From positions 5,975,295 through 6,039,294 of the forward strand of contig JAHRHZ010000049.1 in NCBI GenBank assembly GCA_024137785.1: a stretch of 64,000 bases of DNA, written 5' to 3'. The notes beneath the pieces are model-generated. The model was not told the DNA's origin, made no database searches, and saw nothing but the letters and a program-made list of their open reading frames with translations. The DNA is from Ginglymostoma cirratum (taxonomy: Eukaryota). Shown in pieces: positions 1 through 64,000 of the stretch. The position numbers and the translations under genes were made by a program. The first letter of the stretch is position 1. Each line of letters starts with the position of its first letter.

Positions 1-694
1 CTGTTACTGTAGCTTCTGTAACACAGTGAGCCATGTAAAAGAAAAACTGACATAACATCCTCCTCCTTCAAAACTAGACAAGACAAATGGTACTAACATG
101 GTTCAAAAAGACAAATTAGTCACTTTTGCTTCTGATCACATTGCCTTAGACTGGGGACCATATGATATAAAATGTTACATTAATAGAAACAGTAAGTTCA
201 AACTTTGGTACTGAATGGATCAGCTATAAATTCAATTAATGTACAGAAATATAGCTAACAAGGGTAAGATTTATTATTCGCTTTTTAAAGCCAAAAAAAA
301 ATAAAAATGAACGCTTTATGATGGACGGGGACGCAGAGGAACTAAACCGGGTTAAGTCAATAAAGAAGTGCACCTGAAATGAAATACCGATTTTTGAAAG
401 GAAGAAAGGCAAGACCATTTTGTGACGACAATATTTGCTGTTTGGATCTTGATTATTCCAGAAAGTAGATCAGGCTGTAGCTTATGCTGTTTATTGAATT
501 TTTAAATCTCTGTGTTAGGAGATGATGAAATGTTTAACCAGCAATTCAGCTGCTGATAATGAAAACAAAGCATCCTGCAAAATGTTGCTGCTTTTTTTAA
601 TTTGAGAAAAGCTGGAATATTGCCTTAAAAATCTAAAGAAAATAGTGGTTGTGTAGTTTTTAACTGCATACAGTATAAATCTTCACATTTTATT

Positions 695-750
695 GGGGAG
701 GTGGGGGTGGGGGTGGGAGTGGGATGGGGGTAGGGGTTAGGGGTGGGGTG
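695..750 (+). repeat. G-rich tract with about 9 G3-G5 runs (G-quadruplex-capable)
   Basis: ggggaggtgggggtgggggtgggagtgggatgggggtaggggttaggggtggggtg read directly. Confidence 0.7.
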
Positions 751-894
751 TCATGATTCTACCCAGTTATAGTTTGTGTTGGCCACCATGGGTTTGGAAG
801 ATCACTCAATCTTCGCTCTTCAGCCTCCAGCTTCTGGTGGTTCCACGCTCACTCTTCAAAGTAATAGATAGCATTGTCAGCTAAGTAGCATGAG

Positions 895-1350
895 CTCATA
901 AGAACATGTAGAGTAGGAGTAGATGGACGTCAACTGCCCCATGAGCCTGCTTCACTATTCCATAAGATTGTGGCTGAATTTATACATCAAGTCCATTTCT
1001 CTACCCTATTCCCAAAATAATTGATTCATTTGATGCCTCAATCTACTGATCTCAGTCTTAAATTTGCTCAATGGTGAGCCTGCAGACCCTTCTGGAGAAT
1101 GTCAATTGTCATAATCCTCTGAGTGATGCATTTTCTTCCATTTCAGTTCTAAATGGCCAACCACCCTTCTTTAATCTAAGGTCAATACTTTTAGATACTC
1201 CACGTAGGGGAAACCAACCCATTACATTCTGTCAAGTCTTCTCAGGATCATATATGTTTCAATGAGATTACTTTTCAATCTTTCTAAACAGTGGAGAATA
1301 TAAGCCCATGCTATTCATTGTTTCCTCAGGACAGACTTCATATCCCTGGA
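895..1350 (-). mobile_element. Decayed CR1 LINE 3' end
   Basis: cataagaac...taggagtag...gagcctgc...ttccataagattgtggctga matches the reverse-complement CR1 3' ends at 16345 and 58455. Confidence 0.6.
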
Positions 1351-1597
1351 ATCAAGGAAGAATGGCTAGTTATATGGTTGAATGGTTGCTATGGTTGTAA
1401 ATAGGTTGACTTGCTACTTTTACCTAGTCATTGTGAGTGAAGCACACAAGAGCCAGTGATTGCTCATTTGCTACGTAAATCAAAGTTAATGTTTTGAATG
1501 TTGTTTGAATAAAACAATTGAACTGAGTTCCAATTATAAGGGACAAATGCAAAATGATAAATTTAGTATGTACTTCACAATTTATGGTTGATAACAG

Positions 1598-1696
1598 TAC
1601 ATCGATCCTTTCAGTAATCTTCGTGAGAAGATTAAGAGTAAACGAAAGGCACTACAAGCATCTCTTGGTGGAAGCAGACAAGTTAATGATAATCGG
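1598..1696 (+). CDS. CC2D2A: Probable upstream CC2D2A coding exon (YIDPFSNLREKIKSKRKALQASLGGSRQVNDNR)
   Basis: acag| acceptor (alternative tcag| at 1614), 99-nt open frame, strong CGG|gtgagt donor, phase 0 compatible with exon 20123; weak homology to the human protein. Confidence 0.5.
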
Positions 1697-1959
1697 GTGA
1701 GTATGCAAACATTTGTCGGAATATTTTCTTGAACTTGTATGGTAAGTGTGGAACATTGAAATGCAAGAAATAGGTCAGAGTTAAACATAAAAGCTACTGA
1801 GAGAAGACAGCAGTTTATGGCTGGCTTTTGGTCTTTACTGAAAAGTGCTGCACACTATTTGTGAGATTTAGTTCACATCTTGCTTGACAGGCAGAAACCC
1901 TTATTTTTGCCTTATCTAATTTTCTTCCAACACAGAGAGGTTAAGAATCTTGAAGCATG

Positions 1960-2490
1960 TAACTCACCTTCTGAATCCCCAAAGCTTGTTCGCCATCGAC
2001 AAGGTACAAGCCAGAAGTGTGATGGAACACTCCCCACTTAATTGGATGGGTACAGCTTGACACCATCATTCAGGACAAAGCAACCCGCTTGATTGGCATC
2101 ACATACACAAATGTCCATTCCCTCCATGACCGTTGCACAGTAGCAGCAGTGTGTACAATTTACAAGATGCACTGCAGAAATTCAGCAGGATTCCTTAGAG
2201 ATTATTTTCCATATTCATGACCACTACCATCTAGAAGGACAAGGGCAGCAGATACATAGGAACACCACCACTTGCAAGTTCCCATATAGGCTATTTATGA
2301 TCAGACCAGAAAATACGTCTGCGTTCCTTCAGTGTGCTGGATCAAATTCCTGAAGCACTTTCTGTAACGGCATTGAAGGTCTACTTGCACCAAATTGATA
2401 AGAAGGCAGTTTACAAGCATCTTGTCAAGGGCAGTTAGGTATGTGCAGTGAATACTGGCCCAGCCAGTTCTATCCACATTCCATGAAGGA
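1960..2490 (+). mobile_element. CR1/L2-group LINE 3' fragment (second LINE family)
   Basis: Aligns by eye to 15343-16025 (gtgatggaacactccccactt, tctagaaggacaagggcagcagatacat, ctggcccagccag tail). Confidence 0.75.
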
Positions 2491-4899
2491 AGAAACAAAA
2501 AGTAATGTTGATTGCTAAGAGACATAGACTGGTGAGTTGGGTGAAAATTGTAATTGACTTTTTATTCCCCTTGCACCCAAACCTAGCCAAGTAGCTTGTT
2601 ATAGTAACCCTATCTCCACTGCAGTACTGAATGTGCGATCTAAATTGAAAGTTTCCTGTTACAGCTTTATACTGGCCAGTGTATTTACGGCTGAACCATT
2701 TGAATGTTCTTACTTTCCATCCCCTGATTTTTGATTTTAATTTCATATTTTTAAAAATAGTCACATTTCTGAAAAGTAAAGTGAACAAGCAGGTTGTTAT
2801 TCTACAAGATGGAAAGTATATCGCTTATTAGAGATTAACAATAGATCCACCCATGATAGACACTTCATGCAAATTTCAGCATTTCAGTTGTATGGTAAAA
2901 AGATTATCTGTTGCTTAACCCAGACAAATCACTTGCAAATAATCAGGTCTTCACCAGAGAATGACCAGGCTTTAGATCTGGTGGTGTATTGCAGGAAGCT
3001 TGTGATCATTTTGGGGACAGTGTGTATCCACACCTAGCAAACCTTCAGGTAAAGGATTGTATTTACCATAAAGCCATACAATGTCTAGGATTTATTGTAC
3101 TTAGTTATGGATTATGATCCTCTGATGTGGTCTTAGGTCCATCTTGAATTAATTCATTGAGTGTGAAATGTTTTGAAATGTTTAGCAGAGAGAACACAAT
3201 AGAATCATAAGTTTTTTTTTTAACTTAGAAGATTATTGCCTTTTTATCTTGAGAGGAGTTCATATCATTGTCATCCCATTTCTTGTTGCACCAGTCATTT
3301 TCTTTAGAAATGTGGTTCCAATCCATCAGGAATATCCAGAAAGCTTGTTTCATTACAAGAGTGTTCAAAACCTTTCAGGATACAAATCTCTGCAATCCAG
3401 CTGACTCAGTCTAGAAAATTCAGCACGTGGCCAGTTTATAAAAAGGTGTCAGGTAAGAATTAACTGAGGAAAACCTGAAGCTAGTTAGGAGGAAAAGCCT
3501 GTGATTCTTGCCTATTGAAATGGAGTGATGGACATTTTTTTTCCAGCAACAAGTTTGTGTAATTAGGAATGTATTGCCTAAAAAACAAATTCAATAATAC
3601 TTTCAGATTGGAATTAGATGTAAATTTATTGGAAAGTTTTACAGGGCTATGGGGAAAGAGCAGTAGAATGTTACTAATAGGAGGATTGTTTTGAAGGATT
3701 AACATGAACATGATGGGCAGAATGATGCCCTCCCACCCACCCTGCTGCAAAAACCTATGGTTCTTGTCTTGTTCAAGCTTTTTTATGGTGGGAGGTAGCA
3801 ATTTTTTTTGTTCAGAATTGAATAGGAGCCCTCGATTAATATTTATAATCACAGTTTGGCAAATACTTCCCCACTTAGACCACTACTGCACTTCTACACT
3901 CAGCAGCTTTTATAATTCCTTAAGGTTGCAACACTCCTATAAAAAGGCAGAAACATGGTTGGCCAACTGATGGTTCAAAAATTCGTTTGTTTTTGCATTC
4001 TAAGTATTATGATCACAGCCGTTGGTACTATTGGACAAGCCAGATCTCAGAATGAAATCTGGCTCGATCAATCATTTTTTAAAAAATGTCAATTTCTGTG
4101 AAATAATTCACTGACGTGTAGACCCAAGAGATTGTATGGTTTCTTTAAAAACAGAACAGAAATTTGTTATATCAAAGACGAAAATAAGAAGCAGACAAAA
4201 CGATCTCTGGATAGAACACAATTTAGAAACATCTTAAAACACACACTGAACAAAGTTTTGAATCTATTTCCCAATTACATCAATTTACAGAGATCAAGTG
4301 AAGAAGATAAACACCCTCTACTTCAGCATTATCTAATTGATTCTCACAAGGTTCTCTCCTGAATGGTGGAGTCGTCTTATATGAATACTTACAAAACTGA
4401 GAACTTAAAATTTCTCAGCTTTTATTAAGTTGCAAATTTCTAATCAAACTCTCTTGGTTTGGAAACTGCATAACCAAAACTTTTTTTCTAAGGTGACTGT
4501 TTCTCCTGAACTGTTATGAATTCCTATCAGGAATAAAATAAATTTGCTTCTGATCCTCGTCAGGTCTCCTCCAAACTGCCTTAAAAAGTGTTTATAAACT
4601 GAAGTCAGTCCTTCATTATCCTGACCTGAAAACAAGTGACTAACCCAGCTGTCATTAGCCGCTGCAGTGCAAACAATTTTGTGTTAATGCACCATAGGGT
4701 TTACAGACACTTGCTTTCTGAGCAGTATGGAATAAGTTCGATGTTTCAGATGGACTCTGATTGTGATTTTATTTTAAAGAAACCTCAGTAAAAATGTGCC
4801 AAATTTATCTGGCTCTATGGAAAACTTCATGTTCCAAAAATGTTGTTGACAGCTATAAATTGTATATTTTTCATCATATTATTATTAAATTTTCTTCAG

Positions 4900-5695
4900 A
4901 CAGTGAGAGCGATACCAATCGACTGCAACAGGACACATGCTTGCAAAATGATTAGCTAAGTGGCTCATAGAACGTAATACAGAGACGTTTGAAGTGTTGC
5001 ATTTTGGCAGAAAGGATAGGCAGAAGCATTAGAGACTAAACATCAGTGTTCTAAGAAGTGTACAGGGCAGAATGATCTGGTGACTTATGCAAATAGATTT
5101 TTGAAGATGGCAGGATACATTGAGAGAGTGGTTAATAAAACAGATGGGATTTTCATAAATAGAGATATTGAGTACAGAAACAAGAAAATATTTCTGAACT
5201 TTTATAAATGTCAGGATAGGTCACAACTAGAGTATAATATTCAGTTTATTGCACTTTAGGATGAATGTAATGGACTGAGAGGATGCAGAGAAGATTTACC
5301 AGAATAGGGATTTTAGCTGTATGGCTAGATTGGGAGGCTGGGGTTATTCTCTGTAGAGCAAAGAAAATTGAATGGAGATTTGATAGAACTGCACAAGATT
5401 ATGTTAGGTTTAGATAAGGTATAAAATTAAACTTATGGACAAATGATTGAAGGATAGAGTGAAGAACTTTTTTTTTAATACACTGATTGGTAATGACCTG
5501 GAACTCAACCAGTCAAAAAGCTAGGAGCAGAGATGACAAATTATTTCAAGAGGAAACTACATTGAAAACTTGAACAAAATAAACAGTAGAGCTTTGGGAA
5601 TGGAGTATGGTAATGAGACTGATTGATTGCTCTGCAGAGAGCTGGCATGGATTTGACTGGCTGAATTGTCTCCTTCTCAGCTGTATTAACTGACT
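4900..5695 (+). mobile_element. Decayed CR1 LINE 3' region
   Basis: tgcattttggcagaaag, gtacagaaacaagaaa, cagagaagatttaccagaat: degenerate versions of the CR1 ORF2 C-terminus seen at 7020-8228. Confidence 0.65.
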
Positions 5696-5994
5696 CTAAT
5701 ATGGAGCACATAGTCAAAGGAAACTTATGGCTTGGTAATTCTAGCAATTCTTATGAGAAGTCTTGCGTTTGAATATCTACATTCAATATCTTTTACAAGT
5801 AGATTTTAGCCATTGCTATCTGGAATGTCTCATGATGACAAAAGCTCTTAAGCTGGAAGAAAAACTGAAGTAATTCTCTTCATCTAAATGCTTCTAACGT
5901 TGGCTGCTTATAGAATGATTTAGTAGAATAGAGTTTGGACTCTCTGCTTGTGCAGAAATATCCAAAAGTAGCAAAGCTATAAATTTTTGAATAA

Positions 5995-6116
5995 GAGTCA
6001 TACAGCATGGAAACAGACCCTTTGGTCCAACTCATCCGCCCCAACCAAGTTTCTCAAACCAAATTAGTCCCATTTGCCTGAACTTCGCCCATATCCTTCT
6101 AAACATTTCTCATTCA
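5995..6116 (-). mobile_element. CR1 3' tail fragment
   Basis: agtcatacagcatggaaacagaccc...tagtcccatttgcc, nearly the same as 56126-56250. Confidence 0.7.
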
Positions 6117-6619
6117 TAGATGCAGAGATGATAAATAACGGGGCATTGAATTGTTAACAAATTCAATCAGCTTATTGAACTACAATACAAATGGCTGAAA
6201 AATGAACCTTTATCAGCAAGAAAGAATTGGGAGTAATTAAAGAAAGGTAATTAAGTTTGCAAGGAAGAGAAAACTTAACCTTTTTTTTAATAAACTTATT
6301 AGGCATTGGTTGCTGCAGAAATTGAAAATGACGCAAGAAACAAAAATGCCAGGATAGTGCAGGTTTGTTGCTCAACAATTCTTTGATATTTCCTAAAGCC
6401 AATAATAATAACTAAACTATATTGCTTTATTTTCTTCCCCCACAGTTCATTATGTTTAACTGTTTCTGCTATGTCAAAATGCATGCCATATAATTACTTT
6501 GCAATTGGCATTTGTGATAGACTTGGATCCATCATAATCCCTACATTTTGTATTTCATCTGAATGCACCCTTTCTAAAGATTTTAAGATGATAGTTGATA
6601 ATGCAGAATTTGAGTATTG

Positions 6620-6830
6620 TTGCAAAAAAGAGATGTGCTGTCGAAGATTTTTATCTTGCGCTCATCAGGACAGAATTGCAAGAGCACCAACTTTCAAAAG
6701 GAGCAGCAATTTGTATGAGAAAAGTTGCTTATTGGTTTGCAAGTTGATTCTGATTGATAGAGGCAATGCCATAGAGAATGTACTGGGAGGTGTTACCCTT
6801 CTATGGGTTTTGCTTAATTAAAACAAAAGG
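6620..6830 (-). mobile_element. Hammerhead-bearing repeat, family D (PLE-like)
   Basis: Minus strand 6673-6638 reads CTGTC-CTGATGA-GCGCAAGAT-AAAAATCTTC-GACAG; related copies at 35160-35340 and 37100-37435. Confidence 0.55.
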
Positions 6831-7019
6831 TGCAATGTCTGACTATTTTCCTTTTTTAGATTTAAATTATTAGTTGAACTTCTAATGTACCATGTCTCTA
6901 TTTTAAGCAACTCTGAAATTTTAAGATGTTTTCTGATTTCTTGGAATAGCTGACTGTCCCATTTATTTGTAACATTATGATATATACATAACTAATCATA
7001 AGAACTCACTTCAGTAGAG

Positions 7020-8228
7020 TTGTTTGCTCTGTTCAAGAGGATTGATGAAGGCAGAGTGGTGGACGTGATCTACATGGACTTCAGTAAAGCATTCGACGAA
7101 GTTCCGCATGGTAGACTAGTCAACAAGGTCAGATCACATGGAATACAGGGAGAACTAGCCATTAGGATACGGAACTGGCTCAAAGCTAGGAGACGAAGGG
7201 TTGCTTTTCAGACTGGAGGCCTGTGACCAGTGGTGTACCACAAGGATTGGTGCTGGGTCCACTGCCTTTTGTCATTTATATAAATGATTTGGATGTGAAC
7301 ATAGGGGATACGGTTCATAAATTTGCAGATGACACCAAAATTGGTGGTGTAGTGGATAGTGAAGAAGGTTACTTCCGAGTACAAAGGGACCTTGATCAGA
7401 TGAGCCATTGGGCCGAGGATCGGCAGATGTCGTTTAATTTAGATAAATGTGAGATGCTGCATTTTGGAAAGGCAAATCAGGGCAGGACTTATACATTTAA
7501 TGGTAAGGTCCTTTGGAGTGTTGCTCTACAAAGAGACCTTGCAGTGGAGGTTCATAGTTCCTTGAAAGTGGAGTTGCAGGTAGGTAGGATAGTGAGGAAG
7601 GTGTTTGGTATGCTTGTCTTTATTAGTCAGTGCATTGAATATAGGGGTTGGGATGTCACAGGACATTGGTTAGGCTACTTTTGGAATACTGTGTGCAATT
7701 CTATCCTCCCTGCTATAGAAAGGATGTTGTGAAACTTGAAAGGATTCAGAAAAGATTTACAAAGATGTTGCCAGGGTTGGAGGGTTTGAGCTACAGGGAG
7801 AGACTGAATAGGCTGGGGCTATTTTTCCTGGAGCATCAGAGGCTGAAGGGTGCCCTGATGGAAGTTTATAAAATCATGAGGGGCATGGATAGGATGAATT
7901 GTCAAGGTCTTTTCCTCAGGGTAGAGGGTACAAAACTAGAGGGCACAGGTTTAAGGTGAGAGGGGAAAGATTTAAAGGGTCCTAAGGGGCAATTTTTTTC
8001 ATGCAGAGCATAGTGCATGTCTGGAATGAGCTGCCAGAGAAAGTGGAGGAATCTGGTACAATTACAACATTTTAAAAGGCATCTGGATGGGTACATGAAT
8101 AGGAAGGGTTTAAGAGGGATATCGGCCAAATGCTGGCAAAGGGGACTAGATTAATTTCGGCTGTCTGGTTGGCAAGGATGAGTTGGACCGACGGGTCAGT
8201 TTCCATGCTGTACAGCTGTATGACTCTA
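7020..8228 (+). mobile_element. CR1 LINE, 5'-truncated, frameshifted RT
   Basis: VDVIYMDFSKAFDEVPHGRL, GVPQGLVLGP, KFADDTKIGG, LVRLLLEYCVQF, followed by a 3' UTR ending gactctat. Confidence 0.95.
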
Positions 8229-11200
8229 TCAGATTATAGAAGTACAAAGTTCATTCCCTGTGATCAATATTGTTTAGGTTTTCATCTGTTATTCCACCAG
8301 GGATCCTGTGAGCAATACCTTAGCTATTTCTTGCAGAGGTACAGGTTGCTTCCTTATGTGCCACACTGTTGTCTTGTAACTATCTCACTGGATTGATGTA
8401 TTTTTCAAAATTTCAGAAGTTGCTTACAGTAGCAGAAAGAACAAATTGGAAATGAGGTGCTGGCATGAATGTTTTTATTTCATTCAGTGGTACAGAACCA
8501 CCTGTAAAGGATAGGAATTACGGTAAATGAAATGACTGAAAAATAACAAGATCTTGTACTGTAAAGACCGTGTCATTTTTTTTTTCTGTATTTTTGATTG
8601 TGGACCAAAATAGAAAAAAAAACTGTTTTAAAAACAAGGATTGTGGAAGGAGTGCTGCATTTTTTTAAAGCAAGTTACAACACTCACTGTAAGTGTTATT
8701 TAAACTGATGTTTGTTTAAGCACTGGGTTAAGTTAGTTGCAGATGGGCTAGCACCATGGTGTGTGTACAAAGTGAAATTTGGCTGGCAACAAGTAGTTGA
8801 TTGGTCGGTGGAGTTGTGGATGACAAAAGCCATCTGCCTGCCAACTGTGTGGTTGGTTCTTGGGTACCTTAACAGCTTGTGGGCATGAATGATACCACCA
8901 GAAGCCTTCGGACCTCTAAAAGGGAAGGGAGTGGCAAGGACTTTGTGTTTCCTAACGTGAGCAATCAACAGGTGGCACAAATTACAGAGAGTTTAGAGTT
9001 TGTTTATTCTCTTTTATTGCACTGGAAGATAGAGAATTCTTTTGAAAAATTATCTGCTGAAATTTTCTGCTTGTATTTAGTTGTATTCTTATTACTAGGG
9101 TAAAGCTGATTTAGTTTTTCAACCTTTATCACCTTGTATGTCAGTGTGATGTTTTCCTTTGGAGAAATGTGGTGAATTCTGGTACTAGTTTTTACATTGG
9201 TAGGAAAGCTATCCTAGATTAAACAAAACTTCGATGTATTGGGACTGATTATTTCTTTTCTCTGATTTTTATTAAGATTCTAGAAATAAATTGTAATCTT
9301 GCTTTGCAAAATACTTTCGTTCTCAGGCATCCTCAATACGCTTACTTTACAACAAACATCCAATACTTTGATTCAAACAGTCTTTCATAGTTTCTATATT
9401 TGTGTTTTTTTTCTGTTTATCTCCTCCCACATTTCATCCGTTTAATATCACCTCCATTGTGGACAGGATATTTTGCTCCTGACAGATGCAGAAATTTTTT
9501 TTTTCAGATTTAAATAAAAATCATTTTGTATGAGAGAGTCAATAAACAAAACTTATTAGAAATAGAAGAGTACTAAGATGTTAAAACTTATGTGGAAAGA
9601 CACACCTGATTGAGCAAGGTGGTACAGGAAAGAGAGAGGCAACAGAACACACAGAACCCACCACCTGGGTTATTTCCACTGCATTAATCAAAATGATCCC
9701 CAAACTCTTATTTCTACACACACTTAGCACCTGGACTGAAACAAACATTATGTGCTTTGTGTGCCAAACCACAAAAATACACCAGGAACGGAACAAAACA
9801 TTTATTGTTCAAGTTGTGTATTTTTACAGGAAAACTAAGGTTTATTTGTTTTTCCTATTTCTTTAAATACACCAGCTTGAAATTTACTAATTTATGACTT
9901 AGTAAATTTTGATCTGTTGGATCAGTGTACTAAAGATTTTTACTTTGAGGCTGCTATTTATTGATAAATAATTACTAGTTATGTGGGCCATTCCTAAAAC
10001 TGTTGAATGTTTCACATCATTAAAAATAGCCCTACTTTTCTTTAACGGTAAGTTATTAAAGGTGTCCTCAATCCACTGTAGGTCAGCGTGCAGCATAGGG
10101 GAAATATTGCCAGAATGAATGTCTTGAAGCTCTTTGGTTTGGCAGTACTAAGTAAAACTGTTACACACAGTCAGTTCTGTTTTAGTAACTTCTGTCTCCT
10201 GGGAATGGCTGCTGGATAAACCAAGCACTATCTTTTTTTTGGAAGTTTCATTGAAGCTCTTAACTCTATTTTAAAACTGTGGTCTTATATGTACTGTTCA
10301 TGAACTGAACTGGTTTATAGCATGACCTGCTTTCAGTTTTCCAAGTTTAAAAACCTTAACAATGAACAACAAATATTTAAATGTTATTGTATGCTACACA
10401 TTATTATTGCTGTCATATTTTAATTTAGATTTTTTGAAGATTTTCTTAAGATTTGTAAATAATGCAACAGGGGTAGGCCATTCAGCCTGCACCAATTCAT
10501 GCTATCCTGGCTGATCAAACACTTTCATGTCTTTTACCCATCCTAACCCTGACTGTATTTATGCCTTTTTAATCAAAAATCTATTGATTTCTAAACATTC
10601 TCAAAGGCTGAGATTCCAAAGCCCTCTGAGGCAGAAAATTCCAAAGATTCACAACCCGTTGAACAAAAAAAATCCTCCTTTTCTCTGTCCTAAATGGTTT
10701 CCCTTCTACTTTTAAATTTGCCCCCTTCTTCTGGATGCACCAACCAGGAGAAACATCTTACCTGCATCTACCTTGTCTGTCCTTTTAAGTACTTGGTAGG
10801 TTTCAATGAAATTAACATCATTTTTCGAAACTCTAGGCAATGCAGCCCCTGTTTTGCCGCCTTCTGTTTTTCTTCATAGGACAGTCCTGTCATCCCGACA
10901 ACAAGTCTGGTGAACCTTTGTTGCACTCTCTCTATGGAATAATATTCTTTGTCAGAGAAGAAGACCAAAACACTGCAAACAGTATGCCATGTGTAGGCTA
11001 ACCAAGCTCCTACACGATTAAAACATGACTTCACTGCACTCAAATTCTCTTACTATAAACGGCTAACATACTAAATAGCTTGCTGAACCTGCATGTTTGT
11101 CTTCAGTGATTTATTGACAAGGACGCCTAAGTTCCTTTGTGCAGCTAGACTTTCCAACTTCTTATCATTAAAGAAGTACCTTGCACATCCATTCTTCCCA

Positions 11201-11280
11201 CAGTGTGGTAACCTTACATTTTTCCCATATATTCTATCTAGCATATTCCCACCCACCAAACCTGTTTAAAACTTCCTGAA

Positions 11281-11486
11281 ATAACAAGGTGTAGAGCAGA
11301 TGAACACAGCAGGCCAAGCAGCATCAGAGGAGCAGGAATGCTGCCGTTTTGGGCCTAGACCCTATTTCTGAAGAAGTGTCCAGGCCCGAAACGTCAGCCT
11401 TCCTGCTCCTCTGATGCTGCTTGGCCTGCTGTGTTCTTCCAGTTCTACACCTCAGATTCTCCAGCATCTGCAGTTCCTACTATCTC
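11281..11486 (+). mobile_element. Penelope-like fold-back element, family B, with minimal hammerhead
   Basis: Inverted arms (acacagcaggccaagcagcatcagaggagcagga / tcctgctcctctgatgctgcttggcctgctgtgt); 14-bp TSD taaaacttcctgaa at 11267-11280 and 11487-11500. Confidence 0.85.
11368..11395 (+). ncRNA. Minimal hammerhead ribozyme motif (CUGAAGA...GAAACGUC)
   Basis: CTGAAGA-A-GTGTCCAGGCCC-GAAAC-GTC; core intact, one mismatch in stem II. Confidence 0.65.
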
Positions 11487-14400
11487 TAAAACTTCCTGAA
11501 GCCTCTTTACATCTTCCTCACAACATCCATTCCAGCTTAGCTTTGTTTCATCTGAAAATTTGGAAGTATTACATATGGTCCTCAAATCTAAATCCATGAT
11601 GTGTGTTGTGAACCACTGGTCCCCCACGTATTGGTTCTTGCAGTGGCCCATTGGTGACAGCCTATCAACATAAGAATGATGCATTTATTCCTACTCTGTA
11701 TGTTCTATCCATTAGCCAACTCAGTCAATACGTTAACCCCAATGCCATGTGCTTTATTTTTGTGAATTAACCTCTTTTTGGGGAATGTTATCAAAAGGCT
11801 CCCAAAAATCCAGGAATAGTACAACATTGACTTCTCTTTGTCAGTTTTGTGAGTAACACCTTCAAAAAGCTCCAAGTTCATAAAACGTGATTCCTCAAAA
11901 TTTTCCATTCGCAAGTCTATGTTGACAGTACCCACTCAGCACATTATTATTTAACTGTCTGTCACATTCTTTATAATAGATATTAATACTTGTTCTGTTA
12001 CTGTGGTAAGGCTGACAGGACAGTAGGTCCCTGTTTTCTCTGTCACTCACTTCTTAAATAATGGGGTGATGTGCTTGTTTCCAATCTGCTGGAATCATTC
12101 CAGAATCTATAGAATTTTGGAACCCGATCACCAGTGCATTGGCCATCTCTATAGCCACTTATTTCAACGCTCTGTGATGTTGAATGTAAAGTCCTAGGAT
12201 CTTATCTATCTCCAGACCCATTAATTTCTCTACCTCAACTTTCTAACTGATACTAATTTCCTTCAACTCCTCATTCCTGTTAGTTATTTGTAACTCTGAT
12301 TCTGGGAGAATCTTTGCACCTTCCTCAGTGAGAACAGGCATAAAGTAATCATTTAGTTTCTCTGCTATTCCTGTAATCCCCACAATAAATTGTCTTGATC
12401 CTGCCTGTAATGCTCCCATTTTTTTCTTAGCCAAACATTTCCTTTTCATGTACCTATAGATACAGGTATATTCCTTTTTTTAAAGCTTTTTGTTAGATTG
12501 CATCTATACTTTGTACTCTTTCCTTATCAGTTTCTTGGTCCTCCTTTGTTGTATTTTTAAAAACTACCCAATCCTCAGATTTGCTACTATTTCTGGTAAC
12601 TTTACAAGTCTTTTACTCTTTTACAGTGGCTAATTTCCTTTGTCAGGCATAGTTGACCTTCTTTTGAGTATTTGCACCTTTAAGGAATGTATGGTTATTC
12701 TGAAACATGTTCTTTCGAGGCTATCCAGTACCTTAATGCATGGATACCTTTAACGTATTTTTCTAAATCATCTCTGCCAATTTGTGCCTATAGCTTCATG
12801 ATTTCCCTTAGTCACGTTTAACAGCCTTGATTCAGATTTAACTACCCACATACAGACATAGAATTTTACATGTTCATACTGTGGTCACTCTTCTTTAAAG
12901 GCTCTTTTACAACAAGGTTATTGACTAGACCTTTTTCATTACATAATACTCAATCTAAAACAGCCTATACTCTAGTTGTGCCCTCAACACACTCTTCTGG
13001 AAAACTACTTTTAACAGACGTCAACAAGTCATTCTCCACCACTTTAGTGCTTATTTCGTTTACCCAGTATATATACAGATTGAAGCCTGTATTTGCTTCA
13101 TTCTTATTTTTTCTGAAGAAAAGCATAGTCATGCAAAGTTTTGAAAAGAAGGCACTGAAAGAATAGAAGGTTACAACATAATATACTTATTACCCAGGGA
13201 CTCTAAGCAAGTAAGTAGATTATCTCAGTAATCAATCAGCACCTCAAATATTATTGTGGATATTAGTTAGGGGTATCATTTCAGGCCTTTTTTATTGTTG
13301 CTATGTTGCAAGGTAGGTTAAATAAAAACAGTGAGGAGAGTTTGGCAGTGAACAAGCAGTTAAGGCTATAAGATGTTGCGTTTTTATCCAAAAGTTATAA
13401 TAAATGGTTTCTGTCTTGTACTTCTGGAACATCTCTATATTTGAATAGCACTCTTCCTAACCCTATATCTAAACTAAGAGTGTACATTGTGAACAGGAAC
13501 AATGCCACATGAGAGATTCCCACTCCTCCTCTTGATCTGGGCCAATGATGTCAGCGCAATGATGAACAGCCAAGGATAGACTCATACCACAAACCTTTTG
13601 AAGTAACATTCTTAGTGAAGGTTTCAACGTATTTGTTTGATCACCACATTCGACACTACATACAGATGGACCCTCTTTCCATGAAGATGTCATCGGAAGG
13701 TTCTGAGACTTCAAGCCACTCATGCTTATGAAGAACTCATCCAATTCCCGGTGCAACCATTCAGATGATAGCCAGAATATCAATCAATGGCACCTTCTTT
13801 GTTAATGCTCCAGGAAGATCCTGTTTGTTCATGTCTGTCATGGTACAGTATCTATCTAGTTAAGTAGAGTTTGGACAACGCTGTGCTCTCAGTGGGCAGT
13901 TGCCCCACTTTCAATCATCTGTTGCTTACTTGTGATGTATGAGTGACCAGGTGAACAACCAACAGTCCGTTGTTGGCCCCACGCTCTGAGAAGATGCGTC
14001 GGCTGCGTGAGACCTGTGATAGTACCTTTGGAGTGTGTGACCTGAAGGGCCTCTTTCTGTGCTGTCGACTTCTTCTATGACATCAATGTTTTCTGTCAAG
14101 ATGAGAAAATTTGGCTTTATTCATTATTGTGCATGTGAACATACTCCTCTTGTAGTTAACGACAAATCAACATGAGTAACTGATGTGTGCCATGCACTGC
14201 TTTTGTATTTAATTCTGTCATCTGGTAGCTGGAATCTCTTATTTCCAATGGCTAGCTACACTGAGACTCTGCTGATTTCCAGTTTTTTTTCTCTCTGCAC
14301 TATTATGCTATGAGCTCTGTAGAGTGCTGTGCCTAGCACCCTGTCTTTCTCTTGTTTCTATGCTATCTTGATTGATGGGGAAGGAACAAAGAGACCAAGA

Positions 14401-15189
14401 AGTGAGAGTTGTGGCCTGTGTTGAATGGATGAATGGAGCCCATTTGTTAAGGATGTCAATGAGGGCAATGCATGACAGTGCTAAGTATGTGGATGAATAT
14501 TTACGATGGATCAATGGAAATATGAAAAACTGCGTAGAAATGTATACTGACAAAGTAATTTAGGATGAGAAGTGATACATTGGAATAGGCTGGGGAAGGC
14601 GCACAAGGAGTTTGTAATTAACATCGTGGTGGGCAAATCAAGATTGCTCTTGTCTTTCCTGCAATACACAGATTGTTAAACTGTTTTCTACATTATATCC
14701 AGGAGCCGGACTCCCTCTGCTGACCTTTTTCACTGCCTCTAACCACACCTTCAAGGTGTCTCTAACCAGCTCCTTCCGTGCATTGCAAGGAAACTCTGAG
14801 TCCTCTCAGCTGCTCTACACAGACACTCAAGTGTGTGTAATTGCACAGCCTTTGGCTGCTTTTACTCTATTTTGCCAAATTCTTCTTTGGATTCCATCTC
14901 TAACATTGCATGGTTGAAATATCCATTTAAATACTGCTGTTGAAATTGCATAAAGTCCCAGTCATCAGGAAAGTACTGGAAGATATCGGCGACACTGCTA
15001 TTAAGTGAAAATTGTTCAGCAATGACCTACTCACTGACACTTGGTTTGTGTTTGCTCGGGGCCATTCACCTCTGATCTCAGTCCAGACTTGGTCTAAAAA
15101 TGGACACAAGCTGAACTCAAGAAGTTCATGGAGAGTTCATGGAAAATGGAGAGTATTCCCTCACACTATTGTCTGTGCCTTGTAAGTGG

Positions 15190-16025
15190 AGGATAGGTTT
15201 AATATCTATATATAGGTATTCAATGGCATTACCGTCACTAAATTCTCCCACTGTCAACATATTGGAAGGGGGCGTTATCATTGACTAGAGACTCAACTTG
15301 TTTTGCCATATAAACACAGCGGCTACAAGAGCAGGTCAGAAGCTAGGAATACTGTGGTGAGTAACTCACCTCCTGACACCCCAAAGCCTGTCCACCATCT
15401 GAAAGGCACAAGTCAGGAGTGTGATGGAATACTCCCCACTTGCCTGAATGGGTGAAGCTCCAACAACGTTCAAGAAGCTTGACACTGTCCAAGACAAAGT
15501 AGCCCGCTTGATTGGCATCACATTCACAGACATCCACTCCTCCCCTACCAACTCTCAGTAGCAGCATTCTGTACTATTCACTGCATAAATTCACCCAAGA
15601 TCATTAGTCAGCACCTTCCAAGCCCACGATCACTTCCATCAAGAAGGACAAAGGCAGCAGATACATGGGAACACCACTACTTGCAGGTTCCTCTCCAAGC
15701 TACTCACCATCCATTCTTAGGAAGGGTCACTGGACCTGAAACATTAACTCTGATTTTTTCTTCACAGATGCTGCCAGACCTGCTGAGCTTTTCCAGCAAC
15801 TTCTGCCTTTGTACTCACCATCCTGACTTGGAAATGTTGCTGTTTCTTCATTGTCACTGTGTCAGAACCCTGGAACTTCCTCCCTAATGGCATTGTGTGT
15901 CTACCTACAGCACATGGACTACAGCACTTCAGTAAGGAAGCTCACCACCACCTTTTCAAAAATAATTAGGTTTGGCTAATAAATGTTGACCAGCCAGCGA
16001 TGCCTACTTCCCACAAAGGAATAAA
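15190..16025 (+). mobile_element. CR1/L2-group LINE 3' part
   Basis: RT C-terminal-like sequence (aggcacaagtcaggagtgtgatggaatactcccca = KAQVRSVMEYSP) and tail aataaatgttgaccagccagcgatgcc. Confidence 0.8.
15713..15811 (+). mobile_element. PLE-like single arm, family C, with degenerate hammerhead
   Basis: cttaggaagggtcactggacctgaaacatt...agatgctgccagacctgctgagc; 12-bp TSD tactcaccatcc at 15701-15712 and 15812-15823. Confidence 0.8.
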
Positions 16026-17106
16026 AACAAACTTCTGCCACTCGGAGATGTTCAGGTTGTGAAGACTTATGTCTAGGTTTCTCTGTTATGAGTTTTCCCA
16101 GTGACTGCACTTGGACTTCATTGATGGGCAGGACAAGGTCATGCATTCGTCCATCCCTGCTCTTATCTCTTGAAATCTGTTACATTTGTCAATTGCAGTC
16201 TTCCTGTCTGGAATTCATGCTGGTTAGCTCTCCGTTGCTGTTTGTCTACTTCTTTGGTATTTCCATCTTTAATTAAAGACTGGAATTTTTATTTTAGCAC
16301 ATGAACTCAAATTCTGATTTACCTTTTGGTACTCTAATGGTGACTCTAGAAACATAGGAACAGGAGTAGGCCGTGTGGCCTCTCAACCCTGTACCTCCAT
16401 TCAGTGAGATCATGGCTGATCTGTGGCCTCATTCTGTCTGGGGCCCATAACCCTTACTATCATTATTTAACAAAAAAATTTATCTCTTTTTAAAATTAAC
16501 AATTGATCTAGCATCCCCTGCCGTTTGTATAAGAGAGAGTTCCAAACCTCTACCATCCGTTGTGCAGAGAGTGCTTCCTGATATCGCCCCTGAATGATCT
16601 GACTCTATTTTTTAATAAAGACTATGCCCACTGGTTCTAGAGTCCTTATCTTTATTTACCCTGTGCTTTCCTGTTACTGTCTTGCAGACTTTGATCAGAC
16701 AACCCCTTAACCTTCTAAATTCTAGCGAAAACTGGCCTAGTTAGAATAATCTTTCCTGATAACATAAATTCTCAAGTCCAGACATCTTTCTTGTAAGCTT
16801 ATATAGTACTCCCTCCAAGGCCAATGTCCTTCCGAAGGTGTGGTGTCCAGAATTGCTCGCACTACTACAAGGAGGTCTAACCAGTGTTTTGTACAACTGC
16901 AGCTTAACATCTGGGTCTTCATACTCCTGTCTTCTGTACATAAAGACCAGCACTCCATTTGCCTCTTTGATTATTTTCTACACCTATTCGTGACATTTCA
17001 AAGGTCTATGCACCTGAACCCCAACTCTCTTTGAACATATGAGATAACAAGCATGGGGCTGGATGAACACAGCAGGTCAAGCAGCATCACAGGAGCAGGA
17101 AAACTT

Positions 17107-17134
17107 GACGTTTCGGGCCTAAACCCTTCATCAG
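17107..17134 (-). ncRNA. Minimal hammerhead ribozyme, intact core
   Basis: Minus strand CTGATGA-A-GGGT-TTAG-GCCC-GAAAC-GTC. Confidence 0.8.
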
Positions 17135-17591
17135 AAANNNNNNNNNNNNNNNNNNNNNNNNNNNNNNNNNNNNNNNNNNNNNNNNNNNNNNNNNNNNNNN
17201 NNNNNNNNNNNNNNNNNNNNNNNNNNNNNNNNNNNNNNNNNNNNNNNNNNNNNNNNNNNNNNNNNNNNNNNNNNNNNNNNNNNNNNNNNNNNNNNNNNNN
17301 NNNNNNNNNNNNNNNNNNNNNNNNNNNNNNNNNNNNNNNNNNNNNNNNNNNNNNNNNNNNNNNNNNNNNNNNNNNNNNNNNNNNNNNNNNNNNNNNNNNN
17401 NNNNNNNNNNNNNNNNNNNNNNNNNNNNNNNNNNNNNNNNNNNNNNNNNNNNNNNNNNNNNNNNNNNNNNNNNNNNNNNNNNNNNNNNNNNNNNNNNNNN
17501 NNNNNNNNNNNNNNNNNNNNNNNNNNNNNNNNNNNNNCACAGCAGGTCAAGCAGCATCACAGGAGCAGGAAAACTTGACGTTTCAGGCCTT

Positions 17592-17619
17592 CTGATGAAG
17601 GGTTTAGGCCCGAAACGTC
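17592..17619 (+). ncRNA. Minimal hammerhead ribozyme, intact core
   Basis: ctt-CTGATGA-A-GGGT-TTAG-GCCC-GAAAC-GTC-aag; stem I ctt/aag; predicted cleavage after 17619. Confidence 0.8.
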
Positions 17620-17757
17620 AAGTTTTCCTACTCCTGTGATGCTGCTTGACCTGCTGTGTTCATCCAGCCCCATGCTTGTTATCTCAGATTCTCCAGCATC
17701 TGCAGTACCTTTTATCTCTGATACAATTTTAACCCCACTGCGAAGCCTCTTCTAAGG

Positions 17758-18051
17758 ATGCCTACCCTGAAGAAGTTACCCTCCTCCCTCCGGACAAACC
17801 TCAGGGAATCTCTCTCCCACTGCAACTCCCTCATCACCTCTTCGGCCTTGAAACTGCTCGACCACGTCCTGAAGCAAACCAGGTACCACAGCCACATCAC
17901 CTTTCTTAGTACCTGCCTACAGAACCAGATCATCCCCAATGGACTACAATCCACATTCAAGCCTTTCCAATTTGGCCCCAACCGTGACAATATCTACATG
18001 GAGAACATTGAGACCCTCCAGAAGCGCTTCTCCCTGCGACTCCTGAAAAGA
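17758..18051 (+). pseudogene. N-terminal ~98 codons of a Penelope-like element ORF (RT and GIY-YIG absent)
   Basis: ATG-initiated, stop-free MPTLKKLP...HITFLSTCLQNQIIPNGL...; the HxxFLxxCxxxxIIPxGL motif is recalled from PLE N-termini; lies directly downstream of the pLTR. Confidence 0.7.
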
Positions 18052-18055
18052 TTTT

Positions 18056-18083
18056 CTGATGAAGGGTTTAGGCCCAAAACGTC
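18056..18083 (+). ncRNA. Minimal hammerhead, G12A mutant copy
   Basis: CTGATGAAGGGTTTAGGCCC-AAAAC-GTC; G>A at 18076 in a CpG context. Confidence 0.7.
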
Positions 18084-19264
18084 AAGTTTTCCTGCTCCTG
18101 TGATGCTGCTTGACCTGCTGTGTTCATCCAGCCCCATGCTTGTTATCTCAGATTCTCCAGCATCTGCAGTACCTTTTATCTCTCTTTGAACATATGTCCA
18201 CTACCTCAGTCACCTCTTCAAAACATCAATGAGGTTCTTCAGGCATGGCCGACTGTCATGAATTCATGCTGGTATTTGCTAATTAACTGAATTCTCAAGG
18301 TGTTTTATTACCCCTTCCTTGATCATAGAATTCAACAATTTCCCCACCAGAGATGCTAGGCTAACTGATGACTCTGTGTCTAAGGGAACTTTGAGGATTA
18401 TGGTAACGGTGTCTAATGTGCTCCCCTACTTCCTTTAACACCTTTGGATAGAAACCATCAGGTCCTGAGGTTTTGTCGCTCCTTAATTTCCTTTCAAGCA
18501 AGTTGTTCTGTTCAGCTTCAAATACTAGTTATCCTCCTATTCTTCAGTAAATACTGAGGCAAAGTAATTATTTGACACGTATGCCATTTTCCCATGATCA
18601 TTTAATAATATCCCCAGTTGCAGTCTTTGTAAGGCTCTTTCTGATTTCACATCCTATTTTCTTCAGGATCCTGGGATGTAATCTGTCAGATCCTTGCAAT
18701 TTGGTCCTCTTCAGACTCAGAATCTTAACACCTTTCTTTAATTCATTATACCTTTCACCTTGTGTTAATCAACCTCAATTATGCAATTTTCTGTATAATC
18801 CTTTTCAGAAAATGCCAGTGCAAAGTACTCATTAAATCTTCTAGATAATTTGCATTTATCCTTAACTAACTCATCCTCTTCTCTGTGGGCTTAAATTCAC
18901 TTTGAAAAATTGTCTTTCAGCAACTTGTCTAAAATACTTTGTTTTTTTCAATATTTTTATTGTCTAGTGCTCTCTCCTTGTTTGCCTTCTTATTTCTTAT
19001 TTTCTTGTGTCCTCTTACTTATTACATTTGGAAGTCTTGACTGTCCTGATTTAATTTCATATTGTTTCTAATTTTTCCATTTATTCATGGAATTTTGAAG
19101 CTTGATCTAATCTTTTGTAATGGGTGTATATTTTTAATTTGCGTTTTGAGATATTATTGGTGTGCAATTTTGAGTTTCTTTTACCTCAGCTAGCTAATTT
19201 ATCACCATTCTAAAGTCTGACCTATGATAATTTTGTGCCCTTGTTTTTGAACTATCTTCAAAAA

Positions 19265-19955
19265 AAGCATAGAAAATAGGAGCAGTTCCAGGCCATTTGA
19301 CGTCTTGAGCCCACTTCACTATTGAACGAAACTATTGACGGCACAGTGGCTCAGTGGTTAGCACTGCTGCCTCACAGCGCTAGGGACCCAGGGTTCGATC
19401 CCACCCTTGGGCGACTGTCTGTGTGGAGTTTGCACATTCTCCCTGTGTCTGCGTGGGTTTCCTCCGGGTGCTCCGGTTTCCTCCCACAGTCCAAAAATGT
19501 GCAGGCTAGGTGGATTGGGCATGCTAAATTGCCTGTAGTGTTCAGGCATGTGTAAATTAGGGGGATAGGTCTCGGCGGGATGCTCTCTGTGTCGGTGTGG
19601 ACTTGTTGGGCCGAAGGGCCTGTTTCCACACTGTAGGGATTCTGTGAAACTCTTCTATGAAATCCTGGCTGGTGTTCCAACTTGATGCCATTTCCTGCAT
19701 TATCCTTATATCCCTTGATGTTTTTAATATGTAGAAATCTGTTGGCCTCCATCTTGAACATACTCGATGAATGAGCTTCCATGACCATCTGGAATATAGA
19801 ATTTCAAAGATTCACCACCATCTGATTGAATAAATTCCAGAATGGCCTAATTTTTATTCTAAGACTTGGACCCCTGATTCTTGGCCTCCTAGCCAGGGAA
19901 AACCCCTTCCTACATTTTCCCTGTACAGCCCTGTAAGAATTTTGTATGCCTTTAA
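19265..19955 (-). mobile_element. CR1 3' end interrupted by an HE1 SINE
   Basis: catagaaaataggagcag...ggccatttg; minus-strand AYKILTGLYRENVGRGFP. Confidence 0.65.
19337..19645 (+). mobile_element. HE1-type tRNA-derived SINE (V-SINE)
   Basis: A box gtggctcagtgg, B box ggttcgatccc, central gtgtctgcgtgggtttcctccgggtgctccggtttcctcccacagtccaaa, CR1-like tail. Confidence 0.92.
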
Positions 19956-20122
19956 CAAGGCGGGTTCTGTCACAGATGTGTGTTTCATTTCTGACAAATT
20001 ACCATCCACACAGTGATGACAAACATTTCCCCTATATGTTGACCTTGAGTTTGTTCCGCAAGTTGTTATCCCGATTAGATTTTTGGCTTTGACTTTTTCC
20101 ATTTACATTGTGGCTTATGCAG

Positions 20123-20200
20123 GAAATTCAGAATGAGGATGAACAAGCAGAGAACCTGAAACGGACCATGAAAGCCCAAAGACGAAGAAGGAAGAAAATG
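20123..20200 (+). CDS. CC2D2A: CC2D2A exon (EIQNEDEQAENLKRTMKAQRRRRKKM)
   Basis: gcag|GAA...ATG|gtctgt, 78 nt, phase 0-0; resembles recalled human [28 protein letters not shown]. Confidence 0.75.
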
Positions 20201-20449
20201 GTCTGTTTATCCATGTATTGGCATGCACGTTATTTAATCTTTACTTCTGATATTTCTGTTCTCAAGATTTATAGATAAAATTATGTCTACTGTTGTTTTT
20301 CTTAGTTTTAAGCAAAGATATTAAATAAATCACATGGAATCTCTGGTGAGGTTCTGACAAGAGATTGGGAGAATCCCATAGAAAACTTGGTTCATTTACT
20401 TATCAAAATTCTAACCCATTTTGGTGCAACTTCTTCTATTCTGTGGATG

Positions 20450-20790
20450 TGCTTGGCCTTGACAAGCTCACCATTATTGCCTGATCCTAGTTGCCCTCAG
20501 AGGTTGGTACTGAGCCTCTCTGAGCTGCTGTAACCCTGATGATGAGTGGAGATTTCTGGGATATTGACCCAGTGAGCATGAAGTGATGGTAACATGTTTT
20601 CAGACCAGGATGTGGTGAGATTAGGCGATAAGAGTTCCCAAAATATTGTTGCTCCTGCCCTGTGGAGTTGGAGTTCAGGAAAAAGGGGAAGTTGTCATTG
20701 GAAGAAGTTTGGTGAGTTACTGATGTCCATTCTTTACTCAATAGATATTGTAGCTGCAGTGTGATGATGCTCGAGAAGATGAGTATGGAT
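20450..20790 (-). mobile_element. CR1/L2-group LINE 3' tail, decayed
   Basis: attattgcctgatcctagttgccctcagagg matches the tail at 22921-23000. Confidence 0.55.
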
Positions 20791-21176
20791 TCTTAAACTT
20801 CAAACAAAATTATTGTACCCATTTTAAATGTAGGAAAACACCCTTCCTTATCTTAGTATTGTTTTTAAAAGTATTTTTAGCGCTGCTAAACTTGCCAAAG
20901 CAATAATTTCAAGAGTGTATTAATCTTCTGACTCTGGCTGTTATAATTTAGACGAAAGTTGATTTTTTTTTCCCTTCCTCTGTTCTTGTCAGATGTTTCA
21001 CTATTTGCAGTAGAGGTCAGGAGTGAGACTTGCTTTCAGATCTCCTGTTTTTATGTATAGTAGAAAGTACCACATGTAGCTCAGCAATTTAATCTTTTTT
21101 CCTTCCAACTGTTTTAAACTGAGACACAGAGACATTAGTGGCCATTGTTTGCAATGACTTATATTTTTCTTTGTAG

Positions 21177-21252
21177 CTTGTTGATGACATTGATGATTTA
21201 CACTCTGAAGAGTCTACACAAGAAGTGAACGTAATTACTCCTCGACAAAGAA
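21177..21252 (+). CDS. CC2D2A: CC2D2A exon (LVDDIDDLHSEESTQEVNVITPRQR)
   Basis: Polypyrimidine tract + gtag| acceptor, A|gtaagc donor, 76 nt, phase 0-1 which is exactly what exon 29189 requires. Confidence 0.7.
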
Positions 21253-21599
21253 GTAAGCTGTCCTTAACTGAAAAGAGACATGTTGCATTCTTTCTTATGT
21301 TACAAGTACTCACAAATGTTGTTTTATTGTATGTGAACGCTGTAAGTTCCACCAATTTGTTATGTCTTCTCGATTTCACAAATAACTAGTTTGAATAAAA
21401 TATAGTAAGATAATAACATTTTAAAGCGTACAATATACAGTATCTGACTGCTCCAGTCTATTCTGGTAAGAAATTGTTAAGTATTGTGACTGGCTTTATA
21501 TGCATATTTGTATGACATTTTAAAAAAAAGAATCTGCGTAAGTTGCTGTTGTATATACATTACAGTGAAAGGATTTTATTTTAAGAATGTCAATATTTT

Positions 21600-22220
21600 G
21601 TGCTTTTCGTGTACATCCCAGATGGTGAAAGAGAGAGGGAGTGGGAGAGAGAAAGGTAGCTGTGCCAGACAGAATAAGAGGTGCCTGTGCAAGTGGGAGG
21701 AAAAGAGAGAGGTGGCTGTGTCATGTTTGCCAGTGTTGAAGCTTGGTTAGGGCCGTGGCTAGTTCTGGAGCAAAACTCTTCTGTACTGTTGCCGAATGTT
21801 ATAACCCATAATCTTTGCTGTGTCAGTTTCCTCCAGCCATTCATTGACATCATGTGACATGAATCAGATTGGCTGTGGTGCCGGGGACCTAATGAGGAGT
21901 CTGAGATGGACCGTCAACTTGGCACTTCTAACTGAAGATTGTTACAAGTGCATCAGCCTTATTATTTGCAGTGTTGTGGAGCCTCCTCCTCCAGTGGGTG
22001 GTATTGTCCACCACCATTCATGACTGGATGTGATAAAACTGTAGAGTTTTGATCTGATCCATTCATTGTAGATACATTTAGCTCTATGACTTGCTGCTTA
22101 TGCTTTTTGGCAAGCAAGTAATTCTGTTTAGTAGCTTTACCAGTTGACACCGGTGTTGCTCCTCCTGCACTCTTCATTGAGCCAGCATTGATCCCCCTGA
22201 CTTACTGGTACTGATAGAGT
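21600..22220 (-). mobile_element. Decayed internal fragment of CR1/L2-group LINE
   Basis: gagcctcctcctccagtg, caccaccattcatgactggatgtg, cattgagccagcattgatcccc resemble recalled internal sequence of this shark LINE. Confidence 0.45.
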
Positions 22221-22244
22221 GGACTCAAAGTGGGCTTTTCCTGG

Positions 22245-22915
22245 AGAAGTCCAGTACTTCAGTTTTCTCCGTGCTGATTGTGTTTGTTGCCTGCATTGGG
22301 AAACCAGCAGCTAGTGCACAGCAATGGGTTGACTGGCAGTTAAGAGGAATATCCTTGGAGAACTTTGTTTTTGTCTGAAGTCACCTGAGATTGAGCAGGT
22401 TCCCTTTCAAGCGATATCTAACTTTGTCAGGATCACTGTCATGGAAGGTAATCCTTCCTACAACCCTTGGTTTCTAAAGAAAGTCCTTTTCCCATGTCGG
22501 TCCATAACCAAAAATACCGAAAAAAATAAAAAGTTAACAGTCTACATCCTTCAGGGCAAGTATGAGCATGTCATTGTGCAACTATTGGACCATTGTGATA
22601 TATTTCTTGAGAAAGTTGATTTTTTTTTCCATTTCTTTCCAAATGCCGTCAGGGCTGACTGTGTCAAAGGTCTTGTCAGATTAACAAACATGGGTTAGAG
22701 GACCATGTTCTGTTCTTGGCATTTCTCCTGGAGCTGTCTGATTGTAAATGTCATGTTAGTGGTTCCTTGATCATTTCTAAAACTGCACTGACTCTCTGGC
22801 AGTGAGATACTACACAGAGCAGTTCTGGAGGATTCTAGCAAACAGTCTTTTGTTTCTGGGAGGAGTGAGATTCTTTTATGCTTTGTCACAAGACTGGCAA
22901 TGCTCCGACAGAGTC
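22245..22915 (-). mobile_element. RTE-clade LINE reverse-transcriptase fragment
   Basis: LPESQCSFRNDQGTTNMTFTIRQLQEKCQEQN and VRYRLKGNLLNLR*LQTKTK match RTE motifs (LPESQCGFR..RQLQEKCREQN; RYR.DG.LFNLRRLQAKTK). Confidence 0.85.
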
Positions 22916-22920
22916 GTTGT

Positions 22921-23650
22921 TTTACTCATTCTGGCAGATGCAATTCGCTGGCTGGCCCAGCATTCATTGCGTATCCCTAGTTGCCCTTGAGAAGGTGGTG
23001 GCGAGCTGCCTTCTTGAAACACTGCAGATCACTTGTTATAGGTAAATGCTAATTGCAGTTCAGGACTTTGAAGGACAGCGACGATAAATTTCCAAGTCAG
23101 GATGTTAAGTGGCTTTGAGGAGAACTTGCAGGTGGTGGTGTTCCCATGTACTAGCTGTCCTTATCCTTTGGATGGAAGTGGTCATGGGATTGAAAGCAGC
23201 GTGTCTAAGGAGCCTTGCTGCATGTCTGCTGTGCATAGTGTAGATTGTAGATTAGCAGTGTGGCCGTGGTGGAGGAAATGAAGGTTTGATGTGACACCAG
23301 TCAAGTGGACTGTTTTGTCCTAGATGATGTCAAGCTTCTTGAGTGTTGGTGGAACTGGGGAGTACTCCATCACATTCCTGACCTGTGCATTGTAGATGAT
23401 GGGCAGGTTTTGTCGAGTTGGGAAGTGAGTTACTTGCTGCAGGAACCCTAGCCTCTGACCTGATCTAGTAGCCCTATGATATGGCTAATCCAGTTGAATT
23501 TCTGGTCAATAGCAATCGCTAGGCTATTGATGGCAGGAGATTTAGCAACTGTAGTGCCATTGAATGTCTGGGGACAATGATTGGATTCTCTTTTATTGGT
23601 GATGGTCATTATCTGGTGGTTGTGTGGTGCGATTATTGCTTACTACTGTT
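22921..23650 (-). mobile_element. CR1/L2-group LINE 3' part
   Basis: Reverse complement of the element at 15190-16025 (gctggctggcccagcatt, gcaggtggtggtgttcccatgta, ggggagtactccatcaca). Confidence 0.8.
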
Positions 23651-24361
23651 ATTTGTCCTGCCAATATTTATTCTTCTTCTAATCTGCTATGGGACTGTGC
23701 TATTGGCTACCTTGTTTCAAAGGTACTTAGTTAGCTGTAAAGTGCTTTGGGATATTCCAAGGTAATAAAAGATCAATGCAAGCCATACTTTATTATCGAC
23801 TAAATTAATAGAATTAATGAGGTATTATAAATCTAATTCAGATTTATGGCAAAAATCCCTCTGAATTCCTATTTGCTCAAACAACACTTGAAGAAATAAT
23901 CCAGTGTTATCCAGGAAAATGTTAAAATTGCTTTGGCTGTACACGAGGAAACATTGCAAGCCAGAAAAACTCTCGACAACATTTTTAAGAAATATTCCTG
24001 GATAAGATGAGGTAATGGTCATAAATGTGGTGCACCCAATTGAAAAAAATACTGGCCAACCGAGGTAATGGTAATTTTTCCCAGACCAGATGGTGTTCCA
24101 GTAACCACTGGTGTACAGAACCTGTTTTCATGTTTCCATTCTGTATTGGAGTGCATCCTGGTCACTGAAAGAGGTACTACACCAAAACAACTGCTAAAGC
24201 TGCTTCTCACAAAAATCTTTTTATTTTGCTCAAGATTTGGTGTTTTGCTTAAAAAGCATACATGGGGCAATAAGTCATTATTTTACTTTGGGTAATATTT
24301 CTTCAAAGAATTCATGTTAGCAGTGAATTTAAATCAAGTGTAGCAAATTCTGTTGGCTTCA

Positions 24362-25384
24362 TAGGGTGGAATTTCCTGCTCCAGCCCGGAACTTTTAGAA
24401 GGGTGCGTGGGCGAAACTAACTTGCTGGGAGGCAGTAAATTCAACGGCTGGTTTTCCGATGGTCAGGAACTCATTATTCCAGCGTAGATGGGAATAGTGC
24501 GTAGGAACTCTGCACAATCTCCAATCCAACAGACTCTGAAGGAATCGCCTGGGAAATTGAGCTTTCCGCCTGGCAATTCCAATGTGTCTGAAACCCTCTG
24601 AAGTGCACAGAAAACCAGCGATTTTGGATGGTTCCAATAAAATGAAGTAAAATAGTTACGCAGGAAACATTGGAATACAAACTATTCCTGAGTAACTATA
24701 CTTATTAGCAACCCCCAGACCCTTTACACCCTGCACCCTTTTTGGGCCAGCTTACTTGACAAGCCCAAAATCTGACATCTGCACCTGCACTGAGAACCCT
24801 CAAACAACCCCCCACATCCAGGTCCCCACCCACCCGATCATCCATTCCCCTCTGCACACCGCACCAATCCAACCTCTCCCACTGCCAGATCTGAACCCTG
24901 ACCCCTTGCCGTGCTGTCATGTACTCTCCTCAATCCTACCGGACCCGATTTCCCCACCCAGCCTAACTCACCCTCGACATCTAACTGCCACCTTTCAACC
25001 TATACACTCCCTAGCTGTCACCTTTTCCCAGGTGGCACTTAACCTCCTCCAAGCTGCCACCCTATCCATCTGGTACCCATACGTTCTGGCACTCTAACAT
25101 AACACTCACCTCATGTATTTGTGGTTTTACAGTGGCTGTGATTCTGGATCTTTTACATTTCAGAATATGATAGCTGACAGTGGTGAAAACGGGGCACGGT
25201 TTGCCTTCCTCTGACGGTTCTGCATGGAGGGAAGAGTCAGAATGGGCACACAGCTTTGGTTTTCTGAGAGAGACCTGATTAGAATCCCCTCTGAGAAATA
25301 CAGAGCTTCCTTCTTCCACTAAGAAAACGAATGAGTGGAGTGGCAATCTGCGTGGGATTGTCACTCATTGAAAAATCGGGCCCT
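24362..25384. mobile_element. Possible non-autonomous DNA transposon (PIF/Harbinger-like ends)
   Basis: Imperfect inverted ends tagggtggaattt / aaaaatcgggcccta around a C-rich low-complexity core. Confidence 0.35.
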
Positions 25385-27230
25385 ATTCAGTTTCCTGATG
25401 GATTGAATAAGGCAAAGGCGGGGCTTGGGGATCTGATGCGAATATGTTCAGGGAGGAAGCAGGATTTTAAGATAGATAGTGAAAGTTTCGACAGTCGCAT
25501 GGAGAGATTAAGGTGGGCTGTGGCGGGGGGATAGTTGCTGACCAACAAACACCAAACTGCACTAATCCCATTTACCTGCACGTGGCCTGTAGTTTCCTAC
25601 ACCCTGGCATTTTAAGTGGTCATCCAGATGATTCTTAAATGCTGTGAGTGTATCTGCTTCCACCATCCTCTCGGGCAGCATGTTTTTTGTATCTATATTT
25701 CCAGAAATCTCCTCTAAACCACTTAGTCCTCGCGTTAAACTTATGCCATCTGGTCTTAGACACGTTTGCCAGGAGGAAGAGATTTTCACAATCTACTCTG
25801 TCTATACCTCTCATAATTTTGTATACATCAGTTGGATCCCCACCTCAGTGTCCTCTGCTCCAAGAAAAACAAACCTAGTCTATCCAGTCTCTCATAATTT
25901 TTATTTCAGGCAATATCCAGGTGAATCTTCTCTGCATCTTCTCCAATGCAGTTATTTCCTTCGGATAGTGTGGCAGCCAGAGTTACACACAGTATTCAAT
26001 CTGTGACCTAATAAATGTTTTATAAAGTTGTAACTAGACTTCCTTGCTTGTAAATTCGATGTCCTAGCTAATGACTGTAAGAATCCATAAGCCACCTTCA
26101 CCACCCTGCCTACCTGTGATGATACCTTCAGGGATCTTTGGATTTGAACACTGAGGTCTCTTTGTTCCTCAGTATTCCTATGATCTACCATTCATTGTGA
26201 AAATCCCTCCCTATTAGACTTTACAAAATGCATCACCTCGCATTTATCGGAATTAAATTCTATCTGCCATTACTCTGCCCAATTTACCAGCTGACCCATA
26301 TCCGACTGTAGCCTGAGGCTATTCTCCTCACTACCAGCAACACCATCAATTTTTGTGTCATCTGTAAACTTACTAATTATATCTACTACATTGACATCCA
26401 AGTTGTTAATGTACATAACAAGCAGCAAGAGCCCCAGAACTGAGCACTGGAGTAGAAAAACAACCCTGCACCATCGCCCTTTGCCTCCTGGTTGTAAGCC
26501 AGTTTTGGATTCTGTTTGCCGACTTGCCTTGGATTTTACTTTTTGGGCCAGCCTTCCATGTGGGACCTTGTTACAGGCCTTGCTGAAGCCCATATAAATT
26601 ACATCAGCTGCAGTACTCTCATCAATATATTTAGTCACCTTTTTACAAAGTTCAATTAAATTTTCAGGTAGGATCTCCCTGCACCAAATCCATACTGATT
26701 ATCACTGAGCAATCCCTGCCTTTCCAAGTATTGATTAATCCTATCCTTCAGGCTTTTTTCCAATAATTTCCCTACTGCTGACATTAGACTAATTGATCTG
26801 TAATGATCAGGCTTATCCATCCTAGCCTTCTTGAATGAAGGAACTACATTAGCTATTCTCCTGGCATTTCACCTGTGGCCAGCAAAGTATTAAATATCTG
26901 TCAGGGCCCCAACAATCTCCTCCCATAACATCCTGGAATACATCTCATTAGGCCGTGGGGGTTTATGCACCTTTATGCCTGCTAAAGCTTCTAATACTTC
27001 CTCCTTACTAATTTTAACATGTTCTAGAACCTCACCATCCCAACTGACATCCCCAGTTACGATGTTTTCCTCCTTTGTGAATACAGATGAGGAGTATTCA
27101 TTTAAGACTTCACCTGCGTCCACTGGCTCTACACACAGGTAGCCTCTTCAGTCACTAATGAATCCCACTCTTTCCCTGATAATCCTCTTACTTTTAATGT
27201 ACTTTTAAAAAGCCTTGGGGTTTGCCTTGA

Positions 27231-27556
27231 TCATAGAATCAATCGTAGAATCATAGAATCCCTATAGTGTGGAGACAGGCCCTTCAGCCCAACGAATCCA
27301 CACTGCCACTCTGAGTATTCCACCCAGACCCATCCCCCTATAACCTACACATTCCTGAACACTGTGGGCAATTCAGCATGGCCAATCCACCTAACCTGCT
27401 CATCTTTGGACTGTGGGAAGAAACCGGAGCACCCGGAGGAAACCCACGCAGACACGAGCAGAATGTGCACACTCCACACAGACAATCGCCCGAGGGTGGA
27501 ATCGAACCTGGGTCCCTGCAAGGCAGCAGTGCTAACCACCTAGCTACCGTGCCGCC
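27231..27556 (-). mobile_element. HE1 SINE
   Basis: Reverse complement of 19337-19645 with a (atagaatc)-type repeat tail. Confidence 0.92.
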
Positions 27557-27669
27557 AAAAATCCTATCTGCCAAAAATATTTTGTGGTCCCTCTTTGCCT
27601 AACTTCCATTTTTAAGCAACCTCCTATGCTTTCCTGTACTTTTAAGAGGCCTCCCCTATTTTTAATGTG

Positions 27670-28110
27670 CTGTCCTGAACTCTTGGCGGTGGCTTTCGTG
27701 GCGGCAGCGTTGTGGGTCCGAGTCTTGGCAGTGGCGGCGAAGTGGTGGCATCATTGGTGATGTGAGTGGGTATCAGGATTCTGGCGCTGGCAAGGTGGTG
27801 ACTGCAGCTGTCGGTGATGTGGTGATAGCTGAGTGGGACTCTCTCAGCAAGGTCGTGGCTTCAGCTATAGAACGGGAACCCTGCTGGCGAGACAACGAGG
27901 CAGCAGCAGTGGTGGCTTTACAGGCTCAGAGAGAGAGATTCATGTCGGTGACGGTGGTGGAGCAGGCAATAAAGAACAAATCTGGATTCTCTTCTCGTTT
28001 TTTTTGGTTTAATTTTTAAGTTTTTCAGAATGTTGCCAAAGTGTGGAGACAGTTAAAGCTTTTCACTTTATTTTCCCTTAAATACAAGTGCCTACAATAC
28101 AAAATCAAAA
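27670..28110 (+). mobile_element. Unclassified GC-rich insertion with a LINE-like 3' tail
   Basis: Interrupts CR1; gcggtggc-rich body; ends aagcttttcacttt...aatacaagtg..acaatacaaaatcaaaa. Confidence 0.45.
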
Positions 28111-29188
28111 ACAAATGCTGCTGCTTTTTCTTTTTCAAACTATCTAGGTTGACATCCAGGGTTCCTTGGACTTTCGCATTAAGGTGATCCCAGTCAGTGT
28201 AAGCAAAGTTGAAGTTGTCTACAGCTATAACCCTATTTCTGTCGGAACTTTCTGTGATTTGCCGACATATCTGCTCCTCTATATCCCTCTGACTGTTGAA
28301 AGAGGTGTACAATAATCCCACCAAGGTGATCAATCCATTTTTATTTCCACATTCTACCCAGATGGCCTCATTTTAAGACCCTTCTGGGATGTCCTTCCTC
28401 ATTACTGTACTTATAGTTTCCTTTATCAATAATGCAATGGCTCCACCTCTTGTGTTCCTCACTTCCTATCATGCTTCAAACTTCTATACCATGGAATGGT
28501 GAACCACCGGTCCTGTCTGTCCTTCAACCATGTCTGTAATTGCAACGATATCATATTTCCATATGTTGATCAATGCCCTAAGTTCATCTGCCTTATCAGT
28601 CAAGCTCCTTGCCTTAAAAGAAAATACAGTATAGTTTTCCTGACTTCCCATGCATGTACTGGACTGACTTAGCATTCCTTCTGTATCTGATTGGACCTTA
28701 CTCTCAACTTTACTTCTGGTGCTCTCCATTTGTGCCAGGTCTTTAAATGTAGTTTAGTGTTATCAGTTCATGCAAATCAGTAAAATATTATATGATGTGC
28801 ATGTCTGTTATTTCTAAGGTGTTCATCTTGAAGCCATTGTTTCCGGTTTTATCCTTGTCCCATGTAAGCCTTTGGGAAAAAGCAATCAGACATATCCATT
28901 CTTCTAGATGTGAAGCAAGGTCAAAAGCTGTTGTAGGAATTGCTGAGTATTGTCCCACCTTTTATGTTTTAAGTCTGAACTCTGGCATAGCACCACTGTG
29001 TGATGTTTCTAGAGTCACTTGGGAATGTGCAGCGATACTCGGGGTCCCACAACTCCCATGGTTGTCACAAAAGTTAAAAATTTAATCAAATTACACAAAG
29101 TGCCTACTTTTCCTGTCTGATGAGTGCATCCAGTATAACACATTTATGTTAATTTTTTATGATGGCCATTGTTAATTACTCCTTTCAG

Positions 29189-29280
29189 CTCTGCCGCCAC
29201 TTCCTGTATCCACTCCAAGAACAAGTTTCGCTGAATTCTCCATGCGAGAGAAATTGAGGGAGAAACTTAAAGCGGCTAGG
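29189..29280 (+). CDS. CC2D2A: CC2D2A exon (LPPLPVSTPRTSFAEFSMREKLREKLKAAR)
   Basis: tcag|CT...AGG|gtacgt, 92 nt, phase 1-0; matches recalled human [29 protein letters not shown]. Confidence 0.93.
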
Positions 29281-29954
29281 GTACGTATTGTTTCTGTGAT
29301 ATCATCTTTTCAGTTTTCACTAGTATTGGCTGTTGGACTCACTTCCTTTGTTGATGAAATGTTACTTCTATGACTGGCAGTTTTGTTATTAAAATCTTAA
29401 ACCTTTGTAATTTCTATTTGATGAAATCAACATTGCAATATTATTACTTAATAATTTGACCCTGTTGAATAGCTTTGAAACTGTGTTTCTGTAGTTAGAT
29501 AGACCCTTAATTAGTACAATCTCTGACTTAAACTAATAACAATGTACTATGAATACATTGTATCCCAATAATCTACTGCATTTAAAAAAAAATTTTTAAT
29601 GCGGTCGGTTGAATTGTAAATCACAGCAACTTTTTTAAATGTGTTGTGTTTACTAAGAGAATCCGCTGTGTAAAAGTCAGTGAATGCCTCTTGAAGAAAG
29701 TTTAGTCAAGAGTTCAATATTTGGATTTTGCAGCAACGAAGCCCAAAAGGTTCACTGTTGTGCTTGGCTGCCAGAATAACTCAATTGAATTACTGCATGG
29801 CACTAAATATCTGCTGTGCTATTTTACATCATTTACATGCTTTGATCAGCCACCCTTTCTCCAGCCATCCAAAATGCATGACATTCTAGGCTCCACCCTT
29901 CAAATCATTAGTTGCAGCTGGGGCAGAGGTTGGAAAAGGCACATCTGGTTTTAA

Positions 29955-30275
29955 GTGGGGGGAGGTAGTGGTCCTGTCACTGGGCTAGCAATCCAGAGGC
30001 TCAGGTCAGGAAATATGCATTCATATTCCATGATATCAATAAAATCTAGAATAAGAAGCTACCGTTAATAGTGACCATGAATCCATTGTCAATTGTTGGG
30101 AAAACCCACCTGGTTCACTCATATCCTTGGGGAAGAAAACTGACATTCTTATCTGGTCTGACTTACAGACCCAGAGAAATGTGGTTGACTGTTATTTACC
30201 TTCTGGCAGTTAGGAATTGGCAATAAATGCTAGCTTAGCCAGCAGCACCCATTTGACATGTAAGGATATAAGTAT
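29955..30275 (+). mobile_element. SINE sharing its 3' tail with the CR1/L2-group LINE
   Basis: gtcactgggctagcaatccagagg...gaccatgaatccattgtcaattgttgggaaaaccc...ggcaataaatgctagcttagccagcagcaccc. Confidence 0.65.
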
Positions 30276-30725
30276 CAAAAAAAAGGACTTTCGTACCTTA
30301 TTTCACATTATACTTGGTGCACTCAGTCCCTGAATATTACAATGAAGTTTTAAAATCTTTAATTAATCGATTGACAACCTATAGGTACTTAACAACAAGG
30401 CTTGATGCACTCCTTAAAATGACCAATCAAATCAGTTCACACAAAAAATTGTTTTTACTGTTAGATGTTCTGCATTATGATCTGCTCATTAAAAGTTTAC
30501 ATAGGAACAAACATGAGGTGTTGTTCTCAGTGCATGTGCTGAAATGTTCAAAAAAGGTAAATGTGAAATTAATTAAAATAAAGTTCTAGTATTTTTAATT
30601 ACCTCCAAATGTATATTTATGGCAGGAGAGGAATGGGATATAACACTCAATATCAAAACCACTGGTATAAAAATTTGTAGTAGACATTTTAGAACAGCGT
30701 TCTTAATTTTTCAGTACGCAATTTC

Positions 30726-31065
30726 ATAGAATCCCTATGGTGCAGAAAGAGGCTATTCGGCCTATCTGGTTTGCACCAAGCCTTTGGAAAGCATCTCACC
30801 CCATCCCTCTAACCTCGTGTGGCATTTTTACCAGAACTAATCCACCTAAGCTACACATCCCAGGATACTGCGGGGCAATATTTAGCCTGTTCAATTCACC
30901 TAACCTACACATCTTTAGACTGTGGGATGAGAATGGACGCCCTGGAGAAAACCCACACAGTCATGGGGAGAACATGCAAACTCCATACAGACAGTCACCC
31001 AGGGCCAGAATCAAACTAGGGACCCAGGCACTGTAAGGCAGTAGTGCTCACCACTATGCCACTCT
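30726..31065 (-). mobile_element. HE1 SINE, diverged
   Basis: catagaatccct...cctacacatctttagactgtggga...tgcaaactccatacagacagtcaccc...ggcagtagtgct. Confidence 0.85.
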
Positions 31066-31991
31066 GCAGTCCACTTGGACAATCGTATATAATTGATAGG
31101 CTTTGTGAAACTTTTGCTGTCTCTTGTAGTGATCTTGGAGTCAGGAAGAATGTTATTTAGGTGGGATTGTGATGTATCTCAATCCTGTTGCGCTCCTGCC
31201 TCCCCCAGAATTAGTTTCAGAAGGCTCTTCTAAAAATTTTTGCAGCAGCCACAACTTCCCCAAATGACGCTGCTGAGCACAAGAGCTTCCATCCCTTCAG
31301 TGTCTGGCAGTTCTGAGTTGGCAAGACCTCCTCTCTCGGGATCTTGAATTCATGGGAAGATCCACTGTTGGCTTCCCAAAATGAGACTGTGTAGATCTCT
31401 TGCTGACTGCCCAGCTGGTAGTCAAGTCCCCTGATGAAATGGCTAGATACCACTCTCTATTTGTTTGCATCCCACAACTAGACGCGTTGACTTCTTTAGA
31501 TTTGTCTGTGCATAAACAATTTTGTACATTTCTCCATCAGTTGTATATATGTGCTTACAGTTCTCAATATTGTATGTCCAGTTCTAACAAAGGGATGTCT
31601 TGAATATGGATCAACTGACGTTTTGAAACGTAGCATTGAAATAGATTGATGAGAGCTGGTTCCATTGAATTGGAGGATATTTTGTTTAATTGCATGCACA
31701 ATGGTGAATTCTTGTGAGCATCTGAGTAAGCCCTGTTACCTCCGTAACTCAATTAAACTGCCTTCGGTTTAACCAGGCACTGGAGAACAGCTGCTTCCCA
31801 GTGTGGAGTTGATGTATTGTGGGATTGCTGAATGGTACAATATCAACTAGATTGGCCACTGTTCTTAGAGGTGAAGGCAGGTGGCTTGGCTTTGTTAGAC
31901 AGTAATTTTATTGGAGTTGAGTAATAAATTCAAAGATACGTGTATTTAGGCTTGTTGAATTCATATTTGTATCCTTAAATATATTATTTAG

Positions 31992-32093
31992 TCTAAAGCA
32001 CAGAGCGCCATCCAACAAGAGGAAGCAAGTGTACCTTCTCGACATTTAATACGTTTCAAAGACCCAAAGTCAGTTACTCAATTTGACACTGAG
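31992..32093 (+). CDS. CC2D2A: CC2D2A exon (SKAQSAIQQEEASVPSRHLIRFKDPKSVTQFDTE)
   Basis: ttag|TCT...GAG|gtgaga, 102 nt, phase 0-0; recalled human SKAESALLQE...LETE. Confidence 0.88.
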
Positions 32094-32529
32094 GTGAGAA
32101 AACTTATATTAATATTAATTATTAATATTTTTTTTAAAGTTTCACATTCATTTGTTTTGTTGCTTCATATTTCTGAGATTCCTGTTCGCTTCCTATTTCT
32201 GTTTTTATATTCCATTTCTTTATGTTGTGCTACTGAATGATATTCTGAACTGAATTTTATGTTTCAATAAAATCTGAAATGGAATAAAATTAATAATTTA
32301 AGGCAAATCTGACTTGAATAATGATGTTGTCAACTGTTTCTTTAAAGAAAAAAGGTTCATTTAATAAAAAGTTTTCCTTCTTTCATTTCATAAAGGACTC
32401 TTATATTCCATCTGTGATCCACTCCTGGGACAGAGTTTAATGCTCCCCCAGGAATGGGTGGCATTGTGCCATGAGTGCTGTTTTGGTGCCACCTTGCCCA
32501 ACCCAGTGGTGTATGTTTAATGTTTTAAT

Positions 32530-32700
32530 GAAGATCTGTAACTCGGGTTGCGGTTGAAGTTGTTGGTTGGTTTGCCGAGCTGACTGGTTTTCATGCAAGT
32601 GTTTCATCTCCCTTCTAGGTGACATTGTCAGTGCTGTGTAGTCTCTGTTGAAGTGCTGTTGTTCTGTCCATCTCTGAATTTATATGGTGGGGTCTCTACC
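32530..32700 (-). mobile_element. Decayed PLE-like repeat, family E, with degenerate hammerhead
   Basis: Minus strand gca-CTGACAA-tgtcacctagaagggagat-GAAAC-acttgc. Confidence 0.4.
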
Positions 32701-33774
32701 ACTGTGCCTCAAGTGTCTGCTACTAGATCCTTTGATTCAAATGGATAAGTCCTTTCACCTGTGATAAGCAATTTCATTTGCCTTGAGAAATTTTTCTGGC
32801 TTCCTGATTCGACCCTGTAGGACCACCCCTACCTGAGAGAGGCAGCTGAAAAGTACAGGCTGCTTCCAGGAAATTTGAGAGATGTGTTTTTAACAACCCA
32901 TCAACTGGGTTGATTGACAGTTTGAGGAGGAGAGGCAAGTGCACTGGTCTATGTTCTACCCCACTGTCCCATCCTGCGAGAACATCTGGCTGCGCGCCAT
33001 TGCGATGTGTCCCACCTCCATTCTTTCCTCATTTGGACAATGAAGATCTGGCCCTTGTATGAAATGTTGGTGATTTGCTCTTTACAGTTACAGCTATAGC
33101 AAAATTATTGCAGTGCGCATGTCTTAACAAGCAACTAGGCTGTGCATGGGGAGTGATGAATCTTATTTGGCAGTCCAGCAGGGCACATATTTATTTGTTT
33201 CCCTTTGGAATCAGATAATGGAAATCATAAGGCCACAGCTGCACTGCAGTATTAAACGATGTTCTGATTGCCAGAGTCAGGGTTGTTTGCAGAAGATGTG
33301 GAAGATATTTCATTAAGATAATTGTCAGCTGGGTATGGAACTAAGAAAATACACAGAGCTATAAAGTGGATTTTCTGCATTCTACTATAATTGTTAAAGT
33401 ATAAGTATTTACTTTAGAAATCTGGACCTTATAAACTGATTAAAATCTTAGCTCTGTAATTTACTCAGTGCCTCATCACTTTCCTGTTGATGAAAAGTGT
33501 AAACAGCTCGTTTCGAATTTTGTGAAAAGAACATTTGTACAATGAACATCGTGGATTTTTTTATTGAACAGGATTCTAAACAATCTTCTCCAATTGTTTC
33601 GAGGTTGGAGTTTTCCTTTACTGACCAATATTTGGTCATCTCATTACAATACTCAGGGTTGTAATACTCAAAACTATTGTTTCATGAGCTGGACACTGCA
33701 GTATCTCTCAAGCTCTCATGTGCCCCTGAAATTTTGTGATAGGTGGTATGATGAGCACTCTTGTGAGATATTGA

Positions 33775-33997
33775 ATCGTAGATTCCCTACACATCCCCCA
33801 ACACTATGGGCAATTTAGCATGGCTAGTCCACCTAACCTGCATGTCTTTGGACTGTGGCAGGAATCTGGAGCACCCAGAGGAACTCCACACAGACTCGGG
33901 GAGAAAGTGCAAACTCCACACAGTCGCCTGAGGGTGGAATTGAACCTGGGTCCCTGGTGCTGTGAGACAGCAGTGCTGACTACTGAGCTACCGTGCT
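33775..33997 (-). mobile_element. HE1 SINE
   Basis: gggcaatttagcatggc...ctttggactgtgg...gtgcaaactccacacag...tgaacctgggtccctggtgctgtgag. Confidence 0.88.
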
Positions 33998-34998
33998 TCC
34001 TATCATTGATCACATGGTTATAAAACACTTGGTAGATTTGTTTTTGTAATTAAAAGGAATAACATTTCAAACACATTAACTAATATTGCATAGCTGTCTT
34101 CACAGAATGGAAAATAAGAAAACACTTTTTTCTTTTCTTTTTAAAAAGTTAAACGTACATTTTCTTGCCAGTAAATCAGAATCGGATCAGTACTGCCTTA
34201 AGGAGAGCATGTTTATTCTCTGTACATCCTCCCTCCAGGTCCCCTCTCCTGCCTTAGACCATGGTTTGAATTTTTTTCATGAATATAATGGTGAGGCTAT
34301 CAGTGCTCATCTTTATTAAGGAGTAAATGAGGCAATGTTTGCCATCTCGGTATGCACTATATGACATGGAAATTGGGAGATTGCTGTCTGATTGATTCAG
34401 TTTAATACTCCAGAGGCTTCGTGACATCAGTAACTGTTGAAAGATTCCATGTCATTCACGTATTTTAATGTTATTTTTGTATTACTACCCAATAAATACT
34501 CAGTAAACACTGTAGGAAATGTAGGGTTTGCTTATTCAAGGCAATTAAATGTTTGACGAGTTGTCAGTCACAGTCGCAGAAAATTGCATAGCAGCATAAA
34601 TTCACTTTTACGAACATGGAGTCATATTCGTTTTGACTCACTATTGTAAGAGATTTTAATTTCTTTTCTCCTTTATCTTTGGGATTAAGAGAGGGAATAA
34701 TTATTCCAATCTTCTGTTCCTTCCTGTATTCTATGCATAATGTTACATTGAGTTAAATATCCTAATTTACCATACTTAGATTCAACTCTCAGTAAAAGGT
34801 GGTTAGTTGTCGACGTACAAAATTGACTGCCCTGTTATAAAGGTCTCTCATTTCCTGCAGAGTAAGACCATGCTGAAATGGTACTTTGCTTATTGTAAAT
34901 TGCCATGCAAAAGTCCACGTGATGTCTTTAAACATTATGAATGGTGAGTGCTATTCTTTCACCATGGACTGTAAAATTCAAGACTGCATGTTTTTTAT

Positions 34999-35088
34999 GA
35001 TAAAACGTTGTGGACTGGATGAACACAGCAGGCCAAGCAGCATCAGAGGAGCAGGAAAGCTGACGTTTCGGGTCGAGACCCTTCTTAG
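34999..35088 (-). mobile_element. PLE-like single arm, family B, hammerhead core truncated or mutated
   Basis: Minus strand cctaagaa-GGGTCTCGACCC-GAAACGTC-agctttcctgctcctctgatgctgcttggcctgctgtgttc. Confidence 0.8.
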
Positions 35089-35159
35089 GTGTTGGTGATG
35101 AGTAGAATGTCCAAACAAATATCTATGTCATTTACAGTAAAGAACTTGAGTTTTATTGA

Positions 35160-35340
35160 AATAAGACACGTTTTGTTGAAGCTATTCGACTGCACTTATC
35201 AGGAAAATTTTCAAGAAATCAATTCGGAGGAAAGCCAACTTATGTACTATATGAGGGAAGAGTGCTGGTTGCTTGGCATATGGACCTTGATTGGTAGAGC
35301 CATTGCCATATAGAATGCCTCAATTAACGTTGATTGTTCA
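35160..35340 (-). mobile_element. Family D hammerhead-bearing repeat, decayed
   Basis: Minus strand ttc-CTGATAA-GTGCAGTC-GAAT-AGCTTC-aaca; adjacent tgattggtagagccattgccatatagaatg is shared with 6750-6780. Confidence 0.5.
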
Positions 35341-35404
35341 CCACTAACAGGAGCTTACTGTCATTCCAAAATCACGTTTTGCCCATCACACTAATGACAT
35401 ATGC

Positions 35405-36810
35405 ATATTAAAGAAAGTAGCTACAGAGATAGTGGATGCGTTGATAGTAATCTTCCAAGAATGCTTGTCTGGAAAAGTGCCAGGGAATTGGAAAACAGCC
35501 AATGTGAAAGAAAGGGAGACAAAAGACAGTTAACCATAGGTCAGTTAGCTTAACATCTGTAATTGAGAACATATTAGAATCTATTATAAAGGACATAACA
35601 GCAGTGAAGCATTTAGAAATACATTTCTTTTAGTTCACTCATAGGACATGGGCATTGCTGGCTTGCTCAAGTAGATGTAAACGGTGGATGTAATATATCT
35701 GGATTTTCAGAAGACATTTCATAAGGTACCACGCAATTTACTAAGGTATGAGCCATGGTTTTGAAGTTAGTCTATTAGCATGGATAGAGGATTGGCTAAC
35801 TAAAAGAGCACAGAGTTGGGATAAGGGGAACATTTTTAAGATGGCAGACCGTAACAAGTGGAATGTCACAGGGATCAGTGCTGGGGCTACAATTCTTTAC
35901 AATATATCTTAATGACTTGAATGAGGAATATCAACGCACTATGGCCAAGGTTGCAAATGACAAAAATAAGTGGGAAAGCAAGTGGTGAGGATGACACAAA
36001 GACCCTGTGGGGGAATATGGACAGGTTCAGCAAGTGGGTAAAGACCTGGCAAATATAATGTGGTGAAATATGAGGTTATGCGCTTTGGCAGGAGAATAGA
36101 GGTGCAAAATATTATTTAAATATAGAAAGACAGCAGGAAGATACAGAAGAGAGAGAGTTGGGAGTCCCCTTCTATGAATAAAAATGCTAGTATCCATGAT
36201 CAGCAGTAAATGAAATGTTGGCCTTCATTTTGAAGGAAATTAGTATAAAAGTAGTGACGTTTTATTAAAACTGTAGAAGGCACTCATTGGACCACAAATA
36301 GAATACTGTGAACTGTTTTTGGGCCCTTGTTTAAGGCACGATAGACTGGCATTGGTGGCAATTCAGAGAAGATTCACTAGGCTGATGCTGGGAGAGGTTG
36401 AGCAGTTTGGGCCTGTACTCATTGCAATTTGGAAGAATGAGCTGCTGAAATATAGTAGATTCTTGGGGTTGGCGGGATAAATGTGGAAAGGTTTCCCTTT
36501 GTTGGGGAGTCTAAGATCAGAGGGCATGATCTCCAAGTAATGGGTTGCATGTTTAAAACCGAGATGAGAAAGAAATCATTTGAGAGTAGTGAATCTGTGG
36601 GATTCTTTACCACAGAGGGCTGTCAAGGTTGGGTCGTTAAGTATATTTTAGGCTTTAACAAATAGATTGTTAATTAGTAAGGAAATCGAGGTTCTAGGGA
36701 GAAGGCAGGAAAGCGAATTGAGGCTTCTCAAATCAGCCATTATCTTGTTGAATAGCAGGGCAGACTTGATGGGCTGAATGGGCCACTTCTGTTCCTTCAT
36801 TTAATGGTTT
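35405..36810 (+). mobile_element. Decayed CR1 LINE
   Basis: gtggatgtaatatatctggattttcagaag (VDVIYLDFQK), cagggatcagtgctgggg (QGSVLG), ERFPFVGESKIRGHDL, CR1 3' UTR. Confidence 0.88.
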
Positions 36811-37099
36811 TACTATGGTCTTATGAATTTCATTGTAGATGTGATGCCAAGTATGTAGGCTGTGTGCCCCAATGACTGATGGATCATCTCAAACCTTTTG
36901 CAACAAGCAAGTTCCATTGATACCGAAACAGCCCACCCTTTCAAAATTTTCCACACAATACTCAACATTAGATGTGATTGTACAATTGGATGAGATTTTC
37001 TGGATAATTCTCAGTATGTGTAGCGTTACACTGACAACCATTTTAGGAATGGCAGTCAGCCTGTCAGTGTGGCGCACTTGCATGTACTTGATGTGTTAA

Positions 37100-37435
37100 C
37101 ACACAGGACTCATACTTTGCAGACAGCAAGAGCATATACATGCACTGAGCTTGTTTCAACTCAGCAAGATTGGTGACAGCCACTTGCTGGTTTATTTCTC
37201 AGCACAATGCCCCGACCAATCAAAATTGATCTGCTTGATTTAAAATTTAAGCAAAGCTTGGCTGTACATCATTAAGAGATACATTTTCCAACATCTCTAC
37301 CAATCACTGTCCACTTGCCAACTAATCAGCGTTCTCCTTTCGTGCAGTGTAAATGTAGGTTTCTGCTTGAATGATATTCTTGCCAATTGCCTTGATGAAT
37401 GCAAGACAAAAGCTTTGACAAAATATGTCTTCTTT
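37100..37435 (+). mobile_element. Family D hammerhead-bearing repeat, decayed
   Basis: tgcc-TTGATGA-ATGCAAGAC-AAAAGCTTT-GACA at 37388-37420; upstream ctctaccaatca is the complement of the 6750 and 35290 segments. Confidence 0.5.
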
Positions 37436-38369
37436 AAACAAAATTCAAATACCCCTGTCTCTCAACAATCTGAATGGATGCTTTTTCTGAATATAACCTG
37501 TGTTTCCCAGAATCTGTGGGGTAGATTCTCAGTTTCTTCGTGGCGTGAGGGTTGTGGAATGAAAACTGAGCCTTCTCCTCACTTCTGCTTACCTCTTCTG
37601 AGTTCGTCCACTCAGCTATCAGATTGGCTTCTTTTCCACTGGACAGCCACCAATTGATAATCAGAACTACAAACTGGAGCTCCACCTCTAACTGGGGAAC
37701 TGGGTTGAGAGGTCATGGGGTAGAGCGGTAAGGTTGCAAACATGGGGCCTGTCATAATTGCAGGTTTTGAAGGCCTGCTCTATGAATCTCTATTTATATT
37801 TTACTGGTGTAAAGAAAGTGAAGAAATGAGTTTAATAATTGTGCAGGAGCAGCCAGCTTCGTGAGCAGCATCTGCTGCTGCAATTCGGTAGGTCTTTTCA
37901 TCAGCTCATGTGCTACCTTAGTGTAGCTGTTGGAAACACTCCCAAACCTTTTCACCTCTGATGCTCAAAAAATGCTGTGGGCAGTGGAAAAAGTTGCACA
38001 TGATTGCAATTTGGCAGTAGCCTGCTAATGAATGGTTTCAGCATGGTAGGTGGGTTTCTGATTTACATGTCTGCTTGTTTTGCGTAACTTCACAGATTAG
38101 CGTGATGATGTCATATTGCTAACCTGACATCACCGCATCTTATTTTACATTTGTGGTGGGTTTGGAGGATAGCACCTTACACAGTTTGTGGTGTAAAATC
38201 CAGCCTAGTGCAAGGCATGTTTAACTCCTTGTTAGTCAAATTTTACTTGAAATTATTTTGCTGTAAGCAATATAAGAATCCTCTTGTGACCCAAATCCCA
38301 TTGCTAGCAGTCAGGAACTAAAGATTATGTAATAAAGTAGTCACTGTAATGTTATTGTTGCATATTCAG

Positions 38370-38474
38370 GTGGATGAAGAGGACGCAAAGACAGCAGGAG
38401 TTGATGAGTTACCCCATCCTCCTTCAAAAGTGAGGTTTCGTGAAATAGCAAACAAAGTAAAGCAGAAATCGAAG
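38370..38474 (+). CDS. CC2D2A: CC2D2A exon (VDEEDAKTAGVDELPHPPSKVRFREIANKVKQKSK)
   Basis: tcag|GTG; matches recalled human SRVKFHDSARKIKPKPQ; donor AAG|gcaagt (GC) or AAA|gtaaag at 38456, both phase 0. Confidence 0.82.
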
Positions 38475-39397
38475 GCAAGTTTTCCAGATTAAATCAGACA
38501 AGTTTTCCTTCATGTTTTCAATCATTATCACTCTTCATGTTGTGTAGTTAAATTAACTCAAATTAGCATTTGTGGTAAATTATATAATTGGAGTTTGGAA
38601 GCCAGCATACCTTTTTCAGTTGATCACTGCCTTCTGTAAGACAATATTCTACAATTGGGCACCACTTTTTCAACAACCCTGAGGGTACTAATAGCTACAT
38701 GAGCAATCAATTTAAGATAATTGGTTGAACTTGTACTGTGGATTATTTACATTTGCTAGAAGTGACATACTTTCTTAAATAGGGACCTGTTGTCTGTGCA
38801 CAAAAGAAATTTGTTCAAGTTGCTCCTTTTTTGAAATATCACTGAGCTTGACAAGCCTACTGATTCCTGTTTTCTCCACAATAACATCTTGGCCAAGCTG
38901 TGTTGACTTATCAATTCCTCAGCATCCTTTTGACATGTGCTGTAAATTGGTATAATTGTTTGAAATTTGGCATTCTTAAATTTGTTCTGAGTGAAAAATG
39001 AAAAAAAAAAGCAACTTTTTTTTTGTTTCAGCAATATTCAAACTCTATACCTGTAAGCAACTGCTTTAGATGATTATGTTTAACAACATTGCTTTAAATG
39101 ATATCACAATTCTGTGTAATCAGCATTTTGGAACCATTATTCTATCTAGTTTTCAGCAATCAAATATCATTATCTTCCCCATCTTTAACCTTAACCCTTT
39201 TTTTCAAAATGTGAGATTCTGTTGTGCCAGATTGCTTTAATATTCTTCTCCATGCCTTGTTCCACAGCTCTTTGAGCTGATAATGTTGAGCTCAATTTCT
39301 TTCCTTACTCTTATTCCTTTTATTCATTTCCTGTTACTTAATGCTTTAGCCATAGTGACCAATTCCTTTTGATCAGTTTTATCATAATCTGTTTCGC

Positions 39398-39808
39398 TCC
39401 AATGATTTGAGTACAAAAATCTCTTGCATCTCAATGCAATACCAAAGGAATTCTGTTTTGGCAGAAGTGCTGATTTTCAGATGAGATGTTAAACAGAGGT
39501 TTTGTCTTCTCTCTCAAGTTGATATAAAAGATCTTGGCATACTATTTCAACAAAGAATAAGGGTATTATCCCAGCACCCTGACTGAGATTTATTCCTCAA
39601 TCAACATCGCATATTGAATTAGACAATTTCATCATTCTCTGTACAATCATTATTACATTGCTGTGAATGGGAGCTTGTATGTGCAGATTGGCTGTCACAT
39701 TTTATGTATTATAGTGTGAGTACTGTTCAAAAATGTATTTCAGCTTTTGTAAAATATTTTGGGAAGTCTGTAAGTTATGAAGTTCACTATTTAAATGCAT
39801 CTTTCTTA
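39398..39808 (+). mobile_element. Deu-domain SINE (SacSINE1/AmnSINE1-like)
   Basis: ttcagatgagatgttaaacagagg, taaaagatc, atttattcctcaatcaacatc, acattgctgtgaatgggagcttg, gattggctg, ctatttaaatgcatctttctt follow the recalled Deu consensus in order. Confidence 0.75.
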
Positions 39809-41054
39809 ATCTTGAAAACTTTCTTTCAAACTTGATTTCCAATTAACTGGTTATCTTTTTGTTGTTTGCATCTTTTTGAGGTAGCTTTCCTGTAATCAGG
39901 TGATTGGTTATCCAAACAGACTTTGAAATTTGGATGTACTATTCATTTGTTTTAGCTATATTTTCTGTTGCTTTGTCGTCAACAAAGTTTACTGTTTGTT
40001 TGTATGCGTGAGCCATTTATCTATCCATATGCTAATAACCTTGCTTTGAAATTCTTGGGCCACAGTCCTGGCAGGACCAGAGGGCCAAAGTGTAACCCTC
40101 TATGCCCAAGCCCAAAGGTGTGGTCTGCATACTCAACTGTAAAGGGGAGTGTTACCTGCATTGCTGCATTAAGTGCTTTTCTCCAGTAAGGTGCTCCATG
40201 TACGGTTGGAATGGTGCCAACCTCTAAAATATCAGAGCAGGCACTGGATGGAGCCAACCAAAATCTTTCCTTTGAACATCTCCCAATGGCACAAGGAAAC
40301 ATCATGGGAAAGTTATCCATGCTGGGCAATATGGTACAAGTATTCACCATTCTGAGAAGGTGCAGTAGAATGGTTAGTAGGTCAGTAGGTCTAGAAAGAG
40401 ACATCTTAGAATCGAGGTTAAATACAGTAATTTTAGAACATAGAGCATCAGAAATGTGATTGTACAGAGAATGATGAGACTGTCTAATTCAATTCCAGAC
40501 TTGATAGTTAAAACAGAAACTGTACAGTTTTAAAATTAAGTTCATTAGGTGAAGGGTTATAGGTCCAATGCTGGTGTATAGTCTTGGACTATTTGCTTCA
40601 ATGGAAGGTAATCAGTTATCAGTGTTGTATTTGTGATGTATTTATAAAGTTAGCAAATAGGGCCTTACTGAATTTGTTAAGAACTCATATTAACATCGTG
40701 CATTAGATTTCTGAAGCTCTACATGGACTAAATGGGTCAAACCTTCTGGTTTGGTGGGGCTGGAACAGGAGGAAGGGCGTAAGATCTCAACTTGATTTTA
40801 CAGAGATACTTGGTTGGGGCAGAATTTTGGTAGATTGTGTTTTATTGCAATTTCCTACCAATTCTATGCCTAAAGGCCAAAAAAAACTCTTGATCCACCC
40901 TCCGCAAACCCCAGAAAATTTGCAGCTTCTGCTCATTTGTATGAACTTCATTTACATGAATCAGATTACAGCAGGGAAACCCACTTTCGCTGCAAACGTA
41001 TCTTTTCTGAGAGTCAGGCATATTCTTGCGACTGGCTACATAGAGAACAAGGGC

Positions 41055-41133
41055 CTGATTTCTCTCCACAGATGTTGCCAGACCTGCTGAATTTTTCAGC
41101 AATCTCTGTTTTTGTTTCTGATTTCCAGCATTC
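41055..41133 (+). mobile_element. PLE-like single arm, family C, no hammerhead core
   Basis: ctgatttctctccacagatgttgccagacctgctgaatttttcagcaatctctgtttttgtttctgatttccagcat. Confidence 0.75.
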
Positions 41134-41557
41134 GGTTATGTCCAGCCTTACTAGAAAATGAGTGCCTGCAACTGAGACTTTTTAAACAATGCTATTTTGC
41201 TAAGATTCTGAAATGTCTAAGTCATTTGTTTATTATTCCACCTGCATGCCACCCACCGTGCATTTCCTTTCTTGCAAAGTCTACTGAGCAGATATTCGTA
41301 TAAGAGGCAGACAGTTTACTTGTTTAAGGTTCAGTGTTTTAACTTTCAGCAGATCCTTATGAATGGAAAACATTACAAAACTGAACAATGCGAGTTCTTA
41401 TAACATATATGATTTATAATTGTCTATGCTTAGACAGTTACACAGCAGACTTAGGTGAATGACTGCCAGTGCCAACATTTTTCAGTTCTTGGTATTGCGA
41501 ACTAGAAATGTTTGGATTATGTCAATATCTCTGCAAAACAGATATCATTGTAAGATC

Positions 41558-41866
41558 TAGAGATAACACAGTGTTGAGCTGGAGGAACGCAGCAGGCCAG
41601 GCAGCATCAGAGGAGCAGGAAAGTTGACGTTTCGAGTCGGGACAATATGAAGAAGGGTCCCAACCTGAAACGTCAGCTTTCCCGCTCATCTGATGCTGCC
41701 TGACCTGCTGTGTTCTTCCAGCTCCACGCTGTGTTCTTCCAGCTCCACGCTGTNNNNNNNNNNTGTTCTTCCAGCTCCACGCTGTGTTCTTCCAGCTCCA
41801 CGCTGTGTTCCTCCAGCTCCACGCTGTGTTATCTCTGACTCCAGCTTCGGCAGTTCTTACTATCTT
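41558..41866 (+). mobile_element. PLE fold-back element, family B, with internal minisatellite
   Basis: Inverted arms; aTGAAGAAGGGTCCCAACCTGAAACGTC; 11-bp TSD attgtaagatc at 41547-41557 and 41867-41877. Confidence 0.85.
41707..41830 (+). repeat. 21-bp tandem repeat (gctgtgttcttccagctccac), at least 5 units, spanning a 10-N gap
   Basis: Read directly. Confidence 0.9.
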
Positions 41867-42790
41867 ATTGTAAGATCGCCTGGATACTATATGTAACAGT
41901 AATTACATAAGTCAAGATGTAGGGAGCTCAGTTTTCATCTGAGTACAGAGGCATAATGTGATATATGAATGGCTGTATTTCTTTCTGGAGGAAACTCAGT
42001 TTTTTTTCTGCATTCCCAACTCTGTACCATTTTCCTCTGGCCACTTTGTGGGTCATGAATATTAAATGTAAAAAGGACACAAACCTGCCCTTGCTGAGTG
42101 GGTTCCCCATTTTACTGGTGGATAAAAATTGGATTTTCTCCATTCTTTTTTGATGGTGTGAGTTCATGGAAGCCCGTTAAAAGCATGTCAGGTTTGAGAA
42201 TTCATGAAGAAAATGGAAATCTATTGAGGGAGTGTGGAACATCATCAAAGGTACATGAAACAATTCACAAACCTTTAAGTGTCACTATTATGTACTGTAT
42301 TACAATGTAAATATGTTGTTAATGCAGTAATTTGTCATAGAGATTTATCCTTCAAGGAGGAACTTACTCTTCCATTGATCAGCGTGGTACATTTGTTCTC
42401 GTGCATTTACAGTGTTGCTGTAATGGAGACAGAGAGAGCACTAGAATACAGTGAAAAATGTCCTGTCAACTGGTGCTATCATCTTTTCTGCTGTGGGTTA
42501 AACAGTTCTGACTGATTCTAAAATTAACTGGCTTTGACACTTCGAAAAATATCTACTCTTGTAAAAATCTAGCCACAGTACATTTGATTGACAGGCACTC
42601 TGCTTTGATATAGAAATGAGCATCTTCCACTCTTCTTAGTGAGCAGCCTATTGTTTTAACAGCTGTGGTCATGATCAATCCTTTAGTTGAGATTGAAGTA
42701 CTGGTGAGCTTCAGTACAGTAGGTGTTCCTTTCATCTGAAAATTAAAGACAGTTTCAAGAAGTCTTAAAAACAAATTGTGTGTTTGGTAT

Positions 42791-43359
42791 CAGAGATAAA
42801 AGGTACTGCAGATGCTAGAGAATCCGAGATAACAAGCATGGGGCTGGATGAACACAGCAAGTCAAGCAGCATCATAGGAGCAGGAAAACTTGACGTTTCG
42901 GGCCTAAACCCTTCATCAGAAAGGGNNNNNNNNNNNNNNNNNNNNNNNNNNNNNNNNNNNNNNNNNNNNNNNNNNNNNNNNNNNNNNNNNNNNNNNNNNN
43001 NNNNNNNNNNNNNNNNNNNNNNNNNNNNNNNNNNNNNNNNNNNNNNNNNNNNNNNNNNNNNNNNNNNNNNNNNNNNNNNNNNNNNNNNNNNNNNNNNNNN
43101 NNNNNNNNNNNNNNNNNNNNNNNNNNNNNNNNNNNNNNNNNNNNNNNNNNNNNNNNNNNNNNNNNNNNNNNNNNNNNNNNNNNNNNNNNNNNNNNNNNNN
43201 NNNNNNNNNNNNNNNNNNNNNNNNNNNNNNNNNNNNNNNNNNNNNNNNNNNNNNNNNNNNNNNNNNNNNNNNNNNNNNNNNNNNNNNNNNNNNNNNNNNN
43301 NNNNNNNNNNNNNNNNNNNNNNNNNTGCTGTGTTCATCCAGCCCCATGCTTGTTATCTC
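42791..43359 (-). mobile_element. PLE fold-back element, family A (contains a 400-N gap)
   Basis: Nearly identical to the 17041-18185 pLTR; 14-bp TSD tgtgtgtttggtat at 42777-42790 and 43360-43373. Confidence 0.88.
42892..42919 (-). ncRNA. Minimal hammerhead ribozyme, intact core
   Basis: Minus strand ttt-CTGATGA-A-GGGTTTAGGCCC-GAAAC-GTC-aag. Confidence 0.8.
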
Positions 43360-45104
43360 TGTGTGTTTGGTATGGTTTTTGGTTTTGTTGACACATGCCA
43401 ATTGGATTACAAGGTCTTTTTCACATGGAAGAATGCATGTTTTTCTCATAGTATCGACGATTCACAGAATTTTGCTACATGGATGCTGGTTTTTCCACCA
43501 AGGATTATAAAATAATTTCTCTTGATATTGTGTGAAATCTGAAAATTTTATGTGCTGCATTCTTGGCGAGTGGCTATGTAGAAAAAAATGGGCATAGAGG
43601 TATCTGAGGAGACATAGTCTGACATAAATTTGTGTGTAGGGTGGGGCAGAGACAAGAAGAATTAGGTTCAGGGGTCTCTGATGCATTGGAAGCTCAGAAT
43701 CTCTGTTGGTGAACTGACATGGGCCTACTAATCAACCACGATGTAAAAAAGCCAAACATAAAGTTCACATTTGGATTGGTCATACAGTTTTCAAAATGTG
43801 AAAGTGTGGAGGGAAGGTTTTCCCAAACCCAGAGCTTGGTTTTGGCCCGTGTACCCCCTTAATGGTTTAAAATAGCAAAAGATGAAATTTAGAGAGCGAG
43901 GAACCCTGCTAGTATGGTTGCTTAACGTGCTCAAACAATGCAGAACAGTATTCAACAGAATCAATGGAATGGTGAGCTGCAAGTCAGCTGCAGTAACATT
44001 GGTTTTATCAGAATATATCTTCAACAAAGTGTCCATATTCAAGTGCTCGGGGCACTGCTATGAAGAGCCCAAAGCTAATCCTTAATATAGAGGTCTGTGT
44101 TGAGATCAACTTGAAAAGTAGGCATGTGAGATCTGCTTTTATGAATGACTGTTAAAGCTATGGAAAAAAAATAAATCTGAACTGATACTTTAAATCTGAG
44201 AACAGGACAGTGCCACAAATTAAAACAAATAAAATGTATATTTGGGACTGCTAGCAGGAAATTGTTTACATTAGCAGTGATCTGTGTGTGGAAGCAGCCA
44301 GTTGAAGTAGTGGGGGTAAATATCCTGGTAACATGCATTACTCACTGGAATGACAGGTAAAGCAAGTAAAGAGAGCCAAATGACCTTCCTTAGCTGTAAC
44401 TGCCCAATAAAACGGAGATAGGAAATGCACAGCAGAAAGTATATAAAAGAGGCATCAAAATTTCTGAAAGAAAGGTGTAAAATTTGTCAAAGTTGGTCAG
44501 CCCTAAATGACCCAAAATGTGAACCCATTTGCTGTAAAGCATGTCCAATGATCTTCTGTGCATAGTCAGAATTTGAATTTTATTTCAAATTTTCAGCATT
44601 TGTGTTTCTTAAGCTAAATGTTTTGTTTGAATTTAATCATGTGCTTCCACGAAAGGAAAACTGAAAGTCTCTTCTAAGAGAATTATAAATGCATAATTTT
44701 CTACATTGAAACATTCAGTATTTTTCAACAGTTTCTCAACTTTTGATTTGCCTATAGTTGAGATGCTCCAATTTGCCTCTTTAACTGAAATGGCCATTTT
44801 CTTCCTTTCCTTTTTTTTTCTTCTTTTAGATGGCTTTGGCTTTGTCTAGAATAAAATAGTGTTGAACAGAGTTTTCTTTTCGTATACATTAGTAAGAGAT
44901 TCCAGATGGTGAGATATTAATGTTTGTGCTTTGTTGCCAAATACCATGTTTAATATTGAAACAGGATATTTTGCTTATAACCAAGTTTAACAAGAGTGAT
45001 GTCATGTAATTATAATTAATGCTATTTGTTAGCACCTAATTTCCTATTAATATGTAACTGACTTATGAAATATTGCTTAATAACTATTACTTCACATTGC
45101 TGGT

Positions 45105-46440
45105 TAGACAATGAAACATAGGCACCGGATACTGCTACAGACCCTGACAAAATTCCAGCAATAGTATTGTGCTCCAGAATTAATTAGCTGTGTCTTTAGC
45201 CAAGCTGTTCCAGTGCAGCTGCATTGCTGGCATACACGTGGCAATGTGAAAAACTTCCTAGGTATTTCCTGCCCACAAAAAGCAGGACAAATCCAACCTG
45301 ACCATTTACTGCCCACTAGTCTACTCTTGATCATCAGCAAAGTGATACAAGGGGTCATTGACATTGCTATCAAGTGTGGTACACGCTCAAGAATTATCTG
45401 GCCACTGACGCCCAGTTTGGGTTTCACCAGGGCTACACACTCAGTTCTTAACCTCGTTACATGGTTCATCATGGACAAGAGTGCTGATTTCCAGTGTAAC
45501 GCTATCAGCGAATGCCACTGACATCAAAGCAACATTGACGGAGTGTGGCATCAAGGAGTCCCTGGGCATCCCTGGATATTACTGCAGGATGTCCTTCGGG
45601 GTAGTATTTTAGAGCCAACCATCTTCATGCTGCTACACCCAAGACCTTCAGTCCACAATAAGGTCAGAAATGGGGAGGTATGCTGATAATTCCACAATGT
45701 TCATTATAGTCGTAACTTCTAAGTTACCGAAACAGACTGCGTCTTCATGCAGCAGGATCTGAACAGCAGTTAGCTTTGAGCTTATAAGTGGCAAGTAATG
45801 TGCATCTGAGAGGAGTGCCAGACAATGACCATTTCCAACAAAAAAGAATCTAAACATCACTGTTTGACATTGAATGGCAGTGCCATGCCTGAATACCCCA
45901 CTTGGGATTACAATTAACCAGAAACGGAACTGGACTAGCAGTAAATATGGTTGCTCCAAAAGCAGGTCAGAGGCTGAGCATTTTGTAACAGATAATCCAC
46001 CTTCTGACTTCGCAAGGCCTGTCAAACATCTACAAGGCAAAATACAGGAGTGTGGTGGAATAATTTCCATGCAAATGGATGAGAGAAGCTCTAAAAACAA
46101 TCAAAAGACAAATCAATTCACTTGTTTGGCATCCCCTCCATGCAGATCTTCAGCATTCACTCCCTTCATCACTGACACACTGTGGCAATAATGTATGCCA
46201 TCTATGAGATGCACAGCAGTAGCTCACAAATATGCCATCAATAAGACCTTCCAAACCAGTGACCTTCCTGACCTAGACTTCAAGGAAGCAGTTGCTTTGG
46301 GTTAAAATCATGGGACTCCCTCTCTATTAGCGCTATGGGTGTGAAAAGCACCCCTTTCACTACTCACCCCATGGATTGCAGTAGATCAAGCAGGCAACTC
46401 ACAATCGATTAGGGATGAGAATAAATACCTGACTAGATAG
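45105..46440 (+). mobile_element. CR1/L2-group LINE RT region, decayed
   Basis: cagtttgggtttcaccaggg (QFGFHQG), tatgctgataattccaca (YADNST), GITINQKRNWTS, tail ttagggatgagaataaatacc. Confidence 0.8.
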
Positions 46441-47292
46441 TTGTGCACTCAAGTAATTTTTTTGAAAAATGTCTTTAAATTACGCTCGGGCACAGTGCAT
46501 CTGATTAAACCAGAGCAACATAGTTGTACTTTGCTTTTGGACATGTATTTGCTATGTAACTTATTTGGGAAGGAATTTTAAAATATTATCCAATCTATAT
46601 GCAAACTGGTAAATTATAATTCCAAGTCAATAAGTTTTTTTTTAATGCAATGACTGAGTCTCCCAAATTGAGAAAATAGGATTTTTAAAAGTCAAGAGAC
46701 TATTTATTTTCCTTAATTGTATAATTGCTATTGGCACTTCCATGCTAAAGGGATTCTACATGTCAGCTTTTGGCTTTCCCTTCTATCCTTTCTGCTATAT
46801 TTTCACAGATCGCTTTGTCACCCTAAAAAGTGTATAATTCATCACATATGCAACCAACTAAGTCCTTCATTTGGGTAAAAATCATTAGGGACATGGGCTT
46901 CAAGCAACTAAAACCAGTTGATTGTTTTAATATGTAGAGTACAAAAAAGAAAATCTGAATAAACAGCACATAACCTGAGATTTCATGTCATTATTTGGAT
47001 GCCAATGCTAGGAACAGTATTGTACACTGGAAATTATTGATCCAGTTTACAGATCTATGAAAATAAGGAAAGTAACTTTGTGAATAGTACGCTTCCCCAA
47101 TAATTAGTTTGCTCTGTGAAATGTAGGAGCCATACAATGTGCCAACGTGGCATATTTAGAAAATGTGTCATCACATTTTCATCGTAACACACAGTGAGGT
47201 TTCAGTACAAGTATTTATCTATTAAATGTTAGACTGAATTCAGTACCTGAGCATAATGTATATACCTTTACTGTAGTCTTAATTATTAAGAG

Positions 47293-47397
47293 AACTACAA
47301 TGCTGGAAATTAGAAACAAAAACAAATTGATGGAAAAACACAGCAAGTCTGGCAGCATCTATGGAGAGAGCGGTGAAACTGCTTCAGAACCCTTCTA
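47293..47397 (-). mobile_element. PLE-like single arm, family C, decayed
   Basis: tgctggaaattagaaacaaaaaca...cagcaagtctggcagcatctatggagagag...aacccttct. Confidence 0.65.
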
Positions 47398-47791
47398 TTT
47401 GTGATGCTGTGTTGAGATGATATTCCAGTTGCTGTTAAATGAAGAGGAACTGAATTTGTAGAACAGTTTCCACTACTGGTACGGCACAACAATGGTTTAA
47501 TATTGATACCGGAAATGATGAAGAAGTGGAGATCATAATGATGAGATTTGTGGTTTTAAGGATTGATGGACTGGTACACATGCCAGTCATGCCTGATTTG
47601 TATTATTTCATACTTAGTCTCTCCTTGCAGAAGAAAAACGTATTCAGATTTTGCAAAAGTATGAGTTTTTGTGTTTGTAGCAAATTTGTCAGCAGCATCA
47701 CTACTTGTCTTTTCAGTTGAAAAATCTGCACATTTCTCAGCATAGCATTGCTGCTGGTTTGTTTAAGTTGATATATTTATGTAATTTACAG

Positions 47792-48010
47792 GATGGGTTT
47801 CCTTCTGCTGAAGAGGCATATAACTTCTTCACCTTCAATTTCGACCCTGAACCTGAAGAAGCAGAGGAAAAGTCAAAAAAGCAGAAACAACTTGAAGCAC
47901 TTAAAAGTATTGACCAGGAAGATGACTTGGAGGATGATGGGGATGGGGAGGAGTCAGCTGTCAGAACGGAAGCGGAAGAAGAAGAAGAAGAAGAAGAAGA
48001 AGAGGGAGAG
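47792..48010 (+). CDS. CC2D2A: CC2D2A exon ([23 protein letters not shown]...[12 protein letters not shown])
   Basis: acag|GAT...GAG|gtaaac, 219 nt; [21 protein letters not shown] is identical to recalled human CC2D2A. Confidence 0.96.
47975..48001 (+). repeat. (GAA)9 coding microsatellite (poly-Glu)
   Basis: Read directly. Confidence 0.95.
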
Positions 48011-50399
48011 GTAAACAGTACAGTAGCATCTCAAAGGAAATATGAGTTGTCCATTCTTTATGTGATCTAAATGTATGATCATACCAGGATAAATCTTATA
48101 CCTGTTCCTTTATAGCCTTACAGAAAGGGAAAATTCAAACCCCTCTGATAATTAAACCAAAACACAAGCCCCAATTTTTTATGGTGGGAGTAGAGATTCC
48201 CTTCTAATAATTACCCCCAAAACACCCAGAGAAGCTCGTCTTTCCCCTGGTGATCTGTTAAAAGACTACTTAAAAGAAAGAAACTTCCTGGTCCATTCTA
48301 TAAAAAGCAAGTAACAATTTATTTATTTAACCTTAACAATGAACAAATTAGCAGAATTCCTAACAAACCAAACAATTACCCCTGAGTACTAACCATTCCC
48401 TAACTGAACTAAATTCTACTGGAATGCTGTTCAAACAAACACAAGTCCCATTTATATAAACCCAATTAATAAAACAACAATAAGTTAAAACTTAATCTCT
48501 CCAAGTTTACAGCATGTGTCTTCTGGAAAGTTTCCTCTTCTCCCTTGATCATCTGTCAGGAGCGTCATCTCTTTCTGCTGTTCCATCTGTAATTTCTTCT
48601 GTGAGGACTTTGAACTGAAAAAAAATGTCGTGGTACCTTTGGGGCTTTTTAGAGAGCTTAATGATTCTGTGTGAAAGCCAGATTTATGTCTCAGATGGCG
48701 GGTTTGCTTTCACTTCAGATAGCAGTTGCTTTCTGTTGATTTTCCAAGTGCCCTGTTTTTTTTTACCTCCTTGATGACCTGTCCATTTCCTACACTAGGA
48801 TTAGTCCCAAGTTGTCAACACCATCAGATTTAAATTCAGTTGGCTTTCAGTATCTAGGGCCTGGTTTAAATTAATTGGCTAAATTCAAAAACCTGTTGCC
48901 TTGGCAAAAATGCTGCTTTGCCTACTAACAGTATAACTCTTCAATACGCATTTCGATTCATGAACTGTCTATAATCTGCAGCTGCTTGCAGACATAGTTT
49001 TCTGTATAAATCACCAAGCTTAGAAAAGCACTCTATCTCTTAAAGGGACCACGCATTTTTATCTCCCGTATTATTTTTACAAACCCATTCTAGCTTCCTG
49101 CCTTCCAATTCATGAGTATTCTACATAACTTTGTAACAATGGTAATACTGTATCTTTTATTCTACTTCAAATATTTACTGCAGTTTTTTTCAAGTATGTT
49201 ATCAATCAGCTAAACATGCCAAAAGATGAATAGGCTCCACATTATGGATTTTGCTCAGAATTAACTTTTCTCTTACTTTTACGTCACAACTTGAAAGGAG
49301 CAGAAGTATTTTAAAATAGCAGTTAGAAAGGCTGCAAGTTCAAAATGACAAATTTATTTTCTTACTTTCTGAAGAAGAATTCAAGCAAGATATAATCCTC
49401 AATTATCTTGAGGAAGCAAACGTGGCTGTTTCATTCGTAATAAAATCACTGAAGGATAATCAAAACAAGTTAATCAACAAATTGAAGTTAGAAGTTTATA
49501 CACTCCTGCAGAAATTTGCCAGCAGATTAAGAATAAAAAGTTGCTGATACTGTTTGAATACATTGTGCGTACAGTTGCATGGAAACCAGCACTGAAAAGG
49601 GATAATGAGCATACAACGATTCAGAGCGTGGTCAAGAAGGAATGACTGGATTTAATGATCCAGGATATTGCAAGAAAAGTGTTTGTTTCACAGAGCAGCC
49701 ATCCTCCACGACGGAAGTTCATGAGATTGCAGATACTCCAGTTATTGTAATGTAACAATTGCCTGTTTTAGCTGAAAATACATCCTCAATGAAGGAAATC
49801 CAAGAGAGAAAATAAACAGATTTATATACCTCACATTTTCAAGAATAGAATCCACATCAACAGTTTTGATCCCAGAGACCTCCCATTCTTCCCATGTTTG
49901 TAGAGAGCTAATTTTGAGAGAATAGTGCATCCATTAGACCATCATAATTTATGAAGTCAGAGACTTGGGGCAAGATGGGTTGTAGTAAATGTGTAAGTCT
50001 AAAATAGTAATGGAAATAAGCTTGGGAAAATCTATGAAAACTTCAAGAGTCTGCGCTGAGGAGTATCTTAAGCATCACCTATTACAGTGCTGTCATATGG
50101 GCTTGTTGGGAGAGCAGTTCACAATCTTGAGGATAAAGAACTTCTGCCTAAGCCTTCATCATAGTCTCTGCAATAATGTTTATCTGATCAGTTTAATTTG
50201 TATATAGAAGCTTTCATGCAATACCATGCATTTTTGCTAATACCTCTTCTCATTAGACTACGTTTTTTCATGTGTGAACTTTACTAGACCAAGCAGACTC
50301 TGTGGATCACTATGAGGAATTCTCATAGGCAAGTCTCATAGCATGATGAGCAGTACTGAGGTTTCATTTACCAAAGAAAATTCCAAGGAGTTTGCAACA

Positions 50400-50960
50400 T
50401 TTATTGATCAGTTTTGTAAATGATTCACTGGAGAAAGAGAGATATACTTCTAGAACTCAGTTTTTGGAGTTTCTTTGCTTCATTGTTATAATCTGTCCTA
50501 TCCCACTTGCTGCTTTCTTTCTTACTGATTGGTGTGGCTCATCACTGAGTACAATTCATTGATAGCCTTTTAGTACCACATCTAAATAAACCGTGTCTTT
50601 ATGTAAGCACAGTGGCTATTAGCAGACTAAACATTTCGAATAAGAATCACTGGGCGAGATAAGATGACTAAAGAATCTGTTTTTAGTCTCTTCCTGCCCT
50701 TTTGGGATTCTTCAGATTGACGTCCCCAGTGCTGTATTATGCAGAGCAATTACTGTAGATTAATTATGGGATTTAGGATGATGATTTGCTCACCCTCCTC
50801 TGCATTCTCCACAAGATGATCTCAATTATTTGAAAACCAATGCTATCATAATGACAGAAAGCATATCCAAGAGACAGGCACTTCAGGCATTTCTCCAGTC
50901 CAGACTGCATTTGGCAAATAATCTCACACTGTCTGTAGCGAATATTCTTTAAATGCATGT
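50400..50960 (+). repeat. Arm 1 of an old inverted repeat pair
   Basis: Aligns to the reverse complement of 52290-52970 (blocks ggattcttcagattgac, ctgcattctc, atgatctcaa, atttgaaaacca, ccaagaga). Confidence 0.75.
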
Positions 50961-51464
50961 ATGACGTTGAAGGACCTAAGGAGAGAGACCCAGAACAAAA
51001 GATATTTGGAGATAATTTTTACTTTAAACAAAGTCTAACATTTTGTACTATTTTCAAGGTTATATAACATTAAGTTTTTTGAGCCAGATTAAAATGTACT
51101 CAGAACCTCATTTCAGTGTATTCTCTTTGAAAAGAGACAATTGTTCCACAGTCTTGATAACATGTGTTATTACAGAAAATGTCCTAGAGTTGCTTCAGAG
51201 GAACTGTCTTATCAATAACTGAGAATTGTTTGTTATGTTCAGTTTTGTGGATGAATTATGAAACTATTGATGCATTTGGCAAGAATAATGCAACATATGT
51301 TTAAAGAAATCTTGAATTCAAAACAGTGAAAAATAATTTACAACCTTTTACTAACTAAGCGAAATAGGAGTAATGTTAACGTTCAATATTCAGGAATTTG
51401 TAATTTTTTTGCAAATATTTCTTGGGATCTATAATAATACTTTGTTCTCCCTTGTTTATTCTAG

Positions 51465-51636
51465 GAAGAGGATCAACCACTTGTAAAAGATAACATGGAT
51501 GATGAGGATGACTATCTCTTCATAATTGATCAGACAGCTCGTGATTTTCTTGTAATAAAGGCTCCTGATTATGAAAGCTACTATAGTCAACAACAGAAAG
51601 ATAAAAAGGTCCTTTTTACCCCCAGTGTTCTTACAG
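51465..51636 (+). CDS. CC2D2A: CC2D2A exon (EEDQPLVKDNMDDEDDYLFIIDQTARDFLVIKAPDYESYYSQQQKDKKVLFTPSVLT)
   Basis: ctag|GAA...G|gtaata, 172 nt, phase 0-1; recalled human DDFVAVRPADYES...MLFIPSRQT. Confidence 0.92.
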
Positions 51637-52289
51637 GTAATACATGAAGTATAGCTCCTTGCATGCATTAAAGACATTCTGCGGTTACAATGGCTGATTA
51701 CATTCTAGGGCTTATTTTATGAGATTAAAAAGTTTCATGATTTAAATAGCATTTGTGATATTTGCAATGTGTAAACACTGGTCTGAAATTCCTTTCTTTA
51801 CTTTTTAATGAATTAACTTATTTTTTAAAAAATGTATGTCTGTATTAAAATACCAGGCAGGTGTATATTTCAATGAGTTTATTAATAATTTTGAACTGTG
51901 AGTTAGCCAAAATAGGTGAATACCTGAGCTGTAGATTGAATAGTTGTGTTTATTTAGATACTTCCTATTAATTAGTGTTCATGATGTGTATTAACCCTTT
52001 ACATTATACTGTGTTAATTATTAGACTACGTGATCAGTGATATCAGATGATAACACATTGCATGGAACCAGAACCTGAGCGTGTAGGATTTGAGAGATGT
52101 CCTAGTGTGATCCCTCTCGTATATATTATGTATATTTAATGAAAGGTTGTTGATATTCACTAACAAGCGCTTGACCAACTTTTATCAACAACCCCGACAT
52201 GATTTTACTATGTGGTGGCAAGCCATTTACAAACTGCTTTGATAAGAGTCCTGAATGGCACCATGGAAGGTAGAAGCATTGAAACCATC

Positions 52290-52970
52290 AGCAAAGCAGC
52301 ATGAATTCCCAGGGAATACGCAAAGCAGTAAGCAGACGATCATTTGGTGCTGTAGAGAGACAGAAGCTCAAGAATCAATTTAAATTGCCTTTCTCTTGGG
52401 TATGCATTCCTTTATGGCAATAGCCATGGTTTTCAAATCATTGAGATCATTTAGAGAATGCAGGGGAACATCTAAATCTTATAGTCAATCAAAAGTAATA
52501 GCACTGCATGATGCAGCATTGAACATGTCAATCTGAAGAATCCAAGGTGTCAGAAATAAAGTATAGAACAGACCTGCAGTATTTTATCATGCAATGACTC
52601 TTACTGGAAATGTTTATTATTTACAACAGTCTGATACTAACCACCTTCTACACTTATATAAAAAGAATGTTCATTTAACCACACAACCAATGCACCAGAA
52701 AAGCCTGCAGCAAGGAACACATTGATGTCTCACTGAGGAAGGGTCACCAGAGCTGAAACGTTAAATCTGACTTCCCTCCACAGTTGCTGCCAGACCTGCT
52801 GACCTTTTCTACCAACTTCTGTTTTTGTTTCCGGTTTGCGGCATCCACAGTTCATTTGGTTTTCACAACAATGTGCAAGTGTCCAAGCATTTGAGGATAC
52901 TATGGAGCAAGACGCATACTTCACGGGTATATATATCAGACCACTGGATTATTTCTGCTACCCTGATCTC
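52290..52970 (-). repeat. Arm 2 of the old inverted repeat pair (interrupted by a family C PLE)
   Basis: Reverse complement of 50400-50960. Confidence 0.75.
52731..52855 (+). mobile_element. PLE-like single arm, family C, hammerhead CUGAGGA...GAAACGUU
   Basis: CTGAGGA-A-GGGTCACCAGAGCT-GAAAC-GTT at 52733-52762; stem II partly mutated. Confidence 0.78.
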
Positions 52971-55714
52971 AAAGATCCACAGCACATTTGGTTTTGCTGA
53001 CATCATAGTTAATGTCTTGGAAACTAATTATATTTCAGATGTAGGAGCTGTAGTGTCCATTCTTTTGGCTTCCACACCGTGACTGAAGTTTGAGCTGTAT
53101 CAACCATTTGAGGGTCCAGAAGCTTTTCCAATATGGGAGTGCACGCAGGTGACTGCTACTCTTATCAGATCTGTGATAATCTATATGCCGTTTTTGATCA
53201 TCATAGCTACTTGTTATTCTTAAACTCTTGCATATCTTGAATATTCCTTATTCAACAGCAGCAGAGGAAGCTGGAGTTGCTGCATTATGCTGTGAAATAG
53301 TTTTCATCAATGAATTTCTATCCGTAGGACCAAAGGTGATTTGTGCAAATCATTCATTTCTTTTAGAAGAGTCCAGATTCAAAGAAGGAGGTGGAGTCCC
53401 GCCATGAGAAGGATCATAAGATATACTAGATTTACATTTGTTCATTAATCTGTAAAACATCAAAATAAACGTATCACAAATGTTAATGATTTGTTGGAGG
53501 AGGTGGTTCTGGATTTTATAATGCTTTTTGAGGATGGTACAATATCAACAACCCTGGTGAATTTTTACTATTTCTTTGAGTAACATTAGTGTCTTATTGC
53601 CAGTGTTGATGCAAAGTTGCATTTGTGTCACAGTTCAACTGAAGTCACACATGCCAGACAGTAGCAGCAATCATTTGATGCAGCGATTCCTGTTCCCAAA
53701 GAAACACCAATACTAGACCCTCTTCATATTACCAAAGTGACAGTTTTAAGCAGAACGGCTTCACAATCAAAAAATGAGGAGTTCTAATTCAAAACAACAG
53801 CATGTATAAAGACAACATTTTGGATGCACATTGAAAAAAAAAGTGTTTTTGAAATGAAAGTCTTAGAGACTGCAAAGGAGCAGTCACTTATGAAATTGTT
53901 GCTGCAAAATGTTTGATTTTCATAAGTTATTGAAAGAAAACAGAGACCTTCAAATTCTGCAATCCAACATAAGTGAACCGTTGGTAGAAGTTCAGATGGA
54001 CTGTAAAGTAGAGAAATTGGAATGAACGCAACTGCTTTAAGACCAGGTGTTATTGGTCTGCAGGAAATTGATTCGAGAAACACCAGAATTAGGATCTGAA
54101 AAATAAAAGATTATGGAAAGTTTCCACAAATCCTATGCAGAGACTACCATTATTCTGGTGACATTGACAAAAGAAGTGCTCCAGTAATGGAAAAAGACTC
54201 TCACTGAACTGTTCAAAACTTGAAACTCGTTATAAATTTTTAGTTAGGGAAAATACCGCTGCATTCAACAAGTTCTGAGAAAGAGAAAATAGATTCAAGT
54301 TTGTAGAAAATTGTACTAGAAAAGTAAGCCTTCATTCATGAAAAACATCAATAACAGACTGTTGATGATCTTTCGAGAAAGATATTAGTAAGAAATATAC
54401 AGGAAAATGCAGACCTTAATCCTGTAACAGCCAGTCAGCACAAATTTTTGGATGAAATTAGACTCATAGGGCAGTAATTGAATCTTAATGTCCTGTTATT
54501 ATCTGATCTACAATCTACTCTGCAGATTAGTGTATGGCAAAGATAGATTGCCTGGAGAAAATACCACATTTCAGTTTTGAATCATCTCCATCCTCAAACC
54601 AGCCTACAAGTCAGAGTACTGCAGCATTGCTTCACGTGAATAGCTATCTATTGTCAGTTTTTTTAACCGAACATACAGATCCCATTCCTGATGAATGACT
54701 CCCTGAGGATCCACTTTCATCGAAGCACCACAGCCTTTCTTGGATCCTGATGATGTGCTCCACTGTTGCCAAGTGTCTCAGGAGCCTCATCCCTCATAGA
54801 GAAACATCCTCCAGTTCATCCGTGTGCCAATCCCTCCATTGCCTATGGAGCCAGCAATTTTTACAGTGAATCCAGTGCTGGTATTCGCCCACTCCAAATA
54901 ATGAACGTACCCTAGTCTTATCCTGGCATGTGGAAGGAAGGAACTCCTTTCCTTTGATCCAGAGATGTCTTTGAGCACTCTCAGAACTGCCTTAAACATG
55001 TGAGATTGGGGAACCACCGCCTTCACAAATTGGTTTCCACCCTAAGTGTTGCAGGGAAGTTGTTATTTTTTCATCGTCAAACTAGTCTTTGAGACAATCT
55101 TCATTCTTCCAGTTTTCATCCTCATCCTTTCCTTGGGATAAGGAGTTGAGTTGTTCTTAGGTCATTATTAAAAACATTGTGAAGTTTTTGTGGGGAGCTG
55201 AAAGTGTTCCATTTTCTCAGGCACTTCTTATTTCTCTATCCCTCTAGAGAGATGATATGCCGAAAAATTAGAGGAATAAGATTTGAACTTTGGTCTTTGC
55301 ACCTTTCTCTTATTTTTCGTATAGTTCAAATTTTGAAGATTTGCCCCTTGTGTTGGTAGTTCACTTATCCCTCCGCTCTGCCTCTACATTCAGATCATTG
55401 GTGCTACAGCTTACATGCCAGCTGTTTTCAAAGACTTGAACCCAGTTTGTCCCTTTTAAAGGGAACAACGTAGTGTACATATTGCCAAACCTTCCTCAAT
55501 ATGGGCAGGGTTGTTGGAGATTGATTCCTTGAATGGATGAGATTTTGCCTAGGATGGGAGAATGATGGGGAGTAGAAGTCAGAGGAAAATGCCAAGTATT
55601 ATAGGGGAAAGGTGAAACACTTGCGGGATGTAGTATAATGGGTTAATACATTAACATTTAACTGGGACCTAAGAGTGGAACATTCCAAAGATGTCCACTC
55701 TTGCCCTCTCTGTG

Positions 55715-56120
55715 TTTTATTTAATGGAATGTGAGCATTGCTAACAAGGCCAGCAATTATTGCCCATGCATAATTGTCCTTCAGAAAGTGTTTGTGCATA
55801 ATTGTCAACCACTGCGGTCCATTTGGTGTTGGATTCTACACAGTATTTGAAGGCAGTTGGGTACAATTAAGTGGTTTCATAGTCCTTTTTAAAGGGCAGT
55901 TAAGACTCAACTTTATTGCTGTGAGTCTGGTGTCACATGTAGGTCAGACCAGGTATAGGGAGCAAATTTTCCTTCCCTAAAGGACATTAATGAACCAAAT
56001 GGGTTTCTACAATAACCAGCAATGGTTTTGTTGTTTCCATCACTGAGACAAGTTTTTAATCAAAAACTTACTGATTTAGTTTAAATGCTACTAGAATTGT
56101 AATATGTAGTTTTGGTATTA
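55715..56120 (-). mobile_element. SINE sharing its tail with the CR1/L2-group LINE
   Basis: ccagcaattattgcccat...gggcagttaagactcaac...cacatgtaggtcagaccagg...ttccttccctaaaggacattaatgaacc; reverse complement of the 29955-30275 family. Confidence 0.65.
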
Positions 56121-56124
56121 GCAG

Positions 56125-57262
56125 CAGTCATACAGCACAGAAACAGACCCTTCTATCCAAGTAGTCCATGCTGACCATGTTTCCCAAACTAAACTAGTCC
56201 CATTTACCTGCATTTGCCCCATATCCCACTAAACCTTTCCTATTCATGTACCTGTCCAAATGTCTTTTAAATGTTGCATCTGCCATTTCCGCTGGCAGTT
56301 CGTTCCATATACACACCACCTCTCCATGAAAATGTTGCCCCTCAGGTTCCTTTTAAATCATTGCTCTCTCATCTTAAGACTATGCCCTCAAGTTTTGAAC
56401 TCCCCCATCAAAAGGAAAATATCTTTGTTATTCACCTTATCTATGCCCCTTATGATTTTATAAGCTCTATAAGGTCACCCCTCAACCTCCTATACTTCAG
56501 GGAGAAAAGTCCCAGTCTATCCAGTCTCCTCTTATAACGCAAACCCTCTAATTCTGTAACATCCTTGAAAATCATTTCTGAACCCTTTCTAATTTAATAA
56601 TGTCCTTCCTGTAGCAGGGCGACCAGAACTGTATGCAATACTCTAACAGTGGCCTCACCAATGTTCTGTAAAGCCAAAAACCGACATCCCAACTCCTATA
56701 CACAATGTTCTGACCAATGGAGGCAAGCGTGCTGAACACCTCCTTCACCACCCTGTCTACTCGTGTCGCCACTTTCAAGGAACTATGTACCTGCACCCCT
56801 AGATCTCTCTCTTTGACAACACTCCCCAGGGCCTTATCATTAACTGTGTAAGTCCTACCTCGGTTTGTCTTACCAAAATGTAACACCTTACATTTATCTT
56901 AATTAAACTCCATCTGCCCATTGGCCCAACTGATCAAGATCCCATTGTACTCTCAGATAACCTTCTTCACTTTTCACTATACCACAGATTTTGGTGTCGT
57001 CCGCAAATTTACTAACCATGCTTCCTATATTCTCATCCATCCTGTTTATATAAATGACAAGCAATAGTGTACCCAGCACCAGTCCCTGCGGAACACTGCT
57101 GGTCACAGGCCCCTGGTCCGAGAAACAACTCTCCATCACCACCACCTGTCTCCTACCATCGAGCCAGTTGGCAAGATCTTCCTGAATCCCATGTGATCTA
57201 ACTTTACTAAATAATCGACCATGCGGAGCCTTTTCGAAGACCTTGCAGTCCAGGTAGACAAT
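56125..57262 (-). mobile_element. CR1 LINE, 5'-truncated
   Basis: VPQGLVLGTLL, VSKFADDTKICG, MLHFGKTNRGRTYTVN, LVRPLLEYCIQFWSP. Confidence 0.95.
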
Positions 57263-57592
57263 ATTTGTTTTATTTGTTTTGTGATATGATTTTTAAAAAA
57301 ATTGTCAAGAACTTTCTGATGCTTTTGGTTCTAGTCAACCAACCCATAATAGAATTGACAATGATTTTAATATTTTGTTTCATGCTAAACACTGACTTAA
57401 AAACTGCTAATCCTGTTGAATGGGGTGCTCCGTTGAATGCTGTTTGAGATTATTTGATGCCACAGTGGAAGATCCATACAAACCTTGTGGAGTTGTGTAG
57501 GATTTATTCCCCAGTCAGGGAAGCTGGGGCCGTTGGCTCTTCCTGCCTTTCCCTGAGCTGGTTATCTTTATCAAATTGTTCTTGATGTACAG

Positions 57593-57729
57593 TGCCCACA
57601 TCAGAGAAGATTCCTGAAGACATGCGTCCACGGTTTCTTGAAGATGAAGGTATTTATGTTGGTGAAAGACCAAAAGTTTCCAAATCTAACCAGAACATCC
57701 TTGAGAATCGTCTACTTAAAAACAAAGAG
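57593..57729 (+). CDS. CC2D2A: CC2D2A exon ([46 protein letters not shown])
   Basis: acag|TG...GAG|gtaggt, 137 nt, phase 1-0; recalled human [30 protein letters not shown]. Confidence 0.96.
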
Positions 57730-57845
57730 GTAGGTAACAAGTATAAGGGCTGTGGCCCCCGCTTTCAGGAAATAAGCAATCACTGTATTTTAGGAAAATA
57801 TTCGTTTAACAACTTCAGCAAAAATATTCTCATTCACAATCCTAG

Positions 57846-57977
57846 GGCAAGAAATGGTTTGGAAGTGACGGTAGAATTATAGCCTTACCTAATCCTATTA
57901 AACAGACCTACACCAGACCGCCAATTTTCTCACTCCATGAAAAAGTGGATCCTGCAATAGAAATATTCTATAAAAAG
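57846..57977 (+). CDS. CC2D2A: CC2D2A exon ([44 protein letters not shown])
   Basis: ctag|GGC...AAG|gtaagt, 132 nt, after a 116-nt intron; recalled human WFGDDGRILALPNPIK...LYKK; gene continues beyond the window. Confidence 0.96.
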
Positions 57978-58103
57978 GTAAGTGAAACCATTATAATAAT
58001 GCAATGAAGGTCTTTGTAGCCCTATAAGTTAGTTGAATGTTTATCAATCTTTATGACTATGAATTTGTTTCCTATCAAGAGAATAATGTATTGACAAGAA
58101 AAA

Positions 58104-58378
58104 ACATGGAACATAGAACATAGAACACAGAACAGTACAGCACAGTACAGGCCCTTCGGCCCACGATGTTGTGCCGAACTTTTACCCTAAACCTAAGGTC
58201 TATCTAACCTCCCCCCTACCTTATACTATCATCCATATGCCTATCTAATAGCCGCTTAAATGCCCCTAATGAGGCTGACTCCACTACCCTCTCCGGCAGT
58301 GCATTCCACGCCCCGACCACTCTGAGTAAAGAACCTACCTCTGACGTCTCCCCTATGTATACGCCCACTCACTTTAAA
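58104..58378 (-). mobile_element. Young CR1 3' end with (catagaa)n tail
   Basis: acatagaacatagaacacagaacagtacagcacagtacaggcccttcggcccacgatgttgtgccg; CpGs retained. Confidence 0.85.
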
Positions 58379-58454
58379 ACACTTGAAAATGTTTGCAGGT
58401 TGCAGTTAAATCAAATCATATGCAGACCTGATGTAAGATTACTGATGTAAGGGA

Positions 58455-58745
58455 AACAGGAACATAGAATATAGCAGCAGGAGCTGGCCATTTGGTCCTT
58501 TAAGCCTGCTACACGATTCAATGTGAACACAAATAATCATCCAACTCGGTATCCTGTTGCAGCTTTCACCCCTTGTCCTTTGATCTTTTGAATATTAAGA
58601 GTTATATCTACATCTTTCTTGAAAGGCCTAGATGTTTTGGCCTCAACAGTTTCAAGTGGCAGAGAATTCCACAGGCTCATCACTTTGAATAAAGTAATTT
58701 CTCCTCATCTTTGTCCTAAAACACCTACCCCTTATCTTTGGACTT
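58455..58745 (-). mobile_element. CR1 3' end, older
   Basis: aacatagaatatagcagcaggagctggccatttggtcctttaagcctgct...gtggcagagaattccacaggctca. Confidence 0.7.
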
Positions 58746-59069
58746 TCAAGTTGTAATTTGTTTCGTTGGTTCACGAGTATCGAAATGGTGCATTCGTTCT
58801 AAATCTACATTTTCAGTCTTGACTTGTCTTCTCACATCTTATGGTCTACCAGCATTTTCATGGCATGCCTAAGCAGCTCATATGTAATGTTCCAGTATCA
58901 ATTTATTGTACAGTTAATTTGCGAAGTAGATTGATAATCTGTGTCTATCACTTAATTTTGTACCATTGAGTACATTTGTAGTCATTTCAAATCTCTGTCA
59001 ATTTCTGAGCTAAAGATAGTTTTCCAAAATAACTTGATAATATGTAGCATAGGACTATGACTTGGAAGC

Positions 59070-60680
59070 ATGATTAGGTCTTTTGGTCTTTTGAGAGAGT
59101 GGTCTGCTATTCAACAAGATAATGGCTGATGTGGTTGTGGATTCAACCCCACCTTCCTACCTGCTGCCCATGATTGCTGACACCCTTGTCTGACAAAAAT
59201 CCATTTAATTCTGCCTTGATAAAGTTCAGTGACATACCTAACATTACTTCCTGGGAAAAAGAATAACACTTCTGAGGGGAAAAGAAGAACATTTCTCCTC
59301 CTCTCCACCTTAAAAGGGAGAACTCTTATTCTTAAACTATGTCCCCTAGTTCTATCCTCCCCCACAAAAGGAGACTCCCTCCCAGCGTTCACCTTACCAA
59401 GTCTGTTAGGGTTCTGTATGTTCAGTAAGATCACCCCTCATTCTTCTAGGTTCCATTGGATACAGACCCAGGTTGTAAAATGTTTCATCAAAAGGTAAAC
59501 CCTTTATCCTAGGAATGAGCTCGGAGAACATTTTCTGAACTGCTTCTAATGCAATTATATCCTTTTTGAAATAAGGAGACTAAAACTGCACACAGTATTC
59601 CAGGTGTCTTTCCAAGGTCCTGTATAGCTGCAGTAAAACTTCCCAGATTTTAAAGTCCATGCTGCTTCCAGTAAATCCCAACATTCCATTTGCCTCCCTA
59701 ATCACTTGCTGTACCTGCGTACAAACCTTTTGTGATTTACGTGCTAGCCCATCCAGATCCCTGGCTGCTTAAACAATATACTGCTTTTTCATTGTCTTGT
59801 CAAAGTGAGCAAGTTCACAATCTCCCAAATTATATCATCTATCATTTTTTTTTACTCTGTGAATTAACTTATCTACATCCCTTTGCAGACTCTCTACCTC
59901 TAGGTTGCTGACTTTCCTACCTATTGTGGTGTCATTGACAAATATAATTTTTCGGCCCTGCATCCATGTCGATTGTAAATAGTTGAGGCCCAATACTGAT
60001 CCTAATGGCCCTCCACTAGTTATAAATTCATAGAAGAATCATAAAATTCCAAAGCGTGGAAGCAGGCCATTCAGCCCATCGAGTCTACACCAACCCTCTG
60101 ACGAGCATCCCACCCAGACCCACCCCCATCCTATCTCTGTAATCCTGCATTTCCCATAGCAAGTCCACGTAACCAACACATCCCTGGATACTATGGGAAA
60201 TTTAGCATGGCCAACCCACCTAGCCTGCACATCTTTGGACTGTGGGAGGAAACCGGAGCAATTCCTTGCAGACATGGAGAGGATGTGCAAATGCCACATA
60301 GACAGTTTCACCAATCGAACCTGGGCCCCTGGTGTGTGAGGCAGCAATGGTAACCACTGAGCCTCCGTGCTGCCCCAGCTATTCTAGTTGCAGTCTGCTA
60401 ACCCCAAAAGCCCTTTATTTTTATGCTCTGCTCCCTGTTTGCTGGTTAACCCTTTGTATATACTAACATGTCATCCTCTACACCATGTGCTGTTATACTG
60501 TGTAACAGCTTTTTATGTGACACCCTATTGATTGCATTCTGGTAATCAAACTATACCACATATACTGGTTTCCCTGTATCCACCTTCCATGTTATTTACT
60601 CAAAAAACATCTAATAAGTTAGAAAAACATGATTTCCCTTTTAGTAATTCATATTGATTCTGCCTCATTATATTATGTTG
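59070..60680 (-). mobile_element. Decayed CR1 LINE with nested HE1 SINE
   Basis: Minus-strand PFVGEDRTRGHSLRIRVLPFKVERRRN; CR1-like sequence on both sides of the SINE. Confidence 0.8.
60027..60375 (-). mobile_element. HE1 SINE
   Basis: aatttagcatggccaacccacctagcctgcacatctttggactgtgggaggaaaccggagca...aaccactgagcc. Confidence 0.9.
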
Positions 60681-60749
60681 AAGTGAATTTTGCAAGAGCA
60701 TTCAGAGCAGTAACTTAAATATTTTAATGCATGTTCCCGATGGAAGTAG

Positions 60750-61363
60750 AGATAACAAAGTGTGGAGCTGGAGGAACACAGCAGGCCAGGCAGCATCAGA
60801 GGAACAAGAANNNNNNNNNNNNNNNNNNNNNNNNNNNNNNNNNNNNNNNNNNNNNNNNNNNNNNNNNNNNNNNNNNNNNNNNNNNNNNNNNNNNNNNNNN
60901 NNNNNNNNNNNNNNNNNNNNNNNNNNNNNNNNNNNNNNNNNNNNNNNNNNNNNNNNNNNNNNNNNNNNNNNNNNNNNNNNNNNNNNNNNNNNNNNNNNNN
61001 NNNNNNNNNNNNNNNNNNNNNNNNNNNNNNNNNNNNNNNNNNNNNNNNNNNNNNNNNNNNNNNNNNNNNNNNNNNNNNNNNNNNNNNNNNNNNNNNNNNN
61101 NNNNNNNNNNNNNNNNNNNNNNNNNNNNNNNNNNNNNNNNNNNNNNNNNNNNNNNNNNNNNNNNNNNNNNNNNNNNNNNNNNNNNNNNNNNNNNNNNNNN
61201 NNNNNNNNNNGCATCAGAGGAACAAGAAAGCTGACATTTTGGGTCGGGATGGTCCCGATCCAAAACATCAGCTTTCCTGTTTCTCTGATGCTGCCTGGCC
61301 TGCTGTGTTCCTCCAGCTCCACATTTTGTTATTTCTGACTCCAGCATCTGCAGTTCTTGCTAT
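60750..61363 (+). mobile_element. PLE fold-back element, family B, hammerhead core lost (contains a 400-N gap)
   Basis: Near-perfect hairpin centred on gggtcgggat/ggtcccgatcc; TSD ttccYgatggaagtag at 60734-60749 and 61364-61379. Confidence 0.85.
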
Positions 61364-61697
61364 TTCCTGATGGAAGTAGTTGCATCTGGGCTATGATCTC
61401 ACCGGAAAACAATATATGAATAAAGAGAGAAATTTTCTGAAGTAATTGCTGAGGACTTGAATTCCAAAGCTGTATGAATAATGAAGGTTCTGGATTAAAT
61501 CTGCCCACCTATATAAACAAAACTAAATTTGAAAGGCATGTCATTTTATGCACAGGCTGAAGTTACCATGAAGGACTCCCCTTCTCAACCTCTCCCCTCA
61601 CCTGAGGCGTGGTGACGCTCAGGTTAAACCCACCACCAATCATTCCTCTGTGATGAGAGAGTAGCCCAATGCTCCAAGTTGCCATAATCTTCCTCAG

Positions 61698-61795
61698 TTC
61701 TTAGGAAGGGTCACCAGACCCGAAACATTAACTCTGTTTTTTCCCTTCACAGATGCTGCCAGACCTGCTGAGCTTTTCCAGCAACTTCGTTTTTG
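61698..61795 (+). mobile_element. PLE-like single arm, family C, degenerate hammerhead
   Basis: CTTAGGA-A-GGGTC-ACCA-GACCC-GAAAC-ATT followed by the family C arm. Confidence 0.8.
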
Positions 61796-63374
61796 TTATG
61801 GCAACTTTACCTTTTATCTTTTTAAATTTTATACTTACTGAATTCAACTAAGTGTCTTAAATCAACAATATCCAATCTACCACGACGATAATTTTACCAT
61901 GACTAAACTCCTGCTGAAAGACATGGTATTTCAATTAGGATGCTGGAGAGAAAAGTAGTGCTAGACACTGTGTGACTTTGTCAAGGTGAAATTATTTTAT
62001 GCGTACTCAGTTATACAGTCCTCAGTTTCATGAATCAGCAAATTGAGCAACCTTATCAAATATCATTGATTATTGACTGGAGTTCAATCAGTGGACTTCT
62101 TATTACTTACTGAGTTATACAAACTGAAATTGAGAATGTATTCGTTAAATTGCTGCAACTGAAGGAGCAGGCATTGATGATTTTAATTAGCTGATGGCTA
62201 CTGATGTTCTGTACCAAGGGCAAATCAGTTGGTTGAATGTCAATTCATTTAAACTGAATTTAAAAGAATTTTGTCACATCAGTTTGAGATATCTTGCTTT
62301 GTACTGATCTGACAGTAATTCTTTGTTTTTTCTATATCTATCTAATCTTGTAAGCCATTCATCTTTGCACAAGTATATCCCTTTTCCTCAAGTTTGACAC
62401 TGTCTTTAAAAGTTTTGGTTAACCACAGAAAATAGTCCTCACTTATGAATTTACCCCTATTTTAAACCATAGGAATTGACTGGATCCTAACCACTGAAGA
62501 GATACTCAGCAATAGCTAGTTCTTTCCCCACAGAAAATAAGAACCAATTCCTACAGGGTGAAAAAGTTGGAAAGAACAAAGGAGTACTTCCTCCCTCTAG
62601 CTTGCAAAGTCACGTTTGGATGTCATTATTCATTTTTGTGCAGTTTTGTGCTCAGCCCCAGGCACTGTAAAACTGTTTCAGCTGATTACCTTAATTAACC
62701 ATCTTTAACTGATCTCAAGTAGAGAGGGCTTTAAACATGATGAAATTAGAATTTAAACAGAAAACTGCAATACAATATTAACTGTGAAATAAAAATAAAA
62801 TTTGATTTTTGGACTTGCTTCATTCGCAAGCTACTAGCACTCTGTTCAAAATTGTGTGCCACTCAGTTCTGGAGGTTACAAAAGTGGTAATTCACCATGA
62901 TCGTCATCACAGAATATATTATTCATGACTTCAGCTAAAGTTAGGTTTTGTGATGGTGGAAGGAGGGAAACCTGACTGTAAGCGTTTAGAAGTGCCATTG
63001 ATTATGTGCAAACATGAATTTCAGTTCTGAACAAGTTCCCTGTCCCCATACCAGTTATGCCATTAGTTGGACATTTATTATCCAAATAGATAGCAGTATA
63101 CAGCCAACACAGCTGGACGGGAAATTCCGTGAAAATCGCAATAGTATTGCACAACAGTTCTCCAGTGATAAATTCCAATGCAACTAAATTGAAATCAAGT
63201 TTGTAAATAGTGGGAAATAAAGCATTTTTACTTTTGGTGTTCGCTGTCAAAGGCAGTGATTCTGCGGTCAGGCAACGTGCAGTGTAGACACAAATACTAT
63301 GTCCCAACACATTTGGAATATTTTGGGGTCTATTTAGGCAGAATACCCTCACATTCAGTTCAATCAAGATGTAT

Positions 63375-63469
63375 CAGAGATAAAAGGTACTGCAGATGCT
63401 GGAGAATCCGAGATAACAAGCATGGGGCTGGATGAACACAGCAGGTCAAGCAGCATCATAGGAGCAGGA
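63375..63469 (-). mobile_element. PLE single arm, family A, truncated just short of the hammerhead
   Basis: Nearly identical to 42791-42886; 13-bp TSD aatcaagaWgtat at 63362-63374 and 63470-63482. Confidence 0.88.
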
Positions 63470-63549
63470 AATCAAGAAGTATTCTTGTTACACTTCTTAA
63501 TGACTTCTTCATCCCTTGTCCCACAATTAAAAATTATTCAAATTAAAAT

Positions 63550-64000
63550 TTAGAACAGCACGGCACAGGAACAGACTCTTCAGTCCAGGTCTGTGCCAAC
63601 AATGATGCAATTCTAAACTAATTCCATCTGCCTGCACATGGTCCTTATCCCTCTATTCCCTGCTTGTTTATCTGTCTATCTGAATGCCTCTTCAACGTTG
63701 TTGATATATCTGCTTGTATCACCTTCCCCAGTGACATGTTCGAGGTAACTACCTCTTTCTTTCTTTAAAAAAAAAACCATGTCTCACACATCTCCTTTAA
63801 ACTTTCTTCCTCTCACCTTAAACCTATGCTCTCTATTTGACATTTCCACCTTGGGAAAATAACTCTGACTATCCATCCTATCCATGCCTTTCATAATGTT
63901 GTGTACTTCTCTCAGGTCAGCCCTCAGCCTCTGACATGCGAGTGAAAGCAATCCAAGCTTGTCCAACCTTTCCTTATAATGGATACTATCCAGACAACAT
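63550..64000 (-). mobile_element. CR1 LINE 3' end (runs off the window)
   Basis: tagaacagcacggcacaggaacag; minus-strand LGLLSLACQRLRADLREVHNIMKGMDRMD. Confidence 0.88.

Follow-up and report, generated by a model that had tools for sequence, protein, structure and literature searches.

Minimal hammerhead ribozymes of Penelope-like elements (PLEs) were surveyed by Cervera and De la Pena in 2014 (PMC4209133) in 40 metazoan species, with no chondrichthyan among them in the available text and with counts of about 4,000 in the coelacanth and 9,000 in Xenopus. The motifs reported here from the shark Ginglymostoma cirratum resemble these in their type I order, the extra base after A9, the G10.1-C11.1 pair, the loop-less palindromic stem III, the apparently short stem I and the presence of many families per genome, and in both cases the copies are mostly single and truncated, with opposite-strand pairs 100–700 bp apart. 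The motif of Neptune from Acropora digitifera in that survey has nearly the same design as the older group A copies of the shark. In contrast, the fixed 5' boundary at the core that is seen in the shark copies is not described for the minimal motifs in the available text.

The anatomy of EN+ PLEs (PMC8557442, PMC3846280) likewise finds its counterpart at the shark locus, namely in an inverted 5' pseudo-LTR, a tail of 30–40 bp on one end, a target duplication, difficulties in assembling across the inverted junction and the presence of solo pseudo-LTRs. However, these papers, as far as available, describe variable 5' truncation and duplications of 8–10 bp (rotifer), whereas the shark copies have duplications of 12–19 nt and clustered 5' ends. 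A Zn-finger-like CX2-5CxxC linker between the reverse transcriptase (RT) and the endonuclease is common to Neptune and Nematis (PMC8557442). For the Poseidon PLE of Anolis carolinensis (Frangieh et al. 2024, PMC11167929), it was reported that reverse transcription starts internally at two sites, which define the tail, that the hammerhead lies within the pseudo-LTR, that unprocessed, uncleaved RNA is the main template and that cleavage is dispensable for insertion in vitro. The shark element is similar in its hammerhead position and in the two start sites and the template proposed for it, while Poseidon belongs to another clade and its ORF begins at stem II; the conserved frame of the shark element has its first ATG only 166 nt past C3, on the far side of the tail.

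Non-LTR retrozymes (PMC7229834, bioRxiv 10.64898/2026.07.22.740005) are likewise short hammerhead repeats that do not code for protein and that stem from the pseudo-LTRs of PLEs; they include one chondrichthyan, and up to 126,247 motifs have been counted in the axolotl. They differ in being head-to-tail units with complete hammerheads, whereas in the shark the copies stand alone or face each other head to head, apart from a single partial dimer whose second core carries G12A. Furthermore, a Penelope-like expansion in introns was reported for the whale shark, a close relative, where the available annotation is at class level only (bioRxiv 10.1101/443036, PMC8455134). The copies described below add a shark case to an element class that is already known, shark PLEs and retrozymes having been reported before, and their value is modest for that reason. 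Nevertheless, they extend minimal PLE hammerheads to the carpet sharks, a group absent from the founding survey as available (PMC4209133), and tie one young family (copies 96–98% identical) to its ORF. In addition, clustered 5' ends combined with retained cores offer a genomic handle on what the hammerhead does in the transposition of PLEs, a role that has been called unclear (PMC8557442).

Insertions in the introns of CC2D2A

The window, i.e. the whole 64,000-nt stretch of G. cirratum DNA that was analysed, carries CC2D2A on its + strand, as identified by a DUF5523 match and by relatives in Rhincodon, Stegostoma and Chiloscyllium (Table 1). Judged from the length of these relatives (1580–1650 aa), the gene probably runs on past the end of the window. 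Fifteen short intronic insertions are non-coding pseudo-LTR remnants of PLEs; all 15 lie in introns, at 245–5395 nt from the nearest mapped exon, and nine of them are sense to CC2D2A. An earlier note on this DNA had placed such repeats throughout the CC2D2A introns at roughly one per 4–5 kb, and both statements are borne out, the density being one per about 4.2 kb (15 in 62,790 called bases). Seven insertions belong to group A (the young subfamily A1 and older copies) and the rest to groups B and C; the previous estimate of about five lineages is a fair one, given A1, the poorly resolved older A copies, B and C. A high genomic copy number is plausible, but as an extrapolation from this one selected window.

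A covariance model built from 10 A/B motifs recovered those 10 and three inverted arms, and no further motif family in the window; the remaining 15 matches all had E > 0.3, and two of these overlap known copies. Similarly, nhmmer profiles gave no new A/B copy below E 0.5 in the window, and the control with reversed sequence yielded none either. A possible fourth copy of group C, with a weak match at 38893–39043 (E 5e-4), was excluded from the counts. Pfam analysis of 34 window frames identified RT matches at 7190 and 56906, which belong to a separate repeat of about 1.1 kb lacking the motif.

Table 1. Features of the window, in positions of the whole stretch
Feature	Position	Strand	Remarks
CC2D2A coding exons	1616, 6303, 20114, 21198, 29206, 31992, 38367, 47789, 51465, 57589-57980	+	About residues 6-419
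Youngest composite insertion, subfamily A1	17042..18183	+	One or more inverted arms, then a direct arm, the start of a PLE ORF and a tailed direct arm
Target duplication (19 nt) of the above	17023-17041 and 18178-18196		
Inverted tail-less arm, intact motif	17042..17137	-	C3 at 17134; adjoins 400-N gap
Inverted arm ending within stem II	17538..17589	-	
Direct pseudo-LTR arm + tail, intact minimal hammerhead	17590..17719	+	C3 at 17592; predicted cleavage after 17619
PLE ORF start, first 98 codons (N-terminal region)	17758..18051	+	Sense to hammerhead; open; ends abruptly at next arm
Second direct arm + tail, G12A hammerhead	18053..18183	+	C3 at 18056
A1 insertion	42791..43359	-	Direct arm 42792-42921, intact hammerhead (C3 42919); 400-N gap; inverted stub 43326-43359; 14-nt target duplication
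A1 arm + tail, coreless	63375..63471	-	Starts about 5 nt 3' of cleavage site; 13-nt target duplication
Older A insertion	11281..11487	+	Inverted arm 11281-11363; tailed direct arm (C3 11368) with complete core but a mismatch in stem II; target duplication of 16 nt
Older A single arm	34999..35088	-	Core without G5 or cut there; no target duplication found
Older A insertion	41558..41866	+	Inverted arm 41559-41643; direct arm with C3A at 41647 and, inside this arm, a tandem expansion of 21 bp; target duplication of 13 nt
Older A insertion	60748..61364	+	Inverted arm split by 400-N gap (sides overlap 18 nt); direct arm begins inside stem II; 16-nt target duplication
Group B arm	15713..15812	+	C3 at 15716; G5U; 5-bp stem II; 12-nt target duplication
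Group B arm, coreless	41055..41132	+	Starts about 6 nt 3' of cleavage site
Degenerate group B arm	47299..47396	-	Remnant of core region
Group B arm + tail	52732..52862	+	C3 at 52733; complete core, mismatch in stem II, no pair in stem I
Group B arm	61698..61797	+	C3 at 61700; G5U; 5-bp stem II; stem III non-palindromic
Group C copy, unrelated body	6607..6762	-	C3 at 6668; G12 lost; 5-bp stem I
Group C copy	35142..35299	-	C3 at 35202; G8A + further changes
Group C copy	37295..37451	+	C3 position 37392 = U; G12 lost

Anatomy of the insertions and the captured ORF

An inverted tail-less arm lying head to head with a direct tailed arm was observed in five of the seven A insertions, the tail being about 31–33 nt long. 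Target duplications of 12–19 nt with at most one mismatch flank seven of the 15 insertions, as compared to 0.8% of 3000 random flank pairs; a wider search around the other eight gave matches of background length only. Three assembly gaps in the window are attributed to the inverted junctions, which constitute a practical warning for counts from shark genomes. The inverted arm with C3 at 17134 is part of the same insertion as the direct arm at 17592, and it may be an assembly duplicate of 17538–17589 since the 400-N gap that it adjoins has sides overlapping by 54 nt.

The spacer between the two direct arms of this insertion (17720–18052) occurs once in the window, and the frame within it has relatives in carpet sharks at 63–86% identity (five matches among 283 candidates) and 59 matches in a representative library. 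A Pfam scan of these relatives gave any match for only one of 59. Relative P0055 (of 60) combines a CxxxxCxxC linker with a GIY-YIG domain (Pfam E 2.7e-4, just under the cut-off); it has no RT and is probably a spliced gene model. Relatives P0043 and P0021 contain what we take to be pre-RT and DKG-like motifs. The linker was found only in the distant relatives P0055 and P0018. None of 640 candidates was a full-length ORF joining a P0043-type N-terminus to an RT and endonuclease, and the window contains no RT or GIY-YIG sequence of the element. The captured frame had no Pfam match (among the 34 window frames) and no usable match in the ESM Atlas, where P0043 gave DUF8422 clusters at low recognition, and neither Atlas result was counted as evidence; residues 155–163 of P0001 matched the tail translation only weakly (E 0.087). 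RNAalifold analysis of nine arms gave a candidate 7-bp helix joining body and tail, with two-sided changes absent.

A PLE origin of the insertions is considered highly probable, the source elements being presumably endonuclease-bearing and, for groups A and B, probably Neptune-like. Additionally, the young A1 family may point to a recently active vertebrate PLE.

Relationship between the groups

Groups A and B can be aligned along the whole repeat of about 100–130 nt at 54–69% pairwise identity, and the profile of each recovers the other. To judge from these alignments, A and B are one homologous superfamily, and only the body of group C is unrelated. The description of the repeats as having otherwise different bodies is thus not upheld, and a scenario of five unrelated bodies with only the core in common was rejected on the same homology over the full repeat. 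No inverted arm was found in group B, while in group C neither an inverted arm, a tail, a target duplication nor an ORF was found, and accordingly only the motif would assign group C to PLEs. That G5U recurs in two copies of group B gives a hint that a master with a catalytically dead core may still have spread.

Integrity of the hammerhead motif

The sequence CTGA-N-GA ... GAAA-CG-T(C/T) is present at 11368, 17592 and 52733 on the + strand and at 17134 and 42919 on the - strand, confirming on audit all five cores that had been listed before. Thirteen motifs retain the 5' core strand, of which five have all 11 core bases, the others being off by one or two. A full core together with an unbroken stem II is limited to the motifs at 17592, 17134 and 42919, which represent one young subfamily and two insertions, while those at 11368 and 52733 have a mismatch within stem II. 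The earlier assertion that the core varies only at N7 and H17 is therefore circular, since it considered only the five of 13 motifs that keep all 11 bases. The extra A between A9 and G10.1, reported before as an extra base, was seen in all nine audited A/B motifs, in which 94.9% of stem II cells (closed by G10.1-C11.1) are paired; group C has a stem II of 2 bp and no extra base after A9. The loop-less palindromic stem III, ACGU, was retained in seven of the nine audited motifs and thus holds for most but not for all, the motif at 61700 being non-palindromic; of the three group C copies, one has AAGCUU and each of the remaining ones departs from it by a single base. Stem I amounts to 0–4 bp in the A/B copies, which are cut at stem I, whereas the copy of group C at 6668 shows 5 bp.

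Stem II had been described as keeping its pairing with different loops, but two of the three examples come from broken cores (35088 and 61700). Changes in this stem are one-sided, with one extra pair in B, and two-sided changes are absent in five of five pairs. Shuffling reached the covariation score of 0.236, computed from nine distinct rows only, in 22 of 500 cases.

A descriptor not tied to any family, which required the exact core, at least 4 bp in stem II and a palindromic stem III, gave three matches in the window, against a mean of 0.03 and a maximum of one in 30 dinucleotide shuffles; the three are not independent because they are copies of one subfamily. The comparison with Rfam that the earlier note had proposed gave 11 matches in the window at E up to 10, with no hammerhead family among them, and weak miRNA-like matches, below gathering scores, proved to be the inverted arms. 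The lack of an Rfam hammerhead match, the resemblance of the inverted arms to MITE or miRNA hairpins (as reflected in those sub-threshold matches) and the absence of two-sided covariation in stem II are what would be expected if the motif were a chance look-alike at the end of a non-PLE repeat, such as a MITE, SINE or LINE end. This explanation is, however, scarcely credible in view of the excess of descriptor matches over shuffles, the occurrence of a common core on two unrelated bodies, A/B and C, joined to the palindrome ACGU in the former and to AAGCUU in the latter, and the asymmetric tailed arms, long target duplications and PLE ORF start. According to the title of a study by Lunse, Weinberg and Breaker in RNA Biol, and to a review citing it, PLE-associated hammerheads are said to cleave as dimers. 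As stem III is palindromic, two copies would be predicted to pair here, each core cutting the site of its partner, as is established for the class. The motif agrees with the published PLE hammerhead consensus and is close to that of Neptune from Acropora digitifera (supplement of PMC4209133, as available). From their sequence, the motifs are supported as minimal, dimer-type type I hammerheads in PLE terminal repeats; that part of the earlier reading stands, on anatomy and the ORF fragment, while the notion of a multi-family set of working ribozymes does not, most motifs being decayed, their cores changing as much as the flanks, and A and B forming a single superfamily.

Clustered 5' ends and a possible fixed boundary at the core

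Ten of 13 direct arms begin at positions -4 to +5 relative to C3 and none begins further upstream, these offsets having been read by eye, and sequence 5' of the cleavage site is retained in 11 of the 13. In all five inverted arms whose inner end could be read or inferred, this end falls within the stretch from A9 to the 3' strand of stem II. The pattern of 5' ends near the core edge with retention of the sequence 5' of the cleavage site agrees with the findings available from PMC11167929. Since most direct arms start near the 5' edge of the core and none reaches beyond it, run-off copying of uncleaved RNA is suggested, a reading to which we give slightly less than an even chance.

In the proposed mechanism, the pseudo-LTR of each source element would open with a minimal type I hammerhead. 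The PLE protein would nick the target and prime reverse transcription within the RNA at one of two sites about 31–33 nt apart, and the two start sites would give rise to tailed and tail-less ends. Mostly uncleaved RNA would be copied, copying would always come to a halt at one position immediately 5' of the core, and a second, tail-less copy would often be laid head to head. A template jump would have captured the ORF start in 17720–18052, and the ribozyme would be selected in source elements and not in the window copies. A more far-reaching version, which we regard as possible but doubtful, is that carpet-shark PLEs make a fixed-length 'strong-stop' product, reverse transcription running from the tail to the 5' edge of the uncleaved hammerhead. 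The ribozyme would then act not just as scissors but also as the 5' boundary of the RNA and as the place where the inverted arm folds back, and several hundred thousand pseudo-LTRs would have been seeded in this way, at least tens of thousands of them with an intact motif. Extrapolation from the two insertions with intact motifs in 62.8 kb gives 12,000–370,000 per 3.2 Gb (Poisson 95%). If this route were true, the intact-motif count would exceed those published for the coelacanth and Xenopus and could match the axolotl total, and the copies would constitute a large natural dataset on the purpose of the PLE hammerhead.

A short master would also account for the fixed 5' end, and dedicated non-autonomous (retrozyme- or SINE-like) masters starting at the hammerhead were therefore considered, with 17592–18055 as a 464-nt retrozyme monomer that was released by cleavage as a dimer, closed into a circle and then copied over about 1.3 circuits. 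The direct arm-spacer-direct arm layout has the form of a partial dimer of such a unit, and a 2026 preprint, as far as available, reports tandem retrozymes in one chondrichthyan (mean consensus 363 bp) and traces retrozymes to PLE pseudo-LTRs (bioRxiv 10.64898/2026.07.22.740005). Nevertheless, this explanation is unlikely: the window holds no tandem array of these units, the spacer was found only once, the spacer-arm junction lies at the 5' edge of the core and not at the cleavage site, the motif is of the minimal PLE type whereas the retrozymes in the available text of PMC7229834 have canonical hammerheads, and the fixed 5' end is common to A1, older A and B. A retrozyme array as such was rejected, there being no two or more complete units head to tail in the window and the sole partial dimer having a G12A second core.

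Alternatively, the boundary may represent an RNA-processing or stalling point rather than a transcription start, i.e. a 3' splice site before stem I or an RT stall or jump at the folded ribozyme. The intron of the D. virilis PLE ends at the 5' end of helix I, the published consensus shows a U-rich tract ahead of helix I (PMC4209133, as available), AG precedes the first arm bases at 18056 and 61700, and the uniform inner ends of the inverted arms would fit such a point. However, copies of a spliced template should have an upstream exon in common (its length is 46 nt in D. virilis), which the window copies lack, the two AGs may be flank sequence, and a motif predicted to be weakly folded would be a poor roadblock to RT. 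Such a processing or stalling point is accordingly conceivable but not probable.

Decay of the copies and the host gene

Changes were found at 10 of 135 core positions and at 85 of 1120 downstream positions (Fisher p 0.58–1.0 in each of the three groups), and selection on the genomic copies was rejected because core decay equals flank decay. Between the A and B consensus sequences, in contrast, 10 of 11 core positions are identical as compared to 41 of 66 downstream (p = 0.04). Core conservation above that of the flanks, on which the earlier note had staked its reading, is thus seen between consensus sequences but not in individual copies, and by this comparison conservation would act on source elements and not on the copies in the window. 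Neutral decay of the copies in the CC2D2A introns is very probable, and we have good confidence in the account as a whole, i.e. PLE pseudo-LTR remnants from several waves of insertion, decaying neutrally in CC2D2A introns.

A role in the host, whether by cutting CC2D2A pre-mRNA or through domestication like that of amniote intronic hammerheads, might be proposed from the nine insertions that are sense to the gene and from the intact motif at 17592 with a partner site 464 nt downstream. However, cores decay like flanks, and among the sense copies a single one combines an intact core with an intact stem II. Furthermore, the inverted arms form long predicted hairpins over the motif (-138 and -118 kcal/mol in two insertions), while a double-hammerhead fold of 17592 with 18056 is strongly disfavoured in the model, at +26 kcal/mol without the inverted arm and +40 kcal/mol with it, energies that take no account of tertiary contacts or protein help. 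The in vitro activity published for minimal PLE hammerheads is low, or else depends on the protein, the latter according to PMC11167929, as available. A host function of either kind is therefore very improbable; cleavage of the CC2D2A pre-mRNA in particular is considered unlikely and was rejected because of core decay and because the only host-sense intact copy is buried in a hairpin. The copies also differ from canonical or domesticated intronic hammerheads in having no stem III loop, no Rfam match and core decay equal to that of the flank. G12 sits in a CpG, and the observed/expected CpG ratio of the window is 0.26.

Identity and genomic setting of the motif-bearing repeats

The feature is real: the introns of CC2D2A carry pseudo-LTR remnants of Penelope-like elements (PLEs) with minimal hammerhead motifs, the majority of which are dead. 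In self-comparison and profile searches of the window, 12 insertions proved to belong to a single superfamily of repeats, split into groups A and B, and three more to an unrelated repeat (group C); together they occupy 2,799 of 62,790 called bases, the fifteen insertions corresponding to about 240 per Mb. The earlier note's choice of host gene was borne out by a DUF5523 match in one exon, by homologs and by ten exon blocks mapped on the + strand; all ten matches of the homolog search were elasmobranch proteins of the CC2D2A family, with whale shark and zebra shark on top, which points to a carpet shark as the most probable source. Its intronic placement of the repeats likewise held, as no insertion overlaps a mapped exon. 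The otherwise different bodies that it had described, however, apply to group C only, as A and B are homologous from core to tail (54-69% pairwise identity). Within group A, a young clade (A1, 94-98% identity) stands beside older copies, and group B copies are 72-88% identical among themselves. In group C, some 100 nt ahead of the motif are retained, stem II is 2 bp long and the palindrome is AAGCUU; an AATAAA-like signal lies about 15 nt past the cleavage site in one copy. One group C copy (35142-35299) lies 53 nt from a group A arm (34999-35088) on the same strand.

Architecture of the insertions and a captured open reading frame

In five of the seven group A insertions, a tail-less inverted arm stands head to head with a direct arm bearing a tail of ~31-33 nt, and a TATCTC-like motif terminates tailed and tail-less ends alike. 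Target duplications of 12-19 nt were found in 7 of 15 insertions, compared with 0.8% of random flank pairs. The same arrangement of arms, tail and target duplication appears in the PLE layout given in PMC8557442 and PMC3846280. Five inverted arms have inner ends that can be read or inferred (11363, 17589, 41643, 42922-42925 and 61249), and each lies somewhere from A9 to the 3' strand of stem II, which puts the ribozyme hairpin at the middle of the head-to-head junction. All three 400-N gaps lie inside such junctions, and since the sides of two of them overlap (by 54 and 18 nt) their sizes are placeholders.

Insertion 17042-18183 also contains an open frame at 17758-18051, with a direct arm on either side; it has carpet-shark relatives at 63-86% identity and 59 matches in the representative protein library. 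One relative runs on into a Zn-finger-like linker and a GIY-YIG domain scoring slightly below the Pfam cut-off, and two into pre-RT and DKG-like motifs; the pre-RT, DKG-like and linker motifs are presumed assignments by pattern. These continuations argue that the frame is the N-terminus of a PLE ORF, which is probably Neptune-like. Counting against this, a search for a full-length ORF joining this N-terminus to the rest of a PLE found none among 640 candidates, and ESM Atlas searches were uninformative. For group C, it is the motif alone that suggests a PLE origin. The same N-terminus forms the last ~130 residues of P0005, a Rhincodon typus protein named prostatic acid phosphatase-like isoform X1, which indicates that this gene model absorbed or exonised a PLE fragment.

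Integrity and conservation of the hammerhead motif

The 5' core strand is kept in thirteen motifs (ten in A/B, three in C; named by C3 position), of which five have all 11 core bases. A strict scan for the core followed by GAAA-CG-T returned exactly the five sites that the first reading had named (11368+, 17592+, 52733+, 17134- and 42919-). Two of these complete cores, 11368 and 52733, have a stem II mismatch, leaving 17592, 17134 and 42919; these are also the only matches to a family-agnostic descriptor, for which 30 shuffles give an expectation of 0.03. Their motif sequences are identical and they represent two insertions, and 17134 may be an assembly duplicate because it adjoins a 400-N gap with a 54-nt overlap between its two sides. 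An Rfam scan of the window did not report a hammerhead, presumably because the Rfam models are ill-suited to a motif whose stem III lacks a loop.

Table. Core defects, gaps and other features of the window
Feature	Positions	Group
Core defect G12A	18056	
Core defect C3A	41647	
Core defect G5U	15716, 61700	B
Core defect, G5 lost	35088	
Core defects, changes at G12, G8 or C3		C
Copies with CCAAT-like boxes upstream of motif	6607-6762, 35142-35299, 37295-37451	C
Possible fourth copy, weak	38893-39043	C
400-N gaps	17138-17537, 42926-43325, 60811-61210	
RT-bearing fragments (Pfam RVT_1)	7069-8212, 56131-57258, 25729-26424	
Further multi-copy repeats	19335-19661, 27247-27558, 30724-31071, 33786-34000, 60027-60374	
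Further multi-copy repeats	1936-2467, 15280-15712, 22948-23616, 45818-46219	

Part of the core decay is attributable to CpG loss, since G12 and the stem III centre are CpG positions, in a window depleted of CpG (observed/expected 0.26). The G5U common to 15716 and 61700 is not a CpG change, and a dead-core master may thus have been amplified; these two copies are 88% identical and also share a non-palindromic stem III.

Within groups, core bases are lost as fast as flank bases (1/49 vs 6/370, 5/46 vs 47/438 and 4/40 vs 32/312). Between the A1 and B majorities, 10 of 11 core positions are identical, compared with 41 of 66 downstream (p = 0.04). Stem II pairing stands at 94.9%, and no two-sided (compensatory) change was seen among the motifs. 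The best sign of selection on the motif in the source elements is the occurrence of the same core, with different palindromes, in two unrelated bodies.

The two insertions with intact motifs scale to 3.9-115 per Mb, or 12,000-370,000 per 3.2 Gb (the whale shark genome size), an upper-leaning guess as the window was chosen for its motifs. PMC4209133 gives about 4,000 minimal motifs for coelacanth and 9,000 for Xenopus, and the retrozyme literature (PMC7229834; bioRxiv 10.64898/2026.07.22.740005) gives 126,247 canonical motifs for axolotl.

Clustered 5' ends and a proposed fixed boundary

The first base lies between -4 and +5 relative to C3 in ten of the 13 direct arms, within stem II in one and 5-6 nt past the cleavage site in two; none extends upstream beyond a few bases of the core. 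These offsets come from reading by eye, with six junctions set by an inverted arm, ORF or target duplication and four by the absence of shared sequence. Were truncation constant along the element, a stop in this interval would be expected at about 0.03 per copy. Minimal PLE hammerheads show no monomer and weak dimer cleavage (PMC4209133), and in an Anolis PLE cleavage requires the protein and is dispensable for insertion, and internal RT start at two sites defines the tail (PMC11167929). We propose that reverse transcription, on RNA that is mostly uncleaved, would begin at the tail and then run off or halt at the 5' edge of the core, yielding solo pseudo-LTRs of ~130 nt, and that a template jump could give the ORF-bearing copy. 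This boundary may reflect a transcription start, a splice site or a stall. A possible 7-bp helix between pseudo-LTR body and tail (17639-17703 and equivalents in 8 other arms, groups A and B) is conserved, with no two-sided change, and may delimit the sites at which RT starts.

PMC4209133 already describes the class, together with its extra base, palindrome, multi-family pattern and opposite-strand pairs; the 40 species listed there include lamprey, teleosts, coelacanth, frog, turtle and snake and no sharks. PLE expansion is reported in whale shark introns (bioRxiv 10.1101/443036, PMC8455134), and PLEs as well as tandem retrozymes are reported in different vertebrate classes, one chondrichthyan among them (bioRxiv 10.64898/2026.07.22.740005). 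A literature search, thin on subscription papers, returned no description of these shark families or of the fixed 5' boundary; the families may already be recorded in Dfam, Repbase, the whale shark repeat FASTA or the 2026 preprint supplements.

Consequences for the host transcript

Cleavage of CC2D2A pre-mRNA by these motifs is unlikely, since only 17592 is both intact and sense in the transcript, folding it as a dimer with 18056 would cost +26 to +40 kcal/mol and the inverted arms are predicted to form long hairpins over the motif, in a folding model without tertiary contacts or proteins. Elsewhere in the window, one insertion shows tandem expansion of a 21-bp pseudo-LTR piece (41707-41830, with a 10-N gap), and the RT-bearing fragments, which belong to another repeat, are probably LINEs.

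Follow-up and report, generated by a model that had tools for sequence, protein, structure and literature searches.

Two hammerhead ribozyme motifs lie close together in an intron of a shark gene, in the sense orientation, and we asked how the pair arose and whether it is likely to cut the host's RNA. The window that we analysed is a stretch of 64,000 nt from Ginglymostoma cirratum, and all positions below are positions in that window. A preliminary description of this DNA had read the insert that carries the motifs as either a partial-tandem copy of a Penelope-like element (PLE) or a retrozyme-like mini-element, and it had predicted a single asymmetric cut in the host pre-mRNA. We find that the insert derives from a young and abundant Neptune-type Penelope-like element and that this copy is internally truncated. 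We are fairly confident that this truncated copy is the product of one target-primed insertion and that it is inert, as its inverted arms are predicted to sequester its ribozyme motifs. The locus itself is of little weight: the family has thousands of copies, and no cut in host RNA is predicted for this one. The useful part is the pattern of junctions across the family: the many sister copies probably preserve a record of the copying enzyme's jumps from one template site to another.

Layout of the insert and its place in CC2D2A

The exon at 47783-47995 is most similar to the CC2D2A proteins of sharks (92% for whale shark and 88% for zebra shark), and tblastn with six shark proteins places CC2D2A coding exons from 1616, 6303, 20114, 21201 and onward, all on the forward strand. 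Because the coding exons on both sides of the insert are on the forward strand, the insert is sense to the CC2D2A pre-mRNA and lies in the intron that runs from 6362 to about 20114, as the preliminary description had it. Within this intron, the insert sits inside an old LINE-like repeat, which we take to be CR1-like and which has 952 candidate relatives. Eleven old LINE relatives of the left flank are continuous into the right flank for only about 5 nt, and one of the 11 matched the right flank further on. We also used sequencing runs that must be from a related organism, because at most 0.24 of their words are in common with this DNA and about 5% of flank positions differ. Contigs from these runs stop at 17025 (with 44 letters unplaced, in four of four runs) and resume at 18197 (in three of four runs, in the pieces shown), which hints at an empty site. 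None of the contigs listed for these runs spans the insert.

Table 1. Coordinates of the insert's features and of the flanking coding exons
Feature	Position	Strand	Remarks
Upstream CC2D2A coding exon	6303-6362	+	tblastn
Left target-site duplication	17025-17041	+	final 2 nt are also inverted-arm sequence
Distal inverted pLTR	17040-17137 (17037-17137 in self-comparison)	-	repeat positions ~97 to -2
Assembly gap, 400 N	17138-17537	.	may conceal a mirror arm, or a single arm may be reported twice
Proximal inverted partial pLTR	17538-17590	-	repeat positions 69 to 17
pLTR1 (direct repeat 1)	17590-17719	+	self-comparison
Minimal hammerhead motif 1	17592-17619	+	core intact; predicted cut after 17619; consensus of PMC4209133, available part
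PLE ORF, first 97 codons	17758-18048	+	94/97 identical to full-length 1053-aa copy
Junction	18049-18053	+	untemplated A, G, then repeat-start ATT (one extra T); at family junction hot spot
pLTR2 (direct repeat 2, with tail)	18054-18183	+	self-comparison
Minimal hammerhead motif 2	18056-18083	+	G12>A at 18076 (CpG site); predicted cut after 18083
Right target-site duplication	18180-18196	+	initial 4 nt are also element sequence
Downstream CC2D2A coding exon	~20114-20206	+	bounds from tblastn; the true acceptor lies a few bases further inside

On the forward strand, the insert consists of a 17-nt repeat, an inverted pseudo-LTR (pLTR), a gap of Ns, a partial inverted pLTR, pLTR1, the start of an ORF, pLTR2, and the 17-nt repeat again (Table 1). 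When we inspected the sequence again, the direct repeats, the inverted pLTR, both hammerheads, the G12>A change in the second of them and the 464-nt spacing were where the preliminary description had placed them, and the peptide that it quoted does lie in the frame opened by the ATG at 17758. It had, however, left out the proximal inverted arm as well as the gap, which takes up 35% of the span that it claimed. In self-comparison, the two direct repeats are 130 nt each, are 98% identical (2/130 mismatches) and are offset by 464 nt, with 334 nt between them that include the ATG. The distal inverted pLTR has an intact hammerhead core on the minus strand, and each direct repeat exceeds it in length by about 34 nt, which is the "tail" difference. 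The proximal inverted arm directly adjoins pLTR1 and makes with it a 53-bp hairpin with a 15-nt loop, which covers the 3' half of hammerhead 1; this arm has a C>T change at the stem II CpG.

Two lengths need to be adjusted. The ORF had been given about 98 open codons, and it is real, but just 97 codons derive from the parent element; the frame itself continues beyond them and across pLTR2, for 143 codons in all, before it meets a stop at 18187-18189. The target-site duplication (TSD) had been given as 17 bp, and a 17-nt direct repeat is indeed present, but 4 nt of its right copy and 2 nt of its left copy match the element as well, so the true duplication is 11-17 bp. Target duplications of 10-17 nt are frequent at sister loci.

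Could the tandem repeat or the inverted arms be artefacts of the assembly? The gap and both inverted arms at this insert are known from the assembly alone, there is a 400-N gap within the insert, gaps of equal size lie beside inverted repeats at many other loci, and one locus (L009) resembles a palindrome that was walked twice. On the other hand, the junction between the ORF and pLTR2 has its own linker, and identical layouts are found at loci without gaps (L057, L058, L059, L067 and L079). The related organism's contigs also join ORF positions to the start of the repeat (for example, 17913 to 18052 in four of four runs) and show head-to-head joints between repeats. Given these contig joints and the ungapped loci with the same layouts in the shark's own genome, this class of structure is real. 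We therefore think it highly improbable that the tandem or the arms are artefacts, and an artefact is plausible for the length of the inverted arm only. We also considered whether the size of the 400-N gap is a sign of a hidden mirror arm of 394 nt, and we do not count the size as evidence for such an arm, as 400 is a stock size (three of the four gaps in the window, and gaps at many loci).

The parent element and its family

A search of the shark's own genome with the ORF stretch gives 2260 candidate matches, of which the best 40 are 98-100% identical, and we retrieved the loci of 31 of these 40. The preliminary description had proposed a search for a full-length parent with a reverse transcriptase (RT) and a GIY-YIG endonuclease (EN). 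Such a copy exists (L032): it has an ORF of 1053 aa with the motifs DKG and YIDD, a C-X4-C-X2-C linker, and then a C-terminal GIY-YIG domain with internal cysteines, and it is identical to the insert at 94 of 97 residues, so the insert's ORF does have a PLE homolog. The GIY-YIG domain is PF01541 at 937-1014, above the cut-off. Pfam reported no RT family in this ORF, and we called the RT by eye from the DKG and YIDD motifs; the Pfam search with the insert's own ORF gave no domain. A protein search with the 98-aa stretch returned three shark-like gene models only, none of them a named PLE, and the parent came from the shark's own genome.

These features are those of PLEs that encode an endonuclease. 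(We cite papers by their PMC or DOI identifiers and, throughout, for the portions of their text that were available.) L032 encodes RT together with a C-terminal GIY-YIG in a single ORF. The insert has direct and inverted pLTRs, a minimal hammerhead in the pLTR that agrees with the consensus in PMC4209133, a TSD (17 nt including microhomology), and a tail of 30-40 nt: its arms end at about 96 and 130, and 3' ends in the family cluster at repeat positions 89-102 and 129-142. It is not an autonomous copy, as only the 97 N-terminal codons are present rather than an intact RT and EN. Also, L032 has the CX2-5CxxC linker between RT and EN by which PMC8557442 defines Neptune. The RT, the C-X4-C-X2-C linker and the GIY-YIG with internal cysteines are common to the Neptune clade and to the parent ORF, an assignment that we make from motifs alone and with the caveat that Nematis also has a linker.

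Is this a partial tandem, as had been suggested? The tandem is of PLE origin, but it does not have the textbook form, in which a 5'-truncated copy precedes a fuller one. The ORF is cut on its 3' side, where a fresh repeat start follows the 97 codons, and there is no 3'-UTR sequence in the assembled bases ahead of pLTR1, which together do not fit the textbook arrangement. Published elements provide a better comparison for the layout. According to PMC3846280, Pen2a/Pen2 has a pair of direct pLTRs and, next to the upstream one, an inverted pLTR of lesser length, all within a TSD, and one derivative is internally deleted; PMC8557442 describes the same layout and states that such structures hamper short-read assembly. 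Like Pen2a/Pen2, our insert has a shorter inverted pLTR beside the upstream pLTR, a 30-40 nt tail and an enclosing TSD, and it is an internally incomplete derivative. Unlike the descriptions available for Pen2a/Pen2, most of its ORF is absent, the break is in a family-wide hot spot, and there is an untemplated G at the start of the repeat.

A junction hot spot and the origin of the second repeat

The preliminary description had suggested looking for other copies with the same junction, and there are many. The exact pattern of the junction zone has 38 matches in 36 loci, while a single control anchor 90 nt upstream has 0, and both anchors are conserved (in 29/31 and 31/31 loci that were chosen independently of the pattern), so the junction zone is a hot spot. 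These loci have the zone in common, and their linkers differ. A second hot spot lies at position 486 (6 loci), and further junctions are scattered up to 1710; among 15 tandem pairs, the spacing ranges from 427 to 2186 nt. The main hot spot is AC-rich. We dropped the idea that a stem-loop causes the hot spot, as structure there was not significant (z of 0.23 and 0.53). We also dropped antisense splicing as the source of the junctions, as the linkers vary and retain the would-be acceptor.

The bases at these junctions are informative. By hand count, a G is directly before the repeat start in 21 of the 38 matches (19 of the 36 loci, the insert included), another base is there in 2, and no base is added in 15. 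Neither parent sequence supplies a G at the hot spot, so this G is untemplated, and it is at times preceded by runs of A. Where bases were added, G was found at 19 of 21 loci, against an expectation of one third (p = 8e-8). More broadly, G is before 39 of 70 such starts over 56 loci (p = 1e-4 against one third) and, where loci were chosen independently of the pattern, before 16 of 31 starts (p = 0.027), with the caveat that in these wider counts some Gs may be templated by the ORF (at position 486) and the palindromic locus L009 is counted twice. Furthermore, the non-native 5' ends are concentrated at one place: among 104 motifs from 56 loci, 70 begin at a (C)ATTT that is 4-8 nt upstream of the hammerhead core, and of the other motifs, 16 run into native 3' UTR, 13 have other sequence and 5 touch N. 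The native CCATTTC fits the initiator consensus. If we consider segments that start at position 200 or earlier, 98 of 129 align from position 1 (including copies that run into native 3' UTR), and 1 of 129 starts at the ribozyme cut, position 31.

These observations suggest that RT copies the capped 5' end of the element's RNA and then jumps to an internal hot spot, two steps that we infer from the junction sequences. In our proposal, synthesis by RT would have begun from the nicked target, at repeat position ~130, and would have gone on as far as the capped 5' end, which is upstream of the hammerhead by a few bases. The base added opposite the cap would be the G at 18050. RT would then have jumped to the AC-rich site that lies about 290 nt from the start of the ORF, likely in the same RNA, and would have reached the 5' end a second time. 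The inverted arm would have been made afterwards, by fold-back or by priming from the second end, at position ~96. Repair would have left the 11-17 bp duplication, and later point changes would have struck CpGs.

Parts of this proposal have precedents. The untemplated G at the 5' ends of full-length LINE-1 and SVA copies has been read as a copied cap (PMC4859970), the Penelope pLTR contains a transcription start site (PMC8557442), and the RT of Poseidon starts internally at an AC-rich site (PMC11167929). Poseidon_Ac, as described in PMC11167929, and the shark family both have two internal initiation sites that give the tail, an AC-rich site, and copies that keep an uncleaved hammerhead. They differ in that initiation in Poseidon_Ac is 111-118 nt into the ORF, whereas the outer 3' ends in the shark family are upstream of the ATG, and in that jumps in the shark family would land at one more internal site, around ORF nt 290. 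In the literature that we searched (few subscription papers and no supplements), we found no description of a cap-derived G or of jump hot spots in PLEs.

Is there evidence that both repeats were copied from the same template? One variant is common to all four repeats in the insert and is present in 10 of 86 copies in the family, and none of the 15 tandem pairs is discordant at this site (p = 0.011). At a second diagnostic site, 14 of 15 pairs are concordant, which equals the chance expectation and gives no support for a same-template origin.

Alternatively, a full-length element might have been inserted first, with most of the ORF lost later, either through a deletion at the DNA level or when a solo repeat was inserted in a second event. 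An internal deletion mediated by microhomology is known in such a copy (PMC3846280), and the 15 of 36 junction loci without an added base have C/CA microhomology. Also, the endonuclease cuts at ATT near the ORF-pLTR junction (PMC11167929), which could set the right breakpoint. Against later loss stands the untemplated G at 19 of the 36 loci, the insert among them, sometimes after A runs, and this start and this G also mark outer 5' ends and the centres of inversions, places in which a deletion plays no part. The junction also recurs within the inverted arm of one locus (L071), and so it was already present there when that arm was made. We consider later loss to be unlikely.

The other reading in the preliminary description, that the 464-nt unit is a non-autonomous, retrozyme-like element amplified by way of ribozyme-cut monomers or circles, has some points in its favor. 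The junction is in the same zone at 36 loci or more; at one locus (L069/L070), a junction is followed 464 nt later by an identical one; and 11 junction copies are on one starred branch of our tree, with the junction label clustered beyond shuffles. A preprint (10.64898/2026.07.22.740005) links vertebrate retrozymes to pLTRs and derives them from pLTRs. However, the hypothesis that the junction copies form a single clade is rejected (p-AU of 1.2e-15, from a tree of 48 rows with 21 junction copies, after 8 of 56 distinct loci were excluded as too short), and the insert's copy groups with two long copies on a starred branch. The 11-copy branch is an older subfamily, of which the sample held no non-junction copies. 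The repeat at L069 lies beside a gap and has a CpG change in common, and it may therefore reflect a later duplication or a loop in the assembly. Copies start just upstream of the ribozyme rather than at its cut site, and there are no long arrays among the loci examined.

The insert also differs from retrozymes in kind. According to PMC7229834, the hammerheads of retrozymes are canonical ones of type I, and they lie in tandem repeats of a defined monomer that is expressed as circles. The insert resembles the non-LTR retrozymes of metazoans (PMC7229834 and the preprint above) in having tandem hammerheads a few hundred nt apart and a relation to pLTRs. Unlike retrozymes as described in the available part of PMC7229834, it has minimal hammerheads without loop 3, a locus-specific linker, coding sequence from an ORF, and no clade of its own. 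Rather than a defined monomer amplified in arrays, the family has linkers and spacings that vary, with L069/L070 as the exception. So we give very little credence to the retrozyme-like reading and prefer a truncated PLE copy.

Nevertheless, there may be a connection. It is possible, and we would put it at somewhat less than an even chance, that this Neptune family mints second pLTRs by a transfer like that of strong-stop DNA: synthesis primed inside the 5' repeat of capped RNA would copy the cap and jump to ORF nt ~290 and 317, the resulting short units with two intact hammerheads would provide a route to retrozymes, and the junction G would mark the start site. If such transfers occur, then retrozymes could arise from PLEs via repeatedly minted short units with two hammerheads. 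If our reading of the cap is right, then the junction G maps the transcription start to just upstream of the ribozyme.

Hammerhead motifs and predicted folding

An Rfam scan at E <= 10 matched no hammerhead family and gave 5 other weak matches; the motif is recognised by the published minimal consensus. Like the minimal hammerheads of metazoan PLEs (PMC4209133), those in the insert have an extra base between 9 and 10.1, a G10.1-C11.1 pair, a palindromic minimal helix III, a short helix I, and a location in the pLTR. The sole notable difference from the hammerheads in the available part of that paper is the core change in copy 2. This G12>A change and a neighbouring C>T change affect the same CpG; of 86 copies in the family, 4 have the former and 5 the latter. 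Because they are rare, and because both cores are intact in 10 of 15 tandem pairs, we regard the asymmetry between the cores as decay at a lone CpG.

In the preliminary description, the two motifs would form a dimer with swapped stem III, in which core 1 would pair with the GUC of copy 2 and cut the CC2D2A pre-mRNA once, after 18083, unless the upstream inverted arm sequestered pLTR1. The geometry is correct on paper: the insert is sense in the intron, core 1 and the GUC of copy 2 are intact, and a stem I of three pairs is possible. Moreover, minimal hammerheads can cleave as dimers (PMC4209133). But their activity as dimers in that work is weak, the inverted arm that adjoins core 1 is transcribed first, and the G12>A change is unconserved CpG decay.

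Predicted folding also argues against a functional dimer and favors the exception that the preliminary description had allowed for. With both arms included, the 3' half of each hammerhead is predicted to pair with an arm (P of ~0.92). Forcing the active dimer fold costs 32.0 kcal/mol with the proximal arm alone as compared to 17.6 kcal/mol without arms, values that ignore core contacts, so that what counts is the difference of about 14 kcal/mol; with both arms the penalty is far larger. Even without the arms, the predicted probability of the cross pairs is at most 0.003. We note that these folding models ignore proteins and the order of folding during transcription. Overall, it is likely that both ribozyme motifs are sequestered by the insert's own inverted arms, with no cleavage of host RNA, and we consider it very unlikely that the dimer makes its one cut at a meaningful level. 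In the CC2D2A pre-mRNA, the insert would fold as a long hairpin and would leave with the spliced intron.

The ribozyme of Poseidon cleaved only in the presence of protein, and cleavage was not needed for insertion in vitro (PMC11167929), so protein-assisted cleavage could occur at this insert. As for the short stem I (ctt) that the dimer would use, its C is supplied by the inversion junction, and the native 5' strand of stem I in the family is ATTT. Finally, the predicted sequestration is the same whether the gap conceals a long mirror arm or one arm has been reported twice.

Repeated junctions at sister loci

Among the loci of this Penelope-like element (PLE) family elsewhere in the nurse shark genome, one (L069/L070, G000:C66:26842867-26843358) carries the hot-spot junction, in which the ORF is cut short and joined to a fresh terminal repeat (pLTR), twice in succession. 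The two junctions are identical and spaced 464 nt apart, the same two changes are common to both hammerheads, and a gap of 400 N adjoins the pair. This could be a short tandem array, a later duplication, or an assembly loop. At another locus (L076:1516-1927), ORF positions 279-460 are duplicated in tandem, and a third, partial copy stops at 460 and is followed by a pLTR, which suggests either that the same site was jumped to repeatedly or that the template was a small circle. A head-to-head pair (L071/L072, G000:C70:16253155-16253881) surrounds a 400-N gap, with the same junction and linker in both arms.

As for segment starts, 1 of 129 falls at repeat position 31; a long copy at the L008 locus (L022:6419) begins exactly there, at the predicted hammerhead cut. 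At the junctions of several loci, surplus T's (up to 7 or more) follow the starting A, and runs of A precede the G. These may reflect start-site slippage and untemplated addition.

Coding capacity and gene models

The family is young. Intact or near-intact ORFs are present in L021 (968 aa), L023 (1149 aa, with gaps), and the parent copy L032 (1053 aa), and beyond about residue 200 all three contain a variable repeat rich in Ala, Thr, and Pro.

In whale shark, the N-terminal ORF of the window's PLE forms the end of a gene model for an acid phosphatase (P0003), and in zebra shark it forms the beginning of another gene model (P0001), through either exonisation or an annotation artefact.

Surroundings of the insert

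Features of the window outside the insert
Feature	Window position	Details
pLTR-interior match	15767-15797	31 nt, 81%; 1.3 kb upstream of insert
Old LINE-like fragment, flanking insert	16737-17034	minus strand
Old LINE-like fragment, flanking insert	18197-18560	minus strand
Assembly gap	41754-41763	
Assembly gap	42926-43325	400 N
Assembly gap	60811-61210	400 N

The pLTR-interior match is probably what is left of a related, older PLE repeat. Compared with one relative (L048), the right flank of the insert seems to come after an old deletion of about 800 nt. The three further assembly gaps may mark other hairpin insertions.

A second gene matching DUF5523 and CC2D2AN-C2 lies at G000:C139:36379392-36420378, and we take it to be, probably, the CC2D2B paralogue.
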